From assembly GCF_003918875.1 (NCBI RefSeq), contig NW_025766002.1, positions 9,362,001-9,426,000 of the forward strand: a stretch of DNA of 64,000 nucleotides. Reading direction: 5' to 3'. Under the pieces are notes generated by a model. It was not told the DNA's origin. It did not search any database and saw only the letters and a list, made by a program, of their open reading frames with translations. The stretch's first letter is position 1. Every line of letters starts with the position of its first letter. Both the position numbers and the translations under genes were made by a program. The stretch comes from Haliotis rubra. Taxonomy: Eukaryota. Below are positions 1 to 64,000 of this stretch, one piece after another.

Positions 1-385
1 TACACTTCGATGATCCTAACTCTCATACTCTGATATAGACTTGTCGCGGGTTCAATCCCCAATCGCGTCATACCAAAAGACGTTAAACTATGGTGCTTGT
101 TGGTCCCTGCCTGGCACTTGGCATTAATGGGTACAGCAAGGACTGGTCGGCTCCGAGTCAGTATAATGTGTGGGGTATTCATGCTTAACTGCGGCGTGGT
201 ATCTCAGTGAGCTAGCACTATAAAACCAGCTTAAGTCTGGGCTCGTACAAGCCGCCGCACATACACACGCATGCACGTCGTCATATGAACGAAATATTCT
301 TAAGTATGACGTTAAACCCCTTTCACCTCACCTAACATAGACTTGTGACAGTCATAGTGCTAAGATCGTCTTGTTCAAGTAGGCC
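1..385. mobile_element. PIF/Harbinger-type palindromic MITE (left end outside window) interrupted by a SINE
   Basis: Segments 10-44 and 333-385 match the reverse complement of the MITE at 10529-10619; ends AGGCC|CAG. Confidence 0.6.
45..332 (+). mobile_element. SINE family 3 (long tRNA-derived SINE), 5'-truncated
   Basis: B-box remnant GGTTCAATCCC; body CAGTGAGCTAGCACTATAAAA; (CACCT)n tail; TSD t(g/a)a(t/c)atagacttgt; homologous to 16554-16905. Confidence 0.8.
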
Positions 386-1238
386 CAGGATTCGTTGTTC
401 GTTGTTGCTCTAGACAACAAATGTGAACAGGGCGAAGCGATAAGCATTCCTGTCAGAAGTGAGCTGGTCCAGATCTACCATGGGAGACTGGTTCAGATCC
501 ATTTCCTGAAGCTGGTTGATATCCCTCATCTGAGGCTAGTCCAACATGGTCCCCCGACTGATGTTTGCCACAAAATGTACACCTGCTCTTCCAGAAACTT
601 TGACAAGAAGCAGAATCTGCCAAGTGTAAATAGTGTGAAAAATGAACATGTTAATTCTGTGGCTAGTTTCCTTACAGGGGTAATTGAATAATCAGATCAG
701 TGTCGTGTCTTGAAATGATGAATGTAACGATGAAATGATTTGTTTGGCCTCACAAGTCTGCACCTGAAATGCCATGTTGATGGTAACGATGTTTCTCCAC
801 ACATGGCCCTGATAAGATGCTCTTTAAGGAAATTGGCTTTTGGAACTAATGGAAATACAATGTTCTGTGAATCTGATGGTTCAACTTTATCAAAATGTCT
901 GTTGCTGGTTTAGTCTAATTGTTGGTTTGAACACGTACAGTTTTCTCACAAGATGATAGATTTAATTAGGAATGTTTTACATTCAATGTGATTTTAATTT
1001 TAGTGATGCCGTAATGTGGAATGTGATGCCGTAATGTGGAATATATTTTGTATTCACTTTGCTTTCTTCTTTTTTATTACATGGGAGAGACTATTAGCTT
1101 GTTTCACTTAAATTTGAAAATATTATTTTAAGACACGTATTTAATTTAAAACCTGCACCCAATGTCCTGCCATGAATAACTGCAAAACTGCGGATGCAGC
1201 ATAAAGCAATAAGAACTCACTCACCCAACTTCATCTTA

Positions 1239-1391
1239 CTGACTGAGTATGGTTTTACGCCATTTTTAGCAATATTCCAGCAATATCATGGCGGGGACAC
1301 CAGAAATTGGCTTCACACATTGTACCCATGTGGGGATTTGAACCCGGGTCTTCGGTGTGACGAGCCAACGCTTTAACCACTAGGCTACCCC
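1239..1391 (-). mobile_element. SINE family 1 (short tRNA-derived SINE)
   Basis: A box TAGCCTAGTGG, B box GGTTCAAATCC, tail GGAATATTGCTAAAA; TSD acttcatctta. Confidence 0.9.
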
Positions 1392-1465
1392 ACTTCATCT
1401 TAAGGTTTGTTGTTCTCTGCTTTGTCCTATTCATTTTTCATTCAGAAAAGAGTTTGCGTAGTTCC

Positions 1466-1630
1466 GGGGGCGGTGGGGTAGCCTAGTTGTTAAAGCATTC
1501 GCTGATGACGCAAAGACCCGGGTTCGATTCCCCACATGGGTACAATGTGTGAAGTCCATTTCTGGTGTCCCCCGCCGTGATATTGCAGGAATATTGCTCA
1601 AAATGGCGTAAAACCAAACTCACTCACTCA
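1466..1630 (+). mobile_element. SINE family 1
   Basis: GGGGCGGTGGGGTAGCCTAG head, GGTTCGATTCCC B box, (CTCA)n tail. Confidence 0.9.
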
Positions 1631-2139
1631 TTTGCATCGTTCCTGTCTTTGCAATGTGAGAAATAGTTGATTGTAGATAGGCAGGTTGTGAAGGAGAATG
1701 ACACCAACGGAATAGATCCTGACACAGTTGTCTGAGGTGCTCTGCCGAAGTGATTGGAGGAACTGTGCACTTTCACTAATGATGATATCATTAGTTTCAA
1801 TCATGTGAATCACCTGAAGGATTATTCGGGTTAAGTGGATCCTGTGGGAGATAGTGACCGGAAGGGTTCCGACTAACAAGGTTAACCCTTTAACTGAGAC
1901 ACTGGAGATTTGATTTGATGCTTTATGATTTGAAGTCAGTATCCGATACAAGAATATATTGTACATATATTACACAAAGGAAGTTAAGGATCACCCTAAT
2001 CTTTCAGATGATCGTAGTGAATCTGTCATGGCTTCCATTATTTCAGATGTAATGAAAGATACTAGATTGTTTTGCCAACAAACATTGTTTTAGTAGGATA
2101 TAAAGACATATGATTAAAGATAGAGAAACAACTATTTAT

Positions 2140-2312
2140 TCTGGCTTGCGTCATGCGAAGACCGGGTTGCTAAAGCAATCCCCACATGGGCACAATGATC
2201 CAATAAATTCTCTCTTCAAGCCCCATTTCTGGTGCCAGGATGTTGCTGGAATATTGCTTGCTTTCTACACGTTCTGGTGGCATGTCAATTTACCAAACTC
2301 AGTCAGTCAGTC
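2140..2312 (+). mobile_element. SINE family 1, degenerate
   Basis: gaagaccggg, ccccacatggg, ccatttctggtg, gctggaatattgc motifs. Confidence 0.65.
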
Positions 2313-2558
2313 CATTGTTATTTGTTTTGTATAAAATGTTAAAAAATGCAACAAAATGTTAAAAATTTTTTATTTCTGTTGCTATAGTTACGCTGTCATG
2401 ACATGTTTGCCAGAATATCAAATAATTGGATTGTCCTTAACTTCTTTTGACTAGTATACAGCATGTGGGTTTTAGTGTGCTAATTTTCATGTCCTTTGAG
2501 TGGAACATGGTGTGTAGCATGTGAGAATGATGACCATTTTACGTTGAAATAGATAAGG

Positions 2559-2809
2559 TGAGTGAGTGAGTTTAGTTTACACCCCACAGCAATATTCCAG
2601 TGATATGGAAAATATATAATCTGTCTGTAAATAATCGAGTCTGGACCAGACAATCCAGTGATCAACAGCATGAGCATCGATCTGCGCAATTGGGAACCAA
2701 TGACATGTGTCAACCAAGCCAGCAGGCCTGACCACCCAATCCCGTTAGTCGCCTCTTACAACAAGCATTTGGTTACTGAAGGTTCAATCTAACCCGGACC
2801 TTCACGGGT
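2559..2809 (-). mobile_element. SINE-like family 2 (structured non-tRNA head), full length
   Basis: Starts ACCCGTGAAGGTCCGGG on minus strand; (CTCA)n tail; 16-bp TSD gttgaaatagataagg at 2543-2558 and 2808-2823. Confidence 0.9.
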
Positions 2810-3128
2810 TGAAATAGATAAGGATCAGCAGGATTTGATTTCCAGTTCACAGAGTGATTGTTATCAAAGTACTGTTTAACCACTCCTAGAAGACAACATC
2901 TGAACGATCACCTGAAAGATGGTCAGCTATTGTAACATATGTACTGTAGTCTTTCCCTGAGTCTTGTTCACTAGCTCATTCACTCACTCACTCACTCACT
3001 CACTGTTGTCATGCAGCTTAGATATATGCAGCCTGTGATGTCACTCACTCATCCAATCTTGCTCACTCACTCAAAAAATACTAACACATGTTCTTATTAT
3101 CGAACAGTAAATGACAATAAGCTGGAGA

Positions 3129-3313
3129 NNNNNNNNNNNNNNNNNNNNNNNNNNNNNNNNNNNNNNNNNNNNNNNNNNNNNNNNNNNNNNNNNNNNNNNN
3201 NNNNNNNNNNNNNNNNNNNNNNNNNNNNNNNNNNNNNNNNNNNNNNNNNNNNNNNNNNNNNNNNNNNNNNNNNNNNNNNNNNNNNNNNNNNNNNNNNNNN
3301 NNNNNNNNNNNNN
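3129..3313. other. assembly gap
   Basis: run of N. Confidence 1.
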
Positions 3314-3805
3314 AGATCCCCAGCAAGATAGTCCGGCAGTCAGTGATATAGTCATGGCCTAGGGCTTCTCTGCCTTGACTGACTGGCTTAGGCTAGATTA
3401 CCACAGTGATAGACCAGGCCGCAGCTCTAAGTGTACTAATTGCTGGTATTAGAAGACTTACAGTTCTCTGTAAAGCCGGTTAAATTTCCATTTTTCGTAA
3501 TGATACCAGACAACTGTCAATCAAATCGGTGAGTTCGGCAGTACATTGATACTGTGAAGAACATCTGTTCATCTTCAGCCCTTTCTGCTAGGCAGTAACT
3601 CTTGGCAGATGATGAAGTACAATGCCTTTGTCAGGTCGGAATCTAGTCATTCAAAATATATTCCCAAGAATTTTGCATTGACTCTTTTAGCAGCTTGCCT
3701 TGTCAGATCATAAATGTGAAAGTTGTGCAGATTGGCAATAAAGTGAACTGTGGAGACGGCTTGATCACGTTACAAGGCATAGGACAGCCATGTTTAACTT
3801 TGATA

Positions 3806-3945
3806 AGTGAGTGGGTTGGTTGTTTTATGCCATTCTTAGCAGTATTCCAGCGGTATCATGGAAGGGCACAAGGGCTTCAGACATTACACCTATATGTGGA
3901 ATCAAAACCGGGTCCTCGATATGACGGCCAAACACTTATACCACT
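3806..3945 (-). mobile_element. SINE family 1, degenerate
   Basis: ttttatgccattcttagcagtattccagc and aaccgggtcctcg match the family reverse complement. Confidence 0.6.
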
Positions 3946-4370
3946 AATCAAACCAGAGAAATATCATAGGCACCATTGCTTGGATCGCGTAATAAACTTT
4001 CACGTTTATAAACTTTCAGGTTTCTTAGGAGATGCTGCTAGTCAATATCAATCTGGGTGCGTGGCTGTCAGTGCCATAGCAGAATCGATCAGAATGTGCC
4101 CAAAATATTTTGTATGCTGTTATGCCTGCAACATACATTATTAGATATCTACCAATACATTCACCATAATGATGCCAAAATGGCAATGTAATTGCTCTCT
4201 ACAGACATTTTAAATATAAGATTGGACTGTATAGAGATGTCATAGCTGGGATCTTCTTTCAGTTCTGAGATGTAAAAAGTGTGAAAGTAATAACAGCAGG
4301 TTTCATAATGCCATAAGCTCTTTCTGCTTGATGTTAGTACCGGTACCTAATGCATCTGATGTCTGATTAT

Positions 4371-4877
4371 TAGGGCTGTAACGATGCATCGAACTATTGA
4401 TGGATTGCAGTTGTTGAGTCTCCGATAGCAATTAATCGATGGTAGAAATGAAAAACTATCGATGCATCGATAGTATGTGTGACTATCGATAGTTTAGTTA
4501 TTGACTTCCTTTGATAAATGTGCAGCGCAAAATACAGGAAGTATCAGATTCTTTCACTTTGATTTAGAGTTATTTGCCCCTGTTACCTCTTAAACAAACA
4601 TGGCGGCAACCACAGCATACGACTTGGAGTTTGAAATTGTGAATAACAAAGCTGGAAAATCCAGACTGAAACTACTCCAACTTGTTTTTATTTATATCTA
4701 TTACTATACATTCATTTGGGAAATGACTTCAAATGCGACAACTCAAGGGAAAAAAACTACAACAACAGCAATAGTTTTTCCCAATAGACGATCGCTATCG
4801 CAATAGTATGTTGCAATAGACTATCACTATCACTATAGCATTAAGCAATAGTTTTTCCTCCTCAATAGTCACCCCTA
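4371..4877 (+). mobile_element. hAT-type MITE
   Basis: Ends TAGGGCTGTAACGAT / ATAGTCACCCCTA; subterminal ATCGAT repeats; 8-bp TSD ctgattat/gtgattat; second copy at 26950-27383. Confidence 0.8.
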
Positions 4878-4989
4878 GTGATTATCACATAGATCGTATT
4901 GCTTATTTTAGTTTCAACACACATGTAAACAGCCCCTTATCCAGGCCCAAATTGTTCCTCAGAAGCCCCGATTGTTGTTAGAACAGAAG

Positions 4990-5168
4990 GCTTGTAATGG
5001 GACCGGATGGTCAGTCTTGTGGACTTAGTTTATGCTTGTCATCAAATCCATGGTGCTTGATCAATGGTCATGAGTCAAACACTGGATTGTCTGTTCCAGA
5101 CTTGATTATTTACAGTCTACTATCATATAGCTGAAACATTCCTGAGTGCAGCGTTAAACCAACAAACA
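4990..5168 (+). mobile_element. SINE-like family 2, degenerate
   Basis: actggattgtctgttccagacttgattatttacag body and gcgttaaac tail. Confidence 0.65.
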
Positions 5169-5507
5169 TTTCATTGGTATATTGTGGTGTGAAACAGGTC
5201 AAAAGGGCCGCATGAAAAAAGGGCCCCAAAACAGAAAAGTCAAAATGTCTGCAAGAAAGTCGAAAGGGAGGCAAACCCCTAGTCAAAATTAAAGGCCCCG
5301 TATAAAAAAATAATATCTTTTTTTAAAATTGTATTACAGTAAAAGGTTATACATCTATACAATGTATACCTCATACATACTAGTTCTGATTGTAATAGAT
5401 ATTTTTTCAATATTTAAAAGAAAATGATGACAAAGAATAGATGTATGTGATGGTTATTTATTTTGTAACAAAACACTTATAGTTATCTTATAGGGTATCT
5501 TTCACAA

Positions 5508-5772
5508 CTTCGCTCCAGTGACCAATCTCTTCTGCAAATTCAATGTACAAGAACAAAGTCTTTTGGTGACCGAGCATTCTCTTCGAATGGTGCAAAACTC
5601 TGGAAATATCTACCACAAGAACTTCGATCACTGACTGAACTTGCATCTTTCAAAAGCCAGTTAAAGACTCATCTTTTTACCAAAGCTTACCTTTAGCTCC
5701 AGCGTGGACTCAGAGCGCCTTTGGGTGATTACATCGGATTCTGGCGCTATAGAAGTATTTGTATGTATGTAT
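5508..5772 (+). mobile_element. LINE (L2/CR1 group) 3' fragment
   Basis: Translates LRSSDQSLL...FGDRAFSSNGAKLWKYLPQELR...FKSQLKTHLF...*, typical of L2 ORF2 C-termini; then a GCGCC/GGCGC stem and (TGTA)n tail. Confidence 0.85.
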
Positions 5773-5809
5773 AACAAATACTTTGGCAAAGAAGTGCATT
5801 TAACAATAG

Positions 5810-6140
5810 TACCACATGCCATTGTTTCCCAGTATGATGCTCGTAAGGTCAGTCATTGGAATGTCTGGTCCTGACTTGATTTTTTACTCTCATATAGCTG
5901 GAATATGGCTGAGTGCGGTGTCAAGGAACAAACAAACAAACGTAAACTCTCCATGTGGTGATTTTCTATCCTATGCTTGTCATCGAACTTGATAGATCAG
6001 GTTGTCAGACTTGGTGACATCGTATCGACCAAATGTACCTTGATGGCATGAATGGTTGCTTACTGTCACTGACCATCCTCGGTGATTTACAGGCCATCAT
6101 CATATGTTTCTGAATGTGATGTAAAACTAACATCAAGCAA
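5810..6140 (+). mobile_element. two degenerate family-2-related SINE remnants in tandem
   Basis: catatagctggaatatggctgagtgcgg tail then atgcttgtc...gtcagacttggtgac; paralogous to about 23440-23650. Confidence 0.55.
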
Positions 6141-6451
6141 CCATATGTGGAATGACTCTTTTCGACAGTCTGTTTTTTTAAAATGTATAATGCTGTTATT
6201 CTAGAAAAGATGTTATTTGTTGTTTGACAACACTTTCACTCAGTATAACCCATGGCTATTTTCTCTGGGGCAGTTTTAAGATCCATGGTTGACCTCAAAC
6301 TGTCTAGTGCTGTTGTGAAAGAAATATGTAGAGAGGCTTAACCACCAAGTGTCGTATATCTGATCCGTGAAAATGTTGTCAAGTAATATGATTGATCCTG
6401 AGAATTGCTTATTTATGTGGCAAATGTTTATTTTCTTGTATTTTATTCCAG

Positions 6452-6683
6452 GAATGACAGGGGCATTCTGGCTTGGTAGGATGTACTCAAGCTGATGGCA
6501 AGACCAGCCACAGGTACCATGGGCCAGTCTACGTCCGCTGGTGCTGCCGCTGTTACTGCTGCCGTCACTGGACTGAAGATGTCAGAACCTGCACCATCGC
6601 GACCCAGTCTGCTGCTCAACAGATATAAACACTGTCAGAATGTAGGAGGAATCGTGGAGGATTGTGTGGAATCCTTTCAGTGA
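6452..6683 (+). other. candidate exon (unknown product)
   Basis: Strong acceptor ttttcttgtattttattccag|G followed by a GC-richer segment; phase-1 reading GMTGAFWLGRMYSS* or 62-aa ORF MARPATG...; no recognisable domain. Confidence 0.35.
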
Positions 6684-6837
6684 CAAGTGCATTAGTGGTG
6701 GGTGGTTATTCTGATGCTCCTAATGTACAGGGGGGCCTGGTGGTTGGGGGCATGGCAAGAGGAGTTGGTAGTATGGCTGGCCATTTTTCTTTTCTTTTTG
6801 TGTGTGTGTCTGAGCATGTTTGTTTGTCTGTTTGTCT

Positions 6838-6966
6838 NNNNNNNNNNNNNNNNNNNNNNNNNNNNNNNNNNNNNNNNNNNNNNNNNNNNNNNNNNNNNNN
6901 NNNNNNNNNNNNNNNNNNNNNNNNNNNNNNNNNNNNNNNNNNNNNNNNNNNNNNNNNNNNNNNNNN
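6838..6966. other. assembly gap
   Basis: run of N. Confidence 1.
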
Positions 6967-8024
6967 CTTGAGCCTCTGTGTGTTGGAGCTTGGGGGTGGA
7001 TGGATATAAGGTCAAAATGGGTAGATAGAGGTAGTACAATAGGGGTATCATGGGATGGGTAATACAAGGGTGGTGCTTGATGTTTTAGGCTTGACCTTTT
7101 AGGGTAAGGGTTGTACCAGGACGAGAGGGTCGTAGGCTATTAGAAATGAGTACAAGGAAGACAGGTGGATGTGGGCATGGTAGAGATGGCATGTCACACT
7201 ATGTATGAACACTTCGAACCCAAATCTTCAGTGGCTATAAAAGTGATAATTTTCCATGTTGCAATATAGCTGCATGTCACTGATAACCCATGTTTGTCAA
7301 GAGTCTAGCCCAGTATGATGTTACACTGACACCTGACAAGCACCTGTTACACCTGTCCCCCTCAGTCTAATGAGTACAGTCGCATGCAATCTTGCAGCCA
7401 TACCTTACAACCAAGGGCGAGACACAGGGACATCAGGTGTAAATTATCAGTTGATTACCTGCATAAAACAAAGTCCGCACTACGAGATCCATAAAACACG
7501 GGGACAAAACACTGTCCTGGTCGAGCTGGAGACTGAGTCCAAATACATAAACTGGCAATAATGTCTTTGATGAAGGAACGGAAACCCACAACGGCTATAA
7601 AAGAATTAGGATATGTTTGAACATGACCCTAAATGAAGGCAATATTTACACCTCACACTTGATGTAGGAGTGTTTAGGGTGTCTGTAGTTTAACAGATAG
7701 ACATTAGCCATGAATTAGGAGAGCTCTTGCGGAAGATATTTACTTTATGTAATATATCAGTGCAACAGTGTTTCTTTGTGTGGAATTCAGCGGAGGGTCG
7801 AGTATTTAGGTGAGTGTGTTCTGGAACAGGGGAGGCTATTTCAGAACTTTATGAGACTGTCCACAAAGTTTCCTAGCTTGTCTTGTCAGTTAATTTGCTT
7901 GCTGCTCGGTTCGATGATAATAATGTTAAAGATTGCTGTAAATGTTCAACGTGTTTACAGAGATAAAATAGTCAGTATCCTTTTCATTGAGTTAATTTTG
8001 GTAACCACCTGTCACATTGAGAAA

Positions 8025-8188
8025 GGGCGGTGGGGTAGCCTAGTGGTTAAACCGTTGGCTTGTCACGCCGAAGACCCGGGTTCGATTCCCCACATGGGCA
8101 CAATGTGTTAAGCCCTTTTCTGGTGTCCCCCGCCGTGATATTGCTGGAATATTGCTAAAAGCGGCGTAAAACTAAACTCAGTCAGTCA
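8025..8188 (+). mobile_element. SINE family 1
   Basis: Intact A/B boxes; 14-bp TSD gtcacattgagaaa. Confidence 0.92.
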
Positions 8189-8317
8189 GTCACATTGAGA
8201 AAAACTGATCTATTTTGTGATTTACTTTATAACTTGCATTCTGTTTAAGGACATTTTGTTACATGTGCTATCATTTCTTTTGGTGACTGTTTGAGTACAT
8301 TTACTGTTCACACACAA

Positions 8318-8488
8318 TGGGTTGTTGGGTAGCCAAGTGGTTAAAGTGTTCAGTCTTAACCACCAAAGACTGGGTTAATTCCCCATGATTCCCCACATAT
8401 GTACAATGTGTGAAGTCAATTTCTGGTGTCCTCTGCAATGATATCACTGGAATATTGCTAAAAGTGTTGTAAAACCCCCTCACTCACT
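8318..8488 (+). mobile_element. SINE family 1, diverged
   Basis: gggtagccaagtggttaaag head and actggaatattgctaaaag tail. Confidence 0.8.
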
Positions 8489-8748
8489 TTTGATAGTAAT
8501 AATCAAATATGTCTCATATTTCTAGAGGTACACTTGACATTTTGCAAGAATATGTTTTCTGTATCATGGACAGATGAAAATATCCCTACCAAAAGAGGAG
8601 TGGTATATATTGACAATTATGACCAATCTTTACTTGACAGAAAGCAAATTAATCTTTGTTGTTTCAAGATATGTCATATTCAAGTGCTAATTGCAAACAA
8701 AGTTCAGGACGACAATATCCTTCTGTATGGCTACAGATAACCTTGCTA

Positions 8749-8913
8749 GGACGGTGGGGTAGCCTAGTGGTTAAAGCGTCCGCTCGTCACGCTGAAGACC
8801 CGGGTTCGATTCCCCACATGGGTACAATGTGTAAAGCCCATTTCTGGTGTCCCCTGCTGTGATATTGCTGGAATATTGCTAAAAGCGGTGTAAAACCATA
8901 CTCACTCACTCAC
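8749..8913 (+). mobile_element. SINE family 1
   Basis: Near-consensus copy with A/B boxes and (CTCA)n tail. Confidence 0.9.
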
Positions 8914-9252
8914 TAACCCTGAGGCAGAAACAATCGAGTGGTCCTCAACTTTGTTGTAATAGTTTGTATGTATATGAAGTAAACATTGCTTCCTTGTCAT
9001 TGTCACACTTGTAAATATCACCATGTCATGAAAATAATGTTGTTCATATTTAGTTTTTGAGTGTGACATGACGAACTGCGTCGCTTGTATTCAAGTCTGT
9101 AAAATGACTAATCATGTCACTTGTTACAACATTCAACTCACTGCTTTGTACATTGTAGATCATGTCACGTTTCATACAAACTCATGAAACCAGTTTCACA
9201 TCAATTTTGTATATAAATAGTTTGAATATATTATGTTGTCTGTCTTCTTTAA

Positions 9253-9425
9253 GGGGTGGTGGGGTAGCCTAGTGTTTAAAGCATTTGCTCGTCATGCCGA
9301 AGACCCGGGTTCGATTCCTCACGTTGGTAAATTGTGTGAAGCCCATTTCTGGTGTACCGGCCGTGATATTGCTGGAATATTGCTAAAAGTGGCATAAAAC
9401 TATACTCACTCACTCACTAACTCAC
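9253..9425 (+). mobile_element. SINE family 1
   Basis: Near-consensus copy. Confidence 0.9.
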
Positions 9426-9579
9426 TGTTTTCTTTAAAAAGATGTGATAGATTGGACTACCAGTATAAATATATGGCGAATCAATGTATAAGTGTCCCTA
9501 ACTATAATGACAGCCTTCTGATTAATGGAGTTTCGGCATCAGTCAGTGATCACATGATAATGATAAATAGACAAAATGG

Positions 9580-9773
9580 TAGACTAACAACTAGTCTCTG
9601 AAAGGAACATATTTTACTGAAAAAAGTTCATAGTAAAAAAAAATATAAAATAATGAAAAGGAGCCCTGAGACTTCTTCATTTTCAGAGCTGAGGAAATCT
9701 AGACTTGCCACATTTTCTAGACTTGCGTGGGCTTTCTTGGATATATTTGCTTCAGGGTCTGTACGACAGACTA
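9580..9773 (+). mobile_element. Academ-like hairpin-ended mini-element, copy A
   Basis: TAGACTA...CAGACTA ends; perfect 9-bp TSD acaaaatgg (9571-9579, 9774-9782); core TCTAGACTTGC present twice. Confidence 0.8.
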
Positions 9774-9815
9774 ACAAAATGGCTACTGTCAAACCCATTC
9801 ACTGTTCAATCATCG

Positions 9816-9890
9816 TGGGGGTAGTGGGTTAGCCTAATCACCCTGAAGACCTGGGGTCGATACCCTACATGGGTACAATGAACTCACTCA
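9816..9890 (+). mobile_element. SINE family 1, internally deleted
   Basis: head plus cacatgggtacaatg-like segment then ctcactca. Confidence 0.6.
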
Positions 9891-10528
9891 ATCTAGCCTA
9901 CGTCAACCTACGTCTACTTCAGAATGGAGGCCAATTTGTAAGAATAAAATGTTCCATGTCATGTGACTACCATAAACTGCAGTAGCAAGAGATCTGGCGT
10001 GTGGAATAAGGACTATTGAAGTGGTCATGGACAGATCAAAATATGTAATGTGTCCATGTGTGTCCTTGACATATCACCTTGGTAACATTTCCTCAACTTC
10101 ATTTTATTAACATAAGGTTAAATTATGAAAAGGCCAGATATCTGTCGAAGCTAAAATGTGTAAAAATCTTCTGTGCAACATCAACACAAGCAACGAACAC
10201 AAAGTATTTTTTTCAAATTTGGCTGGTGCTACCAGTGGGCAGCCTTTCTCCCATAACCTATTGGATAAAGTGTAGCCCAAGCCTAGAGTGATTTAGCAAC
10301 TCTACATTGCCTCAGCTCTAGGTGAAATTAGGGATTGTTCTGGGCTCAGTTTGGAATTTTGTTCATTATGAACACATCTGATAACTCGCCAAACAATTTC
10401 TAACATGTTTACTGTTTTGTAAAATTGGGCTGAGCCTGTATGACAGAAACGGCCACTATCATGCTTTGTCCTTGCCTTATTGTGCAGAAACAGTCCACCT
10501 GGGCCCTTTGAAGAATACCAATACCCTG

Positions 10529-10619
10529 GGCCCCCGTTCCTCAAAGCAATCATAGCGCTATGACTGTCGTAAGTCTATGTTAGAGTATGGTAGTTACGAT
10601 CGCTTTGAGGAACGGGACC
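10529..10619. mobile_element. PIF/Harbinger-type MITE
   Basis: Inverted repeats CCCGTTCCTCAAAGC / GCTTTGAGGAACGGG; CWG flanks (ctg/cag). Confidence 0.75.
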
Positions 10620-11442
10620 CAGGACTTTGATTTAGTAACTCTGTCTGGAACCATATCGCTCCAACGAAGGAAGCACACCGTTTAATTGGCTGTGGCCGTG
10701 GTATACTACTCATGTTTGCTTCGAGAGTGTCAATCTTCAGTTATGTTCCTCTACACCCTTGTAATTCCTCCTCCTCTCAGAATACTGTCACTTCTGTTGG
10801 TATCAGAGCCTTCAACTTCATCCTCCTCTGTAAAAGCAGCATCATTAACAGGTTGTGGCCATGTACCAACATCAACGCTGATGTACACAGTCGTAACTTA
10901 CAGCTCCACCTAGAATGTGTACTATATCAGGACACGCAAAACACGCTTTACATAATGTTGCTCCAGAGTCTGGGAAATAAATTATGTTGTGTCTGATGTG
11001 TTGATATGAAGAAAGTCGCACCTTAAATTGTCTTTCCCTTGCCAACTGTTGAAATCTCTAATCAGGAATGAAAATACACAGACATGGCTTAAAGAAGCCT
11101 TACATTCCAAGGATGAATTTAAATTTTTATTTGAAAAGACGTCTTTCAAAAGGTATCCGGTCCATCGTCATGGGAGATCCTTGGTCCTTGAGGATAGTTG
11201 CTGAATCTAGAAACAAATTACCTCGAGTTTGTAACAACTGGATAATGTCAGACACCTTGACTTAAAAAAATAATTCAACTCACACACTGTTAGGACTGGA
11301 CCTTAACACTGGACATTTATTGATGACTGCAATGGTCCATGGCATGAGAAATTCATTGATAACAATGTTCGTTTATGCTTGAAGTATGAGTATGAAACTA
11401 CTGGTCACATCTTCATCACACCTCCTACACTTCACTTTCATC

Positions 11443-14400
11443 CTACAGTGACATTCTACTCCGAGAACACCCCCTCCGACAGTGACACAATCCTCCCCAG
11501 AACACCACCTCCTACAGTGACACAATACTCCCAGAACACCCCCCTACAGTGACACAATACTCCCAGAACTCCCCTACAGTGACACAATCCTCCCAGAACA
11601 CCCCCTCCTACAGTGACAAAATACTCCCAGAACACCCCCCCTACAGTGACACAATCTTCCCCTAGAACACCCCCTCCTACAGTGACACAATCCTCCCCCA
11701 GAACACCACCTCCTACAGTGACACAATGCTCCCCCAGAACACCACCTCCTACAGTGACACAATCCTCCCCCCTTCCTAGAACACCCCCTCCTACAGTGAC
11801 ACAATCCTCCCCAGAACACCACCTCCTACAGTGACACAATCCTCCCAGAACACCTCCTCCTACAGTGACACAATACTCCCAGAACACCCCTCCTACAGTG
11901 ACACAAGTGCTCCTCCCAGAACACCCCCTACAGTGACACAATGCTCCCAGGTAACACCCTCCTACAGTGACACAATCCTCCCAGAACACCCCTCCTACAG
12001 TGACACAATCCTTCCTTCTACAGTGACACTGCTCCTCCCAGGTGTGACACAATACTCCCCCACTCCCCTCCTACAGTGACACAATCCCTCCCAGAACACC
12101 CCTCCTACAGTGACACAAACACCCCCTCCATAATGCTCCCAGAACACCACCCTCCTACAGTGACACAATACTCCCCAGAACACCTCCCTCCTACAGTGAC
12201 ACAATACTCCCCAGAACACACCCTCTCTACAGTGACACAATCTCCCCAGAACACCCTCCTCCTCCCTAGAACACAGTGACACAATGCTCCCAGAACACGC
12301 CCCTACAGTGACACAATACTCCCCAGAACACCCTCCTACAGTGACACAATGCTCCCAGAACACCCCTTCCTACATGACACAATCCTTCCTGAACACCCTC
12401 CTACAGTGACACAATCCTCCCCCAGAACACCCTCCTACAGTGACACAATCCTCCCTGGCACACCCCACTCCTCTTACAGTGACACAATCCTCCCAGAACA
12501 CCCCTCCTACAGTGACACAATCCTCCCAGAACACCCCTCCTACAGTGACACCCCTCCCACAGTGACCTGTCTCCATGCCTCCATTCTGGTGACTGTGCCT
12601 TGGTGGCTCCTCCTGGACTTGTGTTGGTGGCCACACTCCTTCTAGAGACACCCCTTCTACTGGTGTGCACTCCCCAGGGGCAGTGCTCCTGGTGCCTCCT
12701 ACAGTGACACTGTGCTCCTTCCAGATGTTTCTACACTCCTCCTACTGGTGACCCTCCTACAGAACTTGCCCCCAGAACAGCCCCGGTGTTGTGTCCCCAG
12801 GGCTTGGTGGTCTCCTACAGTGTCCTGGTGTCTCCCGGGTGGCATGTGTTCCCTCCTACAGTGACACACATCCACCCCTCCCAGGACACCCCTACAGGGC
12901 CCTGGTCTCCCCTAACACCCCTCCTACAGTGACACTTCCCTCCCGTTGGTCTCCCCAGACCACTGGTGGGCCCTCCCAGAGACCACAGTGACATGGTGCT
13001 GGGTCCAGAACACCCCTCCTACAGTGATCACAATGTCCCAGGAACACTACCCTGGCCTGGTCCACAATGTGCTCCTAGACCACACACGTGCCTGGTGTCT
13101 GTGTGGTTGACACCTGGGTCCTCCTACAGTGACCAATGTTCTTGCCTGAACACCCCCTTCCTACAGTGACACAATCCTCCCTGAACACCCCCTCCTACAG
13201 TGACACTTCTCCCCTCCACAGTGGTTCTCCCCCAGACCCACACACTCCTGGTGACTGTCTCCCTCCTGTTGTGACACAATCCTGGTTTCAGAACTACAGT
13301 GTGTCCCTTCTACAGTGTTCCTACATGGCCTCCCTCCTCCAGAACATCCCTCCTACAGTGACACTCCCTGGTGTGATTCCACAGTTGTCTCTGGGTCCTC
13401 ACAGTGACACTGTGCCCCAGGGTCCCACGGTGACCTCCTCTCTCACCACTGGTGGTGCTTGGGTCCCTCCTACAGTGTTGTGCTCCAGAACACCCCTCCT
13501 ACAGTGGTGACACAATCCTCCCCAGAACATCCTGGTCTGGTGTTCTCCTCTTACAGTTGGCAGTGACACAATGGTGGTTTGTCTCCTCCTGTGAACACCC
13601 CTGGGGCCTGCTACAGTGACACAATGCTCCTAGGGATACCTGCCTCCTACAGTGACACAATCCTCCCAGAACACCCTCCTACAGTGACACAATCCTCCCC
13701 AGAACACCCCTCCTACAGTGACACAATGGACAGCCCTCCTCCTGAACACCCTCCTACAGTGACACAATGCTCTTCCAGAACACCCTCCTACAGTGACACA
13801 ATGTTCCTAGAACACCCCCTTCCTACATGACACAATGTCCTCCTAGAACACCCTCTTCCTACAGTGACACAATGCTCCCAGAACACCCCTCCTACAGTGA
13901 CACAATCCTCCCAGAACACCCCCTACTACAGTGACACAATGCCTCCCAGACACACCCTCCTCCTACAGTGACACAATCCTCCCAGAACACCCCTCCTACA
14001 GTGACACAATCCTCCCAGAACACCCCCTCCTACAGTGACATAATGCTCCCCCAGACCACCCCTCCTACAGTGACACAATACTCCCAGAACACCCTCCTAC
14101 AGTGACACAATACTCCCAGAACACCCCTCCTACAGTGACACAATGCTCCCAGAACACCCTCTCCTACAGTGACACAATGCTCCCAGAACACCCCCTCCTA
14201 CAGTGACACAATACTCCCAGACACCCCCCCTACAGTGACATAATGCTCCCAGATCACCCCTCCTACAGTGGCACACTCCACCTAGAACACCCCTCCTACA
14301 GTGACACAATGCTCTCCCAGAACACCCCCTCCTACAGTGACACAATCCTCCCAGAACACCCCTCCTACAGTGACACAATACTCCCAGACACACACCCCCT

Positions 14401-15580
14401 ACAGTGACATAATGCTCCCCAGAACACCCCCCTCCTACAGTGACACAATGCTCCCCCAGAACACCCCCTCCTACAGTGACACAAGAACATGCCCCCTACA
14501 GTGACACAATCCCAGAACACCCCCTCCTACAGTGAAACAATACTCTTAGAACACATGCCCCTACAGTGACACAATGCCTCCCAGAACACCCTCCTACAGT
14601 GAAACAATACTCCCAGAACACCCCCTCCTACAGTGACACAATACTCCCAGAACACCCCTCCTACAGTGACACAATGCTCCCAGAACACGCCTCCTACAGT
14701 GACACAATGACACACAGTCACACAATCCTCAGAACATCCCCTCCTACAGTGACACAATGTTCCTAGAACACCCCTCCTACAGTGACACAATGCTCCCAGA
14801 ACACCCTCCTACAGTGACACAACACTCCCCAGATCCTCCCAGGACACAATGCTCCCAGAACACCCCTCCTACCTACATCCTCCCAGATGACACAATCCTC
14901 CTGAGGAACACCCCCTCCTACAGTGACACAATCCTCCCAGAACAACCCCTCCTACAGTGACACAATCCTCCAGAACACCCCCTCCTACAGTGACACAATG
15001 CTCCCCAGAACACCCCTCCTACAGTGACATGATGCTACAGTGACACCCCTCCCACAGGACACCCCCTCCTACAGTGACACAATGCTCCCAGAACACCCCC
15101 TCCTACAGTGACACAATACTCCCAGAACACCCCCTCCTACAGTGACACAATGCTCCCAGAACACCCCCTCCTACAGTGACACAATGCTCCCAGAACACCC
15201 CCTCCTACAGTGACACAATACTCCCAGAACACCCCTCCTACAGTGACACAATGCTCCCAGACACCCCCTACAGTGACATAATGCTCCCAGATCACACCTC
15301 CTACAGTGACACACTACACCCCTGAACACCCCCCTCCTACAGTGACACAATCCCCCAGAGACACCCCCTCCTACAGTGACACAATGCTCCCAGAACACCC
15401 CCTCCTACAGTGACACAATGCTCCCCAGAACACCCTCCTACAGTGACACACACTCCCAGACACACACCCCCCCTACAATGACATAATGCTCCCAGATTAC
15501 CCCCTCCTACAGTGACACAATACTCCCAGAACACCCCCTCCTACAGTGACACAATACCACCACAGCACTCCCTCCTACAG
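11443..15580. repeat. minisatellite, about 33-36 bp unit cctacagtgacacaatcctcccagaacacccct
   Basis: More than 100 tandem units with C-run length variation; degenerate middle part. Confidence 0.97.
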
Positions 15581-16269
15581 TTCAACAATACTCAAAACAC
15601 AGTCAACCCAAAAAGTATTGCAAACAACCACGATGGAAATGACGACTTCATTTTTCATCACTGTCTTTCTAATAGCCCACATATACCTTTGTCTCAATCA
15701 GATATGCTGTAAAGAAACAGTACACTAAGATGTAACTCTCTTCCCAAGTGTTTGCTGATCTTAACGAGAAAAACATAAAACAGTCTTAAAGCAGTCATCC
15801 AGGCTTCTTTGATAACCATGGACATATTTTCATAGAAGGAAGGTTCCCGAAAGCCAGCGTCTGGCAGTTGAGCAAGGCATGACTAGTGCACCATGTAGTG
15901 ATACACATCTGCATAAACCTACTTGTAGATCATGGATTTCAGAACTTCAAGAGTTGACCTACAGCCAAGACTTTTGGAGAATGTCGATGTTTTGTCTGCC
16001 ATGTATAAGGTGAATGAAAGATAACACAGAAATGTTTTTACCAGATAACTATTCTTTCAGCACAAGCCTGTGACTAAGTGGTATTTCTGTTTCTTGCCAT
16101 TCCTTATCATCCAACATGTTGGTCTGTGGCCATGTTTTTAAACACTATGTATTTATTTTGACACACATTTATGTGGGGTATATTGAGTTGTCAGTTCACG
16201 TTGACCTGATGTCTGTATTAGCTTGTCTTGGTGTGTGGGCCGGAAGACACTTACTGGATGGAAGGTGTG

Positions 16270-16467
16270 GATGAGCGAGTAAGTTTAGTTTTACGCCGCC
16301 CCCAGCAATATTGCAGCTGTAGGGCATCAGTCTGTAAATAATGGAACATGGACCAGACAATCCAGTGATCAGCAGCATGAGCATCGATCTACACAACTGG
16401 GATACAATGACATGTGTCAACCAGGTGAGCAAGCTGATCCCGTTAGTCGCCTCTCACGACAAGCATT
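16270..16467 (-). mobile_element. SINE-like family 2, 5'-truncated
   Basis: ggaccagacaatccagtgatc and ccgttagtcgcctctcacgacaagcat match the family reverse complement. Confidence 0.85.
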
Positions 16468-16553
16468 GGAAGGTGTGGACACTTATGCAAGTCCAACACA
16501 CCCAGCAGAGAAAACAGGTCCATATCTGATAAAAAAAGATGGGAAATGTAATG

Positions 16554-16905
16554 GGTGAGGTGAGGTGAAATGGGGTTTAACGTGGTGCTTAAGAATATTT
16601 CGCTCATATGACGACATGCATGCTCGTGTATGTGTGGCTGCTTGTACTAGCCCAGACTGAAGCTGGTTTTATAGTGCTAGCTCACTGAGATACCATACCA
16701 CAGTTAAGCATGAATACCCCACTCAGACACATTATACTGACTCCGAGCCGACCAGTCCTTGTTTTACCCATTAATGCTGAGCGCCAGGCAGGGCCAGCAA
16801 GAAGTGCCATATTTTAATGTATTTTAATATGACATGGCCAGGGATCGAACCGGAGACCTTCCTCTCTCTGGGCGGACGCTCTAACCACTACACAACGGAG
16901 GCGGT
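16554..16905 (-). mobile_element. SINE family 3, full length
   Basis: tRNA-like head on minus (GTGTAGTGGTTAGAGCG...GGTTCGATCCC); same body as 45-332. Confidence 0.88.
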
Positions 16906-16956
16906 TGGAAGGGGTAGATTTTTTCTTGAAGACAAATTATATATTTTTAATGCAAC

Positions 16957-17987
16957 GAAGTGACCTACGTAAACAGCATTGTGCAGAAGTTGAAGTGACC
17001 TACGTAAACGGCATTGTGCAGAAGCTGGAGTGACCTACGTAAACAGCATTGTGCAGAAGTTGAAGTGACCTACGTAAACGGCATTGTGCAGAAGTTGAAG
17101 TGACCTAGGTAAACAGCATTGTCCAGAAGTTGAAGTGACCTACGTAAACGGCATTGTGCAGAAGTTGAAGTGACCTACGTGAACGGCATTGTGCAGAAGT
17201 TGAAGTGACCTATGTAAACGGCATTGTGCAGAAGTTGAAGTGACCTATGTAAACGGCATTGTGCAGAAGTTGAAGTGACCTACGTAAACAGCATTGTGCA
17301 GAAGTTGAAGTGACCTACGTAAACAGCATTGTGCAGAAGTTGAAGTGACCTACGTAAACAGCATTGTGCAGAAGCTGAAGTGACCTACGTAAACAGCATT
17401 GTGCAGAGGTTGAAGTGACCTACGTGAACGGCATTTTGCAGAAGTTGAAGTGCCCTATGTAAACGGCATTGTGCAGAAGTTGAAGTGACCTACGTAAACA
17501 GCATTGTGCAGGAGCTGAAGTGACCTATGTAAACAGCATTGTGCAGAAGTTGAAGTGACCTACGTAAACAGCATTGTGCAGAAGTTGAAGTGACCTACGT
17601 AAACAGCATTGTGCAGAAGTTGAAGTGACCTACGTAAACGGCATTGTGCAGAAGTTGAAGTGACCTACGTAAACAGCATTGTGCAGAAGTTGAAGTGACC
17701 TACGTAAACGGCATTGTGCAGAAGTTGAAGTGACCTACGTAAACGGCATTGTGCAGAAGCTGAAAGTGACCTATGTAAACGGCATTGTGCAGAAGTTGAA
17801 GTGACCTATGTAAACGGCATTGTGCAGAAGTTGAAGTGACCTATGTAAACGGCATTGTGCAGAAGTTGAAGTGACATACGTAAACGGCATTGTGCAGAAG
17901 TTGAAGTGACCTACGTAAACGGCATTGTGCAGAAGCTGAAGTGACCTATGTAAACGGCATTGTGCAGAAGTTGAAGTGACCTATGTA
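16957..17987. repeat. 35-bp minisatellite gaagtgacctacgtaaacagcattgtgcagaagtt, about 29 copies
   Basis: Direct tandem periodicity. Confidence 0.97.
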
Positions 17988-18319
17988 TATATACTTTTGA
18001 TGTATGTGACACATCTGGAAAATGATGACAGAGTAAAGACTACATACAGATCAAGTTTTGACTTCGAAACAACTGTACATTTGACACAAGATCAACTCAA
18101 CAGTGTTTGACTGTATTTTGATTTTAAATCCCCACTTTACCCCCTGTGAAATACCTCTTGTCTTTAACATAGAGTTTCAAGATATATCTTAAATCAACAT
18201 ATATTAACTTTATATACCTCTCTTATTTACAACTTACAGAATATACCTTGCATTTTAATATAGACTACATCATATGTGTCTTATCAATTTTTAACATGCT
18301 TACAAATTATACATTGCAT

Positions 18320-19665
18320 TTGTAACTTAGACATGTGATATATCTTTTATTATTAACATAGACCAACTATATATACCTCACACTTGTAACTTAGACATGT
18401 GATATATCTTTTATTATTAACATAGACCAGCTATATATACCTCACACCTGTAACTTAGATATGTGATATATCTTTTATTATTAACATAGACCAACTATAT
18501 ACACCTCACACTTGTAACTTAGACATGTGATATATCTTTTATTATTAACATAGACCAACTATATATACCTCACACCTGTAACTTAGACATGTGATATATC
18601 TTTTATTATTAACATAGACCAACTATATACACCTCACACTTGTAACTTAGATATGTGATATATCTTTTATTATTAACATAGACCAACTATATACACCTCA
18701 CACTTGTAACTTAGATATGTGATATATCTTTTATTATTAACATAGACCAACTATATGTACCTCACACTTGTTACTTAGACATGTGATATATCTTTTATTA
18801 TTAACGTAGACCAACTATATATACCTCGCACTTGTAACTTAGACATGTGATATATCTTTTTTATTATTAACGTAGACCAACTATATATACCTCGCACTTG
18901 TAACTTAGACATGTGATATATCTTTTATTATTAACATAGACCAACTATATACACCTCAAACTTGTAACTTAGATATGTGATATATCTTTTATTATTAACA
19001 TAGACCAACTATATACACCTCACACTTGTAACTTAGATATGTGATATATCTTTTATTATTAACATAGACCAACTATATGTACCTCACACTTGTTACTTAG
19101 ACATGTGATATATCTTTTATTATTAACATAGACCAACTATATATACCTCCGCACTTGTAACTTAGACATGTGATATATCTTTTTTATTAACGTAGACCAA
19201 CTATATATACCTCGCACTTGTAACTTAGATATGTGATATATCTTTTATTATTAACATAGACCAACTATATATACCTCGCACTTGTAACTTAGACATGTGA
19301 TATATCTTTTATTATTAACATAGACCAACTATATACACCTCACACTTGTAACTTAGACATGTGATATATCTTTTATTATTAACATAGACCAACTATATAT
19401 ACCTCGCACTTGTAACTTAGACATGTGAGTGAATGAGTGACTTTAATTTTACGCCGCTTTTAGCAATATTCCAGCAATATTCCAGCAATATCACGGCAGG
19501 GAACACCAGAAATGGGCTTCACGCATTGTACCCATGTGAGGCATCGAACCCAGGTCTTCGGCGTGACAAGCGAATGCTTTCACCACTTGGCTACCCCACC
19601 ACCCCAACTTAGACATGTGATATATCTTTTATTAACATAGACCAACTACATATACCTCTCATTTT
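18320..19665. repeat. 64-bp AT-rich minisatellite (with SINE insertion)
   Basis: tgtaacttagacatgtgatatatc... recurs at 18321, 18385 and onward. Confidence 0.95.
19428..19605 (-). mobile_element. SINE family 1 inserted in the 64-bp array
   Basis: Family reverse complement flanked by aacttagacatgtga on both sides. Confidence 0.88.
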
Positions 19666-19712
19666 AACACAGACTTACAGCCTATACTTCTCATGGTTAA
19701 CAGAGCTATTTC

Positions 19713-19902
19713 TAGACTAAGTCTCTGAATATATAATTTTGATTGTAACAAACAAACCCATATAAATTGAAAAGGAGCCCCAGGGAGACCAGAAATCCGG
19801 AACCTGAGGAAATCTAGACTTGCTTTATTTAGGGCTTTAGCATTGCAGAGAAGGCTTGTCAGCAGGGGAAATAAGATGGTTCAGGGACTGTGAGACAGAC
19901 TA
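19713..19902 (+). mobile_element. Academ-like hairpin-ended mini-element, copy B
   Basis: TAGACTA...CAGACTA; 9-bp TSD agctatttc/agttatttc; TGAAAAGGAGCCC and CTGAGGAAATCTAGACTTGC shared with copies A and C. Confidence 0.8.
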
Positions 19903-20358
19903 AGTTATTTCTTTTACCGCTCATTGTTAACACAGACTTTACTGTATGTATTAGTCAAATCATGTATAATGAAGCTATGGCTGGAATGAACTAGAATTAG
20001 TGGTTCGTTTGAGTTTGTTATAACCAGAGTTTTATTGAACCTGTGCAATGATAATTCATTTTAATTCGATGGCACTGGCCATTTGATAACCTGGAGGGAT
20101 AAAGTGAGGGAAAAGTATTTGTTTTCAAGTATTTTCTGTTCAATGTTTTGAAATCCCAGCCTCAGCCCCTAACCAGAATATCAAAATGTCACGTCACTAA
20201 TGACCCACAGAACAAACTAACTGTATCTGAGTGGGGTACCCAATGTTACCTTGTGGTATAGTATACCAGTGGACTGGCACCAAAGTTCGGACATGCAGCA
20301 ACACAAAGTCATGTACATCACAACCAAAATTCAGCTCACCATTCTTGCTTCTTGAACA

Positions 20359-20550
20359 GCTGTCTCACAGCGCCTGAATTCCATTATTGTCCCTACTGAC
20401 CAACCCTCTGTCCAACGTTTAAGCCCTACATGAAGCAAGTCTAGATTTCCTCAGGTTCAGCATCTCCCATCTCACTGGGGCTCCTTTTCAATATTAAAGA
20501 AATTTGTGTCTACCAAAGTTATATATATTCAGAGACTAAGCATTAGTCTA
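20359..20550 (-). mobile_element. Academ-like hairpin-ended mini-element, copy C
   Basis: Reverse complement carries the same motifs; flanking duplication cttgaaca at 20351-20358 and 20551-20558; one terminus eroded. Confidence 0.78.
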
Positions 20551-20641
20551 CTTGAACATCTAACACTGGTATCACTAGTTGGTCTGGTGAAATTCTGTTA
20601 TCTTGATTATGTCACAGAAGAGCTTGAACATTGCTGTTTAC

Positions 20642-21712
20642 TAGGGGCTGCACGGTACTACCTGTATACCGGTATATATCGCATTATGGCTAAAATACAT
20701 GGAATTATCATGAAACGGCCCTCCATTATCAGAAATTTGCGGTCCGCTGCAAATGATATTGGACCGCTCAACCTTAACGACGGGCCACTATCAGTTCTGT
20801 TGTCAAGTGACGTCATAGTTCGACATTAATTGGCTTTCGACTGGCAAATATTCTGGGTCAAACAAGTCAAAGCAACCCAAATTCCCGCTTTAAATAGCAG
20901 TAATATTAGCTTTCTTGTTGGTGCTAACTTGGTTCATTGCACTATTAAGACTGTTGATGGACCAAAACCGAACACTGACATAGTTTGACATGTTGCAGGC
21001 TATGGTCTTGTCAAAGGCCAAGGTCGAATATCGTCACGTTCTGTTGTGACGTCACTTGAATTGTTCGATGACGTAATTGCATTCGGGCAGTCAACCCCGT
21101 CAGAAGTTGATTTGGGTAAACTTACAGTCAAATTCTTCATTGTTTCCTTTTTCTTTTCAACACAAATTCCATGTATTTTAGCAATAATAACGGTAATGCT
21201 ATTTTTGAGGGCATTATCATTTGCAGAAGCCCTCGGTCTTTTCAACTGCCCTCCTTCGTCGGGCAGTTAATGGAAGACCTCGGGCTTCTGCAAATGATAA
21301 TGCCCTCAAAAATAGTCCCGTTATGATAACATTTCAAACGATATGTATTGCAATATTTTTGTCTGAGGACCGGTACATTAAGTAAAGAACATATATATTT
21401 TTTGTGTGATTTCTTTATGTTTTGAATTAAAATTTCATTCACAACATATGTTTTCCTTCGTTATTCAATGACAAAACGGCATACTGTAATACTATAAATT
21501 GTATAAAAAAGAAAATAGAATCCCTGACCATGCAACCTAATTTTGAGATTGCTGTTATCAGAACCATGACATATATGTTTAGGGACTAATGTTGAAAATA
21601 GAATTGACATGCGCAATTAGTGTCACTTACTGTCAAACACATAAGGTCCCAATATATCGTACCTGAATCGCAATACATTACAATGCAATTTAATTGCTAA
21701 TACACAGCCCAA
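20642..21712. mobile_element. hAT-type non-autonomous DNA transposon
   Basis: Ends TAGGGGCTGCA / CACAGCCCAA; imperfect 8-bp TSD ctgtttac/ctgactac; CpG-richer interior. Confidence 0.6.
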
Positions 21713-21731
21713 CTGACTACAGCACAAAACA

Positions 21732-21895
21732 GGGCGGTGGGGTAGCCTAGTGGTCAAAGCGTTTGCTCGTCACGCCGAAGACCCGGGTTCTATTCTCCAC
21801 ATGGGTACAATGTGTGAGCCCACTTCTGGTGTCCCCCGCTGTGATATTGCTGGAATATTGCTAAAAGCGGCATAAAACTATACTCACTCACTCAC
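21732..21895 (+). mobile_element. SINE family 1
   Basis: Near consensus; TSD actac(a/t)gcacaaaaca. Confidence 0.9.
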
Positions 21896-22542
21896 TACTG
21901 CACAAAACACCATTCAGGCAGTACCAGCCTCTGACAGGTGTGATGCAGCTACCTGAGACTATCTGGTGAATCCCATTTCCTGGTATATGGGGCTAATGAT
22001 TACACACATTTATCTTCAATCTGTCAGGTCAAGTAGGGAAGTAGAAACAATTTAATCAATAATGGCAACATTTCTGCCAGAAACTTCCCTGGAAGAACAA
22101 CATCACTTTAGGTAATGTTTGGTCAATCCAACCAATGGGGTATTGGCATCTGATGGGATTCAGAGACTGGGTGGTCCAACCATCTGCTGCCAACAGGCTT
22201 TTGTGAGTTTGTAAATAGTGTCAGAAGGTCTTAAATACACCAGAAATGTAGAACTGGCCTCCCAGATAGCTTGTGTTGCTCCTGTAGATTAGTGGCCATC
22301 CAGTCACATAGATGATGCAGCAATAGGCATTTTCTTCTGGTTCTAGTACATACTGTATTGTTCCTGGGTAGGTAATATAGGTCATTGGTAAATATGGTTG
22401 GTGAGAAAGTAAGGTTATGAGCTTTTACAGAATTATTTCCATTGGCAACAGTCCGAGATGCACAGGTTTGGCTCAATTCAGTTTTTTATCTGCAATGTTC
22501 CAGAGGGCTATACAAATGATCGCACTCACTCACTCAGATATA

Positions 22543-22745
22543 AACCTGTTAAGATCCGAAGTTAGAATGGGTCTTCAGCAACCTATGCTTGTCATAAGAT
22601 GAAATCGGTTGGTCTGACTCGCTGACTGGGTTGATGCATGTATCCCAGTTGTGTAAGTCAATGCTTATGATGTAATTCACTGGATTGTCTGGTCCAGACT
22701 TCATTATCTACAGACATATATTGGTGAGTGCAGCATTAAACAACT
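22543..22745 (+). mobile_element. SINE-like family 2
   Basis: acctgttaagatcc...ggtcttcagcaacc head and family body. Confidence 0.8.
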
Positions 22746-22949
22746 GAAAAATAAAGAAGTAAGAAAGAAGCTGAGTCCTGGTTCACCCCAATGATGTTTC
22801 TAGGTCTGTCAATACTAGGCCTACGTTTGTGGGTTTGACCAAAGTGGTAAACATCATAGACCTGCATCACTTCACAGACTGTGATAGAACAGGAATACTG
22901 TTCAAGGCAATATTAAACACAACTCACTCACTCACTCACTCAGATATAA

Positions 22950-23240
22950 ACCTGTGAAGATCCGGGTTAGAATTGGTCTTCAGCAACCAATTCTTGTCGA
23001 AAGAGCCGACTAATGTGATCAAATGTTTGGGCTCTCCGACTTGGTTGACACATCATCATGTCCCAGCTGCTTAAATCGATGTTCTTGTTGTTGATCACTG
23101 GATTGTCTGGTCCATTTATTTGCAGACTGCCGCCATATAGCTGGGATATTGTTGTTGATCACTGGATTGTCTGGTCCATGTATTTGCAGACTGCGCCATA
23201 TAGCTGGGATATTGCTGAGAGCAGCGGTAAAACAACAAAC
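22950..23240 (+). mobile_element. SINE-like family 2 with internal duplication of about 64 bp
   Basis: acctgtgaagatccgggttagaattggtcttc head; the gatcactggattgtctggtcc...gctgggatattg block occurs twice. Confidence 0.85.
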
Positions 23241-23516
23241 CACTCCACCATAACGCATTCTTTGGATCGATATTCACAGGGCTGGGCAGATGTAATCAGA
23301 ACAGCAACATGAATTAGATACTTTTACGTGTGTTCTATTTACTGTGTGCAAATGTTATGTACATCACTCACTAGTGGTATGTCTTGCTGATTTAGTCAGA
23401 ATTGTTATGTAGCAGACGGCAGACGGTGTGTGGTGTTAAACAACAAACAAGCATCATCAGAACTCTCCATGTGGAGAATTCCAAACCAATGCTTGTCGTC
23501 TAACTTCATAGATCAG

Positions 23517-23622
23517 GGCCTAGATTTTCGAAGCACTCTTAGTGCTAAATAGTCGTAAGTGCCATACATTAACATTAAATTACGACTATCATGGCGCTAA
23601 GGGAGCTTCGAAAATCTAGGCC
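23517..23622. mobile_element. PIF/Harbinger-type MITE
   Basis: Perfect 18-bp TIR GGCCTAGATTTTCGAAGC; 3-bp TSD CAG supported by an empty paralogous site at 5991-6010. Confidence 0.88.
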
Positions 23623-23689
23623 CAGGTTGTCAGACTTGGTGACCCTGTACCAACCAATCGTACTCTCACACTCAGATACAGCACAAGAA

Positions 23690-26263
23690 GAGGTCCAGTA
23701 TTTGACATTTATTCAACAATGTTATAGTGAGAATACACTGTGTATTGATTGCGTGTATTGCTCCATTCACTGAGGTAGAGGAAACAGCTGATCAACAGAT
23801 GTCATTTACACAGCGTATGAGTGACATCCGCAATATACAACACATAAATAGTCAATGACACTTTGTACAAGCTATTATATATATAGAATATGAACATGCT
23901 TTTACAACAAAATGTACACATACAGGATGTCATATGAAGTGATAGTTGTGATTTCTTAAAACTTGTAACAAATGAAATTTAGCAAACCGTAACACTCATA
24001 CCGTTAACACCTTGATAATACAGACTTACGTCATTTGACCAGCTCAGTTATTTGTCTTTCTTTTATCGTTTTTATGAACAATGCCCAAGACACACAGGAT
24101 AAAATTGTGACAATACTCAAGATAAAGTTGCCCAGAAACTCAAAAAGTAAAATTGCCAAGATATACAAGATAAATCTGGCAACATACACACAGGAAAATT
24201 GCTAGAAATGCAAGATAAACTTGGCAAGATACACACGGTAAAAATTATTACATAAAATTTTATGTTAAGTTAACTTCATGTGAGTTATCTTTTTTACAAA
24301 TCCTCATAAAATTTTAAAGCAAAAATGAAAACAGGAATTCACCAATAAACCTTCATTCAATCAAACAGCAATTATTTTCTGCTTCACAACATTTAGAGCA
24401 GCTTCTTGTAAATAAAAGCAGGGAAAAATGTTCTGGCCTCTTAATATTATTGGCATTAACAAAAGTAGCTTCACATGAAATTGAAAAAAAAAAAGGTCTT
24501 ATTTTTACTTGACCCTGTGTAAATAATTTGTGAAGCCTTTTAGCACTCATTCAGATCATCAAAGCAGCACAAGATCATGTTTTGGAACATGAAGTGATAC
24601 CACTATCAGTATAGAATAACAACTTACTTTTGTGATTTATCATTTTCTGATTCAAAAAATACCTACATGTATCATCAGTTCTTCTATACAATTTATCACA
24701 CTGACGTGATAAATTCGGTTCAACTCACTGAAACACCAAAGGTATTCCTTCCATAACAACACAGTTTGCAGGTAAGGGCTTTGTTTCGTGAGTTCCCAAT
24801 ACAATCACAAATGGATATCAAGACACTAATCGTTTCAAGTAACACTTGCACTATCAGTGTTTTGTTTCTGAATTCATATTTTTGTATGAATATTCTGATG
24901 AGGAAATGTGTCTTCTTTCAGATATTTTATACGACCACCTGTTAAAACCCACTCTTCTTCTTTTCTGATGAGACAATTGTGAAACATACTTTAATGTGTT
25001 TTTAATAATCCAAATACATGTACTGGTAATCTTTATTTTATGAAAAAATAAAATCCTTATTTATTGTAACTGGCCTTAAGCCAACATTGATCAATATTTT
25101 TATTCACATTTTATGTCCTCCATCTTGGTACATGTATCTGTAAAACAAGAAACTAAATTAATCAGTCTTAACTGTTTATTGGCCCATAATAAAAATGAAA
25201 TGAGCATCTTTCTACCACAGGTTTACATCTCCCATAACAAATAATGATAAAAACACTAACATTATCTATGTGATAGATAACAAAAAAAGCATGCTCATGC
25301 TTAAAAATAAAATTAAAAAAATGGTAAATTTGCTTATTGCAACTTCAGCATTGCTCATAGCTGTGAGAAAATATGTAAAAATGTGTGAATACTTTCACGT
25401 CTAGAAATAGACAAGTCAGATGAACTTTCTAATGGAAATTCCCAGTCCTTGGAACAAGGTATTGCACCTCCCCTTAAAGCTCTTATATATGGGATTAAAT
25501 GCCATTAAATGAAAATAGTTTAACCCCTCGTTCTTCACCAACACTGATATCTCGACTATACGACATCTACTGCCTGTGTGTAAATGCAATATCACAAGTA
25601 CTTGCTTGCTTCAAAGTATAAATCTCGATTTTTAGATGTAAAATGGAGTTCACACTGATCCACTAATGGGGCAATAATACCTAGTGCCAAAGGCATACAG
25701 ATAGTGAATGAAATTTATATCATTGACTTATCAATATTTGTCAGATGCCTAAACATTTCTGTTGGGTCCTTTTCACATAAAACAAAGAATTTAGATCATA
25801 AGATCAACTTCTCCCTTTATCTTTATGAGTACACTATGATGCATACTTTATCAATAATAAATCTTATCTTTTTAAACCAAATCATTACATCACAAATTTA
25901 ATAATCAATTCACTCTTAAAAACATGACATATTCATAATATTCAACATCATTGTTAAAGCCTCAGTAAAATATTTATCCCCCAGAATGATAAACATACAC
26001 TATCACAAAATCTGGATATCTATGAACACATCGGCAATGTTAGGTAAGACGTCTTCCTGATAGACATAACATTTAATAGCAACAACAAACCCACCCAGCT
26101 ACAAGCAACCAGTCTCATAGCACTTGTCAACACAAACTGACACTAAATTAATTTGTAAACTCCATCATGTCAGGCCACTCTCAGCCAATGAGATGCTCTG
26201 ATTTAATTATATCTGTCGTCGAGGAGTATTTAACTCTTCCTCCAGGTCCTGTAACACTTGTTC
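23690..26263 (-). other. candidate terminal exon with long 3' UTR
   Basis: Acceptor cttggttcag|G at 26263; AATAAA on minus at 23708-23713 followed by GU-rich sequence; SINE-free AT-rich stretch. Confidence 0.4.
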
Positions 26264-26949
26264 CTGAACCAAGTGAGGTAATAAGTTACATAAATATTTA
26301 CTTTCTAAGATTACCCAGCATCCTCATTTGACAGGCATAATTGTGTTTAGACGATAAAGGCACCAGTTGTCGGTGTCGGAGTTGAAGCAACTGTGATGAT
26401 TGGCCGAGGGCAGATCCCAAAGGAGTCTCCCCACACAAGAACAATCTATGTTCTTTATCTTTGGTTTCAGTGCAGTTTAAATCAACGGGGGACCAGGTAC
26501 AAACTTGATGTACACACATGATATGTATCAAACTTCAATTATTGCAGCCATCAGTTCTCAGAAAACATTTTACAAAACCAATTATCTAGATTACTTGGAC
26601 AGTGGCGATAAGATTCTTCTTTTAGATCAACCCTAATAGATGCTGCTGATCTGATGTTTTGGGTTTTGATAAGTAAATGAGTTTTTAATGAATTGCCATA
26701 GTTTTCACCAATGTGAGTCAACATTCAGGTATTTACACTGAAATAAGAATAATGAAGAACATTAGAAAATTAGGACATTGGTTGTAGTCACTTCTTTTCT
26801 TAAAACATAAAACGTTTTTCAGTATTATTTTCCAAAATACTTTTTTTAAAAATTGAACGGAAATGTCGAACTGCAACTGCAAATCATTCTGAGGCATAAC
26901 TTACCCAATAATTGATACACTAGCTGTGTAGTTATGAATTACACACCAG

Positions 26950-27383
26950 GTGGGGTGACTATTGAGGGGCAAACAACTATTACTAGCGATAATCTATTGT
27001 GATAAACTATTGCAATACTATTCCAATAGGCTTTTTCTTCTTGACTTGTCTCATTTGAAGTCACTTCCCAAATAAAGGTATAGTATATATGGAAAAAACA
27101 AGTTGAAGTAGTTTCAGCCTCTTTAATAGCTGACAAGAAACTTGAAACCCAGATCAAGTAAACGGTTAACTTGAGTTAACATAAACTCAATAAGCTACAA
27201 GTCTGCATCCAAACATCCCTTATTTTGCGCCATGCATTTATCAACGGAAGTCACTTACTAAACTATCGATAGTCACACATACTATCAATGCATCGATAGT
27301 TTTTCGTTTCTACAATCGATTAATTGCTATCGGAGACTCAACAGTTGAATGCATCGATAGTTCGATGCATTGTTCCAGCCGTA
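26950..27383 (-). mobile_element. hAT-type MITE (second copy of 4371-4877)
   Basis: Reverse-complement homology at both ends (ggggtgactattgagg; actatcgatagtcacacatactatc; cagccgta). Confidence 0.8.
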
Positions 27384-27424
27384 ACCAGTAGTGATGTCAT
27401 CCTGTTGTTCTTAAGGTTTCTCCA

Positions 27425-27587
27425 GGGCTGGGGTAGCTTAGTGGGTAGAGCGCTTCGCTTGTCACGCCAAAGACCAGGGTTTGTTTCCCCACATGGGTAC
27501 AATGTGCGAAGCCCACTTCTGGTGTCACCTGCCATGATATTGCTGGAATATTGCTAAAAGTGGCGTTAAACTAAACTCACTCACTGA
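27425..27587 (+). mobile_element. SINE family 1
   Basis: TSD cttaaggtttct. Confidence 0.88.
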
Positions 27588-27789
27588 CTTAAGGTTTCTT
27601 CAAATAGTCAAAGCCTGCAAACTAGCTGGTAACCACACCAGGGAATTCCGAGAGATCTAGGTTACTTAATGCATACCACTATATATTTCCATTGTACCCA
27701 ATCTTTCGATTACCTGTATTTTCATTTTGAGTTTGAAATATTCATATTCCCAAACATAACAGGAACAAATCTATGTACAAAGAACAAGA

Positions 27790-28030
27790 CAAAACAGACA
27801 AAACAAGGTATCCATAGCAACACCTGTAAGACATGGTAGTATCTATAATAATAACTGACAAGACTTTGGTATCCATTGTGATAACTGACAAAACATGGTA
27901 TCCATGACAATAACTGACAAGACATGGTATCCATGACAAAACTGACAAGACAAGGTTTCCATGATGATAACTGACAAGACATGGTATCCATGATGATAAA
28001 CTGACAAGGCGTGGAAACCATGGTGATAAC
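27790..28030. repeat. minisatellite of about 27-29 bp (taactgacaagacatggtatccatga)
   Basis: Tandem periodicity. Confidence 0.85.
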
Positions 28031-28133
28031 TTTTTGCAAAATAGCATACAATCTAGAACAATCACAGATAATTTCTCTCACAACCATCTCTCCTCTCTGA
28101 AAGCTTGGGTATCCTGATTGTCATACTGCTTAC

Positions 28134-28196
28134 AGATTGCTACTGTCATACAAGGTTGCACAGGTGGCCCCAGTCATCCGAGGTGCCACAACATCA
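28134..28196 (-). other. candidate 63-nt exon
   Basis: ctctgtacag|...|gtaagc; phase 2-2 open frame DVVAPRMTGATCATLYDSSN. Confidence 0.3.
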
Positions 28197-28332
28197 CTGT
28201 ACAGAGTTACTTCCCTTTAGAGAACCAGAGCCTTTCAAATCTTATATGTTCAAATCTTGGGACTTAAAACACAAAAGGTTTTAAAAACAATGGCATGAAA
28301 ATGGATAGAAACAACATCTTAATCAGCTGTGG

Positions 28333-28762
28333 AAGCAGAAACAACGCGATAACACTGGCACCAGGAATGGCACCAATTCATAACATCCATGTAATCGGCC
28401 GAAGAACAAAACCATAATGACACTGGCCAGGAATGGTACCAATTCATAACATCCATGTCATCAGTCGAAGAAGCAGAAACCATAATGACACTGGCACCAG
28501 GAATGGCACCAATTCATAACATCCACGTCATCAGCCGAGGAAGCAGAAACCATAATGACACTGGCGCCAGGAATGGCACCATTTCATAACATCCACATCA
28601 TCAGCTGAGGAAGCAGAAACCATGATGACACTGGCGCCAGGAATGGCACCATTTCATAACATCCACATCATCAGCTGAGGAAGCAGAAACCATGATGACA
28701 CTGGCGCCAGGAATGGCACCATTTCATAACATCCACGCATCTTCTGAGAAAGCAGAAACCAC
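28333..28762. repeat. 70-bp minisatellite, about 6 copies
   Basis: agcagaaacc recurs at 28472, 28542, 28612, 28682. Confidence 0.93.
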
Positions 28763-29231
28763 ATGCCATGATGGCCTGAACCTCTTTTGAACAATATACA
28801 ATAATCATGAATCCTAGCAGATGATGATCACCTAGGTAACAGAGAGGCCATGTTGCAGTTTCACTCAAAACACTGAACACATCATCTTGACCTATACTGA
28901 AACTTGACACTAGATCATGACTGACAGTGCCTCTTTAAGAGAACCCTGTATGACTTGTCTAGCTGTCCTAAGTGACTTTACGCTAACAGATCACTTCATA
29001 GAATGGAATTCAACTTTGGTATCAGGTAGATCCACAGGCACAGCAGCTGAATGGAAACTCAACAACAACTTGATGAAATCTGTGTCATTACCACACATCT
29101 TCACCATATTTCAAAATATATGTTAGACTCAGATCAAAAGTAACATCCATGACAGATTCTCAGATATATAGAATACATTTCAATGATAGTATGTCGTAGT
29201 CTTGGAGCATGAGTATCTCTTACAGACACCA

Positions 29232-29513
29232 GACCCGATTTCTCGAAACAAACTTTTTAAAAAACAAAGTTTTACTCAAATTTCAAACTGAGTTTGACAA
29301 TTTGAAACAGCTGAATTTTTAAACTCAACAGCATTTTTAAAATAAAAAGCCCAAACAACTTAAGTAATCCATCCACCAAACTCAAATTGTCTAGTATGCT
29401 TGAGTTTAATATCAATTTCAGTTCATTCTGCTAAATGCATTTTTTCTATTTGAGTAAAAAAACTCGAACTTAAGTCAAAACTCAGACTTAAGTTTGTTTC
29501 AAGAAATCGGGGC
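29232..29513. mobile_element. PIF/Harbinger-type MITE
   Basis: TIR cccgatttct(c/t)gaaacaaactt; CAG flanks in context gacaccag...caggtt. Confidence 0.75.
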
Positions 29514-30224
29514 CAGGTTATCTTGATAAAAATCATTCATACTCTCATTCTTCATCCCATCCAGTTCCAGCACCCTGTACTCTTCCCATCTCCAGAGACA
29601 TCAGACTTTAGGGTTCCTTACTACATCAGGGTTCTCTAAAGGAATATTTTTATTCAATCTCATAAAAAACTTTATTTCAGGGATCATATATTATTCTAGG
29701 CAAGCCTGTGGTAATAGGATTGTAAATGTCTTGAAGTTATTAGACAATCTGTCATAGAGAACTAGTTCTGAGTCATACACGTCTAGGATACTGTGGATCA
29801 AACAATGAAATTCAAATAAGTTATCTCAATATATTTGGCAGCTAATATGTTTAACTATATTACAATGACAATAACATAACGCACCACTTTCCCCTGTGAC
29901 TTAATCAGTCTGGAATTCAACAACAAGAAAGTCTTTATCACATATACACATCTCCAAACCAATCACAGAGAATCTGGTGTTCACATGATCCCTTCTCACT
30001 AATCATAGCTGATCACATGATCCAAACTGACCAATCACAATACTTCTCCAATCACTTCATGTATTATTGTCCAATCAGAGTCATTTTTCTCATTTCTGCA
30101 GCACAAGGTCATCACATGACTAATGTTGACCAATCATATGTTGGTGTAGCATATCATTATTGCCAAGCAGAGTAACAAGACTGTAGAGTGGAGGTTTGAA
30201 GCTCCACTTTGGTAAAAGGAATAC

Positions 30225-30293
30225 TTGTTGACAGGAGGAAATGTAGTCTGTCGGTGTTTGGGAGGAGTCTCTGCCTCTTGAAGGTAATCAGGC
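30225..30293 (-). other. candidate 69-nt exon
   Basis: atttgttctag|G acceptor; open frame PDYLQEAETPPKHRQTTFPPVN; weak donor AA|gtattc. Confidence 0.35.
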
Positions 30294-30747
30294 CTAGAAC
30301 AAATGTGGACATGGTTGTCAGAATTGAACATTCCATCTCAAATATTTACAAAACAAATTGGTATGTTAGGAATACCAGATCACCCTTAAATTAATGTTTT
30401 GTGTTGATAGCAACTGTGAGAGACTTTTCAACTTTTACCCAAGTCCTCAGCTGAAGTATCTATTTGGTAAACTAACTTGCACTGTTGGAAAAATATTTTG
30501 ACTTTGAAATGCTAAATGTCAGGCTCTGTAGAAATAAGTAATGATTACACAACCATCATCAACTTACCCATCTCCCTCCATTCGGACCCACAGATCATTG
30601 AAAGTTTTTCTGCCACCACTATTTTTCTTTCTTTTCGTTTCCTCTGTGGTCAAAGGGCAAACTTCAAAAGAAGAAAGGAGTTGTAATGAGACTGATGTAC
30701 AAGGAAGACACATGATCCATTTCTATCTGTTGTAAGTAACACAACTC

Positions 30748-31342
30748 AATGTTAACACCTTCCTACCTGTCCCAGTTAACTCTTGTGTACAGCTACCCGT
30801 GAAGATCTGGGGTAGCATAGGTCTTCAGCAACCAATGCTTGCCACCAAAGGCGACTATGCTTGTCGTAAGAGATCGACTAACGGGATCGGGTGATCAGGC
30901 TTGCTGACTTGGTTGACACATGTCATCGGGTTCCCAATTAAGCAGATCGATGCTCATGCTGTTGATCACTGGATTATCTGGTCCAGACTCGATTATTAAC
31001 AGACTGCCACCATATAGCTGGAATATTGCTGAGTCGGCGTGACGCTGGACTCACTCACTCACTTGTGTACATCTGACACCTTCCTACCTGTCCCTGTTAC
31101 TCTTGTGTACATCCGACACCTTCCTACCTGTCCCAGTTAACACCTGTGTACATCTGACACCTTCCTACCTGTCCCAATTAACAGTAAGTTTTGTATACAT
31201 CTGACACCTTCCTACCTGTTCCAGTTAACACCTGTGTAATTCTGACACCTTTCTATCTGTCCTAGTTAACCCCTGTGTACATATGACACCTTCCTACCTG
31301 TCTAATTAACACCTGTGTACACCTGACCCATTCGTACCTGTC
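30748..31342. repeat. 41-bp minisatellite containing 5' splice-site-like GACAG|GTAGGA on minus
   Basis: Unit acaccttcctacctgtcccagttaacacctgtgtacatctg; interrupted by a SINE. Confidence 0.9.
30795..31062 (+). mobile_element. SINE-like family 2, full length
   Basis: Starts ACCCGTGAAGATC; duplicated hairpin module; TSD cttgtgtaca(g/t)ct. Confidence 0.9.
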
Positions 31343-31441
31343 AACATCAAGACTACTCCATAGGGCATCCAGCTGCTTCTGTCGCTGCCTGGCCTTCATC
31401 TGTTTCCGCCTTTGTTTTACGGCCGTTGTTCATGTCTGATC
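31338..31441 (-). other. candidate 104-nt exon
   Basis: tgattcag|G...GACAG|gtacga; purine-rich, GC-richer island. Confidence 0.45.
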
Positions 31442-33327
31442 CTGAATCATACATGTCACACATTGACAATCTCAGAAAACATCTCTACATAGACATAATG
31501 AGAGTACATTAACAAAGGTGATGACAATGAGATACAGATGATGAATGCAAATTCAAATTTATTTTTGAAATCTGAAGAAAGTGAGCATGATAAAGATGAT
31601 ATAAATTAACTTCTACCCCTTTTCAAACTACAAAAACACTTGATCATCTTATAACATTGTGCCAAGAATTCTGCAGCTCACCTCACTCAATCTGTATTTT
31701 CTGAGTGAAAACTAAAACTGTTTCAGCACATGCAGTGGTTGCTTTACCAAACTATTACCCACACAACATACATCAAGCCTGACGAGAGAAAAAATCAATA
31801 AGCAAGTATGATGCAATCAAATCTCTATAGAAAAGAACACAAAAACAAACAGCAGTAGTTAGGTACCAATGCTAATGTTTCAAACAAATTTGGAAATATT
31901 TGAAGTAATTTAATACATACAATGTTCTGACCATTTGAAATTCGCAGTCTCCAAGCATAAGGACTTGGATTTAAATTTGAACAACTCTTATCAAAATTTT
32001 AACCCCTAAAATATATGAATGTTCATGTACATGAAGAAAATTGGAGCTTTTAAGTTAAGGAATACCTATAAGGAAATTAACGCCAAATTTATTCTCGGGA
32101 AAATGTAAAATGTTTACAGACAACAACAAACCTTGATGACACACCGTGGCAAAATCTCATGTGTTCCTTAGGAGCAGATGAGCTGGTAAAACATTCCTCC
32201 ACCAAACTGTGATGATTAGTAGCTAGTCATTTAATCTGATTAAGTCTCTACCAAGCTTTTAATGCCCCAAGAACATGCAATGCAAATGATGAAATGAAGA
32301 TCAGAAAAAGCCTTGTAAAGGAAGCCTTGACAAACCAAAACCTGGAAACTGCCGAGAGTGTAGTCTGCATGCAAAGCATTATGAAACCAATACATCATCA
32401 AACTTAATTTCCTTAAAGTTAATAAAACAAAGAAAAAACCATGTGTCATCCACCAGTATGCATGCAGATTGTTACTTGATCCAAACTAAGTCTTAATTTC
32501 TAGAAATATCTGCAAAGAGACATATTAAAAGCTTCAAAACCAAACAATTTCTTGAGCTAAAAAAATAACAAATCAGATCTATCATGGTCTTGTTGTTAAT
32601 CATTCGTTGCTTTAAACCACAATTCCTATAAAACAATGAACACATTAAGAAAATGCAAAACTCTTTCCTTTTAATTTTGATAAGAGGTCAAGGTGAGATT
32701 TAGGAAAGGTCAAGGTCCTTTAGGGAACGGTTGGCCCAGTTATACAAACAAATGCAGTTCACCTAAATTAGGTCCTCCGATCCTCAAGGTGAGGCTTCCT
32801 GTACTCACAGGTTCAGGAATTAAAAAATTTGAAAGATTTAATGGCAACTTTGCATGGTTGTATGAGATATCTTCATCTAATGCTAGCTTGATTTAGTTCA
32901 TGTGTAAATGTCAAAACGTAAATGACAATTTGACTAACCATGAGTCATAGCTCAATAGACTGAGACAATAAATTTATCCAGGATTCTACAGTAAATGAAC
33001 TTGGGAAGAAATTTGGGTAAAAATATGAATTTCCTCAAATGTGTCCATGAAATGCAAGTGACCTCTCCAAAAATGAAACATAAGTTACTATTATATAACA
33101 TGAAGTTGGAAATTTGCAAGTCCAATTTTGGAATTAGAAAGGACATTTGCTGCAGGAGTGTGGCCAAAATGAAATTGGTCTCTGTGCCGGTCTGGGAGAG
33201 TCCTTGACCTTGTATGAAAATGGCAGTGGACAGTGTGTTGAAAATCTTATAGGAATTGTGGTATCACTTCCGCTAAAAACTTCACAGGTAAAATCTGCCA
33301 TGCTACTTCTAGTTCCAAAGGATATAC

Positions 33328-33458
33328 CTTTTCTTGAAAAGATACTGGATATCTCCATAGAGCACATCCGAGGGAGGGGAACTTCGGAGGTCACGCCAGC
33401 CAAAAAAAAGTTTCTCCGAGGTTTATTGGATTTCTTAGAATTATGTGACTCAGGCAAT
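33328..33458 (-). other. candidate exon (could extend to the stop at 33134)
   Basis: Acceptor ctatttctag|A; open frame LPESHNSKKSNKPRR... in phase with exon 36757-36846; donor AAG|gtatat. Confidence 0.4.
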
Positions 33459-33477
33459 CTAGAAATAGACACAGGCG

Positions 33478-33620
33478 TGTGTGAGTGAGAAGATTTTACA
33501 CCACTTTTAGCAATATTCCAGCCATTTCATGATGAAGGGGACTAAGAATGAACTTCATTGTACTCAGGGAATCAAACCCAGGTGGTACTGAGCCGACACT
33601 GTAACAACTTGGCTACCCTT
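33478..33620 (-). mobile_element. SINE family 1, degenerate
   Basis: ttttagcaatattccagc and acttggctaccc. Confidence 0.65.
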
Positions 33621-33867
33621 GTGCTCACATCCAGCTAAAATGTCTTACTTAATGTATTATGTTGTTTCTTTTCGAAGATAATACCAAGAATATTAACTAT
33701 GCATAAATACAGACACACCTTTATTGTCTTTGAATGAGAAATGAATTATAACTGGTCGATAACATTTTCAGTAAAATGTAATAATGATATATGGAAGAGT
33801 ATGAGTGCCACATTCTAAAATATTTTCCACATGTATATAGATGATACATTCATCTCCACATATATTT

Positions 33868-34040
33868 ATTATTATTATATGATATTTATATAGCGCACAT
33901 ATCCAGGCAACTAGTGCTTTCTCAAGGCTGGTATATTTTCCCTCGATCATTGGATGTCAATCTCAACGGCACATCGTGTTATCAATCTCAACTCGCTGGG
34001 GAGTATGCAACTCTTGCAGCCACTAAAGCACCCGAAAGTT
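33868..34040 (-). mobile_element. remnant of a different SINE with an L2-type tail
   Basis: Minus strand GTTGCATACTCCCCAGCGAGTTGAGA ... GGATATGTGCGCTATATAAATA and (ATA)n. Confidence 0.5.
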
Positions 34041-34304
34041 ATTGTGGCTTTCTAATGATATTATAATCATGTGTGTCATTACTCAGATAGTAATATTGTG
34101 TTCTGAAGTCTGAATATACGGCCCTTACTGGATGTAGTTTATAATATATAAACATATACACATAGTTTTGTTACATGAATTCATTTCTTTTTAAGTGATA
34201 CATTGAAAAGATTTCAATTGTTAAAATATAGAAAAAGCCAAATGAAAATAAACCTATCTACATGCTGTCAAACATTTGAATATATTGTATGTACAGTCTC
34301 ATTT

Positions 34305-34478
34305 ACATAGATAAAAGTATCTTGTACATAGATGAAAGTATCTTGTACAAGAGTACTTACGAAAGTATCTTGTACAAGAGTACGAAAGTATCTTGTACAT
34401 AGATGAAAGTATCTTGTACATAGATGAAAGTATCTTGTACATAGATGAAAGTAACTTGTACGTGATATGAAAGTATCA
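34305..34478. repeat. 21-bp minisatellite atagatgaaagtatcttgtac
   Basis: Tandem periodicity. Confidence 0.88.
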
Positions 34479-34723
34479 TCTATGTTGATGTTAGTATCAT
34501 CTCTGTCGATGTTAAGAATATTTCTGACCATGGCACATATAAGTTTCCATAATGGTGTCATAATGTAACAGTGAAGAAACATTACCGGTATCTATCAATA
34601 CAAAATGTTTAAATTTCCATATTTGTTAACTCTTTCTTGGTAGATGTATCAAGTTTCACATCTATTTATTTTCCATGAAAAAAAAAATTACAACTTTTAT
34701 TGGTGACTGACAGTGATTAGGAA

Positions 34724-34757
<34 letters not shown>

Positions 34758-34766
34758 CGATGACGA
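34724..34766. repeat. (GAT)n microsatellite
   Basis: Direct. Confidence 0.95.
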
Positions 34767-36019
34767 ATTTTACTGAATTTTATGATCATTCATTAGATAA
34801 TCAGTATGTTTAATACAGAAGATAATATTACACAGGAGTACAAAAACTCTGAGCAAAGAAAAGTCTGTATGTATACTACTCAAAATATGTTAAAGATCAC
34901 CCACCACTGGAAGACTTGCATTATCCACCAGTGATCAGGTTTTCTTTAACTTCCAGTGAGTACTATATTTTTAGCCTTGGTACACACAAACTGGCAGTTG
35001 GAAATTTCTTTTAATCAATTTTGTTCTATCATGAGTAAAACTGGTTCCTATGTGTTTACACCAGTGATGCAAAACATTTGATAATCAAATCATTTCCGCT
35101 AAATGTCAATCAATCAACATCTTAACTATTTCATAAACATTTAGCAAATCTTACATATTATATAATACAATGCATCAGATCACACCGCCTTCACTACCAT
35201 AAATGTCATTTAGAACGATTTGCAATAAATTGATGTTAAAAAATATCTGTTTAATGGGACAAATATGACATTTATTACTTAACAATACCCCTATTTAATA
35301 CAATTTCAAAAAAGTAATATCTCCCTAAACACTTATTTCAGGTTTTATTTCCATACACTCAATAGTCCCTTAAAGTGATAAACATAAATTTACACTTTAA
35401 TGGCACTATTTATCAAATGTTCAACGACATGTTCATGACACCATTCCAGATACCAAGGAAAGCTGCAAGACTTTACCGCTTTTACCAATGGTTGAAAACC
35501 CATAAAACTATAAGTCATATCAAAGGCATTCAATCCGGGATGCTTGTAAAATATGTCAAATAACTCACTCACTTGATAAATGCTGATAAACAATAGATAA
35601 ATAAACATGTGGTTCTTCTTTCAAAGCGATGGAGGCAGGCAAACAGTATGGTCTTTTAGTCTTCATATTTAAAAAATTCTTCCAGACATATTTCAATTTT
35701 ATTTCCATCTTTCAGAGATTTCTTAACTCAGTGTGTCACTTCAAAGCTTCTCTTATCTGAGGGTTAAACATTTTATGTAGAAGACACCTTACTTGGAATG
35801 TATAGAACTTTTTTAAAATAAGTCTGTTGTTTTCTTTCAAGTCCATCACTTGATTGTCTGGTTTATTTACATGCCACTGTCACATGACAGGAGTACTACT
35901 AGGTGGCGCCAGTGTCAGATTTGGTTGCTATGGCTACCCTTTTTGACACCTGGTGTCATCACTGATTTTCAGTGATATTTCTTCACGCCTGTTTTGCCTT
36001 AATATCGCTCATTGCATAC

Positions 36020-36562
36020 TTTAACTATAGCCAATCCTGATAGAAGATCATAGCTAATGTTTCCTTTAACTATCTGGATAGAAGATCATAGCAAACTTTG
36101 GTTGAACTATGGCCAAACTGGATAGAGGATCACAGCTAACTTTTCCTTTAACTATGGTCGATCCTGATAGAAGATAACAGCAAACTTTCCTTTTTACTGT
36201 GGCCGATCCTGATAGAAGATAATGGCTAACCTTTCTTTTAACTGTGGCCGATCTCAATGGAAGATCATAGCTAACTTTTCTTTTTACTGTGGCTGATCCT
36301 GATAGAAGATCATAACTAACCTTTCTTTTACTATGGCTGATCCTGATAGAAGATCATAGCTAACCTTTCTTTTAACTATGGCTGATCCTGATAGAAGATC
36401 ATAACTAACCTTTCTTTTAGCTATGGCTGATCTGGATAGAAGATCATAGCTAAGTTTTCCTTTAACTATGGCTGATCTGGATAGAAGATCATAGCTAAGT
36501 TTTCCTTTAACTATGGCTGATCTGGATAGAAGATCATAGCTAAGTTTTTCCTTTAACTATAG
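36020..36562. repeat. 45-bp minisatellite, about 12 copies
   Basis: Unit tttaactatggctgatcctgatagaagatcatagctaacctttct; period 45 at 36371/36416/36461/36506. Confidence 0.93.
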
Positions 36563-36756
36563 CGACACTGCTTGCTGGAACAACGTGGTTGGTCATAGCT
36601 CAACTCGCAAGAATAATGGTTTGTAATCAGCCATGAGTTGATACACAAAAAATGTCATGGTTGATTTCTTGGCCAATGAGTGGACCAACTGGGAACTGTA
36701 GAGACAGCTACCCTCGAGGAAGAACTTACACTTCGATGGAAGTAGAAAATACTTAC

Positions 36757-36846
36757 ACTGGTATTTCTTCATCCGAGGCAGTGTATGCTACATTAAACCC
36801 CGCTCTTGTAAATGGTTGATTATGGTATTGTTGCCAAGAAAATGCC
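36757..36846 (-). other. candidate 90-nt exon
   Basis: ttttgcattccag|G...GT|gtaagt; the only open frame is AFSWQQYHNQPFTRAGFNVAYTASDEEIP. Confidence 0.5.
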
Positions 36847-37509
36847 CTGGAATGCAAAACAGCCACTTTTAATGCAATGAATCGGGAAGAAATACATGCA
36901 GTATTTATCTCTGACATTAAATCAATACCCAAAGAACACAATATCTGTCTCATGAAATTATTTATGAACCAGATTTTACCATACCACCCTCATTAGGACA
37001 TGGAAATGGCTGTTGAAGTTGACAAGATCACTGAGAACTACCAAAGCCTTCAGCCACTGATGCTTCATGCAAGAATTTCTGATGTTTTTAAAGTAATTAT
37101 GGCCAAATGTTGCAGACTATGATTTCCTCTATCAGATTTGATTGGCATATTGGCCTTAGAGAAATACAATAATTGGGGCTAAGAATTCTGAATATGGATT
37201 CATAATATTATATTCTGACTATCATGTAGCCAAGAATATGGCATGACAGTTATATCTAAACTACTGACCCCAGACTCCTTATTTGTCAAATTATTCCTCT
37301 CCTAATAAAACAAGATGCAATTTGAAGCTAAACCTGTTGTTTCTAATGGCTGTTCATGTCTGATTTAGCCATCTTGGACATGAATGTGAATTTTCTTTCC
37401 ATCAGATACCTTTATCATCCATGCCAAAGACATCAGTCAAAAATAGAAGAAGTAAAAGTATATTGCAAACATGTATTTATTGATGCAATTAATAAACATT
37501 GGGCCTTTG

Positions 37510-37975
37510 CAGGAGCAGTTAGTCCAGTGGTTAAAGTGTTTTGTTTGTTTGTTGTTTGTTTAACGTAGCACATCCTCAGCAATGTTCCAGCTATATGACA
37601 GCGGTCTGTATATATTCGAATCTGGACCAGACAATCCAGTGATCAATATGATGAGCTTCGATCCACATGCGAATTGGGATATGGTGACATGTGTTAACCA
37701 AGTCAGCGAAGTCTGACCACCCGATCCCAATAGTCACCTCTTACGACAAGCATTGGTTGGTGAAGACCAATTCTAAACCAGATCTTCACAGGTTAAAGGG
37801 TTTGTTCATCATGATGCTGGGTTTGATTCCCAAGATTTTGTCAGCATGATTATGTATCTAGGTTTGTCTGCACCATTCTTGTGGCATCACTTAACTTCCT
37901 CCCACATTGAGCTGATGTAGCATAGCATAACTGGAGCATTGTTAAAAGGGTGTTAAACCCAACTCACTCACTCAA
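37510..37975 (+). mobile_element. degenerate family-1-like SINE interrupted by a minus-strand family-2 copy (about 37543-37793)
   Basis: ggttaaag(t/g)gtt duplicated around the inserted family-2 copy. Confidence 0.75.
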
Positions 37976-39028
37976 ACATAACATGATGTAATATGAGCCA
38001 CCTGCTCCAATTTTATCCCAGTTAAAAGAAAAAATCAAATGTCCATGAGGCCATGCTTTTTATACATTATTGAACAGATCTGCCAACCTTAAAACAAAAG
38101 AAAGTAACAGTGAAATATGAAATGGATTCTTTATGAATGAACTTGCACATTCACCACTAAGATTTGTGCTAAATAAATCTTCTCTGATAACATGGGTGTA
38201 CTTTGTACAGAAAATTTTCTGTTGTTAAAATGTCAGATAAGTGGATTTTTGCTGAAAGAAGCAAAAATATCTAATTCACTTGGTGAATGCAGGTGAAATT
38301 GGCACAATTATCAACACATAGCATTACATCTCCTACCAAGGATCTTCGGATACATTTCAGGACCTGATAGAACATTATTGGCATGTTTACTCTAACCATC
38401 AGAACCTGGTGAAATAAACATGACATTTGCACTGCTTCTGAAAGTACGCCCCAATCCTGGGTGGGTGAGACAGTGCAAAGCAATAGATCAAAAGTTTCCA
38501 GAATCACTTTTTCATATCAAAGCTTGATTTCCTTTGATTTTTAACCCCTGCTACCCTGATGAGGGGCAGAAAATATTGCTTGAGACCCATGGTTCTCAAT
38601 GACATCCTGTTTACTAGTGGTAGTCCGATAAATTGAAAAAATCGAAGATTGGTCAGAAAATATTCGATCATGCTTTCTCAGAATCAAACACAAACAATTC
38701 TGGAACAGTTTTTGCATTAACAATATTTTTCACCACGGTTGGTTTTGTCTGTTACATTTTCATGAACACGGACATGCCTGTACAAGTCACAACTGTATTT
38801 ATTTTAAAGACGACAAGAAATTTATGTTCCTAACATACTAGTCATCCTTTAAAGATGTGCAATTTGCAAAAATCACCCCAAGGAACTGCATGTAATTTCA
38901 TTTTTTTGTGCATTAACAAAAATAACCAGGAAAATTTCATAAAATGGCAGCTTAACCAATTATTTTCGGTTTGATGGTTGTAATGAACCAATCATCAATT
39001 ACTGAGATTTTAAAATTCCCAACACTAC

Positions 39029-39682
39029 TCATGTTAATGGTTTTGTGGAACTACAGGTAAATCATGTTAATGGTTTTGTGGAGCTACAGGTTGGTAATGG
39101 TTTTGTGGAATGGTAAATTGGTGTGGAACTACAGGTAAATCATGGTTAATGGTTTTGTGGAACTACAGGTAAATCATGGTAATGGTTTTGTGGAACTACA
39201 GGTAAATCATGGTAATGGTTTTGTGGAACTACAGGTAAATCATGTTAATGGTTTTGTGGAACTACAGGTAAATCATGGTAATGGTTTTGTGGAACTACAG
39301 GTAAATCATGTTAATGGTTTTGTGGAACCAACTAGGTAAATCATGTTAATGGTTTTGTGGAACTACAGGTAAATCATGGTAGGGTAAATCATGTTAATGG
39401 TTTTGTGGAACTACAGGTAAATCATGTGGTTTTGTGGAACTACAGGTAAATCATGGTAATGGTTTTGTGGAACTACAGGTAAATGGTAATGGTGTGGAAC
39501 TAAGGTGGTTTTTTGTGGAACATGGTAATGGTTTTGTGGAACTACAGGTAAATCATGTTAATGGTTTTGTGGAACTACAGGTAAATCATCATGTCAATGG
39601 TTTTTGTGGAACTACAGGTAAATCATGGTAATGGTTTTGTGGAACTACAGGTAAATCATGGTAATGGTTTTGTGGAACTACC
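39029..39682. repeat. 33-bp minisatellite gtggaactacaggtaaatcatg(g/t)taatggtttt
   Basis: Tandem periodicity; explains the repetitive GFVELQVNH ORFs. Confidence 0.95.
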
Positions 39683-39722
39683 AGTACATTGTTCTGTTCT
39701 ATGTCATCACACTTTATGTCAA

Positions 39723-39805
39723 GGGCGGTGGGGTAGCCTTGTGGTTAAAGCATTTGCCCGTCAAGAGCGGTAATAATCAAGACCCGGTCTTCGATTCCCC
39801 ATATT
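39723..39805 (+). mobile_element. SINE family 1 head only
   Basis: gggcggtggggtagccttgtggttaaagc ... tcgattcccc. Confidence 0.7.
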
Positions 39806-40707
39806 TGCATCAATTAAACAATAGTGTATGAACCCTGTCTAATGTCTATTACAAAGGAAAGGATATATTTCCATTACATATATGATGTAATGGTCATATA
39901 TCTGTCAAAAACAACTTATTCAGTTACAGACTCAGCTTAATTAATAATCTGATTTAGAACCTAAAATATATACTATATCTTAAAGAATGATTCTGTTCCT
40001 TTTACTCTAAATTTATCTTCCACAAAATACTTATGACCCATATCATTAAAAGACAAAAGCTAATTCTTTGATAAACAGATTTGAACAAAAATCAAGGGAA
40101 TTAGCAATTTGTCTCTTTTATCTCAACTCCTAAACTGTTTGTGTTTCTGTTGCAGGGTATGGTTTTGCAGAAAACTAAATTAACTTTGTCTGTTTAAAGC
40201 TGTCTGGAGACGTTAGCAGTAAACTGTGTACAACTGGTGAGTGCTTCCTAGCACTGTAGACCTAATCTCAACATTGACACTGATGAAATGGCTTTGAAGT
40301 GAGCAAACCAACACAGAGGTAGTTTATAGCTATCATGTACACATCCAGCCTGCAGAACCTGTGTACGCCAAGTCCTTTGTTTCAGTGAGAGGAAAACCTT
40401 GACAGTTTGTCTCTACTTGCCCCCTTAATGGAGGGAATGGATACATAATATGATGAAAATTTGTCTGAACAGTTTCATAGGTTATTACCAGTAATGCATG
40501 GAGGAAATATATGGAGGACAAATTCCATATTTATTGAGATTCAGGAAACAGTTGACAAGATTTATCATTGTTGTTGACTCAAGCTAAAACTGCTTGAATG
40601 AAATAAGTCCTCTTTTAACATATTGACGCCTGACATTACATAAGCTATGGACTCTCACGCTTTATGGTGCTACTGATCAGATACAACATCTTTCAGATAC
40701 AACAAAA

Positions 40708-41430
40708 CACTACACCTTTAAGATACTACAGCTTAAGCACTGTACCTTTAAGATTTAAGATGCTACAGATCTGGCACCCAATTAAAGCTACTACAATGAA
40801 AGGCACTACACCTTTAAGATACTGCACCTTAGGCAATACACCTTTAAGATACTACAGCTAAATGCACTACACCTTTAGATACTACAATGAAAGGCAATAG
40901 ACCTTTAAGATACTACAGATGAAATGCACTTTTGGAAGGGTACTACAGCTCTTTAAGATACTACAGGAAAAGGCACCACACCTTTAAGGTACTACAGCTC
41001 AGGCACTCCAGTTAAGCTACTACAGTCACAGGCACTACACCTTTTAACATACTACACCTCAGGCACTGTACTTTTAAGATACTACAGATAAAGTCACACC
41101 TTTGAGCCTACAGCTCAGGCACTCCAGTTAATTGCTACTACAAAGCTCAAACATACAACACCTTTAAGATCCTACAACTCAGGCACCCCAAATTAAGTTA
41201 CAACGTATCTAACGCTAGACCTTTAAGATGTGGCAACTCTGACAGGACTCCTTCATGACACTTCTAACGCTATTCTTTTAAGATACCACACTTAACACAC
41301 GCTTTCACATGATACAACTCCTCACTGCACCTTTAAGATGGTACAGTTGAGACATGACAACTTTCTAAGGCACAACAACTCATACTTAATCTTTAAAAAG
41401 CTAGAAGTCAGACACTATCACTTTAAGAGC
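40708..41430. repeat. degenerate minisatellite of about 30 bp (cactacacctttaagatactacag)
   Basis: Recurring cctttaagat motif, decaying rightwards. Confidence 0.75.
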
Positions 41431-42079
41431 TTCATATTTTGACTCTAAGCTTCAAAGAAATTCTGTGTTGAGATTAATTCCTCGTGATCAATTCTCCTAC
41501 CACGCTTCGTAGCACGTAACTACCTTGTACTAAGATTTACCTGGGGTGTGAGTAGGCTGTGGCTCATATAAATGATGCATATTTGAGAAGACATAATTTT
41601 TCTTTTGCTTTAATCGACTTCCTAAGGTCTTGACACGCACCTTTATTATTGTGAACTAATAATCTTTACAACCGTGCATGTGAAATATCGCTTAAACTGG
41701 TTTTATGAGAGCTTATAGCCTTTTACACGGCTGATGGGTTCTGGAAATATCTCACAATAATAAACAGTGAAGCCTAAAAAATACGACCCTGATATAATAT
41801 TTCTTTCCCTTGAAACGCAGTATATGAATTACATGAATATTTACATATCAGTATCATTCAACATGTAGTTTGATAAGGACATGTTTAGAGCTGGCGTGAC
41901 ATTTTATAGATGCTTTGTTAGCTTTGATATATGACATTAAACATATTTGTTCTGGAGAATGCATTTAAATATGCTTGAGTATTTATACTACATTTTTAGC
42001 ATTCAGCAAAGTTATTTTACTTTAGTTGAAAATTTGAAACCAAAATATATTACTGCACCGGTATCTCATTTCTTAAAGA

Positions 42080-42185
42080 CTGATTGAGTTTAACTTTATG
42101 CCGCTTTTAACAATATTCCAACAATATCATGGCCGGGGACACCAGAAATGGGCTTCACACATACCCATGTGGGGAATTGAACCCA
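42080..42185 (-). mobile_element. SINE family 1, 5'-truncated
   Basis: gacaccagaaatgggcttcacac...ggggaattgaaccc. Confidence 0.8.
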
Positions 42186-42257
42186 CCACCCAACCTCACC
42201 ATCATTCAGAAATGGGTGGCTCCAGTGATATGGTGGTTCATGGTTTGTCAAGATATA

Positions 42258-43800
42258 CATAGATGGGTGCTTGATGGATGGATGGATGGATGGGTGCTTG
42301 ATAGATATGGATCATGAGGATATAGATGGATGGGTGCTTGGTGGATATGGATCATGAGGATACAGATGGATGGACAGACATACAGACATATTTATTTGTA
42401 TATGTGGCCCTGAGGCCAATAGTACATGTGTACAATAATAACAATGCATTTATGCGAACCTGTAAATACGCCGAAGTTATAGGAACATCAATAAATCCAT
42501 AAACACCCATTCACAATTTACATTTTTTCACTCAACATAAGTATGTGGTACAACACAAGGGCTACCTTAAACAACAAGTCAATATTTTCAGCGACGAAAG
42601 CATACAGAATTTTTGTCTCGACAGTTGGTTATAGAAAAAATAAGGCAAATATGTTTCTCTTTATTTCCAAATATTTCGGCATACAAGTAATACATGGTAC
42701 ACATCTTCTTGCGATAAATTGCAGAATGGACATTGATATCTGTTGCATTTGAAGTTTTAAGTAAATCGCTTTTGACTTTGAAATTGTAAGCTGCTTACAT
42801 CTAAATTTAGTAAGTTTACGCTTTAAGTTGTGGTGATTTAATCTTGAAAGGTAAATTTCTGTATTAATACAATATTTATATTCTGAATAAAAGTTGACAC
42901 AGGTTGATGACGTTATTTCATTATACCAGTCCTGTTGATAAATGTCTTTGCATCTCTGCTTGAATAATTTGATGAAATATTGTGTATTACTTACATTTTG
43001 AGCGAGCCATACATTTCCAAAGCCATGACTAAAAAGAATAGTTCTAACGAAGGAAACCCAATTAATATCTCCGGTATCATCTAGTGTTTTAAGCATTTCA
43101 TAACTACATCTTGAATATCGTGAAATTGGTTGTCTCATTGACATGGATCGTGAGGATACAGATGGATGGGTGCTTGATGGATATGAATCATGAGGATATA
43201 GATGGACGGGTGCTGATGGATATGGATAATGAGGATACAGATGGATGGGTGCTTGATGGATATGGATCATGAGGATATAGATGGATGGGTGCTTGATGGA
43301 TATGGATCATGAGGATATAGATGGATGGGTGCTTGATGGATATGGATCATGAGGATATAGATGGATGGGTGCTTGATGGACATGGATCATGAGGATACAG
43401 ATGGATGGATGGATGGGTGCTTGATGGATATGGATCATGAGGATATAGATGGATGGGTGCTTGATGGATATGGATCATGAGGATATAGATGGATGGGTGC
43501 TTGATGGATATGGATCATGAGGATATAGATGGATGGGTGCTTGATGGATATGGATCATGAGGATATAGATGGATGGGTGCTTGATGGATATGGATCATGA
43601 GGATATAGATGGATGGATGGATGGGTGCTTGATGGATATGGATCATGAGGATATAGATGGATGGGTGCTTGATGGATATGGATCATGAGGATATAGATGG
43701 ATGGGTGCTTGATGGATATGGATCATGAGGATACAGATGGATGGGTGCTTCATGGATATGGATCATGATGATACAGATGGATGGGTGCTTGATATAGATG
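42258..43800. repeat. 40-bp minisatellite ggatatggatcatgaggatatagatggatgggtgcttgat (interrupted by a LINE)
   Basis: Tandem periodicity at 42258-42370 and 43140-43800. Confidence 0.95.
42372..43139 (-). mobile_element. LINE 3' fragment (RTE-X-like ORF2 C-terminus), pseudogenised
   Basis: NWVSFVRTILFSHGFGNVWLAQ...FKQRCKDIYQQDW...EIYL...LTKFR; frameshifted EYHVLLVC motif; AATAAA plus short repeat tail. Confidence 0.78.
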
Positions 43801-44099
43801 CTGGATACGGATGGCTATAGATGATGGATGGATCCCAGATCATACAGGACAGAAGCCAGCTGATGACTGCAGACACTGGTGATGGACATGTGTGAGGAAT
43901 GCTTATTGATAAAAGATGAATGGTTGATACGGCAGATGATCAAGGAAATCAACAGAAGAAATATGACTGGAATGGTCAATTATGTACAAGTACATATAAA
44001 ATAAGTAGGTGACAATAAATTTAGAAGGTTGACTGTACACAGATAAGATGATTCTCAAATGATCTACACTTGCAAATTTTGTTGTACAAATATGAGGAT

Positions 44100-44365
44100 A
44101 GGTGAGATGAAATTGGGTTTAACATCGTACTTGAGAATATTTCGCTCATATGACGATGTGCATGTATGTGTATGTGTGGCTGCTTGTACTAGCCCAGACT
44201 TAAGCTGCTTTTATAGTGCTAGCTCACTAAGATACCATGCCGCAGTTAAGCATAAATACCCCCACACTGACGCTGTTTCCACCAGTCCTTCTTGGTACCC
44301 ATTTATAAGCACCAGGCAGGGCCAACAAGTACCATATTTTAACTTCTTTTGGTATTACACGGCTA
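44100..44365 (-). mobile_element. SINE family 3, truncated
   Basis: ttttatagtgctagctcact and gcagttaagcat; homologous to 16554-16905. Confidence 0.85.
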
Positions 44366-45309
44366 GGGTTTACAAACATGAAGAAACCACTGGTAGCATA
44401 TAGCAGTGAATCATATGGTCTAGGACAGATCATCTACACATACCGCAACATGACTAAGAATACATGACCAAGGATTGCCCAAACACAGAAATCTGTGTTG
44501 AAAATAATTAGGTTAATTTTGTTCATTTCATGCAATGGCAAGTGAACCAATTTCAACGATTTAAGAAATCTACTCCTTATTATATGCATATGACTCCCTG
44601 AAAGGCAGAGAGGGAGTCAAAATGACACCCATATTTGGAACATTAGGACAAGCCCTGAATGACACCAGCAGTCAAACAGACCGCTCTACACACATACTTG
44701 TAACATGACTAGGACTATATGACACGAGCAGTCAAACAGACTACACTACCCCTGTAAGGAGTACACCTGAGTACAGTTCACATCGACAGCACGAATTCTA
44801 ACACTTAAGAGGTGAACAGATAAGCTACTGCATACTTCCTTTCCGTGGTGAAGGAAGGGTATCCTCGAGGGGAGAAACTCTTTAATGTGGCCACAACACG
44901 CTGGCAGCATTAGCAGGGCAATAGGGTTGGGAGCACATCAGTGCTGATTTTGTAAATGATCTCCGAAATTATTTTCGCTGACTGTAATTTCAGGGAAGGG
45001 TGGCATGAGTGCCACACATGCTAGTCAAACACACACAGCTCAGCCATACAAACAAAATAATCAGTTTTTTTCATTGATGATTTTGATTTAGAATTGGTAG
45101 CCTCGAAGTTAGTTCATGCTGGATTTCATCACAGGCATGTCTCCTGCTTGGCAGACATTCTTGCCATGATGTACTGGGCTGAACATGCTGATGGAGTTTT
45201 AACCTGCCTCGTGATGCTGCTGGTATTATATGTGCAAAATTATCATCATAAAGTTGGTACTTTGTCACAAGCTTTGTAAAATTATTCATCCTTTTAGTCT
45301 TCTGCTGCT

Positions 45310-45950
45310 ATACTATTACATACTTTGAAGACAAAAGATTCCCCTTCTACTATGTTATAAAAGGTTTGAAAATCAAATGATTGTCTTTTTCTGTTCTATT
45401 ATATACTTTAAAGATAAAAAGATTCCCATTTCTTTCCTATTGTATGATTCCAAGATCCAAATGATTCTCTTTCTTTATTTTTACCCTCGAGTAAATGCTT
45501 CAAAGATATGACAGATTCTTCCATCTATTGTATTATATGCTTCAAAGATTCAATGATTCTCTCTCTCTGTTCTATTAAGCCAGAGTAAATGCTTCAAAGA
45601 TATGACAGATTCTCCCATCTATTGTATTATATGCTTCAAAGATTCAATGATTCTCTTCTGTTCTATTAAGCCAGAGTAAAAGCTTCAAAGATATGACCGA
45701 TTCTCCCATCTATTGTATTATATGCTTCAAAGATTTAAATGATTCTCTTCTATTCTATTACCCCAGAGTAAAAGCTTCAAAGATATGACAGATTCTTCTA
45801 TCTATTCTATTATATGCTTCAAGATTCAAATGATTTCTCTTCTATTCTATTAACCCAATGTAAATGCTTCAAAGATCCATGACAATCTGCCTTCTGTTCT
45901 ATTATATGCTACAGATACTACAGATTCTCCCATTTATTCTGTTATATGCT
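45310..45950. repeat. minisatellite of about 90 bp built from two related subunits (gcttcaaagat)
   Basis: Tandem periodicity. Confidence 0.85.
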
Positions 45951-46566
45951 TTAATGTTACTTAAAGATCCTCCTGATAAACTTGAGCTTATCTGTACAAC
46001 ATACAAGCTCATTGGAGTAATATCATTTTGATGGGTTTATAAACAAAGATGGTAATGTGAGGTGGATCTACATTCAAGTGTTAAGGCAATGATGGATATA
46101 TTTATTTTGTCAGAGTTTGATCTTGAAATTCACACAGACCTGCATGATCTGTTTAGTTTCCCAAAAGGAACTGAACCCCTCACAAATAGAGTCAAACAAG
46201 CCATGATTGTTCTAATTATTTATACAATTTATCACATTACTAAACAAGCTATATACAACAGCAGAGAACAAACTATTTATTATTTTACGATCGCATTGAA
46301 TTTCAAAAGTGTGTTTTGAAAACCAGGTCCAAATTTCTGGTTTACATTTTAACATCAACTACAGGGAATTAGGGTTTGATTTCACTAAGTCAACAAACAC
46401 TGAGAGAGCAGATTCTGGATTGTGTGACTCATGACTACTTCAGGCTATTGAAAATAAATATATCAAGCTTTCCAATGATATATAATGAAGTAAGCTGACA
46501 ACCAATGTGATCCTTGGGGTTCTAACTGCATCAGATCAAACATGGTTAGTGAATTATTTCAAAATC

Positions 46567-46707
46567 NNNNNNNNNNNNNNNNNNNNNNNNNNNNNNNNNN
46601 NNNNNNNNNNNNNNNNNNNNNNNNNNNNNNNNNNNNNNNNNNNNNNNNNNNNNNNNNNNNNNNNNNNNNNNNNNNNNNNNNNNNNNNNNNNNNNNNNNNN
46701 NNNNNNN
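46567..46707. other. assembly gap
   Basis: run of N. Confidence 1.
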
Positions 46708-46754
46708 TAGAAATATTATTTACCATTATTGCTCAGGAACTTAATAAATTTCCA

Positions 46755-47000
46755 TGGCAGTGGGATAGCCTAGTGGTTAAAGTGTTTGCTCGTCACACCA
46801 TTCATTCTAATCATTCTCTCACGGGTACAATATGTGAAGCCTATTTCTGGTGTCCCCCGCCATGATATTGTTGAATGTTGCTAAAAGCCGTGTAAAACCA
46901 CTCACTCACTAATAATTTTCCATCCACATGGGCACAATGTGTGAAGCCCATTTCTGGTGTCCCCATCTGTGACCCTGCCAGAATATGGCTTATAGATACA
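46755..47000 (+). mobile_element. SINE family 1 plus a second partial copy
   Basis: tagcctagtggttaaag head; ccacatgggcacaatgtgtgaagcccatttctgg recurs at 46924. Confidence 0.75.
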
Positions 47001-47654
47001 TAAATCCATTATTACACACTATGTATTTATTTTCCACAGGCACCATATAATACAAAATGTCAATCAAAGTGCATCAGTATCCAAGGTTCTGACAGCGATG
47101 TATTTAATGTCAACCTCAGAATCCAAAGCATTTCTTCAATGGTGATGTATTTACAAAGGTGTTACCAGTGTTTTTGTCCTGCAGGGGATATGTTTACACC
47201 TATCAATAGCAACACCAGCAGGTGTCGGTACCAACCAATTTAAAGCCACAAACACAATAAACACACTACACCTGATTGTATTTCCCCGTGGCCCCTGGCA
47301 TTAATTAGAAACATTTATAGGTTGAACTTCTATAAACGTGACATGTGCATGCTTAGTTGTACCAAATTTGTGTTATTTAGAAGTTAATTAATTTCACTGA
47401 CGGTCTTGTTAAAATCCAAATCTGATAACCAGTCTGAATTATTTTGTTGTTAGTGAGAGTGCAAGTATATTCACAAACTTTACACAGAAAAAAAAATTGT
47501 GTTGCTAGAAATTCTGATAAGCATCTGGAAAGATCTGTCAGTGGAACACAAAAACAGACCCAAAGCCAACTTTTTCTTTGTTGCAGTGCTTTTGTGTTGG
47601 CTGGGCTCTGAGGCATTATTGTACATGAAGGATTGAACAGACCTTTACATTTTT

Positions 47655-48003
47655 CTCATCACCATCAGCATCATTATCATCAGCATCATCATCATTGATA
47701 GCAATGAAGTAATGCCATGTCATTATTAACTAAAATTATCATCACCATCATCATCATCACCATCATCATCATTGATAGCAATGAAGTAATGCCATGTCAT
47801 TATTAACTAAAATTATCATCACCATCATCATCACCATCATCATCATTGATTGCAATGAAGTAATGCCATGTCATTATTAACTAAAATTATTATCATCAAT
47901 CGTCACCATCATCATCACAATACTGACGTCAACGAAGTAATACCATGTCATCATTAACTAAAAATCATCATAATCATCATCATCATCATCGTCATCATCA
48001 TCA
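47655..48003. repeat. repeat of about 70-75 bp with embedded (CAT)n
   Basis: gaagtaatgccatgtcattattaactaaaa occurs four times (last copy diverged). Confidence 0.88.
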
Positions 48004-48764
48004 TGAATACCAACATTATCATACATCTTCAACAAATATGTGGTGTTCCTGTAACTCAAATCAAATCAATGCCAACTAATTATGCCATTTCCCCGCCACA
48101 ACACGTCCAACTGAAGGAATCTCAGAAAGGAAATTTGCCGATGTGAATGAACGCCAAATTACAAGGAATTGCCGAGAAATCATAGGAACGCCACCCAGAC
48201 ACAACATAGTGGCCGCCAATCAATGAGGTAAATACATGGCGGAACGTGAGAGATTTGTAAAACTCAATCTGACTGCCACTGTTAACCCAAATTGGCTTAG
48301 TTACTTGGTAATTCTGTTAATTTTGTCCGATTTTTCACATATGATTGAGCTGAATAACATGGCAAATAGTCTTCATCGAAAAGTAAGCTGCTCAGGCTGA
48401 TGTAAATGAGTTGGTATATATTTAATGACATCTTTGCATCATGTTAATGATAAATCTCCAGTTCGACTGATGGGACACGAAGATAAATTGACAAGAATTC
48501 AATGGCTTTTGACAATTACTGTCCTTGGCAAGTACATGATGGACGTGTATTATATAGCTGCATTGCATTGCCACAGTATGAACAAACTGCTCATCAAACA
48601 CTCGTAACACAGAGAAGAACATACTTGGCTAAACTTGTGAGATGCTTATAATGTTTGAAATTAGAGTCATTAATGTTTTCTCTGTGGATGACTGTGTTGA
48701 TGCATGGGAAAAAAAAAATACAGTTTTAGCTATTTCATATATGCTTACTTCTACATCATAGGCC

Positions 48765-49208
48765 TGGCCAATATTATTACTTGTTTCACAGATTATGGGG
48801 AGTAGTATGGCCAAAATCAGTACCTGTCTCAGCAACCAACGTGGGTAATATATATGGCCAATATTACTACCTGTCTCAGCAATTACCGCGGGTAATATGG
48901 CCAATATTACTACCTGTCTCAGCAATTACCGCGGGTAATATGGCCAATATTACTACCTGTCTCAGCAATTACCGTGGGTAATATGGCCAATATTACTACC
49001 AGTCTCAGCAATACCATGGGTAATATGGCCAATATTACTACCTGTTTCAACACTAACATGGGTAATATGGCCAATATTACTACCAGTCCCAGCAATTAAC
49101 ATGGGTAATATGGCCAATATTACTACCTGTCTCAGCAATTAACATAGGTAATATGGCCAATATTACTACCTGTCTCAGCAATTAACATGGGTAATATGGC
49201 CAATATTA
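48765..49208. repeat. 43-bp minisatellite with two internal near-palindromes
   Basis: Unit atatggccaatattactacctgtctcagcaattaccgcgggta. Confidence 0.93.
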
Positions 49209-49631
49209 TCACTTACTTCACCTATCATTGTTTTTGAAAAAAAAATTCAGGGGTGTTGGGGTTGGGGGGCTTTGAAAAGTGTTTACTTGTAGTATGTCAG
49301 GAAAAACCTGTTTTTATACGAACATATTAAGTGACTAGTATGCCTGAAGTGAAGCGTTTCAATATGCTTTTATGCCACATACAGTTATACCAGAGTGGGT
49401 ACTTAAATTCAGTTGGAAAAGAGGTTCAAGATCAGCTATCCCATTTTCTTCATTCATCCAATATTTCTAGATATTTCCCTATCAGTTTACCAATATGCTC
49501 TTTACTTTCTCTACATTCTTGTGTTGCCAGGTGGTCTAGTAGTCCATGCAGTGGCTTCCAGGCATGCTGGTAAGAGGGTCCAATCCTGACTCGATTCGTG
49601 CTATTCTCAGTCAGTTCCTTTAGGCATTGGG

Positions 49632-49816
49632 TAGCCTTGCTCCAAGGCTGTACTAAATGCTAAACCCATTGGTGTATAGAAATTCTCTCCGTTAAAGAGG
49701 CAAGTCTAGATAAGCGGACAGTTCTAAGGACCCCAGTCCGTTAGAGGAATACTTATATTTTATAGAAATTATCATTTAAACTATTTACTATTACCTCAGA
49801 GACTTGTGCAAGTCTC
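49632..49816 (-). mobile_element. Academ-like hairpin-ended mini-element, divergent copy D
   Basis: Perfect 9-bp TSD ggcattggg (49623-49631, 49817-49825); terminal hairpins AGCCTTG-ctc-CAAGGCT and GAGACTT-gtgc-AAGTCTC; core GCAAGTCTAGA at 49700-49710. Confidence 0.75.
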
Positions 49817-49970
49817 GGCATTGGGGTAACCTAGTGGTTATATATGCCAATCATGCACAAGACCTGGTTTGAAGTCCCATCTGTGAACTATGTGTGAAGC
49901 CCATGTCCCACGTTAAGATATTGCTGGAATATTGCTAAAAGCAGCAATAAACCAAACTCTCACTTATTCA
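49817..49970 (+). mobile_element. SINE family 1 whose head was the target of copy D
   Basis: ggcattggggtaacctagtggtta head and gctggaatattgctaaaagc tail. Confidence 0.8.
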
Positions 49971-50089
49971 TCCTGAGTAGTGTTTTCTCCTCACACGTTC
50001 CTCAAATAATTCTTTCAGTCTTATTTTCTTCCTCTCTTGCTCTCTACTTTTGTCTTTTATGTTTCTACATTCTGCCCCCACCTCTCCCC

Positions 50090-50093
<4 letters not shown>

Positions 50094-50122
<29 letters not shown>
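50094..50122. repeat. (AT)n microsatellite
   Basis: Direct. Confidence 0.95.
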
Positions 50123-50125
<3 letters not shown>

Positions 50126-51055
50126 ATTAAGTATCCTGCTAAGCATGGTCACCATTAACTAGATTCAGCTTCATTTGAAATCAATACCATAACAGAATCT
50201 GCATTTCATCAATAAAAATTAGAAAGCTTCCAATATCTTCCCAACATCCAATCCTTTTTGGTAATAAAATGTATAACATAAAACTAGTCATGCAATCAGT
50301 GAGGCCTTGTCCAGTATATCTTGACAAGCACTCTCCAGTGTCATCTGAAGGAGGTGAGAAAGGTTCTAATTAATCACCCCACAGACGATCTGGTCTAATA
50401 ATCAAGAGATGTCGGAAATCAAATATTCCTCTCAGGCTGAATCAGGATGAGTCTTGATCGCCTTCAATGTACCCATCCCGCTGCATAAAACATGAAAATA
50501 TCTTTTGATCCCGAAGGGGCCTCCTAATCAAGGATTCAGCTCCAAATGATCTCAACCAGCTCCATGAGTGTCATATCCCATATAGGAGTGAGGAGAGGGA
50601 TTCCGTCCAGGAGAAATCTGGCATACCACAACCATGCATTCCATTGATTGTGATTCTCGATGAGGAACTGGCCTTCAGTTTAGACTAATATCAAAGTTGA
50701 ATGTCTTGATGCTTTCAACTCGAGTGGTCTTGAGAGTTTTGACAGACAAACATACACCTCCTCACCGTCCCTCAGGAAAAACTTTCATGCATGTGACCTT
50801 GCTGGTAAAACCTACTCAGTCAGTTGACATATTATCTTGAGTAGGATAGTATCTACTTCGATTCAAGTTTTTCAGAGAAAACATTGGCTTACATGGTCGG
50901 CAGAAGTAAAACACTGACAGTCTGTGTACATTGGCCCTAACACTGATCCGGGTCTCAGCTAGGCATGTGGTCGACAGCATGAGCATGATATATGCTCAGA
51001 GGGCATGATACATCAAATTAACCAAATAACAATCCTATCATCTCTGGCATCTTTG

Positions 51056-51212
51056 GGGCTTATGGGTAGCCTAGTGGTTAAAGCTGCTCGTCACACCAAG
51101 ACCTCGAGTTCAATTCTCCACATGAGTACAACGCAGGAGGCCCATTTCTGGTTTCCCCGCCATGATATTGTTGGAATATTGCTAAAAGTGGCGAAAAACA
51201 TACTCACTCACA
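51056..51212 (+). mobile_element. SINE family 1
   Basis: Family motifs; flanking ctggcatcttt duplication. Confidence 0.85.
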
Positions 51213-51590
51213 CTGGCATCTTTATAACAGCATTAGGTCTGGAGCCACTTTTAAATCCCTAGGGAATTTATAATAACATAACTTATCATATCCTGGGAAA
51301 TTACTCCTTGTTGACATGTAGTCCCTCATGGCTTCCATCAGCAAGTGATTTATGCTCAGTGGTTGTCTTAACTATAATGACTAGATAATTATGACTGTAA
51401 CGCCAAGGATAAAAGGCTCATCGTAATAACCTAGCCCCAGGCCTTGTTCCACAAAACAATCATAGCATGACATTCGTAAGTCTGTGCTAAAATATGGGAA
51501 TTTGGTCACTGTTGTGTAATGGTCACATGTAGTGCTTTGTCGAATGGACTGCCTCAGTGCTAATGTATTCTGATTTCTGTACCTTAGTGT

Positions 51591-51742
51591 AGTGAGTGAG
51601 TTTAGTTTTACCGCTTTTAGCAATATATTCCAGCAATATCACGCAGCGGGACACCAGAAATTGACTTGACACATTGTGTGGAATCAAACCCTGTTCTTCA
51701 TCGTGACAAGCTAACACTTAAACCACTAGGCTACACCACCGC
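51591..51742 (-). mobile_element. SINE family 1
   Basis: Family reverse complement. Confidence 0.85.
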
Positions 51743-52884
51743 CTCTGTACCTACTGTAACTACAAGAAAAACTCTTCAGCAGCATCAGAGAGTGATCAGT
51801 GACAAATATTCCAGCAGCTTACGCCGCAAGAACAGTTTACTTACATCAGATTTTTTCTCCCAGTGGTAATATCATAAGTATAATCATTTGAGTCTATGGA
51901 ATAAAATCCATGAAAATTGAAACATTTTCTAGTAAAAGAGGCAACAGTGTTTCAACCAATACCAATACTAAGTTTGCTGTAGTTCCAGCAGAAGGGGCAC
52001 AAATTGTTTTGGTGCCTATATTTGAACCTTTTCCTAAAATAATTCCTCTGAAATTAGTTAAATGTAAGAAAAACTTCAGAGGTGATTCCACTGATCAACT
52101 TTTTGTAGCCCAGACTGATGGTTTCAGTAAACATCACTGTCAGTGCGTTTCTGCTTAACCGTTATCTTAAAATATACCCCATAAAATTACCGGGTTGTAA
52201 GAAATTAAGAGAAAAAGGTTGATTCCAACTAACAATTAATCAGTTTATCATGGCTTAAACAGACGAAAACGGTCAAACATGGCACAACTGTTCCAATGCT
52301 GATAATCAATCAAGGACTAGTGATAATAAAAGTTCAGGAAAATGGAACCTGTTCTTGCCTCCAGGAATGGTAAGCAGATGGTTCCAGTATGGCAGAATAT
52401 TCAGTTTATAATGTCAAATTATTAGCCTGTGAAGTGATAAACACACGCGTTATCTCAGGTGAATGAGCCCTCCATTCCAGAAGCATAGGTTGCCGATGTT
52501 GGTTGCCATGTCGAACCACGCTGCTGTCCCTCACATGCTGCCTTCGCAAGGTAATGTCAGACATATGAAAGGAAACACCCTTTCATGCTTCCAAATTCAT
52601 CCAACGATTAATGTAGTATGCGGTCTCGACCTCGTTTCTGGGCTGGGATTTGTATAGTAAAGCTACCTCCTTGTCAGCTGGTCCCTCCTTGCCCTGCCCA
52701 TTGCATGCTGTGGCTGATTTGCTGTACATCAATATTCAGCTGGTATTGTTTTGCACACAGCAGTGTTGTATAACGCATAGAGCTCGGAGAGGTCAGGATA
52801 CCACCCTCCAGCTGCCAATAAAGTCATGATATTAACACTGTGATAACAGCAGTGTCCGCTGTGCCACCCTTCTCTACTCCAACA

Positions 52885-53235
52885 CACTCTACCTTGCTCC
52901 ATGACACTCTACCATACTATCCCACCCAAACCCACTCTACTACCTTGCTCCATGACACTCGACCATACTATCCCACCCAAACCCACTCTACCTTGCTCCA
53001 TGACACTCTCTACTATGCCCCACCCTACTCCGGCCCAACCCGGCTTCTACCTTGCTCCATGACGCCTACCATACCACCCCGACACTACCTTGCTCCATGA
53101 CGCCTACCATACCACACTCCGACCCTACCTTGCTCCATGACGCTTCTACCATACCACCCCACTGTACCTTGCTCCATGATGCTCTCTACCATACCACCCC
53201 CCACTTCTACCTTGTTCCATGACGCTTCTATCATA
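52885..53235. repeat. C-rich minisatellite of about 39-48 bp (taccttgctccatgac)
   Basis: Tandem periodicity. Confidence 0.88.
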
Positions 53236-53343
53236 TTACCGTGACTTCCATACAAAACACCCTCAGGATATACCACTATATAACATCAGCTCATAGCCAT
53301 TAGGCCAGACAAAAAACCCAGAGGATGATATTAAGAGCAAAAC

Positions 53344-53857
53344 AGTCATAATGTGAGGTGCCCGCTCCCTCCCCTCCAACTCTCAGACCAGCAATAAACC
53401 TTCCCCTGTCAGCTGTGCCCCACCCACCTAGCCAGTCATAATGTGAGGTGCCTCCTCCCTCCAACTATCAGACCAGCAATAAACCTTCCCCTGTCAGCTG
53501 TGTCCCACCCACCTAGCCAGTCATAATGTGAGGTGCCCTCTCCCTTCCTCCAACTCTCAGACCAACAATAAACCTTCCCCATCTGCTGTGCCCCACCCAC
53601 CTAGCTAGTCATAATAATAAGAGGTGCCCTCTCCTCCCTCCAACTCTCAGACCACAATAAACCTTCCCTGTCAGCTGTGCCCCACCCACCTAACCAGCCA
53701 TAATGTGAGGTGCCCCTGCCTTCCCTCCAACTCTCAGACCAGCAATAAACCTTCCCCCATCAGCTGTGCCCCACCCACCTAGCCAGTCATAATGTGAGGT
53801 GCCCCTCCCCTCCCTCCAACTCTCAGACCAGCAATAAACCTTCCCCTGTCAGCTGTG
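53344..53857. repeat. minisatellite of about 88 bp, about 6 copies
   Basis: gtcataatgtgaggtgccc...ccaactctcagaccagcaataaaccttcccc repeated. Confidence 0.92.
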
Positions 53858-56553
53858 CTTCTCTCTCCCATCCTCCCAGGTGAGACCCACATGGCTCACT
53901 AAAGCTCCCAAGCACCACATGTTAAACAGACATGCTAGGCCCTACCTTACTGCTGGTTCCCTGCCAACGACATCAAGCCATCACACACATCAAAACACCA
54001 CATGATTCTGTTACTTAAAAGATATTTCAACATAAATTCTTGCCATTGTAATGCACATCAGTAATGCTTTCATGACAGGTGCTACCAACCAATATCAGTC
54101 CACAGTTATCCTGTGGAATAACAGTCCAATAATGATAAAGACGGTGATATTTACAAGAGGCAGTTTAGAACCTGTACCAAGACTACATTTCTTGCTAGAT
54201 TAATGTACCTTTAACAATACCTGTAAATTTACCTGTAATAGTACCTGCAACTTTACCTGTAAATATACCTGTAATAGTACCTGTAAATATACCTGCAATA
54301 GTAACTGTAACTATCACATTGCAAGGATGAAGAAGTTGGAATTCTTAGTCCACTTATCTGCATTAAATGAAAAAGATAATTACAATTAAAACAATAATAA
54401 AGATGTTGAAATTCTTAGTCCACTCATCTTCATTGAATGAAAAAGATAATAAAAATTAATAGGCACACAGCAATAATTCACACAAATTTTATCAATCAAC
54501 CAAAATAACATAGTACAAGTGATCAAATGATTATTAGTTTTGGAATCATAAAAATCTGATATAAGCTGATAAAAAATGGTACTAAAATTAAAAATAATCA
54601 AAAATATAAATTAAAACAAACGACTGATTCTTTCCATAGGTAGTCCATCATGACATGATGGTTTACCTGCTACAATATGACAGAATAGATATTTCTTTAA
54701 CTTATTTTGAGTAACACTTTACCTTAGGTATAAATATGTAATTAGAAAACTATATTGAGTTTCAAAATTATATATTTTTATTCAAAGGAACATTAAACTA
54801 AATTAAAATCCTTCTAATATGAAATCAGTGTACACTGTAACTTCCTTGAAACTTCTACCAAGAATTTTCATAATATTGCTTAAATAACTATATACTTCCT
54901 CAAACACATAATACTATATTTCCCACTTGTTTTCGAAATTTATCACAAATTCTACTTTCACATATGAAACCCATAACATTTTTACAAATTCAGAAACAAT
55001 ATTTCCAACAAGCAACTAAGACAAAAATGATATATGTTTCCCATTATATAATAATATAAACATACCTCAGTCCAACATTAGATCGATAAATTTTGACATT
55101 TGTTATTCTCATATTCACAATGTGAACCTAGTACGCAAAATCCCAAGCTGGGGCCATAATATGCCGATTTTACCCCTCTTGCATAAACATAAACATATTT
55201 CCGCAATGTGAGAGAAAAGCAGCGTTCAAGCCGGTGATGGTTGCAATTTCAGGAAAACTCACATAGGAATGTGTGCTGGCATGTGTCAAAACAATCGACT
55301 TCCTGTGAAAAGTAAGGTTGCTATAAACTATCAATTGTTTAAATCTGTTGCACACAGTTCAATATGAGGTTCATTATGGGTGAATTGCAGTATTTGATCA
55401 AGTTCGCATTGAACTAAATGTTCGATTCAGTTGTGCTGCGATTCAAGACGCTATTGACTAATGTGTATCTTTGAGCTTGAGTAAGTCATGAATGATAGTG
55501 GGAAATGAAATGAGGAATAGTTCCATCATTTTATTTCACTCTGATTTATCTACAATTTCCAATATAATGGTTTCTACTTATATATGACAACTTTTTCTAC
55601 TATGATTTATCTAAGTTAGCCTTATGCATACATTAGGCCTTACATTTGGACAGACTCGCTCTCTAGATTTTATATCAGTGGACCTTCAAAATTGAAAATT
55701 TAGAAGAATAAAAATATCAGAATCACAACTTACATTCTGTTGATGGTAATTATCGCTTTGACTATAAAACAATCAAAGGGATTATTATATGACTCAAACT
55801 GAAATCTTTCCAGGATTAAATTGTCATTACAAGGCAAATAATTATAGCGCCTATAAGGATACCAAACCAGGTTAATACTTCAGCTACACATTCAAATCAA
55901 ACTTTAAGATGTTAAAAAGCCCCTTTACAATGCATTTTAGAGTGACCTTACCCATCAATTTTGTTACCTAACAAAATGTGTAATAAAACACTTTTAAAAG
56001 GTCTGGAATTATTACAAAAGATAATATATTAAAATGATAATTTCTAATTGTGGGAAGGATATATTTCTTTAACATAAGCCAGACTTCTTTACTTTTCCCA
56101 TTTTCTGGCATTTATGTGAAAAAAATCCTGGTTTTCAGGAAAGTTCCTTCTTCTTCTTCAGAATACGATAAAGTTGAGTTTGGAGCATATAGTACATCAC
56201 ATAAAGTACATTTGATTGAGAATATGGAAGGAAAGCCAGGAGCAATGCTGGTCTCAAATTTCAACACCATGGTGAAAACCCAAGATCATAGGTATGTTGC
56301 TGACAAACCTAGACACTCAACTGGAGCTAACAGGAAACTGAACCCATGATCGTAGGGTTCTGGTGTACCAAGGAGGCAACTCTGCACAACAAATTGTGGC
56401 ATCTTAGACAACAGTTCCAACTGGTCCTCCAGAATGTTTATAGTGCTAGTCCACTGAAAATACCAAGCAGCAGTTTAACATGGATACCCCACTTAGACAC
56501 AGTGTGGGGACACCCTGACTCAGTTAGTCCTTGTTCTATCCCCCTTCATGCCA

Positions 56554-56718
56554 GGGGCAGTAGGGTAGCCTCTAGTGGTTAAAGCTGCTCGTCCACACGC
56601 TTGAAGACCTGGTTTCGATTCCTCACACATGGGTACAATGTGTGAAGCTCATGTCTGGTGTCCCCTCGCCGTGATATTGCTGGAATATTGTTAAAAGCGT
56701 GTAAACTATACTCACTCA
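56554..56718 (+). mobile_element. SINE family 1 nested in a decayed minus-strand family-3 copy (about 56410-56810)
   Basis: TSD ccccttcatgcca; flanks tttatagtgctagtccactga and caacaagtaccat match family 3. Confidence 0.8.
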
Positions 56719-56929
56719 CCCCTTCATGCCAACAAGTACCATCCTATAACATCTTTGGTATGACATGAATAGGGTAGAACACCAAATCTACCCTAATCAG
56801 ACAGGTGAGCTATCTACCAGATCACAGAAGCAATCCTTCAACCAGCAGATGACAAACCCACCATGTCAACCTGTCTACCTTTATTGTCTGATTACCGGTT
56901 TTGTACATGTCTTCTTTAAGACACAAGAG

Positions 56930-57202
56930 ACCCGGGAAGGTCTGGGTAGGTCCGGGTTAATGAACCTTTAAGTAACCCCTGCTTGTCCTAAGAGGCTTAA
57001 CCTAACTGGATCGTGTGGTCAGACTCACTGGCTTGGTTTGAACCTTCGACACATGTCATCGGCTCCAGGAATATTGATCTTCAGTGCGCAGATCGATGCT
57101 CATGCTGTTGATCACTGGATTGTCTGGTCCAGACTTGATTATTTACAGACCGCCATATAGTTGAATATTGCTGAGTGCTTACATAAAACTAAACTCACTC
57201 AC
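56930..57202 (+). mobile_element. SINE-like family 2
   Basis: Starts ACCCGGGAAGGTC; family body; tttaagacaca flanks. Confidence 0.85.
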
Positions 57203-59540
57203 CAATTTTAAGACACACAAAAACATTTAAATAATATTTGATTTAACTTAATACAGCCTGTTTCTCCTCTTTTAATATGACTCGGATTATGGGGACATTT
57301 CTTAAACTGTTACCATGTCTAGCCATCCAAATGAACAGACATCAACGCATAACACATGGAATAACTAAACAACTACCAAAGGGAAGTCGGTCAATTTACC
57401 GCAGGAAAATGTACAGTTTTAACCCAAATCATAATAAAGAAAGACAGGTGTTTTGCCCAATTAAACTGCTAATCACAGACTTGTTCCACATTGTTTGTTT
57501 ACCTTGTATTATGTTTTTACCAAAAGGTTTAAAAGTGTATTACTAACAACGGAATCGCTTCCATATGTCTAAAGTCTGCAACTGTGAAATGCATGTGTTT
57601 TCAAAGAAACCTCTACACTAGCATGATCTTGAAAGTCCCTAAATTTCAGACAATGCCATCTAGGTTCAACCAATCTCCAGTCAACATCCTAGCAGACATT
57701 TTCTTATAATTACAATTAATTGGACATAAACTTTCATCTGTCCGCTTTTTCCAAATTCCTATCGCCAGGTTCAGGTCTCAACATCGCTACACCTTTTTAA
57801 CCATAAGGCATATTTTCCATCATGGTCTGTTTTGAGCCGCATTTTTTTCCCTCATTAGGAAACATTAAGATGGAGTCTTTACCAAATTTATATGCCGCTT
57901 TTGTGCTGACATGCATCAGGTCAAAGAGTAATACTGCCAATTATTTCATCTGATTGGGTCTGAGTAAACATGGCTTTCTCCTTAGCTGAAGAGAGAAAAC
58001 GAATTTCAAAGAAGAACGGTGTCAGTTTAGCTGACAAGCAGTGTTCTGGGTGTACTTTGTATTTATCTGAATAATGTCTGATGTCTGCAAGTGGAGAGGT
58101 TTGTTTCCTCATGGATATTAGTTGGTTGAAATATACAAGGCCCCCATACAGGTGTTCTAGTACCTTAATCCCAGATGTATGTACATTAATTACAAATCTT
58201 GATTTTGATTTTTTTATTTCAGTGTAAATTTGAAAATAATTGTTATTTAAGAAAACAGAAATTCATAGCTCCACAAATTAAATGATATTAAGTACTGGTC
58301 AAAAAGTTAAATCTTTACGCCCACAGCAAGTAATTATCATTAATTACATTATTTTTTTTTCCAGTGTAAATAATTTGAAAATAATTATTCTCAAAAAAAT
58401 GTGTTTTTTATAGCTCCATGTGTTTTATAGCTCAATGTAAACCACTGGTCAAATTATATTAAGTTCTGGTCAAATATTCTGTAAACTGTTTAGAACTATA
58501 TTGATGGAGATTGAGCTCATCTACTTACTAGTAATACTTCACATCTCTGTTGTGAATATGTCTACTTTGATGCAAGGTCCTTTCATATGTCGGGAATATT
58601 TCTAGACAGATGAAGAGCCTACTAACCCTGTCAGCACTAACCAATGAAGAAACTCCTAACTGATGAAAAATAATTTTCTTGTTTGTTTGAAAATAGGTGA
58701 TGAAAATAAAAGACAAACTTGCTCCTTCATTGAAAATGACAGTATACTGACTCAGCATAATAAACCAAAGCTTGCAATGATTACATATCCTCTTTGAACT
58801 TAAAGGCACAATGTCACACCACACTTCTAAACATACATATAATGCATTTCTCTCAATAATACTAACTATCAACCCTCAGGAAGCTACCATATAACTTATT
58901 CCAAAACAAAAATTACCTATTAAGATTACAATATTAAATTAAAGTTCAAACTAATTAATGCAACGCTGCATTAAATCGACTCTCGCGACTTCTACCGGGT
59001 CAACATTATTTCAAGCTTAACACCATAGAGTTATGTCCCTTTGAGCTTCTTTACTTAATATCCTATGCAATAACTATAATGGAAAACACCGGCAAACACA
59101 GAGAACGATGCATGTGACAGTTTTCGATGTATGGAGAAATTCTTTACATTCATTATATGGCAAGTGTTATATGTTTGGAAGCTGTTCACTTCCAAGTTTC
59201 AGTTTATCGATTTCAGGCAAGTCATAAGGCATCAATACAAGCTAAAGTGAGTGCATATGCCCTTCTAATATATAAAATGTAAATCAGATATGACTACTAT
59301 TATAAATCAATTTTTGAGGACCAAAAGCAGTCTGTAGAAGGCGGTCGCCTTATCCATGGGCTACACTGCCGCAAACTTTTTCCCAGGGTAAGAAAACAAC
59401 ATCAGATTACTTCACGTGAACAAACAACAGAAGACAACTTTTGTCAGTAGAGACGCCAAATTTGCAATTAAACATCACTAGACAAGATTAGTTACCTTTA
59501 AGTTATAAGTTGTTTTTGCTGGGCATTGTATTATTTGCAG

Positions 59541-59975
59541 GGATTAAGATTACCGCGTGTATGTCTCAAGCCGAAATAGCAATCAGCTGTGCACACGCTT
59601 CCCGGCGAACAAGTTCAAACATGCACAATAATATAACGGATCTAATTCTGACGAGTCATCAGTAAAATATAATACAGAATACTATTATTTAACCCAAAGA
59701 AATATATCCCAGCATTGTGTAATTTTAGTTACAGTTTTTGCTCTATATATTAATTAAGATTAAGATTACCGTGTGTATTTGAGTCGAAATAGTAATCAGC
59801 TGTGCACACGCTTCCCGCCGAACAAGTTCAAACATGCACAATATTTATCAATACAATAACGGATGAAATCTGGACGCAGTCAGTCAGTAATAGTGTTAAT
59901 AAAGAGTACCATTATTTAACCCAAAGAAAATATAATCCTAGCATTACGCACTTTTGATTACAGTTTTGCTCTATA
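59541..59975. repeat. tandem duplication of about 215 bp
   Basis: gattaagattaccg...cagctgtgcacacgcttccc...ttttgctctata occurs twice. Confidence 0.9.
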
Positions 59976-61574
59976 AATGTAAAATATATATAATCAACAG
60001 GTTAGGTTATAATGGAATTTCATGAACGTGGGTAAGCGGAAGTTGCACGCATTACGGAATCGTAAAATACGGAAGCCATTTAACTTCACACATTTTTACC
60101 GATGTTACTGTAAACTAGAAGTCAATGAAAAACGAGGCAGTAATCAGTTCGTATTGTTGAATGGGGTAAATAAGCAAGCCACTTTGTTGGACATGTAATC
60201 GGCCCAGCCACTAAGTATGATATTTAGCTTAAACAAAATATATTATCCATTTTCTGGTCATCCTACACTTCATTTCCTTTGATGCGGAGTAGATGCAATA
60301 TGATTGTGAATTCTTTGAATAATGTGGACCGATGTTATAATTATTGCAACTGCAAGTTGTCTGTGGTCTGTGTTTGCCAGGATTAGGACCCCATCGTGGG
60401 GGATCGGCTTATGCACTTAAGCACACCATTTTGACACTGATTTTAAGGGCCGTTTGGGGTTGAAGGACGGCGGGGTCGCTTTATAGACGTAATAGAATGT
60501 ATACAAAATAGAAAGATATCCTGACTCTTGATGTTTCTCAAGGATCAAGAGCAAACCCGCCATGGTCCTTTTCCATATATTTTAATGTTAATGCTGTTAC
60601 ACATCATGGTTTGGGCATGTCATCTACCTTGTATACCAAAACAAACAACATTGCCTGCCATTGAGTAGCAGGTAGTGCTCGAAAGTAATCCGTGTGGAAG
60701 GTCAAGATCAGCTACATGCAAGGGGAGGATGAAGTGGCATTTACTTTGAGTTTGTATTTACTTGGGGTAAAATGATACAACTGACTCATAACACTTTACA
60801 CCCCGCCATAATTAAAAAAAAATTATTAATGAAGCTTGATGAAGAAATGAATTCATTCAGTATTCTTTTCACTATTTCTACAGCCTTTCACCCCCATAAT
60901 AGGAGATGACATGCAATAAAATCAAAAACATATATTTCATTGGACTCTGCCTGGAAGGTTATTGGTCTCTTTTTTCGACAGCAATGTGTTTTAAACTCAT
61001 GTTTAAAACCAGCCAATATTGGGAATACTTTTAAATTTTTCCTTATCCTGACTCATGCTTAATTGCTTGTCTCTTTCTTCTTGCGTAATGATAGTGGAAC
61101 ACTTGAACTCCCCTTTGAAGCTCCCTTCAAAAAGCGGACGAAAATCACTCACCCAGTGTTATCTCCCTTGTGACTCTTTTAAGTGGAAACCATGTCACAT
61201 GTAGCCCAGACATGCCCCTCACTCTCTCCTTCTTCCTTTGAGGACGGTTGTGAGAGCTCCTGGAGTCCCCTATACGGCGTTATATCCTTTAAACTTTTAG
61301 GCCTTGCTACTAAATTAGCTGTATAATGGTTTTAGGATTGATATACCAACAATATGGTTTGAAATTTGATCAAAATTATCTGTATTTGTTCACGCTTGTT
61401 GACATGTGTTTTCATCGTGGTGATTTTTATGAAATCTTGCAGTCGCAGACTCTGATTGTCATTTGCTGATCCACATTGTAATATGTCCTAATTAGTTCTT
61501 CTGTGCTTCCAGCTGTCAGTTTTGTCAGCATTTAACTGAAGTTCAATTTAATAATTATTTATATTCCATTTTAG

Positions 61575-64000
61575 GCTGCCAAGGATGTGAGTAGACCTAC
61601 TTTCTACAAGTCATGTCTAAACCAAATGATTGCGCTTGATAACCGCTTGTTGTTGCCTACTGACATTCACCATTCTAGTAGCTTACCGGCTGCATCATCG
61701 GAGCAGGTCGCTGTGTTCGATGGCAGCTCCGCTCTAAGAAGAGGTCATCTACTTCAATCGATAACCTCATCGCGAGTCGAAGAAGAAGAGGGCAAAGTCT
61801 TCCCAGAAGAAGAAGTCGCAAACTTCTGGCACTCGTCTTCTCATGGGGCAGCACTTCCAGACGAGGTCTTTTGCTACTGAGATCATCCCAGCAGATGAAG
61901 TAGACATTTATGATGAGCCTCCCATCCTCATCCCTGAAGTGCCAGTGAGGAAGAAGACGAGGTCTTCATCTACAGCAACAGCAGCAGTCATCACAACGCA
62001 GACATAAGATAGTGATGGCAGTTCGTCACAAGTGATGCAGTCCTGGGCGAAGCCTCGACACTTTCAGATGCATCGTCCCCGCAGTGCAGCAGCAGCAGCA
62101 GCAGTCGTCTGCGTCGCAGAATTTCAACCCTGGGGTCTTCATGCAGCAGTTTACACAGCAGATGATGAGCCAAGATTCCGATAGTGACACATCGAAAAGC
62201 AGCCTGCAGATCACAGCCTCCACCGATGACAGCAGCCTGCATCGGCACTTAAGCATGCGCGGCAGCACTGCCGCTGGCACTTATGAGGTATGCGCTACAG
62301 AAGCATCCGGGCGAGGAAGCTCGCATGGAAGATGGAAGCATTCGTGAAGGACGGAAGCATGCACAAAAGCACTTCAGAAAGAGGAGGAAGCCTGGGCGCG
62401 GAAGCTTATCGAAGCATTCACTAAGGGGAAGGAGGAAGCCATGCGCTGAAGAGGAAGCATGAAAAGGATCGCACACTCTACGATGTACTAGGACACCTTC
62501 ACCACAGGAGCATTCGTGAAGGAACAGAACCAGACATTCACTGGATCATCGCCCGATCATCCTCCTCTGATATGGACAGCCATCAAGGAGCATTCGAGAC
62601 AGGTCTCCACGCCAGATCTCCACAGGACTCCACGGAGGTCTCCACGCCAGACTCCACGCAGGAAAGAATCACAGTGGCAACCATCTCCTGAACGGTACCC
62701 TAAATCCAAAGATGACGGAGAAATTATATTTTCCAACACAGAAATTAAATCCTGATGGCAAATGGACTAGAACTTGCATCACCTTCCAAAAGAGGATAAT
62801 GAAGCGTTTACATACAAGATGTACAACTTAGGACTTTGACACACTCCTACTCTTCCACCCATCGATCCGGGTCGCAGATGTACCAGGGAATCTCAGCACA
62901 GCTTTCAGGAAAGCAACGAATTCCAGAGTCAGAGCGCCCCACCATTCAACGCTAAGAAGTTCTTCTTCACCATATGGAACCCTTTAAGAAGGCATCAGAA
63001 ATAGAATGAGAACTACAAGATCATCAACTAATTCTGAACCAGGAATTACAAAGTTGGAAGACAAGAAGTTGGCACAACTAGACACAACTACCAGACGACA
63101 TTCTTTGACTAGCCAGGTCAAGAGCCATCAATGAAACCTCATCGCTAAGTTTAGAACTTGACCTCGAAGAAGATAGAATGATCTACTCGCATTACTAACA
63201 CAGAAGAAAGATCATCAGTTCATGTCTGAACATCTGGCATCTACATCAGCAGGATTGACACTGTTAAGAAGACAAGGATTATTATCTTCCTGTACGTGGA
63301 GTGAACGCTTCACCAAGTCACTATACAGAGCTCCGCGGGTCAGCACCATCTATCTTTGCAGGGGAATTTGAGGACGTGGCCAAGGAAGTAACCAAAGAAT
63401 CAAGGGAGGTAATGATGATCAAGTCCATCGACACACTAGCTAGTGTTATCCGTCAGACCTCACAACGCTACTCAGGAAAGTCAAGTTCACAGGAATACAA
63501 AGAGCCAGGAAAAAAGAAATACGGCAGCTCCAGAGGAGGCAAGGATTCTTTTCGCCTCCCAGCTGGAGCTCCTAGAGGTAACCCCGAAGAGGCAGGGCAT
63601 CCAGAGCTACCAGAAACTTTAGACGCTGAAGGACGGGTTCGAACGACTGGAGTCTTCCAACCCCCAGCCGTTCCCATACAACCTTCAACAGTGGGTGGAT
63701 CGCCTACAACGCTACTGGAAGAATTGGGGAATTCTTCAGGAAGACTACGCATCCCAGATCCTACTCAGAGGATACAAGATACAACTAAAAGCAGTACCTA
63801 CCATTGACAAGCAACTCTCTGGCCCACAACTATGCTGCTGACCAGAGGGAGAATCTACTTGACGCTTATCACAACTCTACCTCGGAAGGAGGCTTATCAA
63901 AGAAATAAAACAGGAATTCACACCGATTGTTTTTGCTCCCCAATCTTCTTAGTACCAAAGAAAAAAATTCCAGGGAAAAGTTCCACTTATATACAACATG
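61575..64000 (+). mobile_element. decayed DIRS1-like tyrosine-recombinase retrotransposon (gag-like ORF1 and start of RT), runs off window
   Basis: From 63691 VGG/(frameshift)RLQRYWKNW...QILLRGYKIQL and CSPIFLVPKKK match the DIRS1 ORF2 N-terminus and first RT motif; upstream S/R/Q-rich low-complexity gag with LLRRQGLL and IFAG; many stops and frameshifts. Confidence 0.82.

What the first reader, a model, noticed from the sequence alone, without database searches (positions are those of the whole stretch)
9571..49825. Family of 185-194 bp hairpin-ended elements with 9-bp TSDs and an invariant internal motif inside a conserved fold
Seen: four copies (9580-9773 +, 19713-19902 +, 20359-20550 -, 49632-49816 -), each with its own flanking duplication (acaaaatgg; agctatttc/agttatttc; cttgaaca; ggcattggg). 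They lack long TIRs. One end is an AGACT..AGTCT hairpin followed by CTGA, and the other is a hairpin whose stem changes while pairing is kept (GTCTGT/ACAGAC, CTGT/ACAG, GCTGT/ACAGC, AGCCTTG/CAAGGCT; GAG loop in three copies). An AT-rich spacer leads to the invariant TCTAGACTTGC, 100-106 nt from the first end in B, C and D (118 in A), even though D shares little else. The motif sits between complementary arms (GGAGCCC/GGGCTT in A-C; TTCCTCT/GGAGAGAA in D), and G-T pairs favour the TAGAC-first strand. Established: TAG-type termini with 9-bp TSDs characterise the helicase-encoding AcademH lineage. Inference: non-autonomous Academ-like elements whose mobility depends on single-stranded DNA or RNA structure and a precisely spaced internal site, which may be an undescribed end-recognition system or an embedded ncRNA.
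Basis: partly seen in the sequence, partly recalled or inferred. Interest (0 to 1): 0.75.

Follow-up and report, generated by a model that had tools for sequence, protein, structure and literature searches.

The report
Abalone MITE families with palindromic ends
The four elements are real copies of three related, very abundant, non-coding cut-and-paste transposons of a mollusc (abalone-like) genome, with hairpin-capable ends and a conserved internal copy of the end sequence; this is an ordinary kind of element with an unusual end design, and its transposase is still unidentified.

Summary
The window holds four copies of three related MITE families: A (young), B/C and D. Genome-wide there are 10,892 intact 5' hairpins and 20,585 copies of TCTAGACTTGC, against about 400-500 for reversed-pattern controls. 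TSDs are 9 bp in about three quarters of 89 copies and 10 bp in a few. A related species has the exact empty site for copy A.

Three points are new.
- The two "different" hairpins are homologous, imperfect ~23-bp inverted repeats (TAGNCT-palindrome-CTGAA). Stem positions change in a compensated way.
- The invariant internal motif is a third, half-site copy of the end. In family D it is identical to the 5' terminus.
- Insertion prefers a palindromic target that flanks the TSD (D-Y-A-S | N9 | S-W-R-H).

Not supported: a conserved fold around the motif, precise motif spacing, and an embedded ncRNA.

The Academ assignment cannot be decided. A 9/10-bp TSD fits both AcademH and Mutator-like elements. 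The genome has many intact MULE transposase loci and about eight RecQ-like repeat loci.

Verdict: a new member of a known kind, of moderate interest.

The parts
9571..9579 (+). 5' copy of the 9-bp TSD (ACAAAATGG) of copy A
   Evidence: A contig of run X7 skips 9571-9773, which is this TSD plus the element.
9580..9773 (+). Copy A, family A MITE (consensus 196 bp). Young: the best copies are 96-97% identical to it.
   Evidence: 98% identical to the family consensus.
9581..9597 (+). 5' terminal palindrome of copy A (AGACTA-acaac-TAGTCT), followed by CTGAA
9698..9726 (+). Two copies of the internal motif TCTAGACTTGC, 18 bp apart. This duplication is typical of family A.
9757..9771 (+). 3' terminal palindrome of copy A (GTCTGT-acg-ACAGAC), followed by the terminal TA
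9774..9782 (+). 3' copy of the TSD of copy A
19704..19712 (+). 5' TSD of copy B (AGCTATTTC)
19713..19902 (+). Copy B, family B MITE (consensus 198 bp). This copy has a deletion inside the 5' hairpin. Its motif is at 19813-19823.
19903..19911 (+). 3' TSD of copy B (AGTTATTTC, 1 mismatch)
20359..20550 (-). Copy C, an older family-B copy (83% identical to the B consensus). The 3' terminal ACTA is lost. Its motif is at 20435-20445. TSD remnants lie at 20551-20559 and 20351-20358.
49632..49816 (-). Copy D, family D MITE (consensus 183 bp). Its motif is at 49700-49710. The first base is G here and T in the consensus.
49817..49825 (-). 5' TSD of copy D (CCCAATGCC on the element strand). The matching 3' TSD is at 49623-49631.

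Best explanation
These are three sister families (A, B and D) of miniature, non-coding cut-and-paste DNA transposons (MITEs) of a mollusc genome. Other agents' notes call it abalone.

How they most likely move: a DDE-type transposase supplied in trans cuts the target with a 9-bp stagger, occasionally 10 bp. It prefers a palindromic site whose informative bases lie just outside the duplicated 9 bp, reading 5'-D-Y-A-S | N9 | S-W-R-H-3'. This means each target strand is cut right after YAG.

The two ends are homologous, imperfect inverted repeats: T, then a 6-7-bp-stem palindrome beginning AGNCT, then CTGAA. The palindrome is kept by compensated substitutions, so the ability of each end to pair with itself as a hairpin or cruciform is what is preserved, in addition to the TAGNCT and CTGAA letters.

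The invariant internal TCTAGACTTGC is a third, direct-orientation half-copy of the end. It most likely serves as an extra sequence-specific transposase binding site.

Shown here: mobility, TSD length, target preference, end homology, compensation, and the motif's identity with the end. Inferred: protein binding at the motif, and hairpin or cruciform extrusion. Conservation acts on lineages that can still transpose. It does not act on inserted copies.
For: - TSD: 9 bp in 66 of 89 copies against 0.06% in the control; perfect 10 bp in 6.
- Empty site: a 984-nt contig of run X7 (another organism) joins window 9570 to 9774. It skips 203 nt, which is the 194-nt element plus one 9-nt TSD (table 8, record 28).
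- Abundance: 2056 exact family-A 5' 24-mers against 0 for the control; 10,892 generic 5' hairpins against 495; 20,585 motifs against 390.
- Target logo from 66 sites. Position -1 is A in 47; position -3 is never C; position 10 is C in 32; position 13 is C in 36 and G in 1.
- End homology: my search pattern for the 5' end also matched reverse-complemented 3' ends.
- Hairpins: 93.6% of cells pair against 21-43% when the partner columns are slid; 5 pairs change on both sides; 0 of 500 shuffles reach the covariation score. RNAalifold independently picks the same two hairpins.
- Six end hairpins (three families, two ends each): stem positions 4, 7 and 8 each show three pair types and are almost always paired.
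- Motif equals end: D's 5' terminus TAGACTTGC is identical to the motif core, and the sequence after the motif aligns to the 5' end (p=0.0025).
- Between families, the only long invariant interior block is ATCTAGACTTGC. D is about 51% identical to A or B elsewhere.
- Within families the motif decays like other interior 11-mers.
Against: - No autonomous partner was found, so action in trans by a DDE enzyme rests on TSD length and target pattern alone.
- The compensatory changes come from only about four independent hairpin lineages.
- A dimeric protein site or repair-driven homogenisation of the arms could also keep a palindrome.
- Binding of a protein to the internal motif is untested.
- The copies analysed are the best-scoring 30-40 per family and are therefore biased towards young, intact ones.
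Confidence: 0.8

Rival explanations
1. The elements are non-autonomous AcademH derivatives. The transposon's own RecQ-like helicase opens the terminal palindromes into hairpins, and the transposase recognises these together with the internal site.
For: - AcademH makes 9 or 10 bp TSDs (PMC10045372), and both lengths occur here.
- The genome holds about eight repeated loci with near-identical RecQ_Zn_bind scores. Three of them (C2452, C1274, C502) have a Helicase_C hit beside them.
- Palindromic ends kept by compensation would suit a helicase-assisted mechanism.
Against: - No hairpin end listed or 65 lies on a contig position near any RecQ-like locus.
- The open frames at the RecQ-like hits are short, 87-222 aa.
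- AcademH termini could not be checked because the paper is not held.
- TSD length does not separate AcademH from MULE.
Confidence: 0.3
2. The elements are mobilised by a Mutator-like (MULE) transposase. The internal motif is then comparable to the extra internal TIR copies described in plant MULEs.
For: - MULEs make 9-11 bp TSDs (PMC3310237).
- MULE transposase domains are very abundant here: 675 first-look candidates, all 150 scored ones significant. Many have 300-497-aa open frames without stops, and runs of identical scores suggest young families. That fits a family-A burst only 1.8% diverged from its consensus.
- Plant MULEs with additional TIR copies are documented (PMC3310237).
Against: - Eleven MULE loci lie on contigs covered by the list of family-A 5' ends (C1 to C90). 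None has such an end within 5 kb in the right orientation.
- The TIRs here are about 23 bp. PMC3310237 gives 100-500 bp for plant MULE TIRs; how long animal MULE TIRs are was not checked here.
- No MULE terminus sequence could be read.
Confidence: 0.4
3. The 190-bp element is a head-to-tail dimer of two ~95-bp units. On this reading the internal CTAGACTTGC is the old junction: a 3' end CTA overlapping a 5' end TAGACTTGC by TA.
For: - CTA plus (TA)GACTTGC reads exactly CTAGACTTGC.
- In D, the sequence after the motif aligns with the 5' end (p=0.0025).
- A TTCAG word lies upstream of the motif in A and B, and also upstream of the 3' hairpin.
Against: - The 28 nt before the motif do not align with the 3' end better than shuffles (p=0.22-0.95).
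- No palindrome is left at the internal site.
- No ~90-bp monomer family was seen in 341 kb.
Confidence: 0.12
4. The element carries a structured non-coding RNA, or a host-selected regulatory site, centred on the invariant motif.
For: - The motif is invariant across families that share little else.
- In A and B the arms GGAGCCC and GGGCTTT can pair, with G-T pairs on one strand only.
Against: - No Rfam family reaches its threshold in the window.
- RNAalifold finds no shared central helix.
- Fold energies are within about 2 sd of shuffles on both strands.
- Inserted copies lose the motif at the same rate as other interior 11-mers.
- D's consensus does not keep the proposed arms.
Confidence: 0.04
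5. The hairpin ends mark a single-strand or rolling-circle element of the Helitron/Helentron or IS200/IS605 kind.
For: - Both ends can form hairpins.
- Helentron-type elements with end hairpins are abundant in this genome according to other agents' notes.
Against: Those classes leave no TSD (from established knowledge of these families; not checked in a paper here). Here a 9/10-bp TSD flanks most copies, and the empty site retains exactly one TSD copy.
Confidence: 0.02

Closest known systems
MITEs (miniature inverted-repeat transposable elements) of class II transposons
   Same: Short (183-198 bp) and non-coding. They have thousands of copies, a fixed-length TSD, terminal inverted repeats, and presence/absence differences between species.
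   Different: Each TIR is itself a palindrome kept by compensated changes. An invariant internal half-copy of the end is shared by families that otherwise differ. The target preference lies outside the TSD.
AcademH lineage of Academ transposons (Kojima 2020, as cited in PMC10045372)
   Same: TSDs of 9 or 10 bp, both seen here. RecQ-like helicase repeats exist in this genome.
   Different: No Academ transposase or helicase was found between such ends. The terminal sequences of AcademH could not be compared.
Mutator-like elements (MULEs), including plant MULEs with additional internal TIRs (PMC3310237)
   Same: TSDs of 9-11 bp. An extra internal copy of the terminal repeat. MULE transposases are abundant and apparently intact in this genome.
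   Different: The TIRs here are about 23 bp, not hundreds. No MULE with these ends was found.
Transposons with internal or subterminal transposase binding sites (for example the IR/DR ends of Sleeping Beauty/Tc3, or subterminal repeats of Ac and En/Spm; from general knowledge)
   Same: A sequence related to the very end recurs inside the element, in a position where a transposase could bind.
   Different: Here there is a single site in the middle of a 190-bp element. It is better conserved than the ends themselves, and binding is untested.
MITE-born satellites of molluscs (pearl/CvA-type elements of bivalves; from general knowledge)
   Same: Parts of these MITEs are amplified into 54-bp tandem arrays (L091; C1:725397-726013).
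   Different: In L091 the repeat unit spans the insertion junction: flank, TSD and 5' hairpin. It is not an interior core.

Membership tests
MITE / non-autonomous class II transposon | Short, with no coding capacity | tested here: met
   Consensuses are 183, 196 and 198 bp. That is too short to encode a transposase.
MITE / non-autonomous class II transposon | Fixed-length target site duplication | tested here: met
   9 bp in 66 of 89 copies against 0.06% in the control; perfect 10 bp in 6.
MITE / non-autonomous class II transposon | Terminal inverted repeats | tested here: met
   The 5' end and the reverse-complemented 3' end share TAGNCT...AGTCNCTGAA, with 15 of 23 matches in B.
MITE / non-autonomous class II transposon | Insertion polymorphism with a precise empty site | tested here: met
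   A contig of run X7 skips window 9571-9773, which is the element plus one TSD.
MITE / non-autonomous class II transposon | An autonomous partner with matching ends | tested here: inconclusive
   Patterns that select against the MITE interior found no multi-copy long element. Candidate loci could not be fetched.
AcademH | 9 or 10 bp TSD | tested here: met
   the literature value is from PMC10045372.
AcademH | Autonomous copies encoding an Academ transposase and a helicase between the same termini | tested here: inconclusive
   RecQ_Zn_bind and Helicase_C repeat loci exist. None lies near a listed hairpin end, and their DNA could not be read.
   Kojima 2020 (PMC7165386) is not held, and no Repbase copy is available.
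Mutator-like elements (MULE) | 9-11 bp TSD | tested here: met
   PMC3310237.
Mutator-like elements (MULE) | Long TIRs (100-500 bp in plant MULEs) | tested here: not met
   The TIR is about 23 bp. PMC3310237 gives the 100-500 bp figure for plant MULEs; whether it holds for animal MULEs was not checked.
Mutator-like elements (MULE) | A MULE transposase gene between the same termini | tested here: inconclusive
   There are at least 675 candidate MULE loci. None of the 11 on contigs C1 to C90 is flanked by a family-A 5' end.
hAT | 8-bp TSD | tested here: not met
   Only 1 of 89 copies has a perfect 8-bp TSD. The termini TAGAC partly resemble hAT's YARNG; the 8-bp TSD and YARNG consensus are from established knowledge, not checked in a paper here.
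Helitron/Helentron or IS200/IS605-type hairpin elements | No TSD; insertion without duplication | tested here: not met
   A 9/10-bp TSD and an empty site with one TSD copy.
Known structured RNA family (Rfam) | A match at the family's gathering score | tested here: not met
   0 matches in the window.

The most novel reading that the evidence does not exclude
The palindromic ends plus the invariant internal half-site form a structure-dependent end-recognition system. A helicase-encoding (AcademH) transposon would extrude the terminal hairpins with its own RecQ-like helicase, and its transposase would dock on TCTAGACTTGC. This would be the first definition of cis-acting sites for the Academ superfamily, and would give a function to its helicase.
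Probability: 0.12. Interest if true: 0.7.

Novelty: new member of a known kind. Interest (0 to 1): 0.35.

Why it matters
These families contribute more than 10,000 insertions to a 1.38-Gb mollusc genome. One family is young: its best copies differ from the consensus by about 2%. It is also shared by several related organisms' sequencing runs. The families are therefore useful markers and a likely source of recent structural variation and of 54-bp satellites.

The end design gives three cis-elements that can be tested directly in a transposition assay: palindromes kept by compensation, an internal end-like site conserved better than the ends, and a target preference outside the TSD. If the partner proves to be AcademH, the elements would offer a handle on a superfamily whose mechanism and helicase function are, to my knowledge, unknown. 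If it is a MULE, they are an ordinary though neat MITE group.

Tried and rejected
1. Search for the autonomous partner using patterns that keep a family-A end and forbid the MITE's own interior bases, plus a generic hairpin version.
   - The hits were MITEs with indels, single unrelated sequences, a 54-bp tandem array (L091), and a low-copy group of ends followed by CTGAACATG.
   - No recurring long element appeared, and nothing lay near the helicase or MULE loci.
   - Each pattern would detect only about a third of true partners. It would miss any partner that shares more than about 40 bp with the MITE at each end.
2. Fetching candidate loci. The AcademH-like and MULE loci could therefore only be compared by coordinates.
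3. Reading Kojima 2020 for AcademH termini. The paper is not held. Other papers gave only TSD lengths.
4. Earlier-findings searches by sequence and by the words TAGACT and Mutator returned nothing.
5. Head-to-tail dimer idea. The pre-motif segment does not resemble the 3' end.
6. Global RNA or DNA fold. It is not more stable than shuffles. Two earlier runs of that script only timed out.
7. ORFs in the 341 kb in hand. None looked like a transposase by eye, and no Pfam scan was run.
8. Expression. No listed run holding the stretch is on record as RNA. Reads were laid on the empty-site test, so transcription is untested.


Full report
**What is in the window.**
- Reading the four places shows four short elements. 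Each starts TAGACT (GAGACT in copy D), ends CTA, and has a flanking direct repeat.
- Copy C has lost the last four bases and keeps 8 of 9 TSD bases.
- BLAST of the family consensuses against the window finds these four copies and no others.
- The window's N runs are at 3129-3313, 6838-6966 and 46567-46707. The last lies between copies C and D, 2.9 kb from D. No part of the finding touches it, and I did not try to fill it.

**They are three high-copy families.**
- The window is G000:C1112:9362001-9426000 in a 1.38-Gb genome of 2855 contigs.
- Searching that genome gave 3060 first-look candidates for copy B, 2157 for D and 1161 for A. The best 40 of each were nearly all full length.
- The best copies are 96-97% identical to window copy A, about 91% to B and 85-91% to D.
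- Alignments of 30 loci per family show sharp boundaries where unrelated flanks begin.
- Majority consensuses are 196 bp (A), 198 bp (B) and 183 bp (D).
- Whole-genome exact counts:

| Pattern | Hits | Reversed-pattern control |
|---|---|---|
| Family-A 5' 24-mer | 2056 | 0 |
| TAGACT-N2-9-AGTCTCT | 10,892 | 495 |
| TCTAGACTTGC | 20,585 | 390 |

- A second contig, C2107, holds 100% identical copies of all three window loci. It is probably an uncollapsed haplotype, and I excluded it from all counts.

**TSD and mobility.**
- I set element ends from BLAST and the family consensus without using the TSD. Of 89 copies, 66 have a 9-bp direct repeat with at most one mismatch, and 50 are perfect. Random pairing of flanks gives 0.06%.
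- Six copies have a perfect 10-bp TSD and one has 8 bp.
- I laid Logan contigs of four runs on window 8800-10600. A 984-nt contig of run X7 (a different, coded organism, roughly 90% identical in the flanks) is continuous from window 9570 to 9774. It lacks exactly 203 nt, which is the 194-nt element plus one copy of ACAAAATGG (table 8, record 28). This is a precise empty site.
- Contigs of run X1 cross both junctions of the filled site.
- Runs of at least four other coded organisms hold about a fifth of the sampled words of a 1001-nt stretch in which the element makes up 19%. Depth over the element is high in all four runs laid. Family A is therefore shared among related organisms.
- One holder is labelled a mollusc metagenome. 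Other agents' notes call this genome abalone. I did not verify the species myself.

**Target preference.** I rebuilt 66 pre-insertion sites. The nine duplicated bases carry little information. The four bases on each side do.

| Position relative to the TSD | Base counts (of 66) |
|---|---|
| -3 | never C (G 33) |
| -2 | C 27 / T 28 |
| -1 | A 47 |
| 0 | G 27 / C 19 |
| 10 | C 32 |
| 11 | T 35 / A 26 |
| 12 | A 30 / G 28 |
| 13 | C 36 (G 1) |

The two sides are reverse complements of each other. The target is therefore a 17-bp palindrome-like site, D-Y-A-S | N9 | S-W-R-H, and each strand is cut just after YAG. This is the kind of pattern a dimeric DDE transposase leaves. It resembles the element's own TAG...CTA ends.

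**The ends.**
In fact my search pattern for the 5' end also matched the reverse complement of the 3' ends.
- In B the 5' end TAGACTAATGCTTAGTCTCTGAA and the reverse-complemented 3' end TAGTCTGTCTCACAGTCCCTGAA agree at 15 of 23 positions.
- All six ends (three families, two ends each) read T, then a palindrome beginning AGNCT with a 6-7-bp stem and a 2-5-nt loop, then CTGAA. D has CTAAG at its 5' end.
- Stem positions 2, 3, 5 and 6 hardly vary (position 2 is unpaired, A opposite C, at the A and B 3' ends). Positions 4, 7 and 8 vary as follows:
  - Position 4: A-T, T-A or C-G. The B 3' end is the one exception, with T opposite T.
  - Position 7: A-T, G-C or T-A.
  - Position 8: A-T, T-A or G-C.
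- On a 14-sequence alignment, 93.6% of cells form standard pairs against 21-43% when the partner columns are slid by 1-3. Five of 14 pairs show changes on both sides. No shuffle out of 500 reaches the observed covariation score.
- RNAalifold, given no hint, predicts exactly these two helices and nothing else.
- These sequences represent only about four independent hairpin lineages. The statistics therefore overstate the number of events; I count at least six compensated double changes.
- Because the inner stem pairs next to the loop co-vary while their letters change freely, I favour selection for self-pairing (hairpin or cruciform) over a purely sequence-read palindromic protein site. This is inference.

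**The internal motif.**
- Between families the only long invariant interior block is ATCTAGACTTGC. Elsewhere D is about 51% identical to A or B in a global alignment.
- The core TAGACTTGC is identical to the first nine bases of family D.
- In D the 28 nt starting at the motif align with the 5' terminal 28 nt better than 99.75% of shuffles. The second hairpin arm is missing from the internal copy.
- All ends and the motif fit TAGNCTNNC.
- The motif is therefore a third, direct-orientation half-copy of the end. A and B kept this older form inside while their true 5' ends changed to TAGACTAA.
- I read it as an additional transposase binding site. This follows the logic of internal or subterminal binding sites in other transposons and of plant MULEs with extra TIRs (PMC3310237). 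It is untested.
- Spacing is only loosely kept. The motif starts at 105 (D), 109 (B) and 121 and 139 (A, which has an 18-bp duplication), and ranges from 98 to 111 among D copies. Distance to the 3' end varies from 47 to 79 nt.

**No conserved fold, no sign of an RNA.**
- Rfam finds nothing in the window at gathering thresholds.
- Minimum free energies of the three consensuses, on both strands and with RNA and DNA parameters, lie 0.3 to 2.2 sd below dinucleotide shuffles.
- The arms GGAGCCC and GGGCTTT do pair in predictions for A and B. They are identical in both families, so they say nothing about selection.
- In D the proposed arm GGAGAGAA is specific to the window copy; the consensus reads GGATAGAA.
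- Within families, copies lose the motif about as fast as other interior 11-mers. The fraction of interior windows at least as conserved is 0.50 (A), 0.27 (B) and 0.08 (D).
- This pattern fits selection on lineages that can still transpose. It does not fit selection on inserted copies by the host. That sample is small and biased towards intact copies.

**Which transposase?**
- AcademH makes 9 or 10 bp TSDs (PMC10045372), and MULEs make 9-11 bp (PMC3310237). Both fit.
- The genome has at least 675 candidate MULE-domain loci. All 150 scored are significant. Many have 300-497-aa open frames and runs of identical scores, which suggests young families.
- It also has about eight loci with near-identical RecQ_Zn_bind scores. 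Three of them (C2452, C1274, C502) have a Helicase_C hit beside them. There are also two long helicase ORFs on C3.
- I tried to find long elements with family-A or generic hairpin ends using patterns that forbid the MITE's own interior. No recurring long element appeared. No listed end lies near a helicase or MULE locus.
- None of the 11 MULE loci on contigs C1 to C90 is flanked by a family-A 5' end.
- These tests are weak. Sensitivity is about one third per copy, and they are blind to partners sharing more than 40 bp at each end.
- My odds: MULE 0.4, AcademH 0.3, something else or lost 0.3.

**Verdict.**
- The elements are MITEs of a known general kind. I found no paper describing them in abalone, on the strength of one search.
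- The interesting parts are the palindromic TIRs kept by compensation, the invariant end-like internal site, and the target preference outside the TSD.
- The conserved-fold, precise-spacing and ncRNA ideas fail.
- The Academ label is unproven.

Noticed in passing
L091:9007-10000 (G000:C2455, about 117,000-118,000): A 54-bp tandem array of at least 17 units that runs off the locus. Each unit is 29 nt of 5' flank, including the 9-bp TSD GTCGAAACA, plus the first 25 nt (hairpin + CTGAAAT) of a family-A copy. It is followed by the rest of that copy and the second TSD. This is a satellite born across an insertion junction.
   Followed up: partly
G000:C1:725397-726013 and C1:28772-29264 (not fetched): The motif TCTAGACTTGC recurs at 54-bp spacing (12 times) and at alternating 53/72/89-90-bp spacings. 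The MITE interior is therefore also amplified into satellites. Other agents noted 53-bp MITE-born satellites in this genome.
   Followed up: no
window:9245-9429: A tRNA-derived SINE (GGGGTGGTGGGGTAGCC...GGGTTCGATTCC..., tail of ACTC repeats) flanked by TTCTTTAA. It is precisely absent from a contig of run X4 (another organism) but present in run X7. This is a second presence/absence difference 150 bp from copy A.
   Followed up: partly
G000:C2107:572557-612360: A second contig carries 100% identical copies of window copies A, B and D at nearly the same spacing. It is most likely an uncollapsed haplotype or assembly duplicate of this region.
   Followed up: no
window:11441-15593, 16957-17987, 18320-19428 and others: The window is packed with minisatellites: a C-rich 33-34-bp array over about 4 kb, a 35-bp array, a 64-bp array and many more. 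From the flanks, copy B appears to sit in degenerate units just past the 64-bp array.
   Followed up: no
G000, many contigs (for example C2277:750142, C2736:254882, C1224:2358763): MULE transposase domains are very abundant: 675 first-look candidates, and all 150 scored are significant. Many have long open frames and identical scores, which suggests recently active Mutator-like families.
   Followed up: no
G000:C296:68816, C1112:5020384, C2452:113131, C2336:368432, C1274:10194, C1447:1069915, C2273:198489, C502:982023; also C3:915955 and C3:1166477: About eight loci have near-identical RecQ zinc-binding-domain scores, three of them with a Helicase_C hit beside them. Two ORFs of 1238 and 1378 aa carry Helicase_C. 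These are candidate transposon-borne helicases.
   Followed up: no
G000:C2078:6213867, C2524:356415, C2135:1009784, C2167:2874260, C358:591707, C224:4542218, C113:522983: A low-copy group of 5' hairpin ends with B-like loops is followed by CTGAACATG instead of any of the three MITE interiors. It is either an unexamined small family or a possible longer element.
   Followed up: no
G000:C469:839974, C1669:1083725, C2232:264472, C2232:498129, C2468:175099, C2507:135536: Variants of the family-B 3' end in which two changes (T4 to A, C18 to T) turn the mismatched stem into a perfect 7-bp palindrome, TAGACTGT-ctc-ACAGTCT.
   Followed up: no
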